From contig NC_135820.1 in the NCBI RefSeq assembly GCF_964213995.1, positions 124,001 to 188,000 of the forward strand: 64,000 bases of DNA, read 5' to 3'. The position numbers and the translations under genes are program-made. This DNA comes from Mustelus asterias. Its lineage: Eukaryota. This document shows, piece by piece, positions 1-64,000 of this stretch. The notes beneath the pieces are model-generated. The model had not been told where the DNA came from. It saw only the letters and a program-made list of their open reading frames with translations, and ran no database searches. Position 1 is the stretch's first letter. Every line of letters starts with the position of its first letter.

Positions 1-3000
1 TGCGGCGCTCCCTCAATACTGACCCTCTGACAGTGAGGCACTCCCTCAGTACTGACCCTCTGACAGTGCGGCGCTCCCTCAATACTGACCCTCTGACAAT
101 GCAACACTCCCTCAGTACTGACCCTCTGACAGTGCGGCACTCCCTCAGTACTGACCCTCTGACAGTGTGGCACTCCCTCAGTACTGACCCTCTGACAGAG
201 CGGTACTCCCTCAGTACTGACCCTCCGACAGTGTGGCACTCCCCCAGCACGGACCCTCTGACAGTGCAGCACTCCCTCAGTACTGACCCTCTGACAATGC
301 GGCACACCTTCAGTACTGACCCTCTGACAGTGCGGCACTCCCTCAGTACTGACCCTCTGACAGTGCGGCACTCCCTCAGTACTGACCCTCTGACAGTGCG
401 GCACTCCCTCAGTACTGACCCTCTGACAGTGCGGCACTCCCTCAGTACTGACCCTCTGACAGTGCGGCACTCCCTCAGAACTGACCCTCTGACAGTGCGG
501 CACTCCCTCAGCACTGACCCTCTGACAGTGCGGCACTCCCTCAGTACTGAACCTCTGACCGTGCGGCACTCCCTCAGTACTGACCCTCTGACAGTGCGGC
601 GCTCCCTCAATACTGACCCTCTGACAGTGCAACACTCCCTCAGCACTGACCCTCTGACAGTGCGGCACTCCCTCAGTACTGACCCTCTGACAATGCAGCG
701 CTCCCTCAGTACTGACCCTCTGACAGTGCGGCGCTCCCTCAATACTGACCCTCTGACAGTGCGGCGCTCCCTCAGTACTGACCCTCTGACAGTGCGGCAC
801 TCCCTCAGTACTGACCCTCTGACAGTGCGGCGCTCCCTCAGCACTGACCCTCTGACAGTGCAGCACTCCCTCAGTACTGATACTCTGACAGTGCGGCGCT
901 CCCTCAGCACTGACCCTCTGACAGTGCAGCACTCCCTCAATACTGACCCTCTGACAGTGCGGCACTCCTTCAGTACTGACCCTCTGACTGTGTGGCACTC
1001 CCTCAGTACAGACCCTCTGACAATGCAGCGCTCCCTCAGTACTGACCCTCTGACTGTGTGGCAGTCCCTCAGTACTGACGCTCTGACAGTGCGGCACTCC
1101 CTCAGTACTGACGCTCTGACAGTGCGGCACTCCCTCAGTCCTGACCCTCTGACAGTGTAGCACTCCCTCAGTACTGACCCTCTGACATTGCAGCGCTCCC
1201 TCAGTACTGACCCTCTGACTGTGTGGCACTCCCTCAGTACTGACCCTCTGACAGTGCAACACTCCCTCAGTACTGACCCTCTGACAGTGCGGCACTCCCT
1301 CAGTACTGACCCTCTGACAGTGCGGCGCTCCCTCAGTACTGACCCTCTGACAGTGCGGCGCTCCCTCAGTACTGACTCTCTGACAGTGCAGCACTCCCTC
1401 AGTACTGACCCTCTGACAGTGCGGCACTCCCTCAGTACTGACCCTCTGACAGTGCAGCACTCCCTCAGTACTGACCCTCTGACAATGCGGCACTCCCTCA
1501 GTACTGACCCTCTGACAATGCGGCACTCCCTCAGTACTGACCCTCTGACAGTGCGGCACTCCCTCAGTACTGACCGTCTGACAGTGCGGCACTCCCTCAG
1601 TACTGACCCTCTGACAGTGCGGCACTCCCTCAGTACTAACCCTCTGACAGTGCGGCACTCCCTCAGTACTGACCCTCTGACAGCACGGCACTCCCTCACT
1701 ACTGACCCTCTGACAGTGCGGCACTCCCTCAGTACTGACCCTCTGACAGTGCAACACTCCCTCAGTACTGACCCTCTGACAGTGCGGCACTCCCTCAGTA
1801 CTGACCCTCTGACAGTGCGGCGCTCCCTCAGCGCTGACCCTCTGACCGTGCGGCACTCCCTCAGTACTGACCCTCTGACAGTGCGGCACTCCCTCAGTAC
1901 TGACCCTCTGACAGTGCAGCACTCCCTCAGTACTGACCCTCTGACAGTGCGGCACTCCCTCAGTACTGACCCTCTGACAGTGCAGCACTCCCTCAGTACT
2001 GACCCTCTGACAATGCAGCACTCCCTCAGTACTGACCCTCAGACAATGCGGCACTCCCTCAGTACTGACCCTCTGACAGTGCGGCACTCCCTCAGTACTG
2101 ACCCTCTGACAGTGCGGCACTCCCTCAGTACTGACCCTCTGACAGTGCGGCACTCCCTCAGTACTGACCCTCTGACAGCGCGGCACTCCCTCAGTACTGA
2201 CCCTCTGACAGCGCGGCACTCCCTCAGTACTGACCCTCTGACAGTGCGGCACTCCCTCAGTACTGACCCTCTGACAGCGCGGCACTCCCTCAGTACTGAC
2301 CCTCTGACAGTGCGGCACTCCCTCAGTACTGACCCTCTGACAGTGCGGCACTCCCTCAGTACTGACCCTCTGACAGTGTGGCACTCCCTCAGTACTGACC
2401 CTCTGACAGCGCAGCACTCCCTCAGTACTGGCTCTCTGACAGTGCCGCCACTCCCTCAGTACTGACCCTCTGACAGTGCGGCACTCCCTCAGTACTGACC
2501 CTCTGACAGCGCAGCACTCCCTCAGTACTGACCCTCTGACAGTGCGGCACTCCCTCAGTGCTGACCCTCTGACAGCGCAGCACTCCCTCAGTACTGACCC
2601 TCTGACGGCGCAGCACTCCCTCAGTACTGACCCTCTGACAGTGCGGCACTCCCTCAGTACTGACCCTCTGACAGTGTGGCACTCCCTCAGTACTGACCCT
2701 CTGACAGCGCAGCACTCCCTCAGTACTGGCTCTCTGACAGTGCCGCCACTCCCTCAGTACTGACCCTCTGACAGTGCGGCACTCCCTCAGTACTGACCCT
2801 CTGACAGCGCAGCACTCCCTCAGTACTGACCCTCTGACAGTGCGGCACTCCCTCAGTACTGACCCTCTGACAGCGCAGCACTCCCTCAGTACTGACCCTC
2901 TGACGGCGCAGCACTCCCTCAGTACTGACCCTCTGACAGTGCAGCACTCCCTCAGTACTGACCCTCTGACAGTGCTGCGCTCCCTCAGTACTGATCCTCT

Positions 3001-3056
3001 GACAGCGCAGCACTCCCTCAGTACTACCCCTTTAACAGTTTACCGCTCCCTCAGTA
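1..3056 (+). repeat. 33-bp minisatellite (CAGTACTGACCCTCTGACAGTGCGGCACTCCCT), about 90+ copies, intronic in Siglec-like gene 1
   Basis: Visible 33-nt periodicity; produces the 11-aa STDPLTVRHSL repeat ORFs. Confidence 0.97.
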
Positions 3057-3192
3057 ATAAACTGGAATGTCTGTCTGGTTTCCCTGCTTTGTGGGGAAGG
3101 GACCAATATTGATATCACACCTTTCACATTCTTACGGTCTCTCAAAATAATTCACAGTCAATGTCAGTTAACTGATCCTGATTTGTTTTTAG

Positions 3193-3474
3193 ATTCACCA
3201 CGGAATCTCTCAATAACGTCTCCTGATATGATTGACTCTTCATGGATCAGTGTAACTGAGGGGAATTCAACAGTGATAATCTGCTCTGTCGAGAGCTTCC
3301 CAGCTTCTAACCTGACCTGGAGACATCTTAATGTCCCAATGAACAGAACAAGTTCCAACAATGAGCTGTGGTTGGTGATTCCTCACGTTACATCCTGGGA
3401 CACTGGAGACTATCAGTGTGTGGCAGAGAATGAACATGGAGCAGTGGAGGGGTCCATCACCATCACTGTGGAAC
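3193..3474 (+). CDS. Siglec-like gene 1, membrane-proximal C2-type Ig exon (phase 1-1)
   Basis: Acceptor ttttag at 3191-92 and donor gtgagt at 3475. Translates to SPRNLS...IICSVESFPASNLTW...DTGDYQCVAENEHG...ITVE (Ig Cys/Trp/DxGxYxC). Paralogous to 53208-53489 with the same 282-nt length. Confidence 0.95.
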
Positions 3475-3688
3475 GTGAGTGTACACAGACTGCAACAACT
3501 CTCCTAATACGAGCAAATTCAAATCTGCAAGGAAAGAGGATTGGCAAAAACACTTTGGTGAATCTGTGTTGCTAACTGTAACAAACAGTTCTGTGGGACG
3601 GAGGAGTCTCTGGCAGGTGTACCGCCACACTGTAGTGCACACACATGGTGAAATATCCATACGCAGGTGCAGAAATAGAAGATACACA

Positions 3689-4104
3689 NNNNNNNNNNNN
3701 NNNNNNNNNNNNNNNNNNNNNNNNNNNNNNNNNNNNNNNNNNNNNNNNNNNNNNNNNNNNNNNNNNNNNNNNNNNNNNNNNNNNNNNNNNNNNNNNNNNN
3801 NNNNNNNNNNNNNNNNNNNNNNNNNNNNNNNNNNNNNNNNNNNNNNNNNNNNNNNNNNNNNNNNNNNNNNNNNNNNNNNNNNNNNANNNNNNNNNNNNNN
3901 NNNNNNNNNNNNNNNNNNNNNNNNNNNNNNNNNNNNNNNNNNNNNNNNNNNNNNNNNNNNNNNNNNNNNNNNNNNNNNNNNNNNNNNNNNNNNNNNNNNN
4001 NNNNNNNNNNNNNNNNNNNNNNNNNNNNNNNNNNNNNNNNNNNNNNNNNNNNNNNNNNNNNNNNNNNNNNNNNNNNNNNNNNNNNNNNNNNNNNNNNNNN
4101 NNNN
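3689..4104. other. Assembly gap (N run)
   Basis: Run of N with CA-rich flanks. Confidence 0.99.
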
Positions 4105-4186
4105 GCACACACCACATGGAGACATTGTGTGGAAATTTACTGGATTTTTTCTCAATGTCCAGCTCGTGTGAAAAATGTTTTTACAG

Positions 4187-4283
4187 GTCGAGTTTCCAAT
4201 GAATGGAAAGCAGGACTGCTTGGAGCTGGGATCTCATTGTGTGTTGGACTGAGTGGACTCTTCATCTTCCAGTGTGTGAGAAA
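4187..4283 (+). CDS. Siglec-like gene 1, transmembrane exon (phase 1-2)
   Basis: Acceptor tttttacag and donor gtaagt. In frame with the upstream exon: RRVSNEWKAGLLGAGISLCVGLSGLFIFQCVRK. Paralog of the same length at 63082-63178. Confidence 0.92.
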
Positions 4284-4929
4284 GTAAGTGCGAGGGTTCA
4301 ATTTGCTGTTCATCAACATCCTCAGCTCAAACCTCTCTCCTTCCAAGAAGAAGCGGAATTTCTGCCTCACCTTTCACAAGCTCACGGGGAAGTAAATACT
4401 TTTGGAAGTGTGGTGATGAGTGATTCATTCCAGCTGTGGTCCTGGCATTAGGATTTCACACACATACTTTTTCTCTTTCTCTTCGCCTGTCTCATTCACT
4501 CTCTCCTTGCTTCCCCCCCTCCTCTACTTCTCACCCACTCTCTTCCACCCTTTCTTGCACGATCTCCAATCCCTGATATCATAACACCTTACGTTACAGG
4601 AACAGAATTAAGCCATTCGCCCATCGAGTCTCATTCAATCATGGCTGATGTGATTCACATCCCCATTCTCCTGCCTTCTCCCCGTAACCCTTGATCCCCT
4701 TATTGATCAAGAATCTATCTGTCTCTGTCTTAAAGACACTCAATGACCTGACCTCCACAGATGAGTTCCACAGAGTTCCTGGCAATGAGTCCCACAGATT
4801 TACCACCCTCTGGCTGAAGAAATTCCTCCTCATCTTAGTTTTAAAGGAGCGTCTCTTCACGCTGAGCTTGTGCGCATGAGTTCTAGTCTTTCCCACTAGT
4901 GGAAACATCCTCTCCACGTCCACTTTTTA

Positions 4930-5282
4930 GGGAAGGCGATGGCCTAGTGGTATTATCGCCAGACTATTAATCCAGTAACTTAGCTAATGTGCTGGGGAAT
5001 CCCACCACGGCAGATGGTGGAATTTGAATTCAATAAAAAATATCTGGAATTAAGAATCTACTGATGACATGAAACCATTGTCAGTTGTCGGAAAAAAACA
5101 TCTGGTTCACTAATGTCCTTTAGAGAGGGAAATCTGCCGTCCTTACCTGGTCTGGCCTACATGTGACACCAGATCCACAGCAATGTGGTTGACTCTCAAC
5201 TACCCTCCAAAGGCAACTAGGGATGGACAATAAATGCTGGCCAGCCAGTGACACCCATATCCCATGAATGAATTAAAAAAAC
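4930..5282 (+). mobile_element. tRNA-headed SINE (resembles Deu-domain/SacSINE1-type shark SINE)
   Basis: A-box-like tggcctagtgg head, core shared with 14915-15018/21290-21490, and an A-rich tail (gaatgaattaaaaaaa). Family name is from memory, not a database search. Confidence 0.7.
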
Positions 5283-5971
5283 ACTCGATCCGGGCCTCTC
5301 AGTATTCTGTAAGTTTCAATTAGATCCCCCCTCATCCTTCTAAACTCCATCAAGTACAGACCCAGACTCCTCTACCGCTCCTCATACGACAAACCCTTCA
5401 TTCCTGGGATCATTCTTGTGGATATCCTCCGACCCCCTCAAAGGCCAGCACATCCTCCCTTAGGTATGGGGCCCAAAACTGCTCACAATACTCCAAATGG
5501 GGTCTGACCAGAGCCTTATACAGCCTCAGAAGTACATCCCTGCCGACTGAACCTGCACATTAACCTGAAGAGAGTCCTGAACCAGGACTCCCAAGTCCCT
5601 TTGTGCTTCAGATTTCCGAAGCCTTTCCCCATTTAGAAAATAGTCTACGCCTCTATTCTTCCGACCAAAGTGCATAAGCTCACACTTTCCCACATTGTAT
5701 TCAATCTGCCACTTCTTTGCCCACTCTCTTAGCCTGTCCAAGTCATTCTGCAGCCTCCCCACTTCTACATATCTTTGTATCATCTGCAAATTTAGCAACC
5801 ATGCCCTCAGTCCCATCTTCCAGATCATTCGTGTATACAGTGAAAAGTTGTGATCCCAACACTGACCCCTGTGGAACACCACTAGTCACCAGTTGCCATC
5901 CTGAAAAGGACCCCCTTATCCCCACTCTCTGCCTTCTGCCTTTTAGCCAATCTTTTATCCATGCCAGTAGC

Positions 5972-6262
5972 TTTGATTTGCTTTGATTTATTTGATTTGA
6001 TTTATTATTGTCACATGTATTGGGATACAGTGAAAAGTATTGTTTCTTGCATGCTATATAAAGCATACCGTTCATAGAGAAGGAAATGAGAGAGTGCAGG
6101 AAGTAGTGTTACAGTCATAGCTAGGGTGTCGCGACTTAATGCAAGGTAGGTCCATTCAAAGATTTGATGGAAGCAGGGAAGAAGCTGTTCTTGAGTCGGT
6201 TGGTACGTAACCTCAGACTTTTGTATCTTTTTCCTGACGGGGAAGGTGGAAGAGAGAATATC
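5972..6262 (-). mobile_element. Rex1/Babar LINE 3' fragment
   Basis: (ATCAA)n tail on minus strand; matches the 3' end of 22390-23797 (SGKRYKSLR..TNRLKNSFFP). Confidence 0.85.
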
Positions 6263-7348
6263 TGGGGCGCCTTGCCTCTAACACCATTGGCTCTTCGAGT
6301 ATTTAGCAGCCTCCTGTAAGGCACCTTGTCAAAGGGTTTCTGGAAATCCAAATAAATCACATCTACTGGCTCTCTATTGTCTAACGTCTTCATTACCTCC
6401 TCAAGGAATTCTAACAGATTTGTCAGACATAACCTCCCCTTGACGAAGCCATGCTGACTCAGCTCTATTTTACATACACTTCCAAGTACTCCACAATTTC
6501 ATCCTTAATAATGGACTCCAAGATCCAACCCAAACTGAGGTCAGGCTAACTGGCCTATAAGTTCCCATCTTCTGCCTCCCTCCCTTCTTAAACAGGTGTT
6601 ACATTAGCCTTTTTCCAGTCCTCTGGGACCCTCCCTGACTCCAGTGATTCTTGAAAGATCACCACCAATGCCTCCACAATCTCCTCAGCTATCTCCTCCA
6701 GAACCCTGGGGTGTAGTCCATCCGGTCCGGGTGATTGATCCACCTTCAGACGTTTCAGCTTCCCTCGCACCTTCTCCTTAGTGATGGTCACTACCATCAG
6801 TTCTGACATGTTACTGGTGTCTTCCACCGTGAAGACTGATACAAAGTGCCCATTCTGTTCCTCTGCCATTTCTTTGTCCCCACATTACTACCTCTCCAGC
6901 CTCATTTTCCAGCGGTCCAATGTCCATTCTAGTCTTTCTCTTACCTTTTATATACCTAAAGAAAATCTTGCAATCTTCTTTTATATTACTAGCTAGCTTA
7001 CAATCATATTTCATCTTCTCTACCCTTATTGCTTTTTTAAAGTTGTCCTCTGCCTGCTTTTAAAGGCTTCCCAAGCCTCTGGCTTCCCACTAATCCTCAC
7101 CACTTTGCATGCTTTTCCTTTTGCCTTTATGCTGTCCCTGACTTCCCTTGTCAGCCATGGCTGCCTCGTCCTCCCCTTAACATGCTTTCTCTTAGAATTA
7201 ATTTATGTTGTGCCTCCTGAATTATTCCCAAACACTCCTGCCATTGCTGTTCCACAGTCTTTTCTGCTAGGCTCCTTTTCCGATCAAATCTGGCCAGCTC
7301 CTCCCTCATGGCCGTTTAGTTTTCTTTACTCAATTGTAGCACCGTTAC

Positions 7349-8236
7349 AGGTAGTATTGAGGAAGCAGGGGGCTGCAGAAGAACGTGGACAGACTAGGAG
7401 AGTGGACAAAGAGGTGGCAGATGGAATATAATGTGGAAAAGTGTGAGGTTATGCAGTTTGGAAGGAGGAATGGAGGCATAGACTATTTTCTAAATGGGAA
7501 AATGCTAAGGAAATCAGAAGCACAAAGGAACTTGGAGACCTTGTTTAAGATTCTCTTAAAGTTAACGTGCAGGTTCAGTCGGTAGTTAGGAAGGCAAATG
7601 CAATGTTAGCATTCATGTCAAGAGGGCTAGAATACAAGAGCAGGGATGGACTTCTGAGGCTGCATAGGGCTCTGGTCAGACCCCATTTGGAGTATTGTGA
7701 GCAGTTTTGGGCCCCGTATTTAAGGAAGGATGTGCTGGCCTTGGAAAGAGTCCAGAGGAGGTTCACAAGAATGATCCCTGGAATGAAGAGCTTGTCGTAT
7801 GAGGAACAGTTGAGGATTCTGGGTCTGTACTCGTTGGAGTTTAGAAGGATGAGGGGGGATCTGATTGAGACTTTAGGATATTGCGAGGCCGGGATAGAGT
7901 GGACATGGGGAGGATGTTTCCATTCGTAGGAAAAACTAGAACCAGAGGGCACAACCTCAGGCTAAAGGGACGATCCTTTAAAACACAGGAGAGGAGGAAT
8001 TTCTTCAGCCAGAGAGTGGTGAATCTGTGGAACTCTTTGCCGCAGAAGATTGTGGAGGTTAGGTCATTGAGTGTCTTTAAGACAGAGATAGATAGGTTTT
8101 TGATTAATAAGGGGATCAGGGATTATGGGGAAAAGGCAGGAGAAAGGGGATGAGAAAAATATCAGCCATGATTGAATGGCGGAGTAGACTCGATGGGCTG
8201 AGTAGCCTCATTCTGCTCCTATGTCTTATGGTCTTC
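7349..8236 (+). mobile_element. 5'-truncated CR1 LINE
   Basis: ORF pieces RPHLEYC..LERVQRRFTRMIPG..RRNFFSQRVV; 3' tail ctcctatgtcttatggtctt. Confidence 0.9.
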
Positions 8237-9336
8237 TGGTTCTTTCCGATTCCAACGTCTCCCTCTCAAACTGCAAGGTGAATTCTATCATATTATGGTC
8301 ACTGCCTCCTGGGGGTTCCTTCACCTTAAGTTCCCTGATCAAGTCGGCCTTATTACACATCACCAGATCCAGAAGTGCTTGCTCTGTAGTGGGTTCTGTC
8401 ACAAGCTGCTCAAAAACCATCCGGTAGAAACTCCACACATCTTTATCTTGGGGTTCGCTACCAGCTTGATTTTCCCAATCCACCCGCATATTGAAATCCC
8501 CCAAGATTGCTGTAATATTGCCTTTCTTACATGCCTTTTCCATCTCCTGATTTATTTTCTGTCCGATATCCTGACTGCTGCAAGGGGGCCTGTACATAAC
8601 TCCCATCAGGATCTTTTCTCCATTGCGATTCCTCGACTCTACCCACACAGGTTCTACGCCGTCCGACCCAATACCACTTCTTGCTAATGATTTAATTTTG
8701 TTTCTTGCCAACAAGGCAGCCTCGCCTCCTTTACCCATCTGCCTCTCCTTTCGATAGGACACATATCCTTGGATATTCAGATCCCACCTCTGATCCTCCT
8801 GCAGCCATGTCTCTGTGATGCCCACAGCAACATACCCACCAAATACAAGGTGTGCTTCCAGCTCATTTGCCTTGTTCTGTATACTGTGTGTATTTAGGTG
8901 CAGCACCCTCAGTGCTGTGTTGACTGTCCCCCTTCCCATAGTTGTCCCTTTACCTGCTGTGCCTGAAGCTTTATTCCTGCCAATTTCCCCACGCTCCACT
9001 CTATGACTAGTTCTGGAAACTTTACTAACTTTGACCAAGCCTTGCCCCCATTAACGAGTTTAAAGTCCTTGTGACTTGCCTGTTTAGCCTTTCCAAGAGT
9101 CCTGAGCAATATCTTCTCCTTCAGAGGATCCACTTCAGCCTCTGGAGTGTGACTGAACAACAACTGCCCAACTTTACACTGGAATCCTGACACTGCGTCA
9201 GGACACAAAGGGATAACAGCCTGACTATAAAAATGATAAAACCATTATTTGAAACGAGATGGTGCTTCCCCATTTGATCCCCAATTCCTAATTTGCCTCA
9301 CAGTGATATATGAACTCTTTCTAATTAAATACACAG

Positions 9337-9421
9337 AAGGTGCAGCTCAGAGAGAGAACATTCAGTCCCTGCAGAGCATGTCGGCAGTGACTCCCCAGGC
9401 AAGCACTCAGACATTCCCCGG
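9337..9421 (+). CDS. Putative 85-nt cytoplasmic exon of Siglec-like gene 1
   Basis: acacag acceptor and strong gtaagt donor. The 85-nt length bridges the TM exon (phase 2) to the terminal exon (phase 0) with no stop (KRCSSEREHSVPAEHVGSDSPGKHSDIPR). Homologous copy at 27802-27886. The pyrimidine tract is weak and the reading frame is uncertain. Confidence 0.55.
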
Positions 9422-9599
9422 GTAAGTAACATAAGGATTGGAAATTACTTCCATGACCAATGCAAAAAAACAGAAACTGTATTCTCGGGAGTGCAAAGAC
9501 CAGAACAAAGCGGCAGAAACTTAAAATTCAGGCCAGGCTGAATACGGGTGATGTCAGGAAACACTTCTTCACACAAACGGGAGTGGAAATCTGGAACTA

Positions 9600-11930
9600 C
9601 AACCCCCAACTCCATTCAGTTTCAATGATCAAACCCCGTTCAGTATCAATAATCAAACCCCATTCAGTATCAATAATCAAACCCCATTCAGTATCAATAA
9701 TCAAACCCCATTCAGTATCAATAATCAAACCCCGTTCAGTATCAATAATCAAACCCCGTTCAGTATCAATAATCAAACCCCATTCAGTATCAATAATCAA
9801 ACCCCGTTCAGTATCAATAATCAAACCCCATTCAGTATCAATAATCAAACCCCGTTCGGTATCAATAATCAAACCCCGTTCGGTATCAATAATCAGACCT
9901 GTTCCAGTATCAATAATCAAACACTGTTCAGTTTCAATAATCAGACCCCATTCAGTATCAATAATCAAACCCCATCCAGTATCAATAATCAAACCCCGTT
10001 CAGTATCAATAATCAAACTCAGTTCAGTATCAATAATCAAACCCCGTCCAGTATCAATAATCAAACCCCGTTCAGTATCAATAATCAAACCCCATCCAGT
10101 ATCAATAATCAAACCCCGTTCAGTATCAATAATCAAACTCAGTTCAGTATCAATAATCAAACCCCGTCCAGTATCAATAATCAAACCCCGTTCAGTATCA
10201 ATAATCAAACCCCGTTCAGTGTCAATCATCAAACCCTGTTCAGTGTCAATAATCAAACCCCGTCCAGTATCAATAATCAAACCCCGTTCGGTATCAATAA
10301 TCAAACCCCGTTCGGTGTCAATAATCAAACCCCGTTCAGTATCAATAATCAAACCCCGTTCAGGATCAATAATCAAACCCCGCTCAGTGTCAATAATCAA
10401 ACCCCGTTCAGTATCAATCATCAAACCCCGTTCAGTGTCAATCATCAAACCCCGTTCAGTGTCAATAATCAAACCCCATCCAGTATCAATAATCAAACCC
10501 CGTTCAGCATCAATAATCAAACCCCGTTCAGTGTCAATAATCAAACCCCGTTCAGTATCAATAATCAAACCCCGTTCAGTGTCAATCATCAAACCCCGTT
10601 CAGTGTCAATAATCAAACCCCGTCCAGTATCAATAATCAAACCCCGTTCGGTATCAATAATCAAACCCCGTTCAGTGTCAATAATCAAACCCCGTTCAGT
10701 GTCAATAATCAAACCCTGTTCAGTGTCAATAATCAAACCCCGTTCAGTGTCAATAATCAAACGCCGTTCAGTATCAATAATCAAACCCCGTTCAGGATCA
10801 ATAATCAAACCCCGCTCAGTGTCAATAATCAAACCCCGTTCAGTGTCAATAATCAAACCCCGTTCAGGATCAATAATCAAACCCCGCTCAGTGTCAATAA
10901 TCAAACCCCGTTCAGTATCAATCATCAAACCCTGTTCAGTGTCAATCATCAAACCCCGTTCAGTATCAATAATCAAACCCCATCCAGTATCAATAATCAA
11001 ACCCCGTTCAGCATCAATAATCAAACCCCGTTCAGTGTCAATAATCAAACCCCGTTCAGTATCAATAATCAAACCCCGTTCAGTGTCAATCATCAAACCC
11101 CGTTCAGTGTCAATAATCAAACCCCGTCCAGTATCAATAATCAAACCCCGTTCGGTATCAATAATCAAACCCCGTTCGGTGTCAATAATCAAACCCCGTT
11201 CAGTATCAATAATCAAACCCCGTTCAGGATCAATAATCAAACCCCGCTCAGTGTCAATAATCAAACCCCGTTCAGTATCAATCATCAAACCCTGTTCAGT
11301 GTCAATCATCAAACCCCGTTCAGTATCAATAATCAAACCCCATCCAGTATCAATAATCAAACCCCGTTCAGCATCAATAATCAAACCCCGTTCAGTGTCA
11401 ATAATCAAACCCCGTTCAGTATCAATAATCAAACCCCGTTCAGTGTCAATCATCAAACCCCGTTCAGTGTCAATAATCAAACCCCGTCCAGTATCAATAA
11501 TCAAACCCCGTTCGGTATCAATAATCAAACCCCGTTCGGTGTCAATAATCAAACCCCGTTCAGTATCAATAATCAAACCCCGTTCAGGATCAATAATCAA
11601 ACCCCGCTCAGTGTCAATAATCAAACCCCGTTCAGTATCAATCATCAAACCCTGTTCAGTGCCAATCATCAAACCCCGTTCAGTATCAATAATCAAACCC
11701 CATCCAGTATCAATAATCAAACCCCGTTCAGCATCAATAATCAAACCCCGTTCAGTGTCAATAATCAAACCCCGTTCAGTATCAATAATCAAACCCCGTT
11801 CAGTGTCAATCATCAAACCCCGTTCAGTGTCAATAATCAAACCCCGTTCAGTGTCAATAATCAAACCCCGTTCAGTGTCAATAATCAAACCCCGTTCAGT
11901 GTCAATAATCAAACCCCGTTCAGTATCGAT
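9600..11930. repeat. 24-bp minisatellite (ATAATCAAACCCCGTTCAGTATCA), about 97 copies, with 360-bp higher-order repeat
   Basis: 8-aa IIKPRSVS periodic ORF; identical variant patterns restart at 10861, 11221 and 11581. Confidence 0.97.
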
Positions 11931-13473
11931 GATTTTTTAGGGAACATTAAAACTGACAAAGCCCCAGGGCCTGATGGCATCTATCCTAGACTGCTCAGGG
12001 AGACGAGAGATGAAATTGCTGGGCCTCTGACGGAAATCTTTTGTCGCTTCTTTGGACACAGGTGAGGTCCCTGAGGATTGGAGGATAGCGAATGTGGTCC
12101 CGTTGTTTAAGAAGGGTAGCAGGGATAACCCGGGAAATTATCGGCCGGTGAGCTTGACGTCCGTGGTAGGGAAGTTGTTGGAGAGGATTCTTTGAGACAG
12201 GATGTATGTGCATTTAGAACGGAACAATCTCATTAGTGACAGACAGCATGGTTTTGTAAGAGGGAGGTCGTGCCTTACAAATTTGGTGGAGTTTTTTGAG
12301 GAAGTGACAAAAACGGTTGACGAAGGAAGGGCCGTGGATGTCGTCTATATGGATTTCAGTAAGGCATTTGACAAAGTCCTACATGGCATGTGGCTAGAAG
12401 GGTGGAGAACTGACTTGGCCACAGGAGACAGAGGGTAGCGGTCGAAGGGTCTTTTTCCGGCTGGAGGTCTGTGACCAGTGGTGTTCCGCAGGGCTCTGTA
12501 CTGGGACCTCTGCTATTTGTGATATATATAAATGATTTGGAAGAAGGTGTAACTGGTGTTGTCAGCAAGTTTGCGGATGACACAAAGATGGCTGGACTTG
12601 CGGATAGCGATGAGCATTGTCGGGCAATACAGCAGGATATAGATAGGCTGGAAAATTGGGCGGAGAGGTGGCAGATGGAATTTAATCCGGATAAATGCGA
12701 AGTGATGCATTTTGGAAGAAATAATGTAGGGAGTTGTTATACAATAAATGGCAGAGTCATCAAGAGTATAGAAACACAGAGGGACCTAGGTGTGCAAGTC
12801 CACAAATCCTTGAAGGTGGCAACACAGGTGGAGAAGGTGGTGAAGAAGGCATGTGGTATGCTTGCCTTTATAGGATGGGGTATAGAGTATAAAAGCTGGA
12901 GTCTGATGATGCAGGTGTATAGAATGCTGGTTAGGCTACATTTGGAGTACTGCGTCCAGTTCTGGTCGCCGCACTACCAGAAGGACGTGGAGACATTAGA
13001 GAGAGTGCAGAAAAGGTTTACCAGGATGTTGCCTGGTATGGAGGGTCTTAGCTATGAGGAGAGATTGGGTAAACTGGGGCTGTTCTCCCTGGAAAGACGG
13101 AGAATGAGGGGAGATCTAATAGAGGTGTACAAGATTATGAAGGGGATAGATAGGGTGAACGGTGGGAAGCTTTTTCCCAGATCAGAAGTGATGATCACGA
13201 GGGGTCACGGGCTCAAGGTGAGAGGGGCGAAGTATAACTCAGATATTAGAGGGATGTTTTTTACACAGAGGGTGGTGGGGGCCTGGAATGCGCTGCCAAG
13301 TAGGGTGGTGGAGGCAGGCACGCTGACATCGTTTAAGACTTACCTGGATAGTCACATGAGCAGCCTGGGAATGGAGGGATACAAACGATTGGTCTAGTTG
13401 GACCAATGAGCGGCACAGGCTTGGAGGGCCGAAGGGCCTGTTTCCTGTGCTGTACTGTTCTTTGTTCTTTGAT
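11931..13473 (+). mobile_element. 5'-truncated CR1 LINE (RT region to 3' tail)
   Basis: ORFs 12202-12438 and 12471-13397 with [26 protein letters not shown]; tail ctgttctttgttctttg. Confidence 0.93.
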
Positions 13474-13528
13474 TAATGTCTAGTATGGATGGAATTTTCA
13501 ATTTGGATCAACATTGCTAACCATGAAA

Positions 13529-13935
13529 GGGAAAATGCTGGAAAATCTCAGCAGGTCTGGCAGCATCTGTAAGGAAAGAAAAGAGCTGACGTTTCAAGTC
13601 CAGATGACCCTTTGTCAAAGCTAAGAGACGTAGAAAGTGGGAGATATTTATACTGCAGGGGGAGGGAATGAAAGATGAGTCATAGCCACAGAAACCAGGG
13701 GAAAGGCTGCTGATGGTCCCATGGTTTCTGTGGCTATGACTCATCTTTCATTCCCTCCCCCTGCAGTATAAATGTCTCCCACTTTTTATGCCTTTTAGCT
13801 TTGATAAAGGGTCAGCAGGACTCGAAACGTCAGCTCTTTTCTCTCCTTACAGATGCTGCCAGACCAGCTGAGATTTTCCAGCGTTTTCTCTTTTGGTTTC
13901 AGATCCCAGCATCCGCAGTAATTTGCTTTTATTTT
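13529..13935. mobile_element. Palindromic Penelope-derived non-autonomous element (long inverted repeat)
   Basis: 13529-~13697 is the reverse complement of ~13721-13890; contains a degenerate hammerhead-like ttgataaagggtca..gactcgaaacgtc. Confidence 0.75.
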
Positions 13936-13992
13936 AATACTAAACACAGATGACTCTGATTATCTCTGTGACCATTATTGTTTCTATTACAG

Positions 13993-14109
13993 AAGAAAGA
14001 TGAGAAGGTTCTGGAAATGAAATCTGGCCAGGGCCTCAATCCTGATCCAGATGATAATGTTTATGAACCCTACAAGGCTGACAACGACTCAGTCTATGCA
14101 AATGTATAA
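13993..14109 (+). CDS. Siglec-like gene 1 terminal cytoplasmic exon with tyrosine motifs (NVYEPY, ITIM-type SVYANV-stop)
   Basis: Acceptor tgtttctattacag; phase-0 frame KKDEKVLEMKSGQGLNPDPDDNVYEPYKADNDSVYANV*. SVYANV fits the (S/I/V/L)xYxx(I/V/L) consensus. Confidence 0.82.
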   Translation, partial: KKDEKVLEMKSGQGLNPDPDDNVYEPYKADNDSVYANV

Positions 14110-14559
14110 ATGAAGCAAGAATGAGACGTACACACTTGGGAAGAATGTAGAACAAGAGAATCATTCAAGACTCCAATTTACCTCCTTGTAAATCACACAA
14201 ACTCCCCTCTTTCAACTTTGCCCATGTTATCTGGACTTGCCTGGGAGCTGGTTGACCAATTCAACACATTTTGGATATGCCAGCTCATTTTACATGCTAT
14301 TCTTCTCCATTTTCTCATCCTGGGTCTGGCACTGTTATATGCTGGCTTACTGCACCAATGGCTGGGTTCTTTCATATGCAGCTAGTCCTGTAAGTGGGGG
14401 TATTTAATCCAGGGATCTCCTGGCTTCAGAACGTGCCTATTGAGCTACTCCATCTCCCTGCAAAAATCGCAGGGTCTCAAAATGCCGTAAGTAGTTTTGA
14501 AACTTCTTGATCTGAGCTTTTAGTGCTGGTGTGATGGCCGGTACATTGTCCCAGTGACT

Positions 14560-14850
14560 GGATGATCAATTCAAAGGACATATAGACAGATTACAGGTTG
14601 TACTCCATCAGCCCAATCTCGCAAAACCCCCCAAAAATTGTCTACTGTTAGATGTGATTCTGCGATTGGGCAGCACTTACTGAATAATCCCGAGTGTGCT
14701 AATAGCAACACAACCAATTTCAGATAATTATTCAAAATTGTAAAGTGGCTCATTTACACTTGCTAAAAGTGACATACATTCAGACACGGTGATACATTGT
14801 CTGCAAACAAAAGGAATATGATCAAGCCTTGTACCTCATCTAAATAACCC
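14560..14850 (+). mobile_element. Old Penelope-like GIY-YIG remnant
   Basis: gattctgcgattgggcagcacttactgaataatcccgagtgtgct translates to DSAIGQHLLNNPECA, resembling PLE endonuclease C-terminal sequence. Confidence 0.5.
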
Positions 14851-15018
14851 AGGAACTTGGCAAGCCAATAATTACCTGTTGCTTTCTGCATGGCAGCATG
14901 TCATCCAGTTATAGGTGGCGTAGTGGTACTGTCACTGGACTAGTAATCCAGAGACGTGGGGTAATGTTCCAGGGACCTGGGTTCAATTCTCACCACGGCA
15001 GGTTATGGGATTTGAATT

Positions 15019-15999
15019 AGAACATAGAACATAGAAAAACTACAGCACAAACAGGCCCTTCGGCCCACAAGTTGCGCTGGTCATGTCCCTACCTACCTAG
15101 GCCTATATATAGGCTTACCTATAACCCTCAATCCTATTAAGTCCCATGTACTCATCCAGAAGTCTCTTAAAAGACCCTATCGAGTTTGCCTCCACCACCA
15201 TTGACGGCAGCCGATTCCACTCACCCACCACCCTCTGAGTGAAAAACTTACCCCTGACATCTCCTCTGTACCTACTCTCCAGCACCTTAAACCTGTGTCC
15301 TCTTGTATCAGCCATTTCAGCCCTGGGAAAAAGCCTCCGAGAATCCACCCGATCTATACCTCTCAACATCTTGTACACCTCTATCAGGTCACCTCTCATC
15401 CTTCGTCTCTCCAAGGAGAAAAGACCGAGCTCCCTCAGCCTATCCTCATAAGGCATGCCACCCAATCTAGGCAACATCCTTGTAAATCTTCTCTGCACCC
15501 TTTCAATAATTTCTACATCCTTCCTGTAGTGAGGCGACCAGAACTGAGCACAGTACTCTAAGTGGGGTCTGACGAGGGTCTTATAAAGCTGCATCATTAT
15601 CCCCGGACTCCGAAACTCAATCCCTCGATTGATGAAGGCCAGCACACCATATGCCTTCTTAACCACCTCCTCTACCTGCGAGGCCGATTTAAGAGTCCAA
15701 GGTCCTTCTGATCCTCTACACTGCTAAGAGTCTTACCCTTGATATTATACTCCTTCATCCCATTTGACCTGCCAAATGTACCACGACACATTTATCCGGG
15801 TTGAAGTCCATCTGCCACTTCTCCGCCCAGTCTTGCATCCTATCGATGTCACGCTGCAGCTTCTGACATCCCTCCAAACTATCCACAACACCACAAACCT
15901 TTGTGTCATCGGCAAACTTACCAACCCATCCCTCCACTTCCTCATCCAGGTCATTTATGAAAATGACAAACAGCAAGGGTCCCAGAACAGATCCCTGGG
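15019..15999 (-). mobile_element. CR1 LINE 3' part (RT C-terminus and (TTCTATG)n tail)
   Basis: ORFs 15115-15666 and 15755-15976; tail agaacatagaacatag. Confidence 0.93.
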
Positions 16000-16013
16000 T
16001 ACACTATGGGTAC

Positions 16014-16286
16014 TGAACCATAGATGGTTATCACTATGGGTAATTGTACATATGTTACTCTTGTTACTGTTGGGGTTAGGGTTGGGGTGTTCCACCTGTT
16101 GGTATTGTTCTGTGGTACACTCCGGTTGGCTCCGCCGACCTGTAGGAGTATAAAGGTCACTGCACTGCCTAGTGACCCTTTAGTCTGGGATTGTATTGTT
16201 AAGCAGTATGCTCCATTCTTGTTGCTAATAAAAGCCTTTATTTCCCGGATACGATCCAGCCTCCCGAGTGAATTAATCGCGCATCA
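16014..16286 (+). repeat. 5' LTR (first ~5 nt lost), with TATAAAAG at ~16149 and AATAAA at 16227
   Basis: Direct repeat of 20313-20585. Confidence 0.93.
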
Positions 16287-16325
16287 ATTTTATTAGCAAC
16301 AATTTTGGTTGAAGAAAAAAAAACC

Positions 16326-19300
16326 ATGGAGCAAATGTTAAAACCCGATCGGCTTACCTTAGATCCGCGTGCAGCGGGAGCGTCGAACACTTTCGACCAT
16401 TGGTTGAAGTGTTTCCAGGATTATATCGACGCCTCAACAGCAATTCAAAACAACGCCGATAGATTGCGGGTCCTCCATGCAAGGGTAAGCGACACTGTGT
16501 ATGCAACAATCCGTGATGCCCAAGACTACAAAGGGGCCATCGAACTACTTAAGAAGCTGTACAATAAACCGCCAAACGAGATTCATGCTCGGCACCTACT
16601 AGCCACTCGACGGCGGCAGCCCGGCGAAACGACGGGACAGAACCTGCGCGAACTTCAGCAGCTAGCCAGAGCCTGCAATTGCAAGCCAGTGTCGGCTACT
16701 CAATATACTAACGATCTGATCCGAGATGCGTTCGTGGCGGGAATCGGCTCATCCTATATTCGCCTGCGGCTGCTAGAGCAAGGTAACTTAGACCTAGCTA
16801 AGATGGTGGAATTGGCTGATGCGATGGAAACGGCCTCCAGAGGTCTTGAAACTTGCCCCACCGACCACGTGGGAATATTGTGGCAAGTACAGCCACCGAC
16901 TCAACTCTACCCAGCAGCTCCGAGGAACTGCGCGATCGTGCTTTCAACCTCGGACCTGACGGCGGCGGCAGCTCCAGGTGGCCGCGGTGCTATTTCTGTG
17001 GATTGGCAAAGCACCCTCGTCAGCAATGTTCGGCCAGAACGGTATTTTGCTCCGCGTGTGGGAAGAAAGGGCACTATGCTAAAGTGTGCCGAGCTAAACC
17101 ACCTTCGAAGCCAAGCAGTGCGGCGTGTGACTCTCCAGGATCTGTCTCCTCATTTCCGGCTTCATCGAGGTCTTCAACCACGTGCGATTCACGAGCGCCG
17201 CCATTCCTGAGGACGACGATGCAAGACACGTGCGACCTGCGAGTGCCGCCACTTTCAACGCCATCGACCACGTGCGATCCATGGGCACAGCCATTTTGGT
17301 CAACACCGACCGCAGACGACCAGCAGGGGTCACCATCATCGACCATCTCAGCTGCCTGCAGTTGCACTCAAGATTCAACGGTGGCGTCAATCATCCTGGA
17401 CCAGGCCAAGCCTCACAGACTCGACAAGTCCATGATGGACATAGAGGTAAACGGACGCCTGATACATTGTCTGTTTGACAGCGGGAGCACGGAGAGTTCG
17501 GTCTCCGAGTACAGACTGTCAGACAGACAATTTCTATGGCGTCGAGGTCCCGATCTGTTACCGTTCTTGGGAGCTGCGTGGTGAACCTAACGGTGCGGGG
17601 CACAGTTTATGAGAACTTCAGGCTCCTCGTGTTACCGCACCTTTGCGCTCCGATACTCCTGGGACTAGACTTTATGGTCCACCTGAGGAGTGTGACCCTG
17701 CAGTACGATGGGCCACTCCCTCCACTTTCAGTGGGAGAACAGCAGCCTCCAAATTGCCCAGCGCGCTCCACGTGCAGTCTCTCGACACTCAGAATCACCC
17801 CGCCATCTTTATTTGAAAATCTCGTGCCAGGCTGCAAGCCCATCGCAACTAAGAGCAGGCGTTACAGCGCTGAGGATCGGTTCTTTATTCGATCTGAGGT
17901 TCAGCGGCTCCTCAGGGAAGGGATCATTCAACCTAGCACTAGCCCATGGAGAGCACAAGTCGTGGTGGTTAAGACTGGAGACAAGCCCCGGATGGTCACA
18001 GACTATAGTCAGACCATTAATAGGTACACGCAGCTGGACGCGTACCCTCTCCTGCGCATATCTGACATGGTCAACCAGGTTGCGCAGTACCGGGTGTTCT
18101 CCACCATTGACTTGAAGTCAGCCTATCACCAGCTCCCCATTCGCCCAGAGGACCGAAAATATACGGCCTTTGAGGCGGATGGTCGTCTCTACCACTTCTT
18201 AAGGGTCCCCTTTGGCGTCACTAATGGGGTCTCGGTCTTCCAGCGTGCAATAGACCGAATGGTGGACCAAAACGGGCTACGGGCTACCTTCCCGTACCTG
18301 GACAACGTCACTATCTGCGGCCATGACCAGCAGGACCACGATGCCAACCTCCTAAAGTTTTTACGCACTGCGTCTCGCCTGAATCTGACCTATAACGGGG
18401 AGAAGTGTGTATTCAGCAAGCGCCGCCTAGCAATTCTCGGATACGTGGTGGAAAACGGGGTCCTTGGCCCTGATCCAGATCGTATGCGTCCCCTCCTTGA
18501 ACTTCCCCTACCCACTAGTGTCAAAGCACTGAGAAGATGCTTAGGCTTCTTTTCGTATTACGCACAGTGGGTTCCCAATTATGCAGACAAAGCCCGTCCG
18601 CTCATAAAGTCTACCTCTTTTCCCCTGGCAGCAGAGGCTCACTTAGCCTTTGAAGGGATAAAAGCTGACATCGCGAAAGCCACGATGCACGCTGTCGATG
18701 AGTCCATCCCCTTCCAGGTGGAGAGTGATGCATCTGATTTCGCCCTGGCCGCCACACTTAACCAGGCGGGCAGGCCCGTCGCCTTTTTCTCTCGCACCCT
18801 CCAAGGCCCTGAAATTCGGCACTCCACTGTGGAAAAAGAGGCTCAGGCCATTGTGGAGGCCGTCCAGCATTGGCGCCATTACTTGGCTGGAAAACGATTT
18901 ACCCTGCTCACGGACCAGCGGTCCGTGGCCTTCATGTTCAACAACACGTTAAGGGGTAAGATCAAAAATGATAAAATCTTGAGGTGGAGAATCGAACTCT
19001 CCACCTACAACTATGATATCATGTACCGTCCGGGGAAGCTCAATGAGCCTTCAGATGCTCTGTCGCGTGGAACATGTGCCAGTGTGCAGGAGGACCGGCT
19101 ACAGGCCCTCCACAATGATCTCTGCCATCCGGGGATCACTCGGCTCTTCCATTTTGTAAAGGCCCGGAATCTACCCTACTCCGTAGAGGATGTCAGGTCG
19201 ATAACTCGAAGCTGCCAGGTATGTGCTGAATGCAAGCCGCACTTCTACCGACCTGACAGGGCACACCTCATTAAGGCCACTCGCCCTTTTGAAAGACTGA

Positions 19301-20245
19301 GTGTTGATTCCTTCGACAGACCGGAATGTGTACTTCCTCAACGTGGTTGACGAGTACTCCCGATTCCCTTTTGCCATTCCCTGTTCAGACATGACCGCTG
19401 CCACGGTTATCAAAGTTTTGCAGGATCTTTTCACCCTGTTTGGTTACCCCAGTTATATCCACAGTGATAGGGGTTCATCGTTTATGAGTGACGACTTGAG
19501 GCAATACCTGCTCTCTAAAGGGATTGCCTCAAGTAGGACTACGAGTTACAACCCAAGGGGTAACGGGCAGGTCGAAAGAGAAAACGCTACAGTCTGGAAG
19601 GCTGTTTTACTGGCGTTGAGGTCTAAGGGTCTTCCAGTCTCCCGTTGGCAAGAGGTACTTTCTGATGCGCTCCATTCAATCCCGTCCCTCCTGTGTACGG
19701 CAACCAACGCTACCCCTCATGAGCGGATGTTTACCTTCCCTAGGAAGTCTTCCTCTGGGACCTTACTGCCGTCTTGGTTGACGTACTCAGGACCTGTCCT
19801 CCTGCGGTGGCATGTTAGGACCCGCAAGTCCGACCCTTTGGTTGAACAGGTCCATCTCCTCCACGCCAACCCTCAATATGCCTATGTAGCATATCCTGAC
19901 GGGCGAGAGGACACGGTCTCTATTCGAGATCTGGCGCCTGCAGGGGACCTGGAAACCCCCGTCGCTCCCGCATCCTTGGTTAGGGACCCCTTGCCCTTTA
20001 TCTCCCCTCCTGACACGGCGCGGGCAGTATCGGGACCACCACTTAATCCTCTTACTCCCGTGTACAGCTTGCCTGAGTCCAGGAGATTGTCGCCACCTCG
20101 TGGTCCACCCGTCCGTGAGGAGCTGGAGGAGTCACTGGACACCGCCATGGAGAGAGGGTCATCACGGTCACCAGAACCGGCGCTACCGCCAGTGTTGAGG
20201 AGGTCGCAGAGATGGTGCGGCTCTCCAATACGACTGAACTTGTGA
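16326..20245 (+). pseudogene. Gypsy gag-pol, disrupted by about three frameshifts or small deletions (~16980, ~17500, ~19305)
   Basis: ORFs 16305-17210, 16853-17584, 17536-19350 and 19301-20245 carry consecutive domains in different frames. Confidence 0.88.
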
Positions 20246-20307
20246 ATATATGGACAGTTCGTACTGTTTTTTTGCCCCACCGGCCTTTGTTTTAAAGGAG
20301 GGGTGAA

Positions 20308-20585
20308 TGTGGTGAACCATAGATGGTTATCACTATGGGTACTTGTACATATGTTACTCTTGTTACTGTTGGGGTTAGGGTTGGAGTGTTCCACCTGTTG
20401 GTATTGTTCTGTGGTACACTCCGGTTGGCTCCGCCTACCTATAGGAGTATAAAGGTCACTGCACTGCCTAGTGACCCTTTAGTCTGGGATTGTATTGTTA
20501 AGCAGTATGCTCCATTCTTGTTGCTAATAAAAGATTTTATTTCCCGGGTATGATCCAGCCTCCCGAGTGAATTAATCGCGCATCA
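20308..20585 (+). repeat. 3' LTR
   Basis: Starts TG right after the PPT, ends ..GCGCATCA. Confidence 0.95.
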
Positions 20586-21287
20586 GACTTTCTCACCTTC
20601 ACATTTTATAGGTCCTATTCCTTCACATCTCATCCTTTTACTCTTCACATATTTATAGAACGCCTTAGGGTTCTCCTTAATCTTACCTGCCAAGGCCTTC
20701 TCGTGACCCCTTCTGGTTCTCCTAAATTCCTTCTTAAGTCTCTTCCTACAAGCCGTATACTCATCTAGATCCCCATCATCGCCTAGCTCTCTGAATCTTT
20801 CGTCCGCTTTCCTTTTCCTTTTGACTAGGTTCAGCCCAGCTTTCGTGCACCACGGTTCCCGTAACCTATCAAAACCTCCCTGTCTCATCGGAACATTGTC
20901 ATGTAGAACTCCAGACAAACATTCCTTGAAAATCTGCCACCTTACTTCGGTACTTTCCCTTGAGAATACCTCCTTCCAATTTACGCCTCTAATCTCCTGC
21001 CTGATGGCTTCATATTTCCCTTTACTCCAGATAAACACTTTCCTAGCTTGCCTGATCCTATCTCTTTCCAACATTAGCGTAAAGGAGATAAAGTTATGAT
21101 CACTATCCCCAAGATGCTCCCCTACTGAGAGATCCGACACCTGTCCAGGCTCATTAGCCAGTACCAGATCGAGTACAGCCTCTCCTCTTGCAGGTTTATC
21201 CACATGCTGTGTCAGGAAACCCTCCTGAACACACCTCACAAACTCCTCCCCATCCAAACCCCTTACCCTAGGGATATTCCAATCGAT
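20586..21287 (-). mobile_element. CR1 LINE 5' part (end of APE and linker), probably the same insertion as 15019-15999
   Basis: ORF 20583-21335 with LDLVL, GDSDHN, EPW, IKENPKAFY. Confidence 0.85.
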
Positions 21288-22389
21288 GAATTGAATAAAA
21301 AAAGGAATTAAAGGACTAAAGGACGACGAAACCATTGTCAGTTGTTGTAAAAACCCATCTGGTTCACTAACATTCCTTTAGGGAGAGAGCGAAGAAAGGA
21401 CTAATGTCCTTTAGGGCAAGAAAATTGCCATCATTATCTGGTCTGGCCTACATGTGACTCCTGACCATAGCAATGTGGTTGACTCTTGAACGGTCGAATA
21501 AAACACTCAGTTGTATCTAAGGATTACAAGCCCTCAATGGAATGAAACTGGACAGCCCACCCGACATTGAGCTAGACACATGGAATTACATTAGCATTTG
21601 CCCTGTCAGCCCTATAAAGTCCTCCTTACTAAACATCTAGAGGCTAGTGCCAAACTTGGGAGAGCTGTCCCACAGACTAGCCAAGCTGCAGCCTGATATA
21701 ATAATCCTGACGGACTCATACCTCACACACACGGTGCCAGACACCACCACCACCATACCTCGTAGAGTTAGCGGCACACTGGTTGGTATACAGTCGGGAC
21801 AGAGATTCCCTGGAAATCCTCACATCCACTCTGGGCCCCATGAAGTCTCATAGCATCAGGTAAAACATCGGCATGCTGATTACCATGTACCTCCCTCCCG
21901 CTCAGCTGATGATTCAATATTCGTCCACGTTGAACACCACTTTGAGGAAGCACTGAGGGTGGGAAGGGTGCAGCATGTCCTCTGGGTGGGGGGGATTACA
22001 ATGACCATCAACAAGGGTGGCTCGATAGTACCACCACAGACCGAGCTGGCCGGGTCCTAATGGACATAACTGCTAGACTGGGTCTGCAGCAGATGGTGAG
22101 AAAACAAGAGGGAAAAACATACTTGACCTCATCTTTACCAACATGCCTGATGTAGATGCATCTGTCAATGACAGTATCGGGAGAAGTGACCGCAGCTCAG
22201 ACTTTGTGGAGGCAAATTATCATTTTCACAATGAGGATAGCCTCCTTCGTGTGGTGATAAATAGGACAGACTTTGAACAGATCTAGCAACTCAAAGCTGG
22301 ACATCCATGAGGCGCTGTGGACAGAACTGTACTCAACCACAATCTGTAACCTCATGGCCTGACATATCTCCTGATCTCCTTTATTTCTA

Positions 22390-23797
22390 CGAAACCCATC
22401 TCCAAACTCCGTGGCCTGGGCCTCAGCTCCTCCCTCTGCGACTGGATCCTGAACTTCCTAACCCATGGACCACAATCAGAAAGGATAGACAACAACACCT
22501 CCCCCACGATCATCCTCAACACCGGTGCCCCACAGGCTGTGTTATCAGCCCCTCACTATACTCCTTATACACCTGCGACTGTGTGGCCAAATTCCCCTCC
22601 AACTTGACTTTCAAGTTTGCTGACAACACGCACGGTAGCACAGTGGTTAGCACTGCTGCTTCACAGCTCCAGGGTCCAGGGTTCGATTCCCGGCTCGGGT
22701 CACTGTCTGTGTGGAGTTTGCACATTCTCCTCGTGTCTGCGTGGGTTTCCCCCGGGTGCTCCGGTTTCCTCCCACAGTCCAAAGATGTGCGGGTTAGGTT
22801 GATTGGCCAGGTTAAAAATTGCCCCTTAGTGTCCTGAGATGCGTAGGTTAGAGGGATTAGCGGGTAAATATGTGGGGGTAGGGCCTGGGTGGGATTGTGG
22901 TCGGTGCAGACTCGATGGGCCGAATGGCCTCCTTCTGCACTGTGGGATTTCTATGATTTCTATGACCACCGTAGTGGGTCGGATCTCAAACAATAACGAG
23001 ACAGAGTACAGGAATGAGATAGAGAATCTGGTGAACTGGTGCGGCAACAATAATCTCTCCCTCAATGTCATCAAAACGAAGGAGATTGTTATCGACTTCA
23101 GGAAGCTTAAACGAGAACATGCCCCTGTCTACATCAATAAGGATGAAGTAGAAATGGTCAAGAGCTTCAGGTTTTTAGGTGTCCAGATCACCAACAACTT
23201 ATCCTGCTCCCTCCATGCCAACACTATAGTTAAGAAAGCCCACCAACGCCTCTACTTTCTCAGAAGACTAAGGAAATTTGGCATGTCAGCTACGACTCTC
23301 ACCAACTTTTACAGATGCACCATAGAAAGCATTCTTTCTGGTTGTATCACAGCTTGGTATGGCTCCTGCTCTGCCCAAGATCGCAAGAAACTACAAAGGA
23401 TCGTGAATGTAGCCCAATCCATCACCCGAACCAGCCTCCCATCCATTGACTCTGTCTATACTTCCTGCTGCCTCGGCAAAGCAGCCAGCATAATCAAGAA
23501 CCCCACGCATCTCGGGCATTCTCTCTTCCACCTTCTTCCCTCGGGAAAAAGATACAAAAGTCTGAGGTCATGTACCAACTGACTCAAGAACAGCTTCTTC
23601 CCTGCTGCTGTCAGACTTTTGAATGTACTTACCTTGCATTAAGTTGATTTTTCTCTACACCCTAACTATGACTGTAACACTACATTCTGCACTCTCTCCT
23701 TTCCTTCTCTATGAACGGTATGCTCTGTCTGTATAGCGCGCAAGAAACAATACTTTTCACTTTTTCCAATACGTGTGATAATAATAAATCAAATCAA
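22390..23797 (+). mobile_element. Rex1/Babar LINE 3' part interrupted by an HE1 SINE
   Basis: KFAD..|..TTVVG, KAHQRLYFLRRLRKF, FYRCTIESILSGCITAWYG; (ATCAA) tail. Confidence 0.9.
22629..22962 (+). mobile_element. HE1-type tRNA-derived SINE
   Basis: A/B boxes (tagcacagtgg, ggttcgattcc), core gtggagtttgcacattctcc, CR1-like tail ttctatgatttctatg. Confidence 0.9.
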
Positions 23798-24059
23798 CTA
23801 TAACAACTATAACAACGACATGCAAAATAGCATATGCAGCAAGTGATAGTCAGAGAGAAGTGATCTAAGCTTTACAATACTACCACATCCACTCAGAATA
23901 GTGGTGGATAATTAAACAACTGACTGGAGGAGGAGGCTCCACTGAAATCGCCATCCTCAATGGTGGAGGAGCCCAGTGCATCAATGCAAAAGGTAAGGCT
24001 GAAGCATCTACAACAATCTTCATTCAGAAGTGCCGAGTGGATGATCTATTTTGGCCTCT

Positions 24060-25150
24060 GCTGGCGGTAACGGTTGTCTACCTGATACGCTGCAGGAAAG
24101 GATGTCCCAAGGCATGGTACATTGGGAAGACCATGCAGAGGCTACGACAACGGATGAATGAACACCACTCGACAATCACCAGGCAGGAGTATTCTCTTCC
24201 TGTCGGGGAACACTTCAAGAAGTTTAACAACACCAGGTTAAAGTCCAACAGGTTTATTTGGTAGCAAAAGCCACACAAGCTTTTGGAGCTCCAAGCCCCT
24301 TCTTCAGGTGAGTGGGAATTCTGATCACAAACAGGGCATATAAAGACACAAACTCAATTTACATGAATAATGGTTGGAATGCGAATACTTACAGCTAATC
24401 AAGTATTTAAGATACAAACAACATGAATGGAGAGAGCATCAAGACAGGCTAAAAAGATGTGTATTGTCTCCAGACAAGACAGCCAGTGAAACTCTGCAGG
24501 TCCACGCAACTGTGGGGATTACAGACAGTGTGACATGAACCCAATATCCTGGTTGAGGCCGTCCTCGTGTGTGCAGAACTTGGCTATCAGTTTCTGCTCA
24601 GCGACTCTGCGCCGTTGTGTGTCGTGAAGGGGAACACTTCAGCGGTTACGGGCATTCAGCCTCTGATCTTCGGGTAAGCGTTCTCCAAGGCGGCCTTCAC
24701 GACACACGACGGCGCAGAGTCGCTGAGCAGAAACTGATCGCCAAGTTCCGCACACACGAGGACGGCCTCAACCGGGATCTTGGGTTCATGTCATACTCTC
24801 TGTAACCCCCACGACTTGCCTGGACTTGCAAAATCTCACTAACTGTCCTGTCTGGAGACAATACACATCTCTTTAACCTGTGCTTAACCCTCTCTTGACT
24901 CACATTGTCTGTACCTTTAAGACTTGATTACCTGTAAAGACTCGCATTCCAACCATTATCTTGTAAATTGAGTTTGTGTTTATATGCCCTGTTTGTGAAC
25001 AGAACTCCCACTCACCTGAAGAAGGGGCTTGGAGCTCCAAAAGCTTGTGTGGCTTTTGCTACCAAATAAACCTGTTGGACTTTAACCTGGTGTTGTGGGA
25101 CTTCTTACTGTGCCCCACCCCAGTCCAACACCAGCATCTCCACATCATGG
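24060..25150 (+). mobile_element. Penelope-like element (GIY-YIG 3' end and pLTR) containing an inverted copy at 24218-24628
   Basis: VVYLIRC..WYIGKT.QRLRQRMNEH GIY-YIG. 24218-24628 is the reverse complement of ~24694-25106 and is flanked by a 13-bp duplication ggggaacacttca. Confidence 0.88.
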
Positions 25151-25489
25151 TAAGCAGCATCACAGATGTCAGACCTCCACCAATTCAATTCACTCCACGT
25201 GATATCTAGAAATGGCTGAAGGCACTGGATGCTGCAAAGGCTATGAGCTCTGACAATATTCCAGCAATAGTACTGATGAATTGTGCTCCAGAACTTTCCG
25301 TATCCCTCGCAAAGCTGTTCTAGTGCAACTACAACACTGGCATGTTCCTGGTACTGTGGTAACTTGCCCAGCTATGTCCTGTACACAAAAAATAGGACAA
25401 ATCTAACCTGACAAATTACTGCCCCGTCAATCCACTCTCGTTCATCGTTAAAGTGATGGAAGAGGTGATCAACAATGTAATCAAGTGGC

Positions 25490-27670
25490 AAGAACAGGAG
25501 GAAGCCAATTCAGCCCCCTCGAGCCTGTTACACAGGAACAGGAGGAGGCCCCATTCAGCCCCTCGAGCCTGTTACACAGGAACAGGAGGAGGCCCCATTC
25601 AGCCCCTCGAGCCTGTTACACAGGAACAGGAGGAGGCCCCATTCAGCCCCTCGAGCCTGTTACACAGGAACAGGAGGAGGCCCCATTCAGCCCCTCGAGC
25701 CTGTTACACAGGAACAGGAGGAGGCCCCATTCAGCCCCTCGAGCCTGTTACACAGGAACAGGAGGAGGCCCCATTCAGCCCCTCGAGCCTGTTACACAGG
25801 AACAGGAGGAGGCCCCATTCAGCCCCTCGAGCCTGTTACACAGGAACAGGAGGAGGCCCCATTCAGCCCCTCGAGCCTGTTACACAGGAACAGGAGGAGG
25901 CCCCATTCAGCCCCTCGAGCCTGTTACACAGGAACAGGAGGAGGCCCCATTCAGCCCCTCGAGCCTGTTACACAGGAACAGGAGGAGGCCCCATTCAGCA
26001 CCTCGAGCCTGTTACACAGGAACAGGAGGAGGCCCCATTCAGCCCCTCGAGCCTGTTACACAAGAACAGGCGGAGGCCCCATTTAGCCCCTCGAGCCTGT
26101 TACACAGGAACAGGAGGAGGCCCCATTCAACCCCTCGAGCCTGTTACACAGGAACAGGAGGAGGCCCCATTCAGCCCCTCGAGACTGTGACAGAGGAACA
26201 GGCGGAGACCCCATTCAGCCCCTCGAGCCTGTTACACAGGAACAGGAGGAGGCCCCATTCAGCTGCTTTTGAGCCTGTTACACAGGAACAGGAGGAGACC
26301 ACTCAGCCCCCCTCGAGCCTGTTACACAGGAACAGGAGGAGGCCCATTCAGCCCCCCTCGAGCCTGCTACACAGGAACAGGAGGAGGTCCATTCAGCTCC
26401 CCTCGAGCCTACTACACAGGAACAGGAGGAGGCCATTCAGCCCCTCGAGCCTGTTACACAGGAACAGGCGGAGGCCCCATTCAGCACCATTGAGCCTGTT
26501 ACACAGGAACAGGAGGAGGTCCATTCAGCCCCTCGAGCCTGTTACACGGGAACTGGAGGAGGCCCCATTCAGCCCCTCGAGCCTGTTACACAGGACCAGG
26601 AGGAGGATCCATTCAGCCCCATGAGCCTGTTACACAGGGACAGGAGGAGGCCCCATTCAGCCCCTCGAGCCTGTTACACAGGAACAGGAGGAGGCCCCAT
26701 TCAGCCCCCTTCGAGCCGGTTACACAGGAACAGGAGGAGACCCCATTCAGCCTCCCTCGAGCCTGTTACACAGGAACAGGAGGAGGCCATTCAGCCCCTC
26801 GAGCCTGTTACACAGGAACAGGAGGAGGCCCCATTCAGCCCCCTTCGAGCCTGTTACACAGGAACAGGAGGAGACCCCATTCAGCCTCCCTCGAGCCTGT
26901 TACACAGGAACAGGAGGAGGCCATTCAGCCCCTCGAGCCTGTTACACAGGAACAGGAGGAGGCCCCATTCAGCCCCCTTCGAGCCTGTTACACAGGAACA
27001 GGAGGAGGCCCCATTCAGCCCCTCGAGCCTGTTACACAGGGACAGGAGGAGGCCCCATTCAGCCCCTCGAGCCTGTTACACAGGAACAGGAGGAGGCCCC
27101 ATTCAGCCCCCTTCGAGCCTGTTACACAGGAACAGGAGGAGACCCCATTCAGCCTCCCTCGAGCCTGTTACACAGGAACAGGAGGAGGCCATTCAGCCCC
27201 TCAAACCTGTTACACAGGAACAGGAGGAGGCCCCATTCAGCCCCCTTCGAGCCTGTTACACAGGAACAGGAGGAGGCCCCATTCAGCCCCTCGAGCCTGT
27301 TACACAGGAACAGGAGGAGGCCCCATTCAGCCCCCTTCGAGCCTGTTACACAGGAACAGGAGGAGACCCCATTCAGCCTCCCTCGAGCCTGTTACACAGG
27401 AACAGGAGGAGGCCATTCAGCCCCTCGAACCTGTTACACAGGAACAGGAGGAGGCCCCATTCAGCCCCCTTCGAGCCTGTTACACAGGAACAGGAGGAGG
27501 CCATTCAGCCCCTCGAGCCTGTTACACAGGAACAGGAGGAGGCCATTCAGCCCCTCGAGCCTGTTACACAGGAACAGGAGGAGGCCCCATTCAGCCTCCC
27601 TCGAGCCTGTTACACAGGAACAGGAGGAGGCCCCATTCAGCCCCTCGAGCCTGTTACACAGGAACAGGAA
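25490..27670 (+). repeat. 44-bp minisatellite (ACACAGGAACAGGAGGAGGCCCCATTCAGCCCCTCGAGCCTGTT), about 49 copies
   Basis: Direct periodicity; the 44-aa repeat in the ORFs equals three units. Confidence 0.96.
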
Positions 27671-27801
27671 AAGGCAATTTCAGCAAAAGTTTCAGCATTG
27701 AAAGGGTTACCAATTTGCTCACATGGCAAGGTTTTCTCACTTTATTACCAAGCAATTTTGTCTCTCAGTGACACATCAACCCTTTCTAATTAAACACACA
27801 G

Positions 27802-27886
27802 AGGGAGCAGCACAGGAAGAGGACATTCAGCCCAAGCAGAGCGGGTCAGCAGTTACTCCCCAGGCGAGCAGACGGACAGGTCCTGG
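27802..27886 (+). other. Second copy of the 85-nt exon-like segment; candidate non-coding first exon of gene 2 or orphan cytoplasmic exon
   Basis: Homologous to 9337-9421 including flanks (ctttctaattaaa.acacag ... gtaagtaac...gattggaa..acttcca.gaccaa); lies 2 kb upstream of the leader exon acceptor. Confidence 0.55.
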
Positions 27887-28123
27887 GTAAGTAACGGAAC
27901 GATTGGAATTCACTTCCACGACCAACATTGTCCTTTGTTGATGTTGTGACTTTATAAAGACAGATTCCAATGATTGATGCCTTTGAAAGATTTCCACTGG
28001 TTATTGAGATCTGGCTGTGAGGCTTAAGTCTGTCGTACAGAACATCTTTCTGGTTCAAGGGACGAGGGAAGTGCACGTGGACAAGCTTCAGTGAATAATC
28101 GAGTCAGTTGCTTTCAGCACTTT

Positions 28124-29795
28124 GACTGAGGGAGTGCTGCACTGTCAGAGGCTCAGTGCTGAGGGAGTGCCGCACTGTCAGAGGCTCAGTACTGAGGGAG
28201 TGCTGCACTGTCAGAGGGTCAGTACTGAGGGAGCGCTGCACTGTCAGAGGCTCAGTACTGAGGGAGTGCTGCACTGTCAGAGGCTCAGTACTGAGGGAGT
28301 GCCGCACTGTCAGAGGCTCAGTACTGAGGGAGTGCCGCACTGTCAGAGGCTCAGTACTGAGGGAGTGCTGCACTGTCAGAGGCTCAGTACTGAGGGAGTG
28401 CTGCACTGTCATAGGGTCAGTGCTGAGGGAGTGCTGCACTGTCAGAGGGTCAGTACTGAGGGAGTGCTGCACTGTCATAGGGTCAGTGCCGAGGGAGTGC
28501 TGCACTGTCAGAGGGTCAGTACTGAGGGAGTGCTGCACTGTCATAGGGTCAGTGCTGAGGGAGTGCTGCACTGTCAGAGGGTCAGTACTGAGGGAGTGCT
28601 GCACTGTCATAGGGTCAGTGACGAGGGAGTGCTGCACTGTCAGAGGCTCAGTGCTGAGGGAGTGCCGCACTGTCAGAGGCTTAGCACTGTGGGAGTGCTG
28701 CACTGTCAGAGTGTCAGTGCTGAGGGAGTGCCGCACTGTCAGAGGGTCAGTACTGAGGGAGTGCCGCACTGTCAGAGGGTCAGTACTGAGGGAGTGCCGC
28801 ACTGTCAGAGGGTCAGTACTGAGGGAGTGCCGCACTTTCAAAGAGGGTCAGTAATGAGGGAGTGCCGCACTGTCAGAGGGTCAGTACTGAGGGAGTGCCG
28901 CACTGTCAGAGGGTCAGTGCTGAGGGAGTGCCGCACTGTCAGAGGGTCAGTGCTGAGGGAGTGCCGCACTGTCCGAGGGTCAGTGCTGAGGGAGTGCCGC
29001 ACTGTCAGAGGGTCAGTGCTGAGGGAGTGCCGCACTGTCAGAGGGTCAGTGCTGAGGGAGTGCTGCACTGTCAGAGGGTCAGTACTGAGGGAGTGCCGCA
29101 CTGTCAGAGGGTCAGTACCTAGGGAGTGCCGCACTGTCAGAGGGTCAGTACTGAGGGAGTGCCGCACTGTCAGAGGGTCAGTACCTAGGGAGTGCCGCAC
29201 TGTCAGAGGGTCAGTACTGAGGGAGTGCCGCACTGTCAGAGGGTCAGTACTGAGGGAGTGCCGCACTGTCAGAGGCTCAGTACTGAGAGAGTGCCGCACT
29301 GTCAGAGGGTCAGTGCTGGGGGAGTGCTGCACTGTCAGAGGGTCAGTACTGAGGGAGTGCTGCACTTCAGAGGGTCAGTACTAAGGGAGTGCCGCACTGT
29401 CAGAGGGTCAGTACTGAGGGAGTGCTGCACTGTCAGAGGGTCAGTGATGAGGGAGTGCCGCACTGTCAGAGGGTCAGTGCTGAGGGAGTGCTGCACTGTC
29501 AGAGGGTCAGTGCTGAGGGAGTGCCGCACTGTCAGAGGGTCAGTGCTGAGGGAGTGCTGCACTGTCAGAGGATCAGTGCTGAGGGAGTGCCGCACTGTCA
29601 GAGGGTCAGTGCTGAGGGAGTGCCGCACTGTCAGTGGGTCAGTACTGAGGGAGTGCTGCACTGTCAGAGGGTCAGTACTGAGGGAGTGCCGCATTGTCAG
29701 AGGGTCAGTACTGAGGGAGTGCCGCACTGTCAGAGAGTCAGTACTGAGGCAGTGCCACACTGTTAGAGAGGCAATATTGAGGGTCAATGCAGCAC
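28124..29795 (-). repeat. 33-bp minisatellite, reverse orientation, about 50 copies
   Basis: Reverse complement of the unit at 1-3056. Confidence 0.96.
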
Positions 29796-29923
29796 TGTGA
29801 GCATGTTTTCTTGTAGCAGTTCTGATCTCTCGAGAGCTGTCGGACAAGAGGTGAGGTCTCATTAACTGCTTTCTCTTTCAGAGCTTGAGAGGGAGAAGCT
29901 GGTGAAATATCTGGGAGTGGACA

Positions 29924-29963
29924 ATGATCGGGAAATCTTACTTCTTCCTGTCACTTCTCCAAG
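29924..29963 (+). CDS. Siglec-like gene 2 signal-peptide exon (exon 29882-29963, ATG at 29924)
   Basis: Acceptor ctgctttctctttcag, ACAATGA start context, MIGKSYFFLSLLQ then G|gtaata (phase 1). Joins the V-set exon to give MIGKSYFFLSLLQVGLS-QEW. Confidence 0.8.
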
Positions 29964-30184
29964 GTAATATCTTCGTCAGCTCGGACAGATTTATGGTTAA
30001 TAGTCTTTGTAAAAGATCATTCTTATTGAGCTCTGATTGGGAACCAATTCAGCAGTGACCCAGTGTGCAAACTCTCACCAAGTCCCATTCACCCATCACC
30101 CCGCGCTCACTGATACACACTGACTCCCCGTCAGAGAACACCTCAAAATTCAAATTCAGTTCCTTATGTTAAACGCTCTCCAAT

Positions 30185-30505
30185 ATCTCTGTAACCTCCT
30201 CCAGCCCCTACACCCCCCCCCCTTTCTCTGTATCCTCCTCCGCTCACTACACCCCTCCCTATCTCTGTAACCTCCTGTAGCCCGTACACCCCCTCCCTAT
30301 CTCTGTAACCTCCTGTAGCCCGTACACCCCCTCCCTATCTCTGTAACCTCCTGTAGCCCGTACACCCCCTCCCTCTCTCTGTAACCTCCTGTAGCCCGTA
30401 CACCCCCTCCCTATCTCTGTAACCTCCTGTAGCCCGTACACCCCCTCCCTATCTCTGTAACCTCCTGTAGCCCCTACACCCCCTCCCTATGTCTGTAACC
30501 TCCTC
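30185..30505 (+). repeat. 38-bp minisatellite (ATCTCTGTAACCTCCTGTAGCCCGTACACCCCCTCCCT), about 8 copies
   Basis: Direct periodicity. Confidence 0.9.
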
Positions 30506-31329
30506 TCGCACCTGTAATGCTCCGGGATCTCTCCACTCCTCCAATTCCAGCCTCTTGACCATCCCCTTATTTCTTCACTCCACCAATGGTTGCAATGCCT
30601 TCAGCTGCCTGGCGGGGCCCTAAGCTCTGCAATTATCTCAAACATTTTGAGTGGGTGCTGGGGGAGGTGCAATGTGAAATTCAGTGCGAAGTTGCTCAGA
30701 CCACAGAGCAGCAACACTTACAAGAGGCAGTCAGTCTGGCCTTCAAACTTCCTGCCCAATCTGACCATGCTCACAGCCAAGATCAAGCAAAATAACTGAA
30801 AGATCGTAAAGACAAGGTGTGAGAGCAAATGCACAAAGGTATCAAATTTATAGAACTTGGCTGTTGTCTCTTAACTGTTGCGTAGTTAAAATTCAGACAA
30901 TTATGGAAGATAGGTTGGAGAAGGAGCCATTCAACCCATCGTGTTTGGCCATCGTGTCCAATCAGTCACACATTCCTACGCTGTAAGAATTTACAAATTC
31001 CCTTGTTTGAAAGAGTTGACTGAAACCCTGAAACCTCGGACTCTGAACTGAGGGATCGACTCACTGGAGCACTGATCACTGAGTATTTTGTCCAGGAGAT
31101 GGCTGGTGATAAGTTGCTGAGTTGTTCGAATCCCAGATAACTGGCCTCAACTTCACTTTTGCAATAATGCGAGAGAAGGTTTGAAATCCAGAGAATGATA
31201 ATTTTCCTGGACGTTTTGTGATGATTTTAACAAAATAAATGTTTATTAAGAGATATGGAATATCTCAAAGGAATATGCTGGAAAAACCCAACAGGACTGG
31301 TAGCATCTTTGAAGTCTGTATAACTGAAA

Positions 31330-31658
31330 GGGCGGCACGGTAGCACAGTGGTTAGCACTGCTGCTTCACAGCTCCAGGGTCCTGGGTTAGATTTCCGGCT
31401 CGGGTCACTGTCTGTGTGGAGTTTGCACATTCTCCTCGTGTCTGCGTGGGTTTCCTCCGGGTGCTCCGGTTTCCTCCCACAGTCCAAAGATGTGCGGGTT
31501 AGGTTGATTGGCCAGGTTAAAAATTGTCCCTGAGATGTGTAGTTAGAGGGATTAGAGGGTAAATATGTGGGGGTAGGGCCTGGGTGGGGTTGTGGTCGGT
31601 GCAGACTCGATGGGCCGAATGGCCTCCTTCTGCACTGTAGGGTTTCTATGTTTCTATA
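31330..31658 (+). mobile_element. HE1-type SINE
   Basis: Near-identical to 22629-22962. Confidence 0.9.
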
Positions 31659-32084
31659 ACTCTTCTTCAGAGTTAAAGAAAGGACCTGGAAATACATTTA
31701 ACTAAGACAAAGGACGGAATTCTCCCAAATTGAGCGAGGGCCGAAAGCAGGTGAGAAAAACGTTGTTTAGCTCACTGACAGCGATGACAGGTTGCCATGC
31801 CACATCGCATAGCACTTAGGCAAAAGAATTTTAGGCCACGGGATTCATACCGGCTCTGTGGTAGGTCGCAGTCTCTAATTTGCTTGCACTGCCATTACCT
31901 CAGCGCATTAATGATGGGGGCGCAACATTTAAAGGTCACCCCAGCTCTCACCAGCCACTTCTCCTTGGTCATCAGCAATCAGACTTTAAGGAAGGCTGCC
32001 CCCCGGGTTTATTGATGACTTGCCCTGGAGACTGCTGGGTAGTGTGGAGGAGAGGCGTGATGTCCTCTACATATTTTTTTTATA

Positions 32085-33070
32085 TAGAAAGCCACAGCAC
32101 AAACAGGCCCTTCGGCCCACAAGTTGCGCCGATCACAGCCCCACCTCTAGGCCTATCTATAGCCCTCAATCCCATTAAATCCCATGTACTCATCCAGAAG
32201 TCTCTTAAAAGACCCCAACGAGTTTGCCTCCACCACCACCGACGTCAGCCGATTCCACTCACCCACCACCCTCTGAGTGAAAAACTTACCCCTGACATCT
32301 CCTCTGTACCTACCCCCCAGCACCTTAAACCTGTGTCCTCTCGTAGCAACCATTTCAGTCCTTGGAAATAGCCTCTGAGAGTCTACCCTATCCAGACCTC
32401 TCAACATCTTGTAAACCTCTATCAGGTCACCTCTCATCCTTCGTCTCTCCAGGGAGAAGAGACCAAGCTCCCTCAACCTATCCTCATAAGGCATGCCCCC
32501 CAATCCAGGCAACATCCTTGTAAATCTCCTCTGCACCCTTTCAATGGCTTCAACATCTTTCCTGTAATGAGGTGACCAGAACTGCGCGCAGTACTCCAAG
32601 TGGGGTCTAACCAGGGTCCTATAAAGCTGCAGCATTATCTCCCGACTCCTAAACTCAATCCCTCGATTAATGAAGGCTAGTACGCCGTACGCCTTCTTGA
32701 CCGCATCCTCCACCTGCGAGGCCGATTTAAGAGTCCTATGGACCCGGATCCCAAGGTCCTTCTGATCCTCTACACTGCTAAGAATGGTACCCTTCATATT
32801 ATACTGCTGCTTCATCCCATTGGATCTGCCAAAATGGATCACTACACACTTATCCGGGTTGAAGTCCATCTGCCACTTCTCCGCCCAGTCTTGCATTCTA
32901 TCTATGTCTCGCTGCAACTTCTGACATCCCTCCAAACTATCCACAACACCACCTACCTTGGTGTCGTCAGCAAACTTACCAACCCATCCCTCCACTTCCT
33001 CATCCAGGTCATTTATGAAAATGACAAACAGCAAGGGTCCCAGAACAGATCCCTGGGGCACACCACTGGT
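32085..33070 (-). mobile_element. 5'-truncated young CR1 LINE
   Basis: Intact RT C-terminal ORF (GVPQGSVLG to EGYR); near-identical to 40369-41206. Confidence 0.93.
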
Positions 33071-33174
33071 CTCCTTCATATGTTCCACATATGAAGGAGA
33101 CTCGTGAGCCAGGACACCAAACCAGCATGGGAGGCGGTGGCAACAGCGTTCAATACCAGCGTATTGCAGAGGTG

Positions 33175-34100
33175 GATTGGATTTGATTTGATTTATTATT
33201 GTCACATGTATTAGCGTACAGTGAAAAGTATTGCTCCTTGCACGCTATACAGACAGAGCATACTGTTCATAGAGAAGGAAAGGAGAGAGTGCAGAATGTA
33301 GTGTTACAGTCATAGCTAGGGTGTAGAGAAAGATCAACTTAATGCGAGGTAGGTCCACTCAAAGGTCTGACAGCAGCAGGGAAGAAGCTGCTCTTGAGTC
33401 GGTCGGTACGTGACCTCAGACTTTTGTATCTTTCTCCCCAACGGAAGAAGGTGGAAGAGAGAATGTCCGGGGTGTGTGGGGTCCTTAATTATGCCGGCTG
33501 CTTTTCCCCGAGGCAGCGGGAAGTGTAGACAGAGTCAATGGATGGGAGGCTGGTTTGCGTGATGGATTGGGCTACGTTCACGACCTTTTTGTAGTTCCTT
33601 GCGGTCTTGGGCAGAGCAGGAGCCATACCGAGCTGTGATACAACCAGAAAGAATGCTTTCTATGGTACATCTGTAAAAGTTGGTGAGAGTCGTAGCTGAC
33701 ATGCCGAATTTCCTTAGTCTTGTGAGAAAATAGAGGCGTTGGTGGGTTTTCTTGACTATAGGGTCGGCATGGACAGGTTGCTGGTGATCTGGACCCCTTA
33801 AAACATAAAGCTTTCGACCCTTTCTACTTTGTCCCCATTGATGTAGATAGGGGTATGTTCTCCACTATGTTTCCTGAAGTCGATGACAATTTCCTTTTTG
33901 TTGACATTGAGGAAGAGGATTATTGTTGCCGCACCAGTTCACCAGATTCTCTATCTCATTCCTGTTCTCTGTCTCATCATTGTTTGAGATCTGACCCACT
34001 TTGGTCGTGTCGTCAGCAAACTTGAAAATCGAGTTGGAGGGGAATTTGGCCGCACAGTCATAGGTGTATAAGGAGTATAGTAAGGGGCTGAGAACATAGC
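33175..34100 (-). mobile_element. Rex1/Babar LINE 3' part
   Basis: Reverse-complement homolog of 22560-23797 with (ATCAA) tail. Confidence 0.88.
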
Positions 34101-37100
34101 CCCCTACTATATTTACGGATGGGCATCCGGTGCCGGAAAAAGATGAACGATTTCCCCAGTTCTGCCAGGGTAGGTTACTCTTCTCATCACTCTCAATTCA
34201 CACACCCATCACATCCACAGGGAGCTCACTTACTGCCAGCTCAAGGGACACCACCACTCGCTCTCCCACACAATTCTTCCTCTTCCCCACAGGTAGTTTC
34301 CTTATCACCTTGCTGCTTCCATTCACCATTCACACATGTCAGGCATCTTATCATCTGCCTTAGCATGCAGCCTCCTTACATTCTCTCCATCTGTATTCAG
34401 ACACAATAAGTTGGAACAATAATCAAAAGATCCCAAATGGATGTCTGAGAGGAAAATCCTCACAGATTCTGAAGAAAGAGCCCTCTCGCTGTGCGGGGAG
34501 GAAGACAATCACTCCTGTGTCGATGGTGAGGTGGGCGGTGATAAACCCAGTGAGAATCTAGCACAGCACCGTCCATCACACAATACTGATGTGAGTCATG
34601 TCTCCTGTATCTGAAGACCCCTGTCATACACTCATCAAATCTTCGTCTCACATAAGGAGAATAGCTCCGAGCAGCTGAAGCGCAACCCGGGACCATTCAC
34701 CCTGGTGACTCCGAGAGCCTGTTGCCTATCCAAGTCCCCTCTTCTTCTGAGTGCCTCAGCTCCAGCTCGACAGGCCGAGGAGGGTGGCTCTGCCACACAG
34801 CAGGCCCCGAAAGCAGACCGGGGCCCTCCAGGTATCAGCCCTCCAGAGGGTGCCTGCCAAGGCCATTACAGACAACAGGGTGTGGCAAACAGCAGGGCAC
34901 CCCACCTCTGCTGTGGATTTTGGGAAAGCACCTAGACATGGCAGTGGGGTTGGAAAGATTATGAAGATCTTGTTACACAGCATGGGCACAGGCATTAAGC
35001 ACTTGTAGATAGTGTCCACCTCTTAATAAACTCTCACTTATTGTATCCTCTCAATAATGGCTCCTTGTTCTGCTGTGGTGTCTTCCTGTAGGGCCGAAAA
35101 GAAAAGCTGATTCCTGTACCACAGAGAGGCCATGTGCTCAGTCCAGAGCTTCCTCTGTGTCATCTCTGCAAGATTGCCAGCACATTGGTGGCAATCCCTC
35201 ACAGTGACTGAACATATCAGTCATGTCTATTTCTCGCAGGGAATGAGGACCTCTCCCACATTGTACAGGGATACCGTCACTCATCCCAATCATTGTCAAT
35301 ATGTGCTCTCTGTATGTTACCCAGCTCCTTGTCTCCAAATTCAATTTTCCTCAGCCTCTGGTGACACCGAACCTCAAGGTTCACCTTGATCACCAAGGAT
35401 GAACTTAGACCAGGAGAGCTGAAACTCTCCACATGACATGATGCTGGTCATTGAGTGCAAGTGAGTTCCAACGGCCAGATAGGAGTCAGACACTCACAGT
35501 ATCTCTTTGAGGATCTGTCCCCACTGCAGGTCATCATCTTCCTCCTGCAGCATAGGGACTATGGTCAATGCTCCTTCCCCAGGTCACGAGCCTTATCACT
35601 GACGGTACGACCTTCCAGCAGTCAGACGGGAGAGCAATGCTCACAGAAAGGACATGAGGATGATGGGATGTCCTCACTGGCTGACCTCATCACCCTCCAT
35701 GAATCTGCTGGCAATGAGCCCATCCCAAGCTCGTCTGCCCCCTCCGACCATCGCCATTGCCTCATGGCCTGCATCCTCTCCCTCCAGGATCTCCTCTTTC
35801 TCATCCATCTCAACGTCCTCCTCATCCAAGTAAATGTGCCACTCCACCATCTCCCCCTCGGGGTGTTCCTCCTCTCATTGAAGCGCCAGGTCGTACAGGT
35901 CCCAGTAGATGACCAGAATGCGTCACAGCCTCTGCAGGGCTCCACCAAGCTGCTCCAGGCACTGGAACTAGCTCTTCATTATCCCTATGGTCTGTGTTCC
36001 ACCTCATTGTATCTAGTCTCAGCTGCACTCTGCGACCTCAGCATAGGCGTCATTCGCTACATCCTCAGTGGGGATCCCTTGTCCCTGAAGAGTCAACCCT
36101 GCAGCTGACGTAGACTCTCAAACATGCCAGGGATCTTAGATCAGCTCAGGGTGTATATGTTCTTCCCAGAGAACAGAGCACACATCTGGAGGATTGATTG
36201 TGTGCGATCAGCTGAACATTCGGAGCGGAAGCCCTTGCGGTTCACACTGCACTCCTTGAAGCCATGGGGATCTGAGAGCCGTGTGAGTGCAGTTGATGGC
36301 ACCCGGCACTTGTGGAAACCCAGGCATCTGGGTGACTCTCAATGTTCCTGCCTAATCCGAGTCAAAATGGACAAAGTTGTGTGCCCTCACAAAGTTCTTC
36401 ACCTCCTGGATACACTTCTCTGCAGAGGCTTATGGGATGTCACAAAAGTCACTCATGGAGCCCAGGAAGGAACCAGACACATAAAAGTTGAGAGAAGCGG
36501 TGACTTTCAAAGCCTCAGGCAGTGGATGTCCCTCCAGGTCAACTTTGCTCCAGGCAACTTGACAGAGGGACCACAACTTTGGCCACTCTACTGCATCCTG
36601 AGCTCTCATCTCAGGTGCAGGCTTGTCTCAAGCTTCACTCCAAAGCTTGTGCCCAACGGGTCATCAGGGGCATCCGTCAAAATGCACCTCAGTGCACCTT
36701 TTAACATTCAGAGGGTTCTCCTCAGGCAGTGTGCCTTTCAAAATGGTTCAAGGAGATGTATGTACCTGCACAGTTGAACAAGGTGCAGCACTCACTGCAC
36801 GATAGCACTCACTCAATGTGGAGGTCAGCGGAGCACAAGTTAACTGCTGTGCAGCAATCAGTGGCACTCACACAAATCAGTTCTGCTGTAGTGGGCATAA
36901 TTGGATGAGTAGTTAGACAATCGGCTTGCTAATTGAGTTGTAGCTGAATGATCTGAGCTGCAACAGAATGTTAATTACTGACACAACTCATTATTAGACT
37001 TACACTTGTCAGTAATAAGCCTGCAGACTGCCCCCCCCCCACCCCCATTCCCCCTCCCACAAAATGTGAGTGCATCCATCAGCCCCTGATGACTGGCCAC

Positions 37101-37719
37101 CCACCGGCCCACGTTTCTCATTGTGGCGTATGGCCCAGGAGCAGAAGGCAGCCTCAGGAACTGTGATTTTAACACTTGACGGTCTTCCCCCTTTGGCCTG
37201 GAGTCTTTCTCCCACTGCCCCCTAATCTTCTCCCCAAAGGGCCAGAGTCATCCACCCTCACCCTGAATCTCCCTTCTGTCGCCCCAAGGCCTTTGCCCCT
37301 CATCATCAAGACATTTGCCGCTCATCTCCGAGGAACTTTGCGCCTTAGCCCTGTGGCCTTTTCCCTGATCCACGTGTGGCCTTCCCTGATGCCCATATGA
37401 AAAATTGGTGCCGCTTCATGAGCTGTCTGCTCATCTGCGAACTCCCCCCGGAGGTCCTCGCCATTGGTCGCCAGAGGGGTCTTCCAGTTCCGCCCAAGTT
37501 TATGTTATTTTGCACGGCTCGCTCACCCTGCCACCAGGGAATCCATCCCCAGTGCCACCTTCGACACGACTAGAAGATCTCACTAGCGGGAAGAGCTGGA
37601 AAATCCCATCCACAGTATCACCAATTTAAAGGGTTGCAAATAATCTTAACTACCTTCAGAACTAACTTGCCCCAGACTGCTGCACAACACCTTGTAGATT
37701 TTAAGATTTATAAAATTCC

Positions 37720-40700
37720 AGTAACTGTTACCGCATAAGGCAGCTATGTCTGTTGGGGTTGCTTCTGAGGTAAACCAGCAGCTTGCTTTTCAAATCAGGC
37801 TTTCTCCGCAGAAACTACTCACTGTGAGTTCCTTTTTGTTCGGGGAGGTCTACAAAACAGCCCTCTGCAGAGGTTTAAGTTTTTTCCCCTTTGATCTTTC
37901 CCTTACTAGAGATTGGGGGGGAAGGGAAAGTCAGGGAACCAAGAGGTGAAGGAATCAGTGGGAAGCGTAGCTGCTTAGGATTACAAAAAATCATGAAAAG
38001 ACAGCACTCAGGAGAGGTTACGATAGTCCCCATCTCACAAAATATGACACAGTGTCTGGAAAGGCTCAGTAGACCAAGGTCCACCACACTACGAAAACAA
38101 AAAGGGACGGTCAATAGGGAATTAAAGGTGCTATATTTAAATGCCCGCAGTGTCCGGAACAAGATAGATGAGCTTGTGGCCCAGATTGTGACTGGCAGGT
38201 ATGATGTGGTAGGCATCACAGAGACGTGGTTGCAGGGGGTTCAGGACTGGCAGTTAAACATCCAGGGATTCACAACCTATCGAAAAGACAGAGGGGTGGG
38301 TAGAGGGGGCGGGGTTGCCTTGTTAATTAGAAATGAAATTAAATCAATAGCACTAAACGACATAGGGTCAGACGATGTGGAGTCTGTGTGGGTAGAGTTG
38401 AGGAACCACAAAGGCAAAAAAACCATAATGGGAGTTATGTACAGGCCTCCTGACAGTGGTCAGGACCAGGGGCACAAAATGCACCACGAAATAGAAAGGG
38501 CATGTCAGAAAGGCAAGGTCACAGTGATCATGGGGGATTTCAATATGCAGGTGGACTGGGTAAATAATGTTGCCAGTGGACCCAAAGAAAGGGAATTCAT
38601 TGAATGTTTACAGGATGGCTTTTTGGAACAGCTTGTGATGGAGCCCACGAGGGAACAGGCTATTCTGGACTTAGTGTTATGTAATGAGCCAGACGTGATA
38701 AAAGATCTTAAAGTAAGGGAACACTTAGGAAGCAGTGATCATAATATGGTAGAATTCAGTCTGCAATTTGAAAGAAGGAAGGCAGAATCAGATGTGAAGG
38801 TTCTACAGTTAAATAAAGGTAATTACAGGCGCATGAGGGAGGAACTGACAAAAATCGACTGGAAGCAGAGCCTAATGGGAAAGACAGTAGAACAGCAATG
38901 GCAGGAGTTTCTGGGAGTAATTGAGGACACAGTGCAGAGGTTCATCCCAAACAAAAGAAAGGTTATCAGAGGGGGGATTAGGCAGCCATGGCTGACAAAG
39001 GAAGTCAGGGAATGCATCAAGGCAAAAGAGAGAGCCTATAATGTGGCAAAGAGTAGTGGGAAGTCAGAAGATTGGGAAGGCTATAAAAACAAACAGAGGA
39101 TAACAAAGAGAGAAATAAGGAAGGAGAGGATCAAATATGAAGGTAGGCTAGCCAGTAACATTAGGAATGATAGTAAAAGTTTCTTTAAATACATTAAAAA
39201 CAAACGGGAGGCAAAAGTAGACATTGGGCCGCTCCAAAATGACGCTGGTAATCTAGTGATGGGAGACAAGGAAATAGCTGAGGAACTTAATAAGTACTTT
39301 GCGTCAGTCTTCACAGTAGAAGACATGAGTAATATCCCAACAATTCAGGAAAGTCAGGGGGCAGAGTTGAATATGGTTGCCATCACAAAGGAGAAAGTGC
39401 TAGAGAAACTAAAAGGTCTGAAAATTGATAAATCTCCGGGCCCAGATGGGCTACATCCTAGAGTTCTAAAGGAGATAGCTGAAGAAATAGTGGAGGCGTT
39501 AGTTATGATCTTTCAAAAGTCACTGGAGTCAGGGAAAGTCCCAGAGGATTGGAAAATCGCTGTTGTAACCCCACTGTTCAAGAAGGGAACAAGAAAAAAG
39601 ATGGAAAATTATAGGCCAATTAGCCTAACCTCAGTTGTTGGCAAAATTCTAGAATCCATCGTTAAGGATGAGATTTCTAAATTCTTGGAAGTGCAGGGTC
39701 GGATTAAGACAAGTCAGCATGGATTTAGTAAGGGGAGGTCGTGCCTGACAAACCTGTTAGAGTTCTTTGAAGAGATAACAAATAGGTTAGACCAAGGAGA
39801 GCCAATGGATGTTATCTATCTTGACTTCCAAAAGGCCTTTGACAAGGTGCCTCACGGGAGACTGCTGAGTAAAATAAGGGCCCATGGTATTCGAGGCAAG
39901 GTACTAACATGGATTGACGATTGGCTGTCAGACAGAAGGCAGAGAGTTGGGATAAAAGGTTCTTTCTCAGAATGGCAACCGGTGACAAGTGGTGTCCCGC
40001 AGGGTTCAGTGTTGGGGCCACAGCTGTTCTCTTTATATATTAACGATCTAGATGACGGGACTGGGAGCATTCTGGCCAAGTTTGCCGATGATACAAAGAT
40101 AGGTGGAGGGGCAGGTAGTATTGAGGAGGTGGGGAGGCTGCAGAAAGATTTAGACAGTTTAGGAGAGTGGTCCAAGAAGTGGCTGATGAAATTCAACGTG
40201 GGCAAGTGCGAGGTCGTACACTTTGGAAAAAAGAATAGAGGCATGGACTATTTTCTAAACGGTGACAAAATTCATAATGCTAAAGTGCAAAGGGACTTGG
40301 GAGTCCTAGTCCAGGATTCTCTAAAGGTAAACTTGCAGGTTGAGTCCGTAATTAAGAAAGCAAATGTAATAGAACATAGAACATAGAAAGTCACAGCACA
40401 AACAGGCCCTTCGGCCCACAAGTTGCGCCGATCACATCCCCACCTCTAGGCCTATCTATAGCCCTCAATCCCATTAAATCCCATGTACTCATCCAGAAGT
40501 CTCTTAAAAGACCCCAACGAGTTTGCCTCCACCACCACCGACGTCAGCCGATTCCACTCACCCACCACCCTCTGAGTGAAAAACTTACCCCTGACATCCC
40601 CCCTGTACCTACCCCCCAGCACCTTAAACCTGTGTCCTCTCGTAGCAACCATTTCAGCCCTTGGAAATAGCCTCTGAGAGTCCACCCTATCCAGACCCCT

Positions 40701-41845
40701 CAACATCTTGTAAACCTCTATCAGGTCACCTCTCATCCTTCGTCTCTCCAGGGAGAAGAGACCAAGCTCCCTCAACCTATCCTCATAAGGCATGCCCCCC
40801 AATCCAGGCAACATCCTTGTAAATCTCCTCTGCACCCTTTCAATGGCTTCAACATCTTTCCTGTAATGAGGTGACCAGAACTGCGCGCAGTACTCCAAGT
40901 GGGGTCTAACCAGGGTCCTATAAAGCTGCAGCATTATCTCCCGACTCCTAAACTCAATCCCTCGATTAATGAAGGCTAGTACGCCATACGCCTTCTTGAC
41001 CGCATCCTCCACCTGCGAGGCCGATTTAAGAGTCCTATGGACCCGGACCCCAAGGTCCTTCTGATCCTCTACACTGCTAAGAATGGTACCCTTCATTTTA
41101 TACTGCTGCTCCATCCCATTGGATCTGCCAAAATGGATCACCACACACTTATCCGGGTTGAAGTCCATCTGCCACTTCTCCGCCCAGTCTTGCATTCTAT
41201 CTATCTATGTTGTCATTTATCTCAAGAGGCTTGGAATACAAAAGCAGGGATGTACTTCTGAGGCTTTATAAAGCACTGGTTAGGCCCCATTTGGAGTACT
41301 GTGAGCAATTTTGGGCCCCACACCTCAGGAAGGACATACTGGCACTGGAGCGGGTCCAGCGGAGATTCACACGGATGATCCCAGGAATGGTAGGCCTGAC
41401 ATACGATGAACGTCTGAGGATCGTGGGATTATATTCATTGGAGTTTAGGAGGTTGAGGGGAGATCTGATAGAAACTTACAAGATAATGAACGGCTTAGAT
41501 AGGATGGACGTAGGGAAGTTGTTTCCATTAACAGGGGAGACTAGGACGCGGGGGCACAGCCTTAGAATAAAAGGGAGTCACTTTAGAACAGAGATGAGGA
41601 GAAATTTCTTCAGCCAGAGAGTGGTGGGTCTGTGGAATTCATTGCCACAGAGGGCTGTGGAGGCCGAGACGTTGAGCGTCTTCAAGACAGAAATTGATAA
41701 ATTCTTGATTTCTCGAGGAATTAAGGGCTATGGGGAGAGAGCGGGTAAATGGAGTTGAAATCAACCATGATTGAATGGTGGAGTGGACTCGATGGGCCGA
41801 ATGGCCTTACTTCCGCTCCTATGTCTTATGGTCTTATGGTCTTAT
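37720..41845 (+). mobile_element. Young CR1 LINE with complete APE-RT ORF2, split by an antisense CR1 insertion
   Basis: ORFs 37891-40386 and 41207-41758 are contiguous APE-RT parts without internal stops; tail tatgtcttatggtcttatggtctt. Confidence 0.95.
40369..41206 (-). mobile_element. 5'-truncated CR1 LINE nested in antisense
   Basis: ORF 40452-41195; tail tagaacatagaacatag. Confidence 0.93.
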
Positions 41846-42254
41846 TTGACCTAACTTCTTTAGAACTGCACTCCCTCAGACTTAATTACCTTGATCTCTT
41901 GATTTTAGCTTTTGGATTTTAAAAGTGAAGTAAACTCACTCTGTGCATCTCTTCTTCGCATTGCTTTTTCACACCTTGTATCTCTTCCTTTGAAACCTTA
42001 ACAACCTCAAATCTATTCTGTCCCCCATTGTTACTAACTTGCCTTTGGTAGACATCTTTTGCAGTGTAGACACTTTCAGCCAAATATCAAATGAACTATT
42101 TCCATTCACAATCACTCTGTCCCTGACTTAATTAGGTTACATTTCCCCCACAGTTTTACAATATATAACCAGAACATTAATAACAGAAAATATTCTGATT
42201 TATTGGGTTTCCCTGATATTTTCATGATGCCAATATGTTCCTGCCAATATAAAA

Positions 42255-43040
42255 GCATAGAATGATGCAGTGCTGAAGGAGGCCATTTGACCCATCATTC
42301 TTGGGTTTAACTGTCAGTGAGTAATTTCTGTTAAAAAAGCCTGATTTGAAAAGTAAGCTGCTGGTTTACCTTAGAAACATCCCCAAGAGACATAACTGCC
42401 TTGAGTGGTAACAGTTACTGGATTTTTATAGATTTTAAAATCTTTGAAAGAGCTTTCCAATTATTCCCATTCCACCCTGCTCTTTCCCCCATGGAGCTGT
42501 GAATGTTTTTTTCAAGTATTTATCCAATTCCTTTAAGTTCCGATTGAATCTGCCTCCACTGCCCTTTCAGGCAGCACCTTCCAGATCACAGCAAATCGCT
42601 GTGCAGAGTAAAACGTAGTCCACCTGCTCAGTGGTGGTTGCACTTACAGTTAAGGGAAGATGTGGAGAATTATTCTCATTCAAGTGGATCGTCAGAATGG
42701 TTACATCAAGACACTATTCGGCCCACTGTCTCTGTGCTAGCTCTCTGAAAAAGCAACTCACCCAGCCCCACTCTCCCCCTCCGCCTTCTCATTCCCCTGC
42801 ACATTCTGATCCAATTCTCTTTTGAAATCTTTAATTGAATCTGCCTTTCCCATGCTCTTAGACAGTGGATTCCTGATCCTAACCACTCGCTGGGTGAAAA
42901 AGTCTCTCCCCGTGCTGCCGTCACCTCCTTCACCTTTGATCTGCATCCCTCTGGTTCTTGATAACTCTACCAATGAGAACAGTTTCTTCCTCTCTACTCT
43001 TTCCCAGAGCCCCTCGTGGTTTTTGAACACTTTGATCATC
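42255..43040 (-). mobile_element. Old CR1 3' fragments
   Basis: ORF 42758-43039 LFSLVELSRTRG..FFTQRVVRI; gaaggaggccatt tail motif. Confidence 0.6.
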
Positions 43041-43042
43041 TA

Positions 43043-43210
43043 CTTCAGACAATGTGAATCCAAAGAGATTCCTTAAACATTGAGGATCCAAGAGATTCTT
43101 CAGACAATGTGAATCCAAAGAGATTCCTCAGACAATGAGGATCCAAGAGGTTCCTCAGACAATGAGGACCCAAAGAGATTCCTTTGACAATGAAGGGTCC
43201 TGAGGACCAT
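43043..43210 (+). repeat. Short ~27-bp tandem repeat (CAGACAATG(T)GA(A/G)GATCCAAAGAGATTC-like), about 6 copies
   Basis: Visible degenerate periodicity. Confidence 0.75.
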
Positions 43211-43431
43211 GAGTTAATGCAGAATGAACTTGTCCACTCCTGTGTCCAGGATTCTCTTTCATCCATTGTGAAACCTTGGGTAGTTCCTTATGTGTCCTGT
43301 AGATGGTCCACACTGTGGCCACTGTGCACCAGTGACGGGAGGCGGGGGGAGGGGAGGGTAGGTGGGCTGGATATTGAATCTAGTGGATCTACAATCCATC
43401 CAGTATTAAATGTTGATATTTCTCTCCCCAG

Positions 43432-43800
43432 TTGGACTGTCACAAGAGTGGAAAAGGAACACTCCACGAAAGGTGACAGCACAGGAAGGTTCATGTGTAC
43501 AGATCCCATGTCATTACAGTTATCCATCACATTTGGAAAAACAGACGCGAGATGGAGTCTGGTTTTATGCTGAGAAACAGATTCCCTGGGCTCCCCTAGC
43601 CTTTCACTCCAAGGATCACAATCACGAGTTGCAACAATTCCGCCATCGGACCCGGCTGTCTGGAGACCTGAAAGATGGCGACTGTTCCCTGATTATAAAC
43701 AACGTCACACGGGGAGATGCTGGACCTTATTTTTTCAGAATAGAGTTTGACACCGGCCCCAGCCATAACTATTACCCAGTAACCCGGCTTCGCGTTTCTG
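43432..43800 (+). CDS. Siglec-like gene 2, N-terminal V-set sialic-acid-binding Ig exon (phase 1-1)
   Basis: Acceptor ctctccccag and donor gtaagt. W..TP..V.AQEGSCVQIPC.YSYP, RTRL.GD...DCSL.I, DAGPYFFR: Siglec B/E-strand Cys, extra Cys, no F-strand Cys, Arg codon at 43737-39. Confidence 0.95.
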
Positions 43801-44069
43801 GTAAGTGCTGTGTTATAATTACTCAACAATTCACATTCAAACTGTGACATTTACAAATTAACACAAAACACAGCTTATTATAACCCAGTGTCTGATTATC
43901 AATAACCTGGTGATAGCTTACAGTTCAGTCCTAAAGCAACCTCTAATACTCACTTTAGTATCAATGATGAAATATATTTATTGTGTCCATCAAGGTTATC
44001 AGGTTATGTGCTTCGATGGTTCTTTCTAATCCTGTTTAAAAGTTTTACATATTGACAAAAGAAAGACTC

Positions 44070-45017
44070 GGGGTAATCTTACTGACTCGTCACACTGATC
44101 GATCGGCGTGGTGGGCCAGTAAGATTGGGCGAGAGTCGGACAATTGGGCCTGCGTCCGGTTTCTAGCCTGCCTCTCGTGGTGTTACCGGCTCCATTTTGT
44201 CAGCTATATTAGCCTTGCGCCTGGGAAGGGAGTGAGGCTGATTTAAATATTAACTTGTTAATTTAAATGTTATTATTGAGTCCTGGACGCAATTTTCCGG
44301 GCTCATTTGTCTTTTCTTGCTCATCGGTGGTGGTTCTCACTGGCGAGGATCACCCATGGTCCCCACCAACAGGGTCGCTGGTGGAACGGGAGGCCATTGA
44401 GGGCCCCTGGGTGGCTGGGGCAGGGGTGTTCAGTGTCCTTTGGGCAGTGCCAGTCTGGCAATCTGGCAATACCCACTGGGAACCTGGCACTGTCCACCAG
44501 GCACCAGGTAGTGCCGAGTGGGCGGAGCTTAAGGAGAGAGGATAAAGCCTTAAAGGAGCAGGGCTTGAAGGGGACAGGCCCATGACAGGGGCAGGGTCAT
44601 GGGCGGAGGCAAGGGGGGAGGTCAATAGGGGCGATGTACTCTGCATGGGGGGGAGGGGGTTTGGAAATTGACTGGGACGGCGCTTGGTGGTGGGGGGGGC
44701 GGGGGGGGGGGGGGGGGGGGGGGCGGTCAGGGGTGGCAATCGGCCAGTACACCGATCATCCAGGGCGTCGATTGGCAGGTGGTGGGGCGGGGGGATCGGG
44801 GAATGGGGGGAAGTGATAGATCTGCCAGTGCATGCACAATGGTGCCCTCAGAGTTCAGCACCAGCTTCCCCGCCCACCCCCCTTACTGGCGAGAATCACA
44901 TTTTGCCTAATGTATTTTCTATGTGCTGTACGATTGCGACTGGGAGCTCGACTGAAAAATGGAAGCAATTCTCTCCCATTTTCACGTTTGTTAGAATTTG
45001 TTTGGTAATATTGCCCC
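44070..45017. mobile_element. GC-rich non-autonomous TIR element (Harbinger-like MITE)
   Basis: TIRs ggggtaatcttac / gtaatattgcccc; poly-G interior. Confidence 0.7.
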
Positions 45018-45437
45018 CTCACATTTCTGCAATACATTTCACCACCTCAACACATCCCAAATCAATTGAAAAACAATGAAATATTTAGGAATGTATTCAG
45101 TGTTTGAGACGTAGCAACAAATCTGTGTGTCGCTTTATCCCACAAACAGCAATGAGATAAATAACCTGATCATCTGTTTTTGCTCCTGGGTTAGGGATGG
45201 TGGTTTTGAACTATTTCTTTCCTGCCATGGACAGAGTTGATTTTAACTGTGGAAGTGATTTTTGAGGAAGTGATGAGCTGGTGCTGTCCAAGGTGGAACT
45301 ATTCCTCCACCCTATTATTGTCAATTCAAGGGACTCTGGGTGAAAGTGTATGAATCTCAATGACAGACACTGAAATTAGCAAATTATTTGGTTTGATTTA
45401 TTATTGTCATGTGTATTGGTACACAGTGAAAAGTCAT

Positions 45438-46360
45438 GGGGATGATTCTCCCCCTGGAGATTTCAGCGGCGCCCAATGCGTGGGGTCTGCACTGGGCGTC
45501 CCGTCCCGCTAGCATCTCCCTGTGCCGGGTTTCCAGCAGCGTCACATCTGCATTGGAAATCAGCGGGGAAACACAGATATTATGGAAATGACATCGAGCA
45601 TCTCCCCTCCCCCACCAGAATGGTTCACTCCAGCGGCATATAAGGTAGCTCCCCACTTTTGGGGAGCTGGAGGCCCAACTCCACTGGAGCGAAGGGAGAG
45701 AAATCGGAACCCCCCCCAACGGGTGGACAGCGAGGAGGGTGCCTCCTGCACATTGGCACCTTGGCAATACCAGCCTGTGATCCCTGGCACAGCCCAAGGG
45801 GCAAAGTGCCAATGCCCAGGGGGCACCTTAGCACTGCCCATTGGGCATGAGGCAGGGCATGGTGGGGTGAGACCCGCTGCCAATCTGCATAGGGATCGGT
45901 GGGGGAGGGAGGGAGGCCAGTGATCGGGGCTGGCCATCGGGGGGGGGCGAGGGTGTGTGTCGGGATTGTCGAGGAGGGTTCCGGACTGTCACGGTGGGAG
46001 TGGGGGAAACTTAGGGGCTGGCCCGGGGAGGTCTGGGAGGCCAGCGATCAGGGGGTCGGAGGGGGCATCGGAAGGCCAGCAATTGGGCTATCCAGCGATC
46101 TGGATGCCGGCAATGGGGGACAACTGCGCTTGCGCAGATCTCCGCGCTGACAGATTGGCACATGCACAGTTGCCCACTCAGCGCTATGCTGCCGGCCTCT
46201 TGGGCAGGAATAGGTCTCGCCCACAGATTTCCAGAGTGAATCATGCTGTGTGATCAGAATGTCGGACATTCATTCTGGAAATCATGCTAAAAAAAACAGT
46301 GGGATTTACTCCCATTATCCTGCACCTTGGAAACTTAGAATTTTTTTGGGGAGAACCCAC
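45438..46360. mobile_element. GC-rich non-autonomous TIR element (Harbinger-like MITE)
   Basis: ggggatgattctccc ... gggagaacccac; subterminal acttagaattttt shared with 58772-59650. Confidence 0.65.
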
Positions 46361-46436
46361 ATTTCCCAATAAATAAAACTGTAATTAAAGATGGGTTCTC
46401 GGAGTTATGATACGATTTTGTGAATTAAATCAGTTT

Positions 46437-46736
46437 CATAGAATTCCTACAGTACAGAAGGGGGCCATTCGGCCCATTGAGCCTGCACTGACAACAATCC
46501 CAGTCCCTATCCCTGTAACTCCGCGTATTAACCCTGCTAATTCCTCTGACACTAAGGGACAAGTTAGCATGGCCAATCCATCTAACCTACACACCTCTGA
46601 ACTATGGGAGAAAACCGGAGCCCCCAGAGGAAACCCACGCAGACACAGGGATAACGTGCAAACTCCACACAGACAGTGACCTGACCTGGGTTCCTGGCGT
46701 TGTGAGGCAGCAGTGCTAACCACTGTGCCACCGTGC
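46437..46736 (-). mobile_element. HE1-type SINE
   Basis: Reverse complement of HE1 head, core and tail. Confidence 0.85.
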
Positions 46737-47214
46737 ACAAAGAGAGCAAAGATAATATTTTTGAAATTTTCTCACTGTGGGTTCTGCTAGCGCACAAATT
46801 AAACTTTATTGACACCTTCTTTGCAAAAGTGTCAATTTGCAAATACAGTTGGAAGATGACTAACTAAATTACCACAAGCTCTTATTTGGAACTGTGAATA
46901 GACACTGATGCACAGTCAGAAGATACAGTGGCCTTATTGGCTCCTTGCTACAAGAAACAGCAGAACATTCAAACAGATTTTTAGAGACATATTCAGAGTG
47001 TTCGGGGCCAGATCAGAAACTCTAAGGTATTTATGAAGTTAGACCCCAACTTCTCCTTTTGATTTTAGCATTAGGGTGTTTCACTCCAGGTATGATTTAA
47101 TTGACTCACTAGGAAGCTTTTATCAAAACAAACTTTATTTAAGAACACAGTTAAAATATAACCAAATTAATTAGCCCACCTTTTACCGATCAAAACACTT
47201 AAACATGATAAAGT

Positions 47215-50200
47215 ATAGAACATAGAACAGTACAGCACAGTACAGGCCCTTCGGCCCTCGATGTTGTGCCGAGCTTTGTCCGAAACCAAGATCAAGCTGT
47301 CCCACTCCCTATCATCCTGGTGTGCTCCATGTGCCTATCCAATAACCGCTTGAAAGTTCCTAAAGTGTCCGACTCCACTATCACAGCAGGCAGTCCATTC
47401 CACACCCCAACCACTCTCTGAGTAAAGAACCTACCTCGGACATCCCTCCTATATCTCCCACCATGAACCTTATAGTTATGCCCCCTAGCAACAGCTACAT
47501 CCACCCAAGGAAATAGTCTCTGAACGTCCACTCTATCTATCCCCCTCATTATCTTATAAACCTCTATTAAGTCGCCTCTCATCCTCCTCCGCTCTAAAGA
47601 GAAAAGCCCTAGCTCCCTCAACCTTTCCTCATAAGACCTACCCTCCAAACCAGGTAGCATCCTGGTAAATCTCCTTTGCACTCTTTCCAATGCTTCCACA
47701 TCCTTCTCATAGTGAGGTGACCAGAACTGAACACAATATTCCAAATGTGGTCTCACCAAGGTCCTGTACAGTTGCAGCATAACCCCACGGCTCTTAAACT
47801 CAAACCTCCTGTTAATAAACGCTAACAAACTATAGGCCTTCTTCACGGCTCTATCCACTTGAGTGGCAACCTTCAGAGATCTGTGGATATGAACCCCAAG
47901 ATCTCTCTGTTCCTCCACATTACTCAGAACCCTGCAGTTGCCCTGTAATCCACATTCAAATTAGTCCTACCAAAATGAATCACCTCGCACTTATCAGGGT
48001 TAAACTCCATCTGCCATTTTTTGGCCCAGCTCTGCATCCTATCAATGTCTCTCTGCAGCCTCCAACAGCCATCCACCTCATCCACTACTCCACCAATCTT
48101 GGTGTCATCAGCAAATTTACTGACTCACCCTTCAGCCCCCTCCTCCAAGCCGTTGATAAAAATCACAAAGAGCAGAGGACCCAGCACTGATCCCTGTGGT
48201 ACACTGCTGGTAACTGGTCTCCAGTCTGAAAATTTTCCATCCAACACCACCCTCTGTCTTCTATGGGATAGCCAGTTACTTATCCAATCAGCCAAATTTC
48301 CTTCTATCCCATACCTCCTTACTTTCTTCTTGAGCCGACCATGGGGAACCTTATCAAATGCCTTACTAAAATCCATGTATACGACATCAACTGCTCTACC
48401 TTCATCTACACACTTAGTTACCTCCTCAAAGAATTCAATCAAATTTGTGAGCCAAGACTTACCCTTCACGAATCCGTGTTGACTATCCCGGATTAAGCTA
48501 CATCTTTCCAAATGGTCATAAACCCTATCCCTCAGGACCATTAACTTACCGACCACCGAAGTAAGACTAACTGGCCTATAATTTCCAGGTTCATTCCTAT
48601 TTCCTTTCTTGAACAGAGGAACAACATTCACCACTCTCCAGTCCTCTGGCCGAGTGAGACAGTGGACAGTGAGGACCCAAAGATCAAAGCCAAAGGCTCT
48701 GCAATCTCATCCCTTGCCTCCCAAAGAATCCTAGGATATATCCCATCTGGCCCAGGGGACTTATCGACCCTCAGGTTTTTCAAAATTGCTAATACATCTT
48801 CCCTCAGAACATCTACCTCCTCCAGCCTATCAGCCTGTATCTCACACTCATCCTCAAAAACATGGCCCCTCTCCTTGGTGAACACTGAAGAAAAGTATTC
48901 ATTCATCAGCTCTCCTATCTCTTCTGACTCCATGAACAAGTTCCCACTACTGTCCTTGACCAGCCCTAACCTCACCCTGGTCATTCTTTTATTTCTCACA
49001 TAAGAGTCAAAAGCCTTGAGGTTTTCCTTGATCCGACCGCCAAGGACTTCTCATGCCCCCTCCTAGCTCTCCTAAGCCCTTCTTTTAGCTCATTCCTTGC
49101 TACATTGTACCCCTCAAGCGACCCAACTGAACCTTGTTTTCTCATCCTTACACACGCTTCCTTTTTCCTCTTGACAAGACATTCAACCTCTTTTGTGAAC
49201 CATGGTTCCCTCACATTTCCTCTCTGCTTGACAGGGACATACCTATCAAGGACACGCAGTATTTGTTCCTTGAACAAACTCCACTTTTCATTTGTACCTT
49301 TCCCTGACAGTTTCTGTTCCCATCTTATGCTCCCTAATTCCTGCCTAATCGCATCATAATTACCCCTCCCCCAATTATAAACCTTGCCCTGCCATATGGC
49401 CCTATCCCTCTCCATTGCAATAATGAAAGACACCGAATTGTGGTCACTATCTCCAAAGTGCTCTCCCACAAACAAATCTAACACTTGGCCCGGTTCATTA
49501 CCCAGTACCAAGTCCAATGTGGCCCCACCTCTTGTTGGCCTATCCACATATTGTGTCAGGAAACCCTCCTGCACACACTGTACAAAAACTGCCCCATCCG
49601 AACTATTTGACCTATAAAGGTTCCAATCAATATTTGGAAAGTTAAAGTCACCCATCACAACTACCCTGTGACTTCCACACCTATCCATAATCTGCTTTGC
49701 AATTTCTTCCTCCACATCTCTATTACTATTTGGGGGCCTATAGAAAACTCCTAACAACGTGACTGCTCCTTTCCTATTTCTAACTTCAGCCCATATTACC
49801 TCAGTAAGCAGATCCCCCTCGAGCTGCCTTTCTGCAGCCGTTAAACTATCCTTGACTAACAATGCTACTCCTCCACCTCTTTTACCACCTTCCCTACTTT
49901 TACTGAAACATCTATACCCCGGAACGTCCAACAACCATTCCTGTCCCTGTTCTCATCATGTCTCCGTAATGGCCACAACATCGTAGTCCCAAGTACCAAT
50001 CCACGCTCCAAGTTCACCTACCTTATTACGGATGCTCCTTGTATTGAAGTAGACACACTTCAACCCACCTTCCTGCCTGCCGGTACACTCCTGCGACCTT
50101 GATACCCTCCTCAGTACCTCACTACACTCAACACTGACTTCTGGACTGCAACTCCTTTTCCCACTCCCCTGACAAATTAGTTTAAACCCCCCCGAAGAGC

Positions 50201-50705
50201 CGTAGCAAATTTCCCTCCCAGGATATTGGTGCCCCTCTGGTTCAGGTGCAAACCGTCCTGTTTGTACAGGTTCCACCTTCCCCAGAATGTGCTCCAATTA
50301 TCCATGTAACTGAAACCCTCACTCCTACACCATCCCTGCAGCCACGTGTTTATCTGCACTCTCTCCCTGTTCCTCAACTCGCTATCACGTGGCACCGGCA
50401 ACAAACCAGAGATGACAATATGGTTTGTCTTGGCTCTCAGCTTCCACCCTCGCTCCCTAAATTCCTGTTTTAAATCCCCATCCCTTCTCTTACCTATGTC
50501 GTTGGTACCGATGTGTACCACGACTTGTGACTGTTCCCCCTCCCCCTTAAGGATCCTGAAAACACGGTCCGAGGCGTCACGGACCCTGGCACCCGGGAGG
50601 CAACATACCACCCGTGAGTCTCGCTGCCACAGAACCTCCTATCTGTCCCTCTAAATATCGAGTCCCCAATAACTATTGCTCTCCTGCTCTCCCCCCGTCC
50701 CTTCT
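47215..50705 (-). mobile_element. Long CR1 LINE with SGNH-esterase ORF1 remnant and disrupted APE-RT ORF2
   Basis: ORF 50177-50611 (PGA, HIGTND, DGLHLN esterase); APE 48996-49934; RT pieces; tail tagaacatagaac. Confidence 0.93.
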
Positions 50706-51455
50706 GAGTATAGTTTTTAACAGCTCGATATCTCTATTGTTCCAATGTAACCAATATCCCCATAGTCATAGACTCTTCCTCTATTAATTAGCAAATTAAC
50801 AATAATTAACAATCCAGGATGCCGGTTATAGACAGAATGAAACCGATAATACAAGAAACTGTGAAAACAGATCGTGCACAAGAATCATGACAAAAATACA
50901 TTTCTTAAAGGCACAGTATTGTCACAAGAGACACAGTCAGAATTCCATCAGAGAGAGGAAGACCATTGACCACTGCAGCCAGTTAAGCAGCGAAGTAACT
51001 ACCCACAATATCTTGAAAGCGAAATTAAGCCTCTCTCTCCCCTCAATGGTTGTACCTGGAAGGCAACCTGTGAAATCCATCTCTGGGCAGATCAACTTGA
51101 GGAACATTCACAACCACTAAAAAATCTCTGCATTTTAGAAATTTTCATTTGAGGTAAAACTTGACTATGAAACATTAAGCTTGCACTGAAATAGAGACTG
51201 ATTTAAATTCCATTTTCACTGATTAGTTTCTTTGTGTATGAGGATGAGTCGTGTGAGTGAGATGTCAACCTTTTTGTTAACTTCTGGAGCAAATGCACGA
51301 GAAAGAAACAAATCTTCATTTTTAAATACATGAGCTTGCTGCTGCCTTGTTTAAATTGATGCAAGTCCTCCATGGGTAAGAAACCACACATATCCATACA
51401 CAAATCTATTTGATCATGGGCAGTGAGAGGGACCACTTCAAACTGTCCTTGACAT

Positions 51456-51780
51456 GGGCGGCACAGTGGCACAGTGGTTAGCACTGCTGCTTCAGTGTCA
51501 GACCCGGATTTAATTCCAGCCTTGGGTGACTGTCTGTGTGGAGTTTGCATGTTCTCCCCGTGTCTGCGTGGGTTTCCTCCGGGTGCTCTGGTTTCCTCCC
51601 ACAGTCCAAGGATGTGCAGGTTAGGTGGATTGGCCATGCTAAATTGCCCCTTAGTATCACAGGATGTATAGGTTAGGGGATTAGCAGGGTAAATATGTGG
51701 GGTTATGGGAATAGGGCCTGCATAAAATGTTCTTTTGGAGTTGGGACAGACTCAATGAGCTGGATGGCCTCCTTCTGTCG
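51456..51780 (+). mobile_element. HE1-type SINE (older)
   Basis: Head ggcggcacagtggcacagtggttagc and conserved core. Confidence 0.82.
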
Positions 51781-52065
51781 GAGTCCGATGACTGAATATC
51801 TTATATTGATGACTCCTAGCTCTGGTCAGCTCTACAAGTGGAACTATCTTCTCTATACATGCCACATTGACTTGTTTTATATAAGGTCAACCTTCAGCTT
51901 CTCATTTCTAGAAAAAAGAAGCCCAGCTTGGTCTTGCCTGATCACGGTAATCTCAGTTCTGATTTCATCCTTGTAACAGTGCTTTCTCTTGTGGGGCTGT
52001 GATTTCTATTTGAACTGATGCTTCATGTTATATTTATCTAAAAGGATCCATTCTCTGTGTGTTAG

Positions 52066-52359
52066 ATTTCACAGATAAACCCACGATATTCCCTGCTGAA
52101 ATTATTGCAGGAAAGCGTGTGAACATAAGCTGCACCTTCAACACAACGTGCAATGGAACAGCACCTGTCTTAACCTGGGACACTCCCACTGACGTACCTG
52201 GGTCAGTCTCAAACACTGTAACTCAGCATGGTGTCACTCTGACCTATACTTCTGTTCTGACCCTGATCCCATCACTCAAACACCACGGACACAATCTCAC
52301 CTGTAGAGTGAGATCTCCATCTGTTTCATTGGAGCGGACCCTCATACTGACTGTGCAAT
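52066..52359 (+). CDS. Siglec-like gene 2, second Ig (C2-set) exon (phase 1-1)
   Basis: Acceptor gtgttag (in-frame alternative AG at 52073-74) and donor gtaagt. DFTDKPTI..ISCTFNTTCNGTAPVLTW..SVLTLIP...HGHNLTCRV carries the extra Cys typical of Siglec domain 2. Confidence 0.95.
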
Positions 52360-52577
52360 GTAAGTACAGATATAATTCATTCTGCATGAGGTGTAATGGT
52401 CTAGGTTATGCACAGCAAGATCCCATCAACAACAACGTGGTGAGAAGCAGATCATCTGTTGTTGACTGGTAACAACTGACCCGAGAGAACTCTGTATTGC
52501 ATATTATCAGGGGATTAATTGCCTGAAAAAGAGGGAAATTGGTTTACCATCCTCTGTGACCATGTAATGTTCCATCA

Positions 52578-53080
52578 CCTCTGACCCTCTGACAGTGCGG
52601 CACTCCCTCAGTACTGACCCTCTGACAGTGCGGCAATCCCTCAGTACTGACCCTCTGACAGTGCGGCAATCCCTCAGTACTGACTCACTGACAGTGCGGC
52701 CCTCCCTCAGTACTGACCCTCTGACAGTGCGGCACTCCCTCAGCACTGACTCTCTAACAGTGCGGCACTCCCTCAGTACTGACCCTCTGACAGTGCGGCA
52801 CTCCCTCAGTACTGACCCTCTGACAGTGAGGCACTCCCTCAGTACTGACCCTCTGACAGTGCGGCACTCCCTCAGCACTGACCCTCTGACAGTGCGGCAC
52901 TCCCTCAATACTGACCCTCTGACAGTGCGGCACTCCCTCAGTACTGACCCTCTGACAGTGCGGCACTCCCTCAGTACTGACCCTCTGACAGTGCGGCACT
53001 CCCTCAGTACTGACCCTCTGACAGTGCGGCACTCCCTCAGTACTGACCCTCTGACAGTGCGGCACTCCCCCAATACTGAA
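52578..53080 (+). repeat. 33-bp minisatellite, about 15 copies, same intron position as in gene 1
   Basis: Same unit as 1-3056; downstream flank homologous to 3056-3192. Confidence 0.95.
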
Positions 53081-53207
53081 CTGAAGTGTCTGTTTAGATT
53101 ACATGCTTTTTGTGAAAGTAACCTAGATTGATATCACACCTATCACATTCTCAGGGTCTCTCAGTGTGCTTCACAATGCAAGTTAACTGATATTTATTTG
53201 TTTTTAG

Positions 53208-53489
53208 ATGCACCACAGAATCTCTCAATGACTTTTCCTGATACAATTAACCCTTTATCGATCAATTTAATTGAGGGGAGTTCTACAGTGATAATCTGCT
53301 CTGTCGAGAGCTTCCCAGCTTCTAACCTGATGTGGAGACATCTTAATGTCCCAATTAACAGCACAAGATCCAACAATGAGCTGTGGTTGGTGATTCCTCA
53401 CGTTACATCCTGGCACACTGGAGACTATCAGTGTGTGGCAGAGAATGAACATGGAGCAGTGGAGGGGTCCATCACCATCACTGTGGAAC
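53208..53489 (+). CDS. Siglec-like gene 2, third Ig (C2) exon (phase 1-1)
   Basis: Acceptor tttttag and donor gtgagt; YAPQNLS...IICSVESFPASNLMW...HTGDYQCVAENEHG. Confidence 0.95.
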
Positions 53490-54655
53490 GTGAGTGTACA
53501 CAGACGTTGACATCCTGTTTTCATTAGCTTATGCAATTTGTACATTTTTGGCAGAATCTGAAATGATTGCATTTGGAAGGTGGGGGTGAACCTTTGATGC
53601 AGTCTGTATTGTGGAGGTTGGCGCACAGGGCTGCTCTGTCCTGGATGGTGTCGAGCTTCTTGATTGTTGTTGGGGCTGCACTCATCCAGTCGTGGCGAGT
53701 ACTCCAACACACCCCTGACTGGTGCCTTGTAAGAATGTGGACAGTCTCTGGTGATTCAACAGGTGAGTTACTCGCTGCAGAATTTCCAGCCTCTGATCTG
53801 CTCTTTTAGCCACAGTATTTATGAGACTGATCCAGTTCAGTTTCTAGTCAATGGTAACAGGATGTTGACTGTGGGGGTTTATATGGTGACAACATCTTTG
53901 AATGTCAAGAGGTGAAGGTTAGATTCTCTCATACGAACATCTGGATTCGGAGCAGAAGTAGGTCACTCCCGCCATTGAACCTGCTCCTCTATTCAATAAG
54001 ATTGTGGCTGATCTTACTCTAACCTCCCGCCTATCCCCGATAGACTTCAATCGTCTTGCTTATCAAGAATCTATCTATTTCCACTTTTAAAATATTCAAA
54101 GACTTTGCTTTAACTGCTTTTTGAGGAAGCGAGTTCTGGAGACTCACCACCCTCTGAGAGAAAAATGTTCTCATCTCTCTCTTAAATGGGTGACCCCTCA
54201 CAATAAACAACAACATTCTAATAGCTGTCCTATTTACTTGCTGGACCTGTACACCAGCCTTTTGATTCATGCACTAGGACACCCAGATCCCTCTGCACTT
54301 CAGAGCTCTGCAATCTCTCACCATTTTAATAATAAGCTTCTTTTATTTTTGCTACCAAAATGGACAAATTCACATCTTCCTGCTTTGTACTGAATTTGCC
54401 AGGTCTTTGCCCACTCACTTAATCTATCTATATCCCTTTGTTGCCTCAAAGTGTCCTCATCACAACTTACTTTCCTACCTTTTTTGGGTCATCAGCATGT
54501 TTAGCAACCGTACCATTGGTCCCTTCATCCAAGTCTTTGATATAAATTATATGAAGGTGAGACTCTTGCACTGATCACTGTTGTACACTATTCATCACAT
54601 CCTGCCAACCAGAAAAAGGTTCATTTATGCCTACTCTCTGTTTCCTGTACACTAG

Positions 54656-55094
54656 TAAGAAGTCTCACAACACTAGGTTAAAGTCCAACAGGTTTATTTG
54701 GTAGCAAATACCATAAGCTTTTGGAGCACTGCTCCTTCGTCAGATGGAGTGGAAATGTGCTCTCAAACAGTGCACAGACACAGAAATCAAGTTACAGAAT
54801 ATTAATTAGAATGCAAATCTCTACAGCCAGCCAGGTCTTAAAGGTACAGACAATGCGGGTGGAGGGAGCATTCAACACAGGTTAAAGAGATGTGTATTGT
54901 CTCCAGACAGAACAGCTAGTGAGATTCTGCAAGACCAGGTGTGAGGTTTGAGAGCACAGTTCCACTCCATCTGACGAAGGAGCAGTGCTCCGAAAGCTTA
55001 TGGTATTTGCTACCAAATAAATCTGTTGGACTTTAACCTAGTGTTGTGAGACTTCTTACTGTGTTTACCCCAGTCCAATGCCGGCATCTCCACA
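54656..55094. mobile_element. Penelope-derived inverted-repeat insertion with 13-bp TSD
   Basis: TSD tcctgtacactag at 54643-55 and 55095-107; inverted pLTR arms; homologous to 24218-25150. Confidence 0.85.
54967..55003 (+). ncRNA. Minimal type I hammerhead ribozyme motif in Penelope pLTR
   Basis: CCAT-CTGACGA-aGGAGC agt GCTCC-GAAA-gc-TT-ATGG: intact core boxes, stem II, palindromic stem III and a 4-bp stem I. Confidence 0.7.
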
Positions 55095-56814
55095 TCCTGT
55101 ACACTAGCCAATCTTCCATCCATGTCAATGAGTCACCCACCAACACCAGCATTTCACTTCCTTAATAACCTTAGATGTGGCACCTTATCAAATGCCTTCT
55201 GAAATCCAAGTACGACACATCCACCAATTCCCATTGAGCTACATCACGTGTGACTCCTTCAAAGAACTCCAATAAATTAGATCAACGTGATTTCCATTGC
55301 ACAAAACCTGCTTGTCTTGACTTTTTCTAAGTGCCCTTTTTTGAGTTCCTCCCTTCCTTCCAATTCCTGATTTACAACTATTTCTGGAATGTTCCTTGTA
55401 TCCTTTATAGTGAAGACTGATGCAAAATACCTGTTCAATTCATCTGCCATCTCCCTGTTTTTCATTATTAGTTCCCCAGACTCACTTTCTATAGGACCAA
55501 CACTCACTTTGTTAGTTTACTTCTTATTTAAATATCCATGAAAACTCTTCCTATCCATCTTTATATTTCTAGCCATCTTTCTCTCATACTCTTATTTTCC
55601 TCCCTTATTGTTTTTGTTGTTCTTTGCATTTTGTTCAATAATCTAACCTGCCATCCATCTTTGTGCAATTATATGCCTTTTCTTCAAGTTTAATTATGTC
55701 TTTAACTTTTTTTAGTGAATCACGAATGATGGATCCTCCCCTTGGAATCTTTCTTTTTCACGGGAATGTCCCTATTCTCTGTATTCTGAAATATCCTTTT
55801 CAATGTCTGCCTCTGCATCTCTATTGACTTCTCTTCACCTCATTAGCCAGTTAACTTTAGCCAGCTCTGCATTCATGCCCTCGTAATCCCCCTTATTTCA
55901 ATTTGAAACATTAGCCTTGGACCCACTCTTCTCTCCCTCAAACTGAATGTCAAATTCAATCATATTATGATCATTACTACCTTCACTATAAACTTATCAA
56001 TTAATCCTATCTTATTTCACAATACCAGGTCTGGCATAGTCTACACTCCGGTTGGCTCCAGAAGATGCTGTTCTAAGAAACTATCCTGTAACCTTTCTAT
56101 GAACTCTTCATCTACCTTTACCCATCTGTTTTTCCATTCTATATATAGATGAAAATATCCCATGATTAACGCTGTAGCTTTCTGAGAAGCTCCAATTATG
56201 TCTTCCTTTCACACTGTGCTCTATCTTGTGGTTACTGTTAAGAGGCCTGTACACAACTCCCACAAGTAACTTCTTGCCCTTATCATTTCTCATCCCAATC
56301 CAAACCATTTCTGCATCCTGGTTTCCTGAACATAGGTCATCTCTCTCTAAAATGCTAATGTTATAATCAACTAACAGAGCCACATTTCCCCCGTTTTTTT
56401 ACTTGCTGTCTTCCTAAAGAGTGTACCCTTCAATATTCAGGTCATCCTGTACCCATGTCTCTTTTATGGCTTTCAGATTGTACATATTTATTTCTATTTG
56501 TGCTCTCTGTTCATTTGTTTTATTCCAAATGCTACATATCCATTCAGATACAGAGCCTTTTATGATTTTTCTAACGTCTAGCCTTATCTGTGAATTTACT
56601 CTTAGATTTGTGCTCTCCGTCCCTTCCTGTCATGGTCCGTTTATTATTTCCCATGTTAGTAACATTCTCTCCTGCTTTGTGTGTACTGTTTGATTTACCA
56701 CATCTTCTCAAATTTGATCACTTGTGACCACTGCTTCGTTCAAACCCCGATTTACATTTCTAATTATGTGGCTCACTAGAACACCAGTCCCTGCATGGTT
56801 CAGATTCGACCCAT

Positions 56815-58500
56815 TGGGTCTGCTCCACCAGTCAATGAGATCATGACTGATATGATGTGATAATCCACAACTCCACTTTCCCCACTAATCCCTATAACCC
56901 TCAATTCCCTTACTGATTAAAAATCTGTCGATCTAAGCCTTGAACATACCTAATGACTCTGTCTTGATAACTCTCTGTGGTAAAGAATTCCATAGCTTTA
57001 CTACTCCCTGAGAAAAGAAATCCCTCCCCATCTCTGTCTTAACCCATTACTCTGAGATGATGCCCCTCTGGTCCTAGACTCTCCCACAAGGGGAAACAGC
57101 CTCTCAGCATTGGCCCTGTCAAACCGCTTGAGAATCCAATATGTCTGAAAAGGTCGCCTTTCATTCTTATGAACTCCAGTGAGTACAGGCCCAATCTACC
57201 CAACCTCTCCTCATTAGAAAATCCCTCCATACCTGGGATCAACATAGTGAACCTTTTCTGGACTGCCTCCAATGCCAGTATATCTTTCCTTAGATAAAGG
57301 GACTAAAACTGTTCACAGTATTCCAGGTGCGGTCTAACTCGTGCCATGTATAGTTTTAGCAAGACTTCCTTATTTTTATACTCCATTCCCTTCGAAATAA
57401 AGGCCAACAATCCATTTGCCTTCTGCATTCCTACTGAACTTGCATGCTAGCTTTTAGTGATTTATATACGAGGACCCCCAAATCCCTCTGAGCCAATCCT
57501 CTATCCATGCTACCCCCGACACCCTGGGCTCTACCATATTACGTAGCCTTTTGTGCGGTATCTTATCGAACTTTATGTAATTTGCCCTACATGGACCATG
57601 ACCACCAGATCCTCTCCAGCCCTGAGCAAATGTCCTGAACCCTGGCACCGGACAGGCAACATAGCCACCTGGACTCTCTCTCTTTGCTGCACAGAACAGT
57701 ATCAATCTCCCTCACTATACTGTCCCCGACTACCACAACATTCCTTTTTGCTCCCCCCAACCTGAATGACTTCCTGTACCATGGTGCCCTGGTCTGTCAC
57801 CTTTACCCACCCTGCAGCCCCCACGCTGATCCAAACAAACTGAAAGAACCTCAAACCTGTTGGTGATCGCAGAGGCTGATGCTCTGGGGCCCCTCACCTC
57901 CCTCAGATGCAATCACCTCCTGTCCATGACCACTTTCCAAATCAGAAGTGCCTATCCTAAAGGGTATGGCCAGCTTCTGGAACAAAGAAGCCCTGAGATG
58001 AACATGTGAAATAGCAGCAGGGGGGTAGGTAGGCCTTTCAGCCTCACAAGCCTGCTCCACATTCATTAAAATCATGACTGACCTGTTTGTGTTTTGAATT
58101 CCACATTCCCCATCTTTGATTCCCTTGTATTACAAGAATCCTTCTGAGGCAGAGAATTCTCAAGTCGGGCAATCCTCAGAGAAAGGCATTCCCCCGATTT
58201 CTGCTCTAAAAGGGGGAGCGTTAATTTTAAAACAGTGCCCACGAGTTCTGGGCTCAGCCACAAGAGGAAACATCCTTTCCACGTCCATCTTGTCAAGTAT
58301 TTTACATACTTCAATCAAGTCACACCTCACTCTTCTAAACTGCAGTAGAAACAAGCCCAGCCTGTTCAACCGACTCACATAAAACAACTTGCTCATTCCA
58401 GGTATCAATCTAGCAAACTGCCTCTGATCTGCCTCCAATGCATTAATAACCTTCGTTAAGTAAACAGATTAGAATCCCACAGTATTCGAGATGCGATGTG
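56815..58500 (-). mobile_element. Several decayed CR1 fragments (3' ends and ORF1-like piece)
   Basis: ORFs 57039-57272, 58160-58438 and 57730-57912 (TNRFEVL). Confidence 0.7.
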
Positions 58501-58771
58501 TCGCAGTGTCTGCAGCTCAGCCTCCAGCTAATTGACTCAAGGCCAAAGCTGCTCATGCCCCAGAGACGACTGGAGACGTGACCGTACTGGCATCCAGGAG
58601 CTCCCACATGCGGCAGCCATGACACATCCCTTGTCGTGCCATCGCTCTGTGTTTTAATTAACTACGTAATTATTTTATTCAATTATTTATTTTGTTTTAT
58701 ATACTTTGCCACAAATTCCAGCACTAGTTTAAACATTAGGAATAGAATAGATCTTCACCACTCAACATACA

Positions 58772-59650
58772 GGGGCGATTCTCCCAACCTGCTGCGCTTT
58801 GTTTTAGCACAGCAGCCCGGGAACAATGTACGTCGGCCGATTCACGGGATTCCTGTGAGTGTTCGCACCGTGCTTGCATCTCCCAGGCCCGGATTTCCAG
58901 TGGCGTCTGAAATCAGCTGGGAGGTGGGGCTAGTATTTAAATAGTATTTTACATACTATTTAAATGCTATTAGCAGGCCTGGGACTGAATTCTCCGGGCC
59001 CGCTAGCCTCTCCCACCCCGCCAAAGTGTTTCAGGGGTGGGAGAGGCTAGCAGGGGCAATCAGGGCCACCCAGGGGGTGGGCGGTGGGGGTGGGGGGATG
59101 GTGCCCACCAGGCATGGGGCAGTGCCAAGGGGGCTTTGCTTAGGGGGATTGGTGGAGGTGGGGGATCCCGCTGCCACACTGCATTGGGATCTGGATGGAG
59201 CTGGAGAGAGGCCAGCGATCGCAGCGGGCTGGGGGATGGGGTCTGCCTGTGGGGGGGGGGGGGGGGGGGGGGGGGGGTGGGGGCGGTGGGGGGGATCATC
59301 ACTGCTTGGGGCGGGGGGGGGGGTGGTTCTGGAGATTGGGGTGGTCTGGATGGTGGGGGGGGGTTGATGGTTGGCCTGTGAATGGACGGAGGGGGCTGCG
59401 ATCAGGCCGTGGAGAGTTGGGCGGTCAGAATAGCAGGGGATAATGCGTATGTGCAAAGGATCACTGGTTTCAGCCTCTCCAGTGTGAATAGGTCCCACCC
59501 CCTGAAATCTAATGAGATTCACACTGGTGGCCTCTGCAGTTCACAACATGTGGGGGATTCTAGTCTGATCTCCCACTGAAAAAACCAGCGTGAATTACTC
59601 CAGTTTTCCCACAAATTCGACACTTAGAATTTTTCTGGGAGAATCGCTCC
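58772..59650. mobile_element. GC-rich non-autonomous TIR element (Harbinger-like MITE)
   Basis: TIRs ggggcgattctccca / tgggagaatcgctcc. Confidence 0.75.
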
Positions 59651-59794
59651 CATACTTTCGAGATACACACCAGTCCTGTTTGCATGTATTTAGCAATTGC
59701 TAAGTCCCCAAGCCAAGCAGTTTCCTCCGGTCCTGTTGTGGTGAGTGCGGATAGACCTTCGCTGAGTCTGTGGATTGGACACCCTTCTATAATA

Positions 59795-60900
59795 TAGAAA
59801 CATAGAAAACTACAGTACAAAACAGGCCCTTCGGCCCCACAAGTTGTGCCGAACATATCCCTACCTTTTAGACTTACCTATAACCCTCCATCCTATTAAG
59901 TCCCATGTACTCATCCAGGAGTCTCTTAAAAGACCCTATTGAGTTTGCCTCCACCACCACTGACGGCAGCCGATTCCACTCGCCCACCACCCTCTGTGTG
60001 AAAAACTTCCCCCGAACATATCCCCTGTACCTACACCCCAGCACCTTAAACCTGTGTCCTCTCGTAGCAGCCATTTCCACCCTGGGAAAAAGCCTCTGAG
60101 AGTCCACCCGATCTATGCCTCTCAACATGTTATACACCTCTATTAGGTCTCCTCTCATCCTACGTCTGTCCAAGGAGAAAAGACCGAGCTCCCTCAGCCT
60201 ATCCTCATAAGGCATGCCACTCAATCCAGGCAACATCCTTGTAAATCGCCTCTGCACCCTTTCAATCTTTTCCACATCCTTCCTGTAATGAGGTGACCAG
60301 AATTGAGCACAGTACTCTAAGTGGGGTCTGACGAGGGTCTTATATAGCTGCATCATTATCCCCGGACTCCTAAACTCAATCCCTCGATTGATAAAGGCCA
60401 GCACACCATACGCCTTCTTAACCACCTCCTCCACCTGCAGGGCCGATTTTAGAGTCCTATGGACCCGGACCCCAAGGTCCTTCTGATCCTCTACCGTACT
60501 AAGAGTCTTTCCCTTTATATTGTACTCCTTCATCCCATTTGACCTGCCAAAATGGACCACTACGCATTTATCTGGGTTGAAGTCCATCTGCCACTTCTCC
60601 GCCCAGTCTTGCATCCTATCTATGTCCCTCTGTAACTTCTGACATCCCTCCAGACTATCCACAACCCCACCAACCTTTGTGTCGTCGGCAAACTTACCAA
60701 CCCATCCCTCCACTTCCTCATCCAGGTCATTTATGAAAATGACAAACAGCAAGGGTCCCAGAAGGGTCCCTGGGGCACACCACTGGTGACCGACCTCCAA
60801 TTAGAAAGTTAGAAAAAGACCCATCTATACACACTCTCTGCCTCCTTTGGGCAAGCCAGTTCTGGATCCACAGGGCAGCAGATCCTTGGATCCCATGCCC
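59795..60900 (-). mobile_element. 5'-truncated CR1 LINE
   Basis: ORF 59874-60800; close relative of 15019-15999. Confidence 0.93.
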
Positions 60901-61419
60901 ACTCACTTTTATGGTGCATTGCTTTCTCTCTCCCACAGGCACATAGGGAAAAGGCACTTTTTACCCCTGTAGTGGAGCAAGAAGCAATTCTAGAGGGTGA
61001 AAAAGTTAGTCAAAACAAAGGACTGTCCCCCACCAGCCCCCGCAACTTCCACAACCCACCAAACTCCCAGTATTCCACTCAGGTCGCACTCCAGTGCTGG
61101 GTTGTACTGAAATATCTGAATTTATATGTTTTGAATGTAAAGGCACGAGTTGAGCCCAGGTACAGAAAAAACAGCTCATGTAGTTTCCTTCCTTAACTAT
61201 CTGCAGCTGCTCCACAGTGCACACCTTCTCTCTGCCTGCTGGGTCACCTAGATGTGATTTAGAATTTAAATGGCACTTGCAGTTAAATATTAAATACAAA
61301 CAATATTAGATAATTAGAAAGAGAATTAATAAATCCACTCAACTCACCAAACTCACAGCACTCTAGTGCGAGGTCACAAAGACATGTCTGAAATTATATG
61401 TTCTGAAAATAAAGGCACT

Positions 61420-62880
61420 AGCTTGTTGGAGATGGTCATTAGTTGGCAATCATGTGGCATGAATGTTATTTGCCACCGATCAGTCCAAGCCTGAATGTTA
61501 TAGAAGTAGAAGTTTATTTATTAGTCACAAGTAGGCTTACATTCACACTGTAATGAAGTTACTGTGAAAATCCCCCAGTCACCACATTCTGGCACCTGTT
61601 CAGGTACACTGAGGGAGAATTTAACATGGCCAATCCACCTAACCTGCACATCTTTGGACTGTGGGAGGAAACCCACACAGACATGGGGAAAATGTGCAAA
61701 CTCCACACAGACAGTGACCCAAGCCGGCAATCGAACTTGGGTCCCTGGCGCTGTGAGGCAGCAGTGCTAACCACTGCGCCACCATGCCGTCTCACTTATC
61801 CACTTCTTACTGCATGCAGGCATGGACTGTTTCATTGTCTCAGGAGCCAACGATGGTGCTGAACATGGTGCAAATTCAGACATCATCCCAACATCTGACC
61901 TTATGTTGCGGGGGAGGTCAGTGATGTAGATGGTCAGGCCTTGGACACCACCCTGAGGGATTCCTGCAGTGACGTCCTGGAGTGGAGATGGTTGACCTCC
62001 AACCACCACATCCATCTTCCTTTGCGTCAGGTATGACAGGGCTCCTTGACGCCACACTCAAATGCTGCCTTGACACCAAAGGCAGCCACTCTCACCTCAC
62101 CATTGGAATTCTGTTATTTTGTACATGATTGGGCCAAGGCCATCAGGAGTGAAGATAAGTGGTCTTGGCCAGAATCCAAGGAGCAGGTTATTTCACAGTA
62201 AGTGCCGCTTGATAGCACTGTTGATGACACCTTCCCCCGCTTTGCTCATGATTGAGAGTAGACTGATGGCGCAGTAATTGGCTGGGTTGGTTTTGCAGTA
62301 AGTTCTGGAGCACAAGCTTCAATACCATTGCCAGGGTGTTATCAGAGCCCATAGCCCAGGCAGCAGCCAGTGCCTTTAACCATTTCTTGCTAACACATGG
62401 AGTGAATCAAATTGGCTGAAGACTGACATCTGCGATGCTGGAGACCACTGGGATAAATCATCCACTCGACATTCCTGGCTGAAGAAGGTGCAAATGCTTC
62501 AGCCTGAACAAAGAAGAGTACAGCACAGTACCGGGCCCTTTGGCCTACCAAGTCTGTGCCGACATAGATGCCTCTCTAATCTAATATTTTCTTGCCTCAA
62601 GGTGGTCCATATCCCTCTATTCTCTGCCTATTCATGCATCTATCCAGATGGCTCTTGAACGTTATTATAGAATCTTTGCACTGCACTCCCTCATCATTGA
62701 GAATGGGGATATTTGTGGAGCTTCTTCCTCTAGTTAGTTCTTTAATTATCCACCGCCATTCACGACTGGATGTGGCAGGACTGCAGAGTTTGGATCTGAT
62801 CCGTTGGTTATGGGATCACTTAACGCTGCCTATAACATGCTGCTTCCACTATTTAGCATGGATGTGTCAGCTCAGCTATT
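61420..62880 (-). mobile_element. Decayed LINE of the SINE-headed family (also ~53600-53930), interrupted by a SINE
   Basis: Reverse complement resembles 22290-22370, 23920-24050 and 25150-25490; GIPQG.V.G RT motif in ORF 61767-62057. Confidence 0.6.
61500..61790 (-). mobile_element. HE1-related SINE with alternative 3' tail
   Basis: HE1 head and core, but tail ggggattttcacagtaacttcattacagtg..cctacttgtgac. Confidence 0.78.
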
Positions 62881-63081
62881 TGGCACCTTAGTTATATATG
62901 ATTCCTACTTACAGAAACCAGCGTATACAAATATAGGATATAAATATTGTTGAGGTAAATGCAACTTGTCTCGACCTTACACGTATAGACAGATATCACT
63001 TTACAAGCTCAGAATGACTACATGTACATCTGAGAACCATTCTAAAACTGTACTGGAATCACTCATTGGCTATTTTTACAG

Positions 63082-63178
63082 ATCAAAATTTCAACCAATG
63101 GATAACAGGATTGCTTGGAGCTGGAATCACTTTGTGCGTTGGACTGATTGGATTCATCATCTACAAGTGTGTGAGAAA
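63082..63178 (+). CDS. Siglec-like gene 2 transmembrane exon (phase 1-2)
   Basis: Acceptor tttttacag and donor gtaagc; HQNFNQWITGLLGAGITLCVGLIGFIIYKCVRK; paralog of 4187-4283. Confidence 0.92.
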
Positions 63179-64000
63179 GTAAGCGTGAAGGTTTAATTTG
63201 TTGGTTTGCACCAATCTTCTCTCTCTGTTGTGTGATGACACTGTGTTATTGATATATTCTATGTTTCTGTGGAATGTTTTAAAGTTCAGTTTTTCTTCCG
63301 ACAGTGAGTCATTGTGTCTGGGAAACATACAGTTCAGATGCTGGAAAAGCAGGATAATTACTCATCTTGGCCATGTGTTACAGCTAATAGGCTGGTGTTT
63401 GTAACTATATTTAAAGTGGGTTTAAGTCTATGGGAAGACTGATGCTGACTTGGAACTGAAATAGTGATAAGTTAGAACTTATAGAAAAACTGTTGGAGTC
63501 TAGTCTGGCTTCATAATATACCTTGGTGTTCTGGTCCAGGAACCTAACAGTAGAAATAACTTGCATTCTGATAGCACCTTTCACATTATAGCCATTGAGG
63601 TACTTTTCCAGTGTTGCAATGTAGGAAACGCAGCAGTTAACTTGTGTACAGCAAATTCCCACAAATAACAAAGTGACCATGACCTAGATAATATTTTGTA
63701 ACCAATGTTAGTTTTGGAATACACTTTGGCCTCAGGGTGCTGGGGAGTGCTTCTCCTCACTCTTCTCCTATTAGTGATTGTGGAATCTTTAACAAGAACA
63801 TTTGGATTAATATCTCGGTTATATATCTCATCCAACAATGCAGCCCTCAATCAGTATCTGGGACTTCTATTGTTGTGAAAGGGGCTATATAAATGCAACC
63901 CTTTCTATCCTCAGTGGTTCAGTTGATGCAAGCCCTTTCCATTTTCTCAGTCTCACTCACTCTCTCTCCTTTCTTCACCACTGCTCTCCTTCTCATTCTC

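Follow-up and report, generated by a model that had tools for sequence, protein, structure and literature searches.

Two predicted three-Ig Siglec genes with twin Y-x-N tails in a putative paired-receptor cluster of a shark

We think it probable, on the balance of the evidence, that the 64,000 nucleotides of Mustelus asterias analysed here (the window) hold two open-frame three-Ig Siglec genes of a shark paired-receptor cluster, likely an elasmobranch CD33-related branch, whose twin Y-x-N tails would recruit Grb2-type adaptors and would not be classical SHP-1 brakes.

Both predicted genes are on the forward (+) strand and read leader-V-C2-C2-TM-tail without a stop, giving proteins of 425 aa (gene 1) and 459 aa (gene 2) when the exons outside the window are included. 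Every coding exon, 7/7 in gene 1 and 8/8 in gene 2, has an open frame and undamaged splice sites. The leader, V and first C2 exons of gene 1 are upstream of the window (G000:C20:103228, 119829-120194 and 121246-121539), which takes up the gene at its second C2 Ig exon, domain 3 (3193..3474, +; AG/GT, phase 1-1, open frame). There follow the class I TM exon (4187..4283, +), whose membrane core has no charged residue, cytoplasmic exon 1 (9340..9421, +), with an alternative acceptor 3 bases upstream, and the last coding exon (13993..14109, +), in which YEPY and YANV set two tyrosines 11 residues apart and the protein ends in SVYANV before the stop at 14107-14109. Between C2 and TM, 415 masked bases (3689-4104) are unreadable. 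Gene 2 starts with a leader exon (29882..29963, +; ATG at 29924, 13 signal-peptide codons, phase 1) and continues with the V-set exon (43432..43800, +), which bears the essential Arg on the F strand (YFFR) and Siglec-type cysteines, the first C2 exon, or Siglec domain 2 (52066..52359, +), with its extra Cys, the second C2 exon, or domain 3 (53208..53489, +), and the class I TM exon (63082..63178, +); three tail exons just past the window (G000:C20:188286, 188903 and 196302, end 196409) bring it to the C-terminus SIYANK. Its internal junctions are all AG/GT, in phases 1-1-1-1-2. A duplicate of cytoplasmic exon 1, its splice sites preserved, lies 2.1 kb ahead of the gene 2 leader (27802..27886, +); it is probably a 5' untranslated exon, and a basking-shark NCBI model (P0042/P0043) joins the same cytoplasmic-like exon to a leader. 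The conserved block immediately 5' of V is intronic; a hydrophobic ATG scan had yielded no leader. The preliminary description had seen two same-strand paralogs, with gene 2 stop-free from leader to TM and gene 1 supplying C2, TM and a tail ending in SVYANV. The junctions, phases and open frames confirm this, the upstream exons now completing gene 1, and four Ig profiles found no Ig exon in the window beyond the four given above.

Judged by sequence and predicted fold, gene 1 and gene 2 are Siglec-family genes. With E about 1e-13 against Siglec-7 and MAG, the V exon resembles them by more than chance, and its identity to MAG is about 30%. The essential F-strand Arg, which falls on the corresponding Arg of Siglec-7 and MAG in the alignment, is present in 17 of the 18 intact V exons, with K in the broken gene; C21 and C84 are invariant (24/24) and C26 nearly so. 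The predicted cysteine pattern is that of Siglecs, with a B-E strand pair, extra cysteines in domains 1 and 2 that align with those of Siglec-7 and MAG, and no F-strand Cys, and both predicted genes have the type I membrane layout of leader, V, C2-set, TM and tail. The predicted V fold is nearest to Siglecs (Z 15-18), with MAG on top (18.2) followed by sialoadhesin (18.0) and CD33 (16.0), and an Atlas search returned Siglec/MAG-like clusters only. Orthology with CD22 or sialoadhesin was considered and rejected: a separate CD22-like gene (P0113) adjoins the cluster, and the domain 1-2 tree puts CD22-like and sialoadhesin proteins across a 93/96 branch from the family, ruling out the 1:1 relationship that the preliminary description had named as the outcome contrary to its proposal.

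The cluster comprises about 11 gene units in 680 kb on both strands. Fragments, broken V exons and orphan leaders are numerous in it, and it thus has the gene birth and death of a CD33-related-Siglec tandem array. This paralog count along the scaffold bears out the earlier idea of a duplicating tandem cluster. The idea of a three-Ig family holds for both window genes and for little else: V-C2-C2 is the layout of only 3 of the about 11 units, up to three V domains stand in tandem in this cluster, and relatives have 1-7 V and up to 13 C2 domains. Nor is the earlier proposal of a lineage-specific family supported, since the family is present in 21 shark and ray species and the gene 2 V is nearer to the copies of other sharks (up to 83% identity) than to its own paralogs (at most 74%). 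Family homolog searches gave no holocephalan match, which is weak evidence, and a tail-only search, which recovered 3 of 35 candidates, all from sharks, is too insensitive to bound the family range.

Three tail classes can be told apart among 118 family proteins, 46 of which have unclassified tails. Class I, with a terminal pair of Y-x-N tyrosines 11 apart, includes both window genes and comprises 24 proteins from 14 species; class II, with ITIM and ITSM, comprises 41 (ITIM pattern in 26/41, ITSM pattern in 25/41); class III, with a TM arginine and a short tail, comprises 7, plus bamboo shark P0233. The cluster itself has four class I, four class II and three class III units, the Arg-TM exons of the last being open at C20:415501 and 737822 and broken at 647494. 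These transmembrane-arginine members beside ITIM members, which the preliminary description missed, indicate a paired-receptor system. In class I the tyrosine spacing is 11 in 22/24 and the first tyrosine has N at +2 in 22/24, the N of the last motif being 24/24 by construction as the search pattern required it. The spacing would fit an ITAM, but all 24 first motifs have C, F or W at +3, and an ITAM was rejected. Y-x-N binds Grb2 (PMC4263166), and docking of Grb2 by the class I tail is likely. The motif is kept in activating Xenopus Ceacams (PMC5112662); it also occurs in 11/19 tails of the tetrapod CD33r clade, often beside ITIMs, and therefore does not by itself mean activation.

The preliminary description called these receptors inhibitory, which the twin Y-x-N tails make doubtful for the window genes. 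That class I genes, including gene 1, are inhibitory, with the terminal SVYANV acting as an ITIM that recruits SHP-1/2, is in our opinion a rather unlikely reading. SVYANV does match I/L/V/S-x-Y-x-x-L/V, the ITIM definition of PMC5112662, to call it an ITIM being an interpretation of this pattern match; the +3 residue of the last class I motif is V, I or L in 20/24, there is no charged TM residue, and the first motif of gene 1 no longer has its N and so is no longer a Y-x-N. Against this, the full ITIM pattern is found at the last tyrosine in only 10/24 class I tails, that of gene 1 but not that of gene 2, which has K at +3; the -2 residue is A or P in 11/24; and a separate ITIM and ITSM class exists within the same cluster, the ITIM with distal ITSM being absent from both window genes and present in their class II neighbours.

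The V domains show how the classes would be paired. The basic-TM members, predicted to be the activating partners, have V domains 97% and 94% identical to those of class II genes, a near-identity across the ITIM and arginine classes that is paired-receptor-like, and the gene 1 V is 86-87% identical to class II and III V. V trees group by species more than by tail class. Mean identity is 72% for V versus 94% for domain 2, V diverging faster as in CD33-related Siglecs, and dS is 0.25 versus 0.05, which points to homogenisation of domain 2. Whole-domain positive selection on V was not found, pooled dN/dS being 0.68 (0.52-0.90) and not above 1.

As for ancestry, the preliminary description hesitated between a CD33-related branch and a convergent expansion from a MAG/CD22-like ancestor. 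The CD33-related link is favoured by a domain 1-2 tree built without MAG and Siglec-15, in which the family, a teleost group and tetrapod CD33-related proteins lie on one side of a branch with SH-aLRT 93.1 / UFBoot 96 and branch there in species-tree order, the family's own clade being weakly supported (55.6/89). Of five proxies in a rough four-point test, four favour CD33r (by 4-31 bits) and one favours MAG. A MAG ortholog in the sense of a single conserved five-Ig gene does not describe a multigene family with three Ig in the window genes and about 30% V identity. A convergent elasmobranch expansion of MAG or its direct ancestor, with CD33-like paired signalling acquired independently of mammals, is a different matter; we regard it as possible but doubtful. 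One flank of the cluster has FFAR-like genes and hepcidin (the latter at C20:51 kb), the other the CD22-like gene (880-925 kb), the Pfam scan of the flanks having covered 150 of 375 candidate frames; in mammals the order is HAMP, MAG, CD22, FFAR (PMC6478285), and the shark cluster thus occupies the HAMP-CD22 interval, where MAG stands. Besides, five-Ig members align colinearly with all five MAG domains (E 4.9e-57), MAG is the top fold match, and no separate shark MAG ortholog came from four motif searches of the genome (three without a match, one with a chance match) and three protein searches with V and domain-5 queries, all of which score a first-look subset only, so that MAG may have been missed. 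Opposed to this are the 93/96 branch, a single-V member, whose domains 1-2 score 94 bits with CD33 and 84-86 with MAG, and the presence inside the cluster of two kinds of gene that adjoin the human CD33-related cluster, PP2A scaffold A (seen as exons) and a GPCR of FPR/CRTH2/CMKLR type (assigned to type only). Synteny, whose inspection had been suggested earlier, puts the family in the MAG slot, with possible markers of the CD33-related region inside it.

The preferred reading, two separate genes, departs from the public annotation. NCBI model P0011 contains gene 2, fuses the gene 1 V onto it and leaves out everything else in gene 1, thus merging the two window genes into one, a point of practical importance. 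If it were correct, the gene 1 leader and V would splice to the gene 2 V in a V-V-C2-C2 protein, the remainder of gene 1 being a skipped relic. We consider this improbable, even if no retrieved protein contains gene 1 domain 3, TM or tail at 100%, bamboo shark P0021 is a two-V protein with the same tail layout, and models of other species have an internal V that begins like a first V. The supposed 47-kb intron would span the intact leader of gene 2 as well as five exons of gene 1, all open and bounded by canonical splice sites, the gene 2 V acceptor is of the type seen in V exons following a leader, and cross-mapping of paralogs could produce such a fusion model. Runs X19-X21 cover 30, 30 and 22 of 30 bins of the gene 1 V-C2 stretch, introns included, and look DNA-like; run X1 (putative RNA, other species) covers exons and repeats only, and two of its pieces stop at the C2 acceptor, no V-to-C2 joint being listed. 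These runs weigh neither for nor against expression. That both genes are silent recent duplicates, not yet decayed, is very improbable in spite of the debris in the cluster, given their wholly open exons and intact splice sites, a V dN/dS of 0.157/0.316 between them and a tail class kept in 14 species.

On the preferred reading, the V domain would grip sialic acid through its conserved Arg, and receptor clustering would lead to phosphorylation of the acidic-context tyrosines by Src/Syk-family kinases. By analogy with ITT-type motifs, pY-x-N may then dock Grb2/GRAP and tune or boost signalling. Neighbours with near-identical V would provide a predicted brake (ITIM and ITSM) and a predicted accelerator (TM Arg and short tail), the latter likely coupling DAP12 or FcR-gamma, and duplication with exon shuffling, of which the mosaic pattern is observed, would re-pair V domains with tails. 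Siglec-5/14 and Siglec-11/16 suggest as a likely purpose the countering of microbes that mimic host sialic acid.

CD33-related Siglecs are usually viewed as an arms-race family that evolves fast, is largely mammalian and has an unclear origin. Tentatively, and with less confidence than in the gene-level reading, we propose that paired CD33-type sialic-acid receptors go back to the first jawed vertebrates and that sharks keep an unsplit ancestral locus with MAG/CD22 and CD33-region markers in one megabase. There the family would stand in the MAG slot, carry as many as seven V domains for sugar binding and signal in three modes, one of which, the adaptor-free twin Y-x-N class, is not known in mammals. 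If so, the predicted brake/accelerator pairs at this locus would put the age of the system above 400 million years, and a locus that joins MAG/CD22 with CD33-cluster neighbours would link the origin of MAG to that of CD33-related Siglecs. New parts would also be on offer, namely candidate sialic-acid sensors with several V domains and tails of a class expected to signal via Grb2.

In mammalian Siglecs the known maximum is two V domains, in Siglec-12. The nearest known systems are the CD33-related Siglecs with their paired Siglec-5/14 and Siglec-11/16 (PMC13358205, PMC6288428 and PMC13233462). Common to both are a tandem cluster with turnover, an essential-Arg V-set followed by C2 domains, a V more divergent than domain 2, tails with ITIM and distal ITSM-type motifs, and basic-TM partners with near-identical V. 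Unlike them, the shark cluster has up to three tandem V domains, its relatives up to seven, twin Y-x-N termini as a third kind of tail, a V fold nearer to MAG and sialoadhesin, and CD22-like and hepcidin genes adjoining it. Resemblances to MAG (Siglec-4) are the colinear domains 1-5 of five-Ig members, the top fold match and the hepcidin-CD22 slot, whereas the shark family is multigene, with variable domain number, low V identity and immune-type tails, and its window genes have domains 1-3 only. The NCBI annotation recognises the same family, but names its proteins automatically by best match and inconsistently (Siglec-, MAG- or CD22-like), with classes, pairing and synteny undescribed. Finally, the paired Ceacams of Xenopus (PMC5112662) similarly pair ITIM/ITSM members with ITAM-like and Grb2-binding Y-x-N members that have ligand-binding domains in common; they come from another Ig family, one that lacks the Siglec arginine site, and carry true or split ITAMs, whereas the first motif of shark class I has Cys at +3.

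The tandem pair of three-Ig Siglec-like genes that the preliminary description placed in the window was borne out, with open models of 425 aa for gene 1 and 459 aa for gene 2. In gene 2, the leader (window 29882-29963), the V exon (43432-43800), the two C2 exons (52066-52359 and 53208-53489) and the transmembrane exon (63082-63178) all lie on the plus strand, every internal junction is AG/GT, and the reading frame is stop-free once three tail exons just beyond the window are added. Gene 1, also on the plus strand, contributes a C2 exon (3193-3474), a transmembrane exon (4187-4283) and two tail exons, and it is completed, up to its C-terminal SVYANV, by a leader, a V exon and a first C2 exon from upstream of the window. 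Scanning with four Ig profiles gave four Ig exons in the window, those of genes 1 and 2 only; an intron of gene 1 has 415 masked bases that were unreadable. The 100% identical NCBI protein P0011 joins the leader and V of gene 1 to gene 2, and the remainder of gene 1 is contained in none of the fetched proteins. P0011 is a probable chimera, because five exons with open frames, as well as an intact leader, lie within the 47 kb that it skips.

The window also holds an LTR retrotransposon (16014-20585), by its motifs presumably of the Gypsy type, with 273-base terminal repeats 97% alike and fragmented frames resembling gag, protease, RT/RNase H and integrase. LINE ORF2 fragments, presumably CR1/L2-type by their motifs, are found at 37879-40386 and in many shorter pieces, the longest having 835 codons. 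Minisatellites lie at 1-3029 (33-base unit), 9608-11927 (24), 25492-27669 (44), 28125-29783 (33), 30184-30504 (38) and 52581-53079 (33); the 33-mer is recurrent, in both orientations, beside Siglec exons.

Judged by sequence and modelled structure, the family members are Siglecs. The V exon scores 47-55 bits against Siglec-7, MAG, Siglec-8, -10 and -5, CD33 and sialoadhesin, and 24-25 bits against CD22. The Siglec cysteines are retained, and of the 18 intact V exons in the cluster 17 have the essential Arg. The nearest fold to the AlphaFold model of V (pLDDT 90) is MAG (Z 18.2, rmsd 1.7, 119 aligned), followed by sialoadhesin (Z 18.0) and then by Siglec-10, Siglec-15 and CD33 (about 16). We infer that V binds sialic acid.

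Mapping of contig C20 from 97 to 775 kb, a stretch that includes the window (C20:124001-188000), gave a cluster of about 11 gene units spread over both strands. It has 12 leaders, some of them orphans, and 23 complete or fragmentary V exons, and some exons are broken. Only three units have the V-C2-C2 layout; in the others, V is present two or three times or C2 is repeated many times. Additional members were found on scaffold C192 and on C10. Family proteins fetched from 21 species of sharks and rays number 118 and have as many as seven V domains. Since a five-Ig member aligns across all five MAG domains (E 4.9e-57), the three-Ig genes are likely to be shortened forms. Several other arrangements were observed: a single unit at C20:602000-642200 (minus strand) in which internal tandem duplication has left about ten C2 exons that hardly differ, together with partial domain-2 exons; an orphan cytoplasmic-like exon and a leader at C20:208600-212700, with no V ahead of the next leader; a Glu in the membrane core of some transmembrane segments, at C20:247725-247817 and in Pristiophorus models; and, on a different chromosome, a lone three-Ig copy of class I (C10:90664500-90686700, plus strand).

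Upstream of 11 of the 12 leaders, at a distance of 0.5-7.8 kb, there is a copy of cytoplasmic exon 1 whose splice sites are intact; for the twelfth the distance is 38.8 kb. One such copy is at window 27802-27886, and C192 also has one. The copies are near 95% alike over some 300 bases, their upstream flanks differ, and the basking-shark model P0042/43 splices the copy to the leader. It is probably a 5' UTR exon taken over from the tail of a neighbouring gene, or else a promoter element.

Three classes of tail can be distinguished. Class II (41/118 proteins) is of the type LLYANI ... TEYAQI, and the ITIM pattern fits 26 and the ITSM pattern 25 of these 41 (patterns as in PMC5112662), in a scan that misread the distal motif of some ray tails. 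In class III (7/118, plus the bamboo shark protein P0233), the membrane segment contains an Arg and is followed by only about 10 residues of tail. The class III transmembrane exons are open at C20:415501 and 737822 and broken at C20:647494, and they would belong to the nearest upstream V-C2 units, in agreement with the models of other species. Siglec-14, -15 and -16 couple to DAP12 through basic transmembrane residues (PMC13233462). Class I (24/118, from 14 species) lacks a membrane charge and ends in a tyrosine pair, 11 residues apart in 22/24; the first tyrosine has N at +2 in 22/24 and C at +3 in 20/24, and the last motif, in which N is a condition of the search pattern, fits an ITIM in 10/24. 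The other 46 proteins, mostly truncated models, were left unclassified.

Both window genes fall into class I. Gene 1 no longer has the first N, and its last motif fits an ITIM; gene 2 carries three Y-x-N motifs, and its final residue is K. For these two genes the inhibitory label is misplaced or at least unproven. In ITT-type motifs, Y-x-N forms the core that docks Grb2 (PMC4263166). We lean towards an activating role for class I tails, and only lean, because Y-x-N also occurs in 11/19 tetrapod CD33r-clade tails, often alongside ITIMs.

Regarding descent, a domain 1-2 tree (IQ-TREE, 215 columns, 67 of 141 units, MAG and Siglec-15 absent) contains a branch with SH-aLRT 93.1 and UFBoot 96 (FastTree 0.955 with all 141 units). 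On one side are the shark family, CD33-related proteins of amphibians, reptiles and mammals, and a group of percomorph teleosts, and on the other CD22-like proteins, sialoadhesin and further Siglecs of fishes and sharks; 30 representatives were identified by name and the others assigned from tree position. A rough four-point bit-score comparison favoured shark with CD33r over shark with MAG in 4/5 CD33r proxies. In the tree, the sister of the family is an Arg-less six-Ig Siglec-like gene (C20:955000-982100, minus strand) with an ITIM and ITSM-like tail, this grouping having a support of just 55.6/89. Cao 2009 is said to have reported fish CD33-related clusters near other Siglecs, and the general idea therefore has precedent in teleosts. 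The literature searches turned up no description of this shark family; Cao 2009, Cao and Crocker 2011, Bornhofft 2018 and de Bellard 2016 may already mention sharks, and a passage of PMC8455134 mentions Siglecs once, in general terms.

The gene order on C20 runs from an FFAR-like GPCR (20 kb) and hepcidin (51 kb) through three family genes, PP2A scaffold A exons (285-316 kb) and an FPR/CRTH2/CMKLR-type GPCR (345 kb) to the rest of the family, beyond which lies a CD22-like gene (C20:879500-925000, plus strand) of 1288 aa, whose two-V layout (V-C2-V-C2x7) is common to at least five sharks; last comes the Arg-less six-Ig Siglec (955-982 kb). We take the human CD33-related cluster to be flanked by FPR genes and PPP2R1A, for which a literature search gave no publication. 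The mammalian row is HAMP, MAG, CD22, FFAR1/3/2 (PMC6478285, PMC4453067). Searches of this genome did not locate a MAG ortholog, whose absence is not thereby shown. More Siglec-like clusters, with a MAG-type last domain and several V domains without the essential Arg, lie at C20:5.46-5.80 Mb and 15.0-16.0 Mb, and two V-C2 starts with Arg at C16:69.00-69.08 Mb are sialoadhesin-like by eye.

The window feature is real and richer than first described, being probably a variant of the paired CD33-type Siglec system. Two class III V domains match V domains of class II at 97% and 94% identity, the gene 1 V shares 86-87% identity with V domains of classes II and III, and in a tree of 177 V domains the tail classes are intermixed, the grouping following species and order. 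Mean identity is 72% for V exons versus 94% for domain 2, dS is 0.25 versus 0.05, and pooled dN/dS is 0.68 (0.52-0.90) versus 0.58, values that point to old V lineages atop a homogenised stalk rather than to positive selection over the whole domain. The pattern resembles that of Siglec-5/14 and Siglec-11/16 (PMC13358205).

Follow-up and report, generated by a model that had tools for sequence, protein, structure and literature searches.

Likely tRNA-independent self-priming in a Ty3/gypsy clade whose putative primer-binding site complements its own poly(A)-signal region

A compact Ty3/gypsy retrotransposon in the genome of Mustelus asterias carries, one base past its 5′ LTR, a putative primer-binding site (PBS) forming the reverse complement of a 15-nt segment of its own LTR (the arm) lying in R and ending at the poly(A) signal. 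The site is real and clade-wide, and it represents a variant of self-priming not described before in the literature searched. Self-priming by the element's own RNA, without a tRNA, is likely, because read-through insertions link this site with R sequence from the element itself. As to the primer itself, the 3′ end of the genomic RNA is slightly favored over a 5′ piece of the Tf1 kind and has about an even chance of being the right choice.

The window is a stretch of 64,000 nt (contig NC_135820.1, positions 124,001 to 188,000), in which the element occupies 16003–20585 on the plus strand (Table 1). Its domain order (gag, then protease, reverse transcriptase (RT), RNase H, and integrase) is that of Ty3/gypsy elements, as are the TG...CA LTRs, the polypurine tract (PPT), and the target duplication; the last is absent from the window copy and present as 5 bp in 68 of 74 scorable copies elsewhere. 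The best solved relative is the Ty3 RT (E 3e-50). The initial annotation had remarked on the lack of a chromodomain, and the integrase open reading frame indeed gives an rve match only, with no chromodomain among the domain accessions listed for its homologs. The two LTRs are 97% alike (8 differences across 273 nt), and the copy is disrupted by frameshifts. CR1-type LINE pieces on the minus strand flank it (15115–16002 and 20586–21377); these are not contiguous, so the left junction, where the start of the 5′ LTR is lost, was removed by deletion. U3 opens with a 30-nt tandem unit (window 16003–16045; L002–L030) whose number differs between copies and between the two LTRs of a copy. Elsewhere the window contains a 44-bp tandem array with long open frames (25401–26600), a long imperfect inverted repeat with arms of ~430 nt (24200–25123), short-range perfect inverted repeats at 13646–13773 (52-bp arms), 59002–59051 (18), and 33069–33101 (15), and, by eye, a tRNA-derived SINE-like insert inside a LINE fragment (22631–22945).

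Table 1. Features of the retrotransposon in the window
Feature	Position	Strand	Remarks
5′ LTR	16003–16286	+	First bases missing, fused to CR1-type LINE; no target duplication
TATA box TATAAA	16149–16154	+	70 nt before the arm here; 68–72 nt in 95 of 97 copies scored
Initiator-like TTAGT/TCAGT	16180–16184	+	~33 nt 3′ of TATA in 7/7 families; predicted start A 16182
GCTCCAT	16210–16216	+	Predicted pairing with gag start ATGGAGC
Arm in R, 5′ copy, TTGTTGCTAATAAAA	16219–16233	+	Terminates in poly(A) signal AATAAA plus one A
Arm-to-LTR-end segment	16234–16286	+	Begins GCC in 92/98 copies; small predicted hairpin frequent
One-base spacer (A)	16287	+	Between LTR-end CA (16285–16286) and paired site
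Putative primer-binding site TTTTATTAGCAACAA	16288–16302	+	Complement of the arm
gag, two CCHC knuckles, then protease start	16326–17581	+	Frameshift-broken; no Pfam match
Protease end, RT (YLDN), RNase H, integrase zinc domain	17479–19350	+	Frame breaks at both ends
Integrase core and tail	19301–20245	+	No chromodomain match
Polypurine tract	20294–20307	+	Ends AA directly before the LTR
3′ LTR (TG...CA)	20308–20585	+	
Arm in R, 3′ copy	20518–20532	+	Favored primer source, on a basis that includes read-through insertions elsewhere in the genome

Arm and site are 100% complementary, as had been noted at the outset, and the copy of the arm in the 3′ LTR matches the site equally well. The position that a TGG tRNA-type PBS would occupy holds no such sequence, the gap to the 5′ LTR end is 1 nt, and the distance from the TATA box agrees with the ~70 nt first given. 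The fold of 16175–16335 has z = -3.72. A genome search with a pattern built on the inner 8 bp of the stem returned 2,872 sites against 117 for a reversed control, which excludes chance. From 100 matches listed among the 2,872, 98 copies were scored; L035 is not an element, and in L043 the element is lost beyond the 8 bases used for selection. The 1-nt spacer is found in 98/98 copies, where the search pattern allowed 0–2, and in 8/8 distant relatives. The stem has sharp edges, being paired at position 16 in 2 copies of the 98 and on the inner side in 1, and the proposal that CCA/TGG extends it is not borne out: the extension is not conserved, with TGG at most 8 nt past the stem in 31/98. All 15 positions pair perfectly in 64/98 copies, with 13 distinct sequences; among 14 5′ copies collected without selection on the arms, 8 are perfect and 6 have one non-Watson-Crick pair.

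Only 24–54 nt separate arm and site, a local fold with a hairpin beside the junction. In many families a small predicted hairpin begins at the G right after the A-run (window 16234–16255; also L062, L065, L067, and L071), beside the putative cut. Upstream, GCTCCAT and the gag start can form a 6-bp helix in 89 of 93 copies; compensated forms of this pairing between R and the gag start (16210–16216 with 16326–16332) occur as GTTCCAT/ATGGAAC, and the predicted pairing could couple translation to priming or packaging.

The site was compared with a partial tRNA set of 53 distinct calls carrying 12 anticodon labels. A match to a host tRNA or tRNA fragment would have counted against the initial reading, and none of these calls fits: the best match to the window arm, the anticodon arm of tRNA-Ile(AAT), agrees at 11/15 positions, 9 of them consecutive, and the other site variants reach 9–11/15 with no common isotype. 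None of the 30 loci inspected, of 35 found in which TAATAAAA precedes a T-arm motif, is a tRNA. PMC6317226 reports half-tRNA-Ile sites in the Bianca lineage of Copia elements, and the 11/15 match with 9 in a row invites the idea that half of a tRNA-Ile(AAU) primes here and that the match to the LTR is secondary. This is very improbable: the LTR arm fits at 15/15, the remaining variants share no isotype, distant relatives carry GAATAAA, GATTAAA, or AGTAAAA, and the inspected loci yield no tRNA. A PBS of the Bianca type, complementary to a 5′ tRNA half whose end lies in the anticodon stem, was likewise not found with the 53 calls, where tRNA-Ile at 11/15 remains the best. The resemblance of the L252 tRNA-Ile(AAT) anticodon arm to the arm plus GCC (16219–16236) is either chance or the trace of an ancestral half-tRNA primer.

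Arm and site change together. The 98 copies sort into seven families by U5, and at the outer pairs 9–15, which the search left unselected, 640 of 686 cells are Watson-Crick, whereas 5,000 rounds of within-family shuffling average 570 and never exceed 597, and slid partners yield 130–287. All four Watson-Crick types occur at pair 9, and G-U is rare (4/490 cells). On a tree of 42 of the 46 F1 copies, built with the arms left out and with no recombination model, five changes in pairs 9–15 map to one and the same inner branch for arm and site, and for a sixth paired change arm and site differ by one chimeric copy. The F1 double changes, several of them transversions, amount to 0.71 per site (5 in 7 sites), compared with 0.67 at gag third positions and 0.26–0.32 elsewhere in the LTR. 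Two independent selected mutations should be slower than this, so the covariation, over few events, is consistent with copying of one side onto the other. The copying is not complete: a mismatch at pair 14 is retained in 11 of 20 F3 copies, F5 and F6 have 13 bp paired, and inner-branch changes in F2, F3, and F7 comprise only 2 joint events as against 6 in the site only, four of these at pair 14. Among the 16 copies with unlike LTR arms, the site agrees with the 3′ copy of the arm in 7 and with the 5′ copy in 7; as no lean toward the 5′ arm is seen, correction at the local hairpin within host DNA was rejected as the source of the covariation. Linkage of the arm with U3 or U5, which bears on whether the primer is a 5′ or a 3′ one, shows short conversion tracts, an intermediate subfamily, and a recurrent single change, and lends weight to neither. 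Five copies (L075, L088, L111, L115, and L103), several with intact target duplications, have two LTRs that differ by subfamily alleles, through either intermolecular transfer or gene conversion.

Insertions in which the site is complementary to the LTR beyond 15 nt were sought with two patterns, covering F1 and F2/F3-type arms; these gave 4 and 14 loci, 18 in all, and none in controls. In each of the 18 the site continues as an inverted copy of the LTR. This copy crosses R, the predicted start, and the TATA box into U3 in 14, and in none of the 18 does it stop at the predicted start. Twelve products terminate where U3 begins, with 5-bp duplications in 11, which indicates that the duplication-bearing ones were made before integration. 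Two others extend beyond the PPT, reaching 805 and 637 nt into integrase before a fold-back returns them to a normal 3′ LTR; one of them, L300, has a target duplication, bringing the total with 5-bp duplications to 12. Chromosomal inversion between the PBS and the 3′ arm was considered and is ruled out for 12 products by their own target duplications. Four products pair over 22–24 nt and then rejoin the leader, gag, or an internal site, from which it follows that the arm side overwrites the site; in L290 the template switch falls at the GCTCCAT register. In three small integrated products with 5-bp duplications (L295, L296, and L302), the left side terminates in U5 and there is one U3 end, the outcome to be expected of minus-strand DNA that folds back on, and copies, its attached primer; the F3 U5 end in their context is a palindrome, TTGATGCGCATCAA, which gives an integrase end in both readings. 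The halves of L304 come from two subfamilies, with the left U3 and early R of one type and the left arm, U5, and the entire inverted half of the other. The left ends of L291 and L301 lie inside the A-run, and five products with two U3 ends have near-identical halves. L297, inserted in the integrase region of another copy, has its left end 6 nt upstream of the predicted start.

These products bear on the alternative that concealing the 5′ poly(A) signal and the gag start is all that the pairing does, with an outside RNA as primer and the inverted insertions formed by plus-strand fold-back. The near-identical halves of the five two-U3-end products fit it, every paired segment includes an AATAAA, ATTAAA, or AGTAAA hexamer, and no such partner lies downstream of the 3′ LTR. 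It would nevertheless leave unexplained the read-through insertions, the fixed 1-nt spacer, and the sharp inner edge (1/98 paired), as well as double transversions at a synonymous rate with few G-U steps; no outside RNA could track the 13 different perfect forms of the site, L304 did not arise by self-copying, and L295, L296, and L302 lack a left U3. We consider masking as the sole function improbable.

More serious is a route resembling that of Tf1, in which the local hairpin would form at the 5′ end, RNase H would cut after the A-run, and the capped piece of ~52 nt would prime, the short strong-stop DNA then moving to the stretch between the signal and the poly(A) site. The covariation and the geometry fit this route equally well, with the arm so close to the site and a hairpin beside the junction; the Tf1 cut falls at the 3′ edge of such a duplex, according to the portions of PMC7175516 consulted, and the A-run ends of L291 and L301 fit a cut 5′ template. 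Against it, none of the 18 read-through products stops at the predicted start, all 14 long ones require a second jump, the left arm of L304 is of the donor type, the transfer homology in L073 would be at most 23 nt, and an unpaired tail of 37 nt would need removal before plus-strand transfer. We regard this route as possible, though somewhat less likely than priming from the 3′ end.

With the 3′ end as primer, the read-through products are single-step outcomes, where a 5′ primer needs a second jump, albeit one that would be efficient, and the choice between the two R copies leans to the 3′ one. The balance is not one-sided: read-through products can also arise when use of a 5′ primer precedes annealing to a 3′ R, cap-stopping products might not integrate, which would explain the count of 0/18, and the local 5′ hairpin, as the predicted minimum-energy fold, must be displaced. 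L304 alone discriminates between the two primers, and an early jump can rescue the 5′ route. A search for RNA starts, RNA ends, and poly(A) junctions in two presumed-RNA contig sets from other organisms and one unlabeled set returned none, and the positions of the cut, the start site, and the poly(A) site are predicted ones.

Under 3′-end priming, the 3′ R copy of the same or a co-packaged RNA would pair with the site, and RNase H or trimming would shorten its 3′ end as far as the last A of the signal, freeing the 3′-OH. RT would then copy U5 and R, and the DNA would transfer to a 3′ R. About 15 nt of primer would be left by RNase H, and plus-strand synthesis would copy this remnant, passing arm mutations to the site. 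A priming RNA that does not act as acceptor would stay long and be read through. Concealment of the 5′ poly(A) signal by the local 5′ hairpin is a putative second role, compatible with 3′ and 5′ priming alike. The initial suggestion of tRNA-independent priming from the R region is thus strengthened, by compensated changes in relatives and by the absence of a fitting tRNA among those compared.

Thirteen related loci were found in metagenome and metagenome-assembled genome (MAG) contigs that appear to hold animal-type DNA; 5 of the 13 were not scorable. All eight with both LTR and leader (44–65% RT identity) have 10–16 perfect pairs (chance per locus from shuffles, ≤0.0016), and the pairing ends at the A-run of the signal and starts one base past the LTR-end CA. 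The poly(A) signals are AATAAA, ATTAAA, or AGTAAA, each matched by its site, and the length of the T-run tracks that of the A-run (three versus four T). Complementarity is thus retained in relatives through compensated changes; its loss without compensation would have told against the initial reading. Members of the clade outside the scoring are L061 and L063, which are cut upstream and whose sites start TTTAAT and TTTTATT, and five loci without a 5′ end (L064, L069, L072, L282, and L307); L306, a decayed copy with LTRs 74% alike, keeps a pairing remnant of only 7 nt. Six outgroup elements with weakly related gag (28–34%) have TGG sites and at most 5 nt of self-complement. In an RT tree of 37 rows, built without named references, the self-complementary elements form one clade (100/99) that includes the deepest row, L071, and the three TGG-site rows with usable RT fall outside it, one on a long branch. 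Bacterial MAG bins (L066–L073 and G001–G005) hold these animal-type retrotransposon contigs, and L066, L067, and L071 are 3.9-kb single-LTR contigs with terminal repeats, either collapsed repeats or circles.

The best named homologs are from sharks and rays, followed by corals, nematodes, flatworms, arthropods, and a sea slug; the paired site was scored in the M. asterias genome and in the metagenome and MAG contigs, the named invertebrates being represented by protein homologs alone. No relative was found in viral contigs. The clade may presumably already bear a name, such as Saci-2-like, MolGy, or Tag; no match to YLDN was found in the supplement files searched for PMC6238403 (five) and PMC2871265 (six).

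In HIV-1, base pairing over AAUAAA near the 5′ end forms a poly(A) hairpin that is present in both LTRs, and a tRNA primes; here, by contrast, the partner lies outside the LTR, at the PBS. Elements of the Mag lineage have two CCHC knuckles in gag and a TGG tRNA primer site. The present element shares the knuckles with Mag/SURL-type elements, and its gag is 28–34% like that of TGG-site elements, but it lacks the TGG primer site, and its RT clade excludes the TGG-PBS elements whose gag is related, so the earlier label "Mag-like" is not supported. By eye, the RT motifs of Mag, SURL, and Gulliver given in the supplement of PMC2871265 also differ. Tf1 and Tf2 of Schizosaccharomyces pombe, Tj1 of S. 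japonicus, and the Tf1/sushi chromoviruses are likewise Ty3/gypsy elements whose PBS complements their own LTR without a tRNA, and in Tf1, as described in extracts of three papers (PMC7175516, PMC4600332, PMC11042837), RNase H cuts at the edge of the duplex and the PBS is copied into the plus strand. The partner here, however, lies ~37 nt inside the transcript, given the predicted start, rather than at its first bases; it ends at the poly(A) signal, 10–16 nt in length, and probably derives from the RNA 3′ end. No chromodomain was found, and by that test the element is not a Tf1/sushi member, though it probably works like one. The plant elements Tcn1 (gypsy) and TAR/Houba/Osr-1 (Copia) are also predicted self-primers, with a PBS complement of at least 10 bp in the LTR, but belong to other lineages, and the sections of PMC6317226 available give neither a link to the poly(A) signal nor read-through evidence for them. 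Skipper of Dictyostelium (polypyrimidine site) and the fungal GalEa (hairpin site) share the lack of a TGG tRNA site; going by parts of PMC5006619 and PMC6934838, Skipper differs in having no complement in its own LTR and GalEa in having its hairpin inside the internal region. The full-text literature searched, largely outside subscription papers, gave no description of any animal gypsy clade, chromoviruses aside, with a self-primer linked to its poly(A) signal.

To our knowledge, self-priming has been shown experimentally for Tf1 only and is treated in animals as a chromovirus trait. The elements described here stand apart as a clade of their own, whose RT has homologs in cartilaginous fishes, corals, nematodes, flatworms, arthropods, and molluscs, and their primer site is tied to the poly(A) signal. 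The full picture, which we put at somewhat under an even chance, is of a pan-animal gypsy clade in which the RNA would close into a ring and use its own 3′ terminus, cleaved at the poly(A) signal, as primer; a single 15-nt segment would then act as poly(A) signal at the 3′ end, be masked at the 5′ end, serve as primer, and specify a site rewritten in each cycle. If true, LTR elements would have a third way of priming, in addition to tRNA and the 5′ piece of Tf1. Such an element would escape both dependence on host tRNA and silencing by tRNA fragments at the PBS, and annotation based on the PBS would overlook it. As fossil intermediates, the integrated read-through products open the origin of the primer to testing, and the ~2,870 genome copies provide a natural mutation series.
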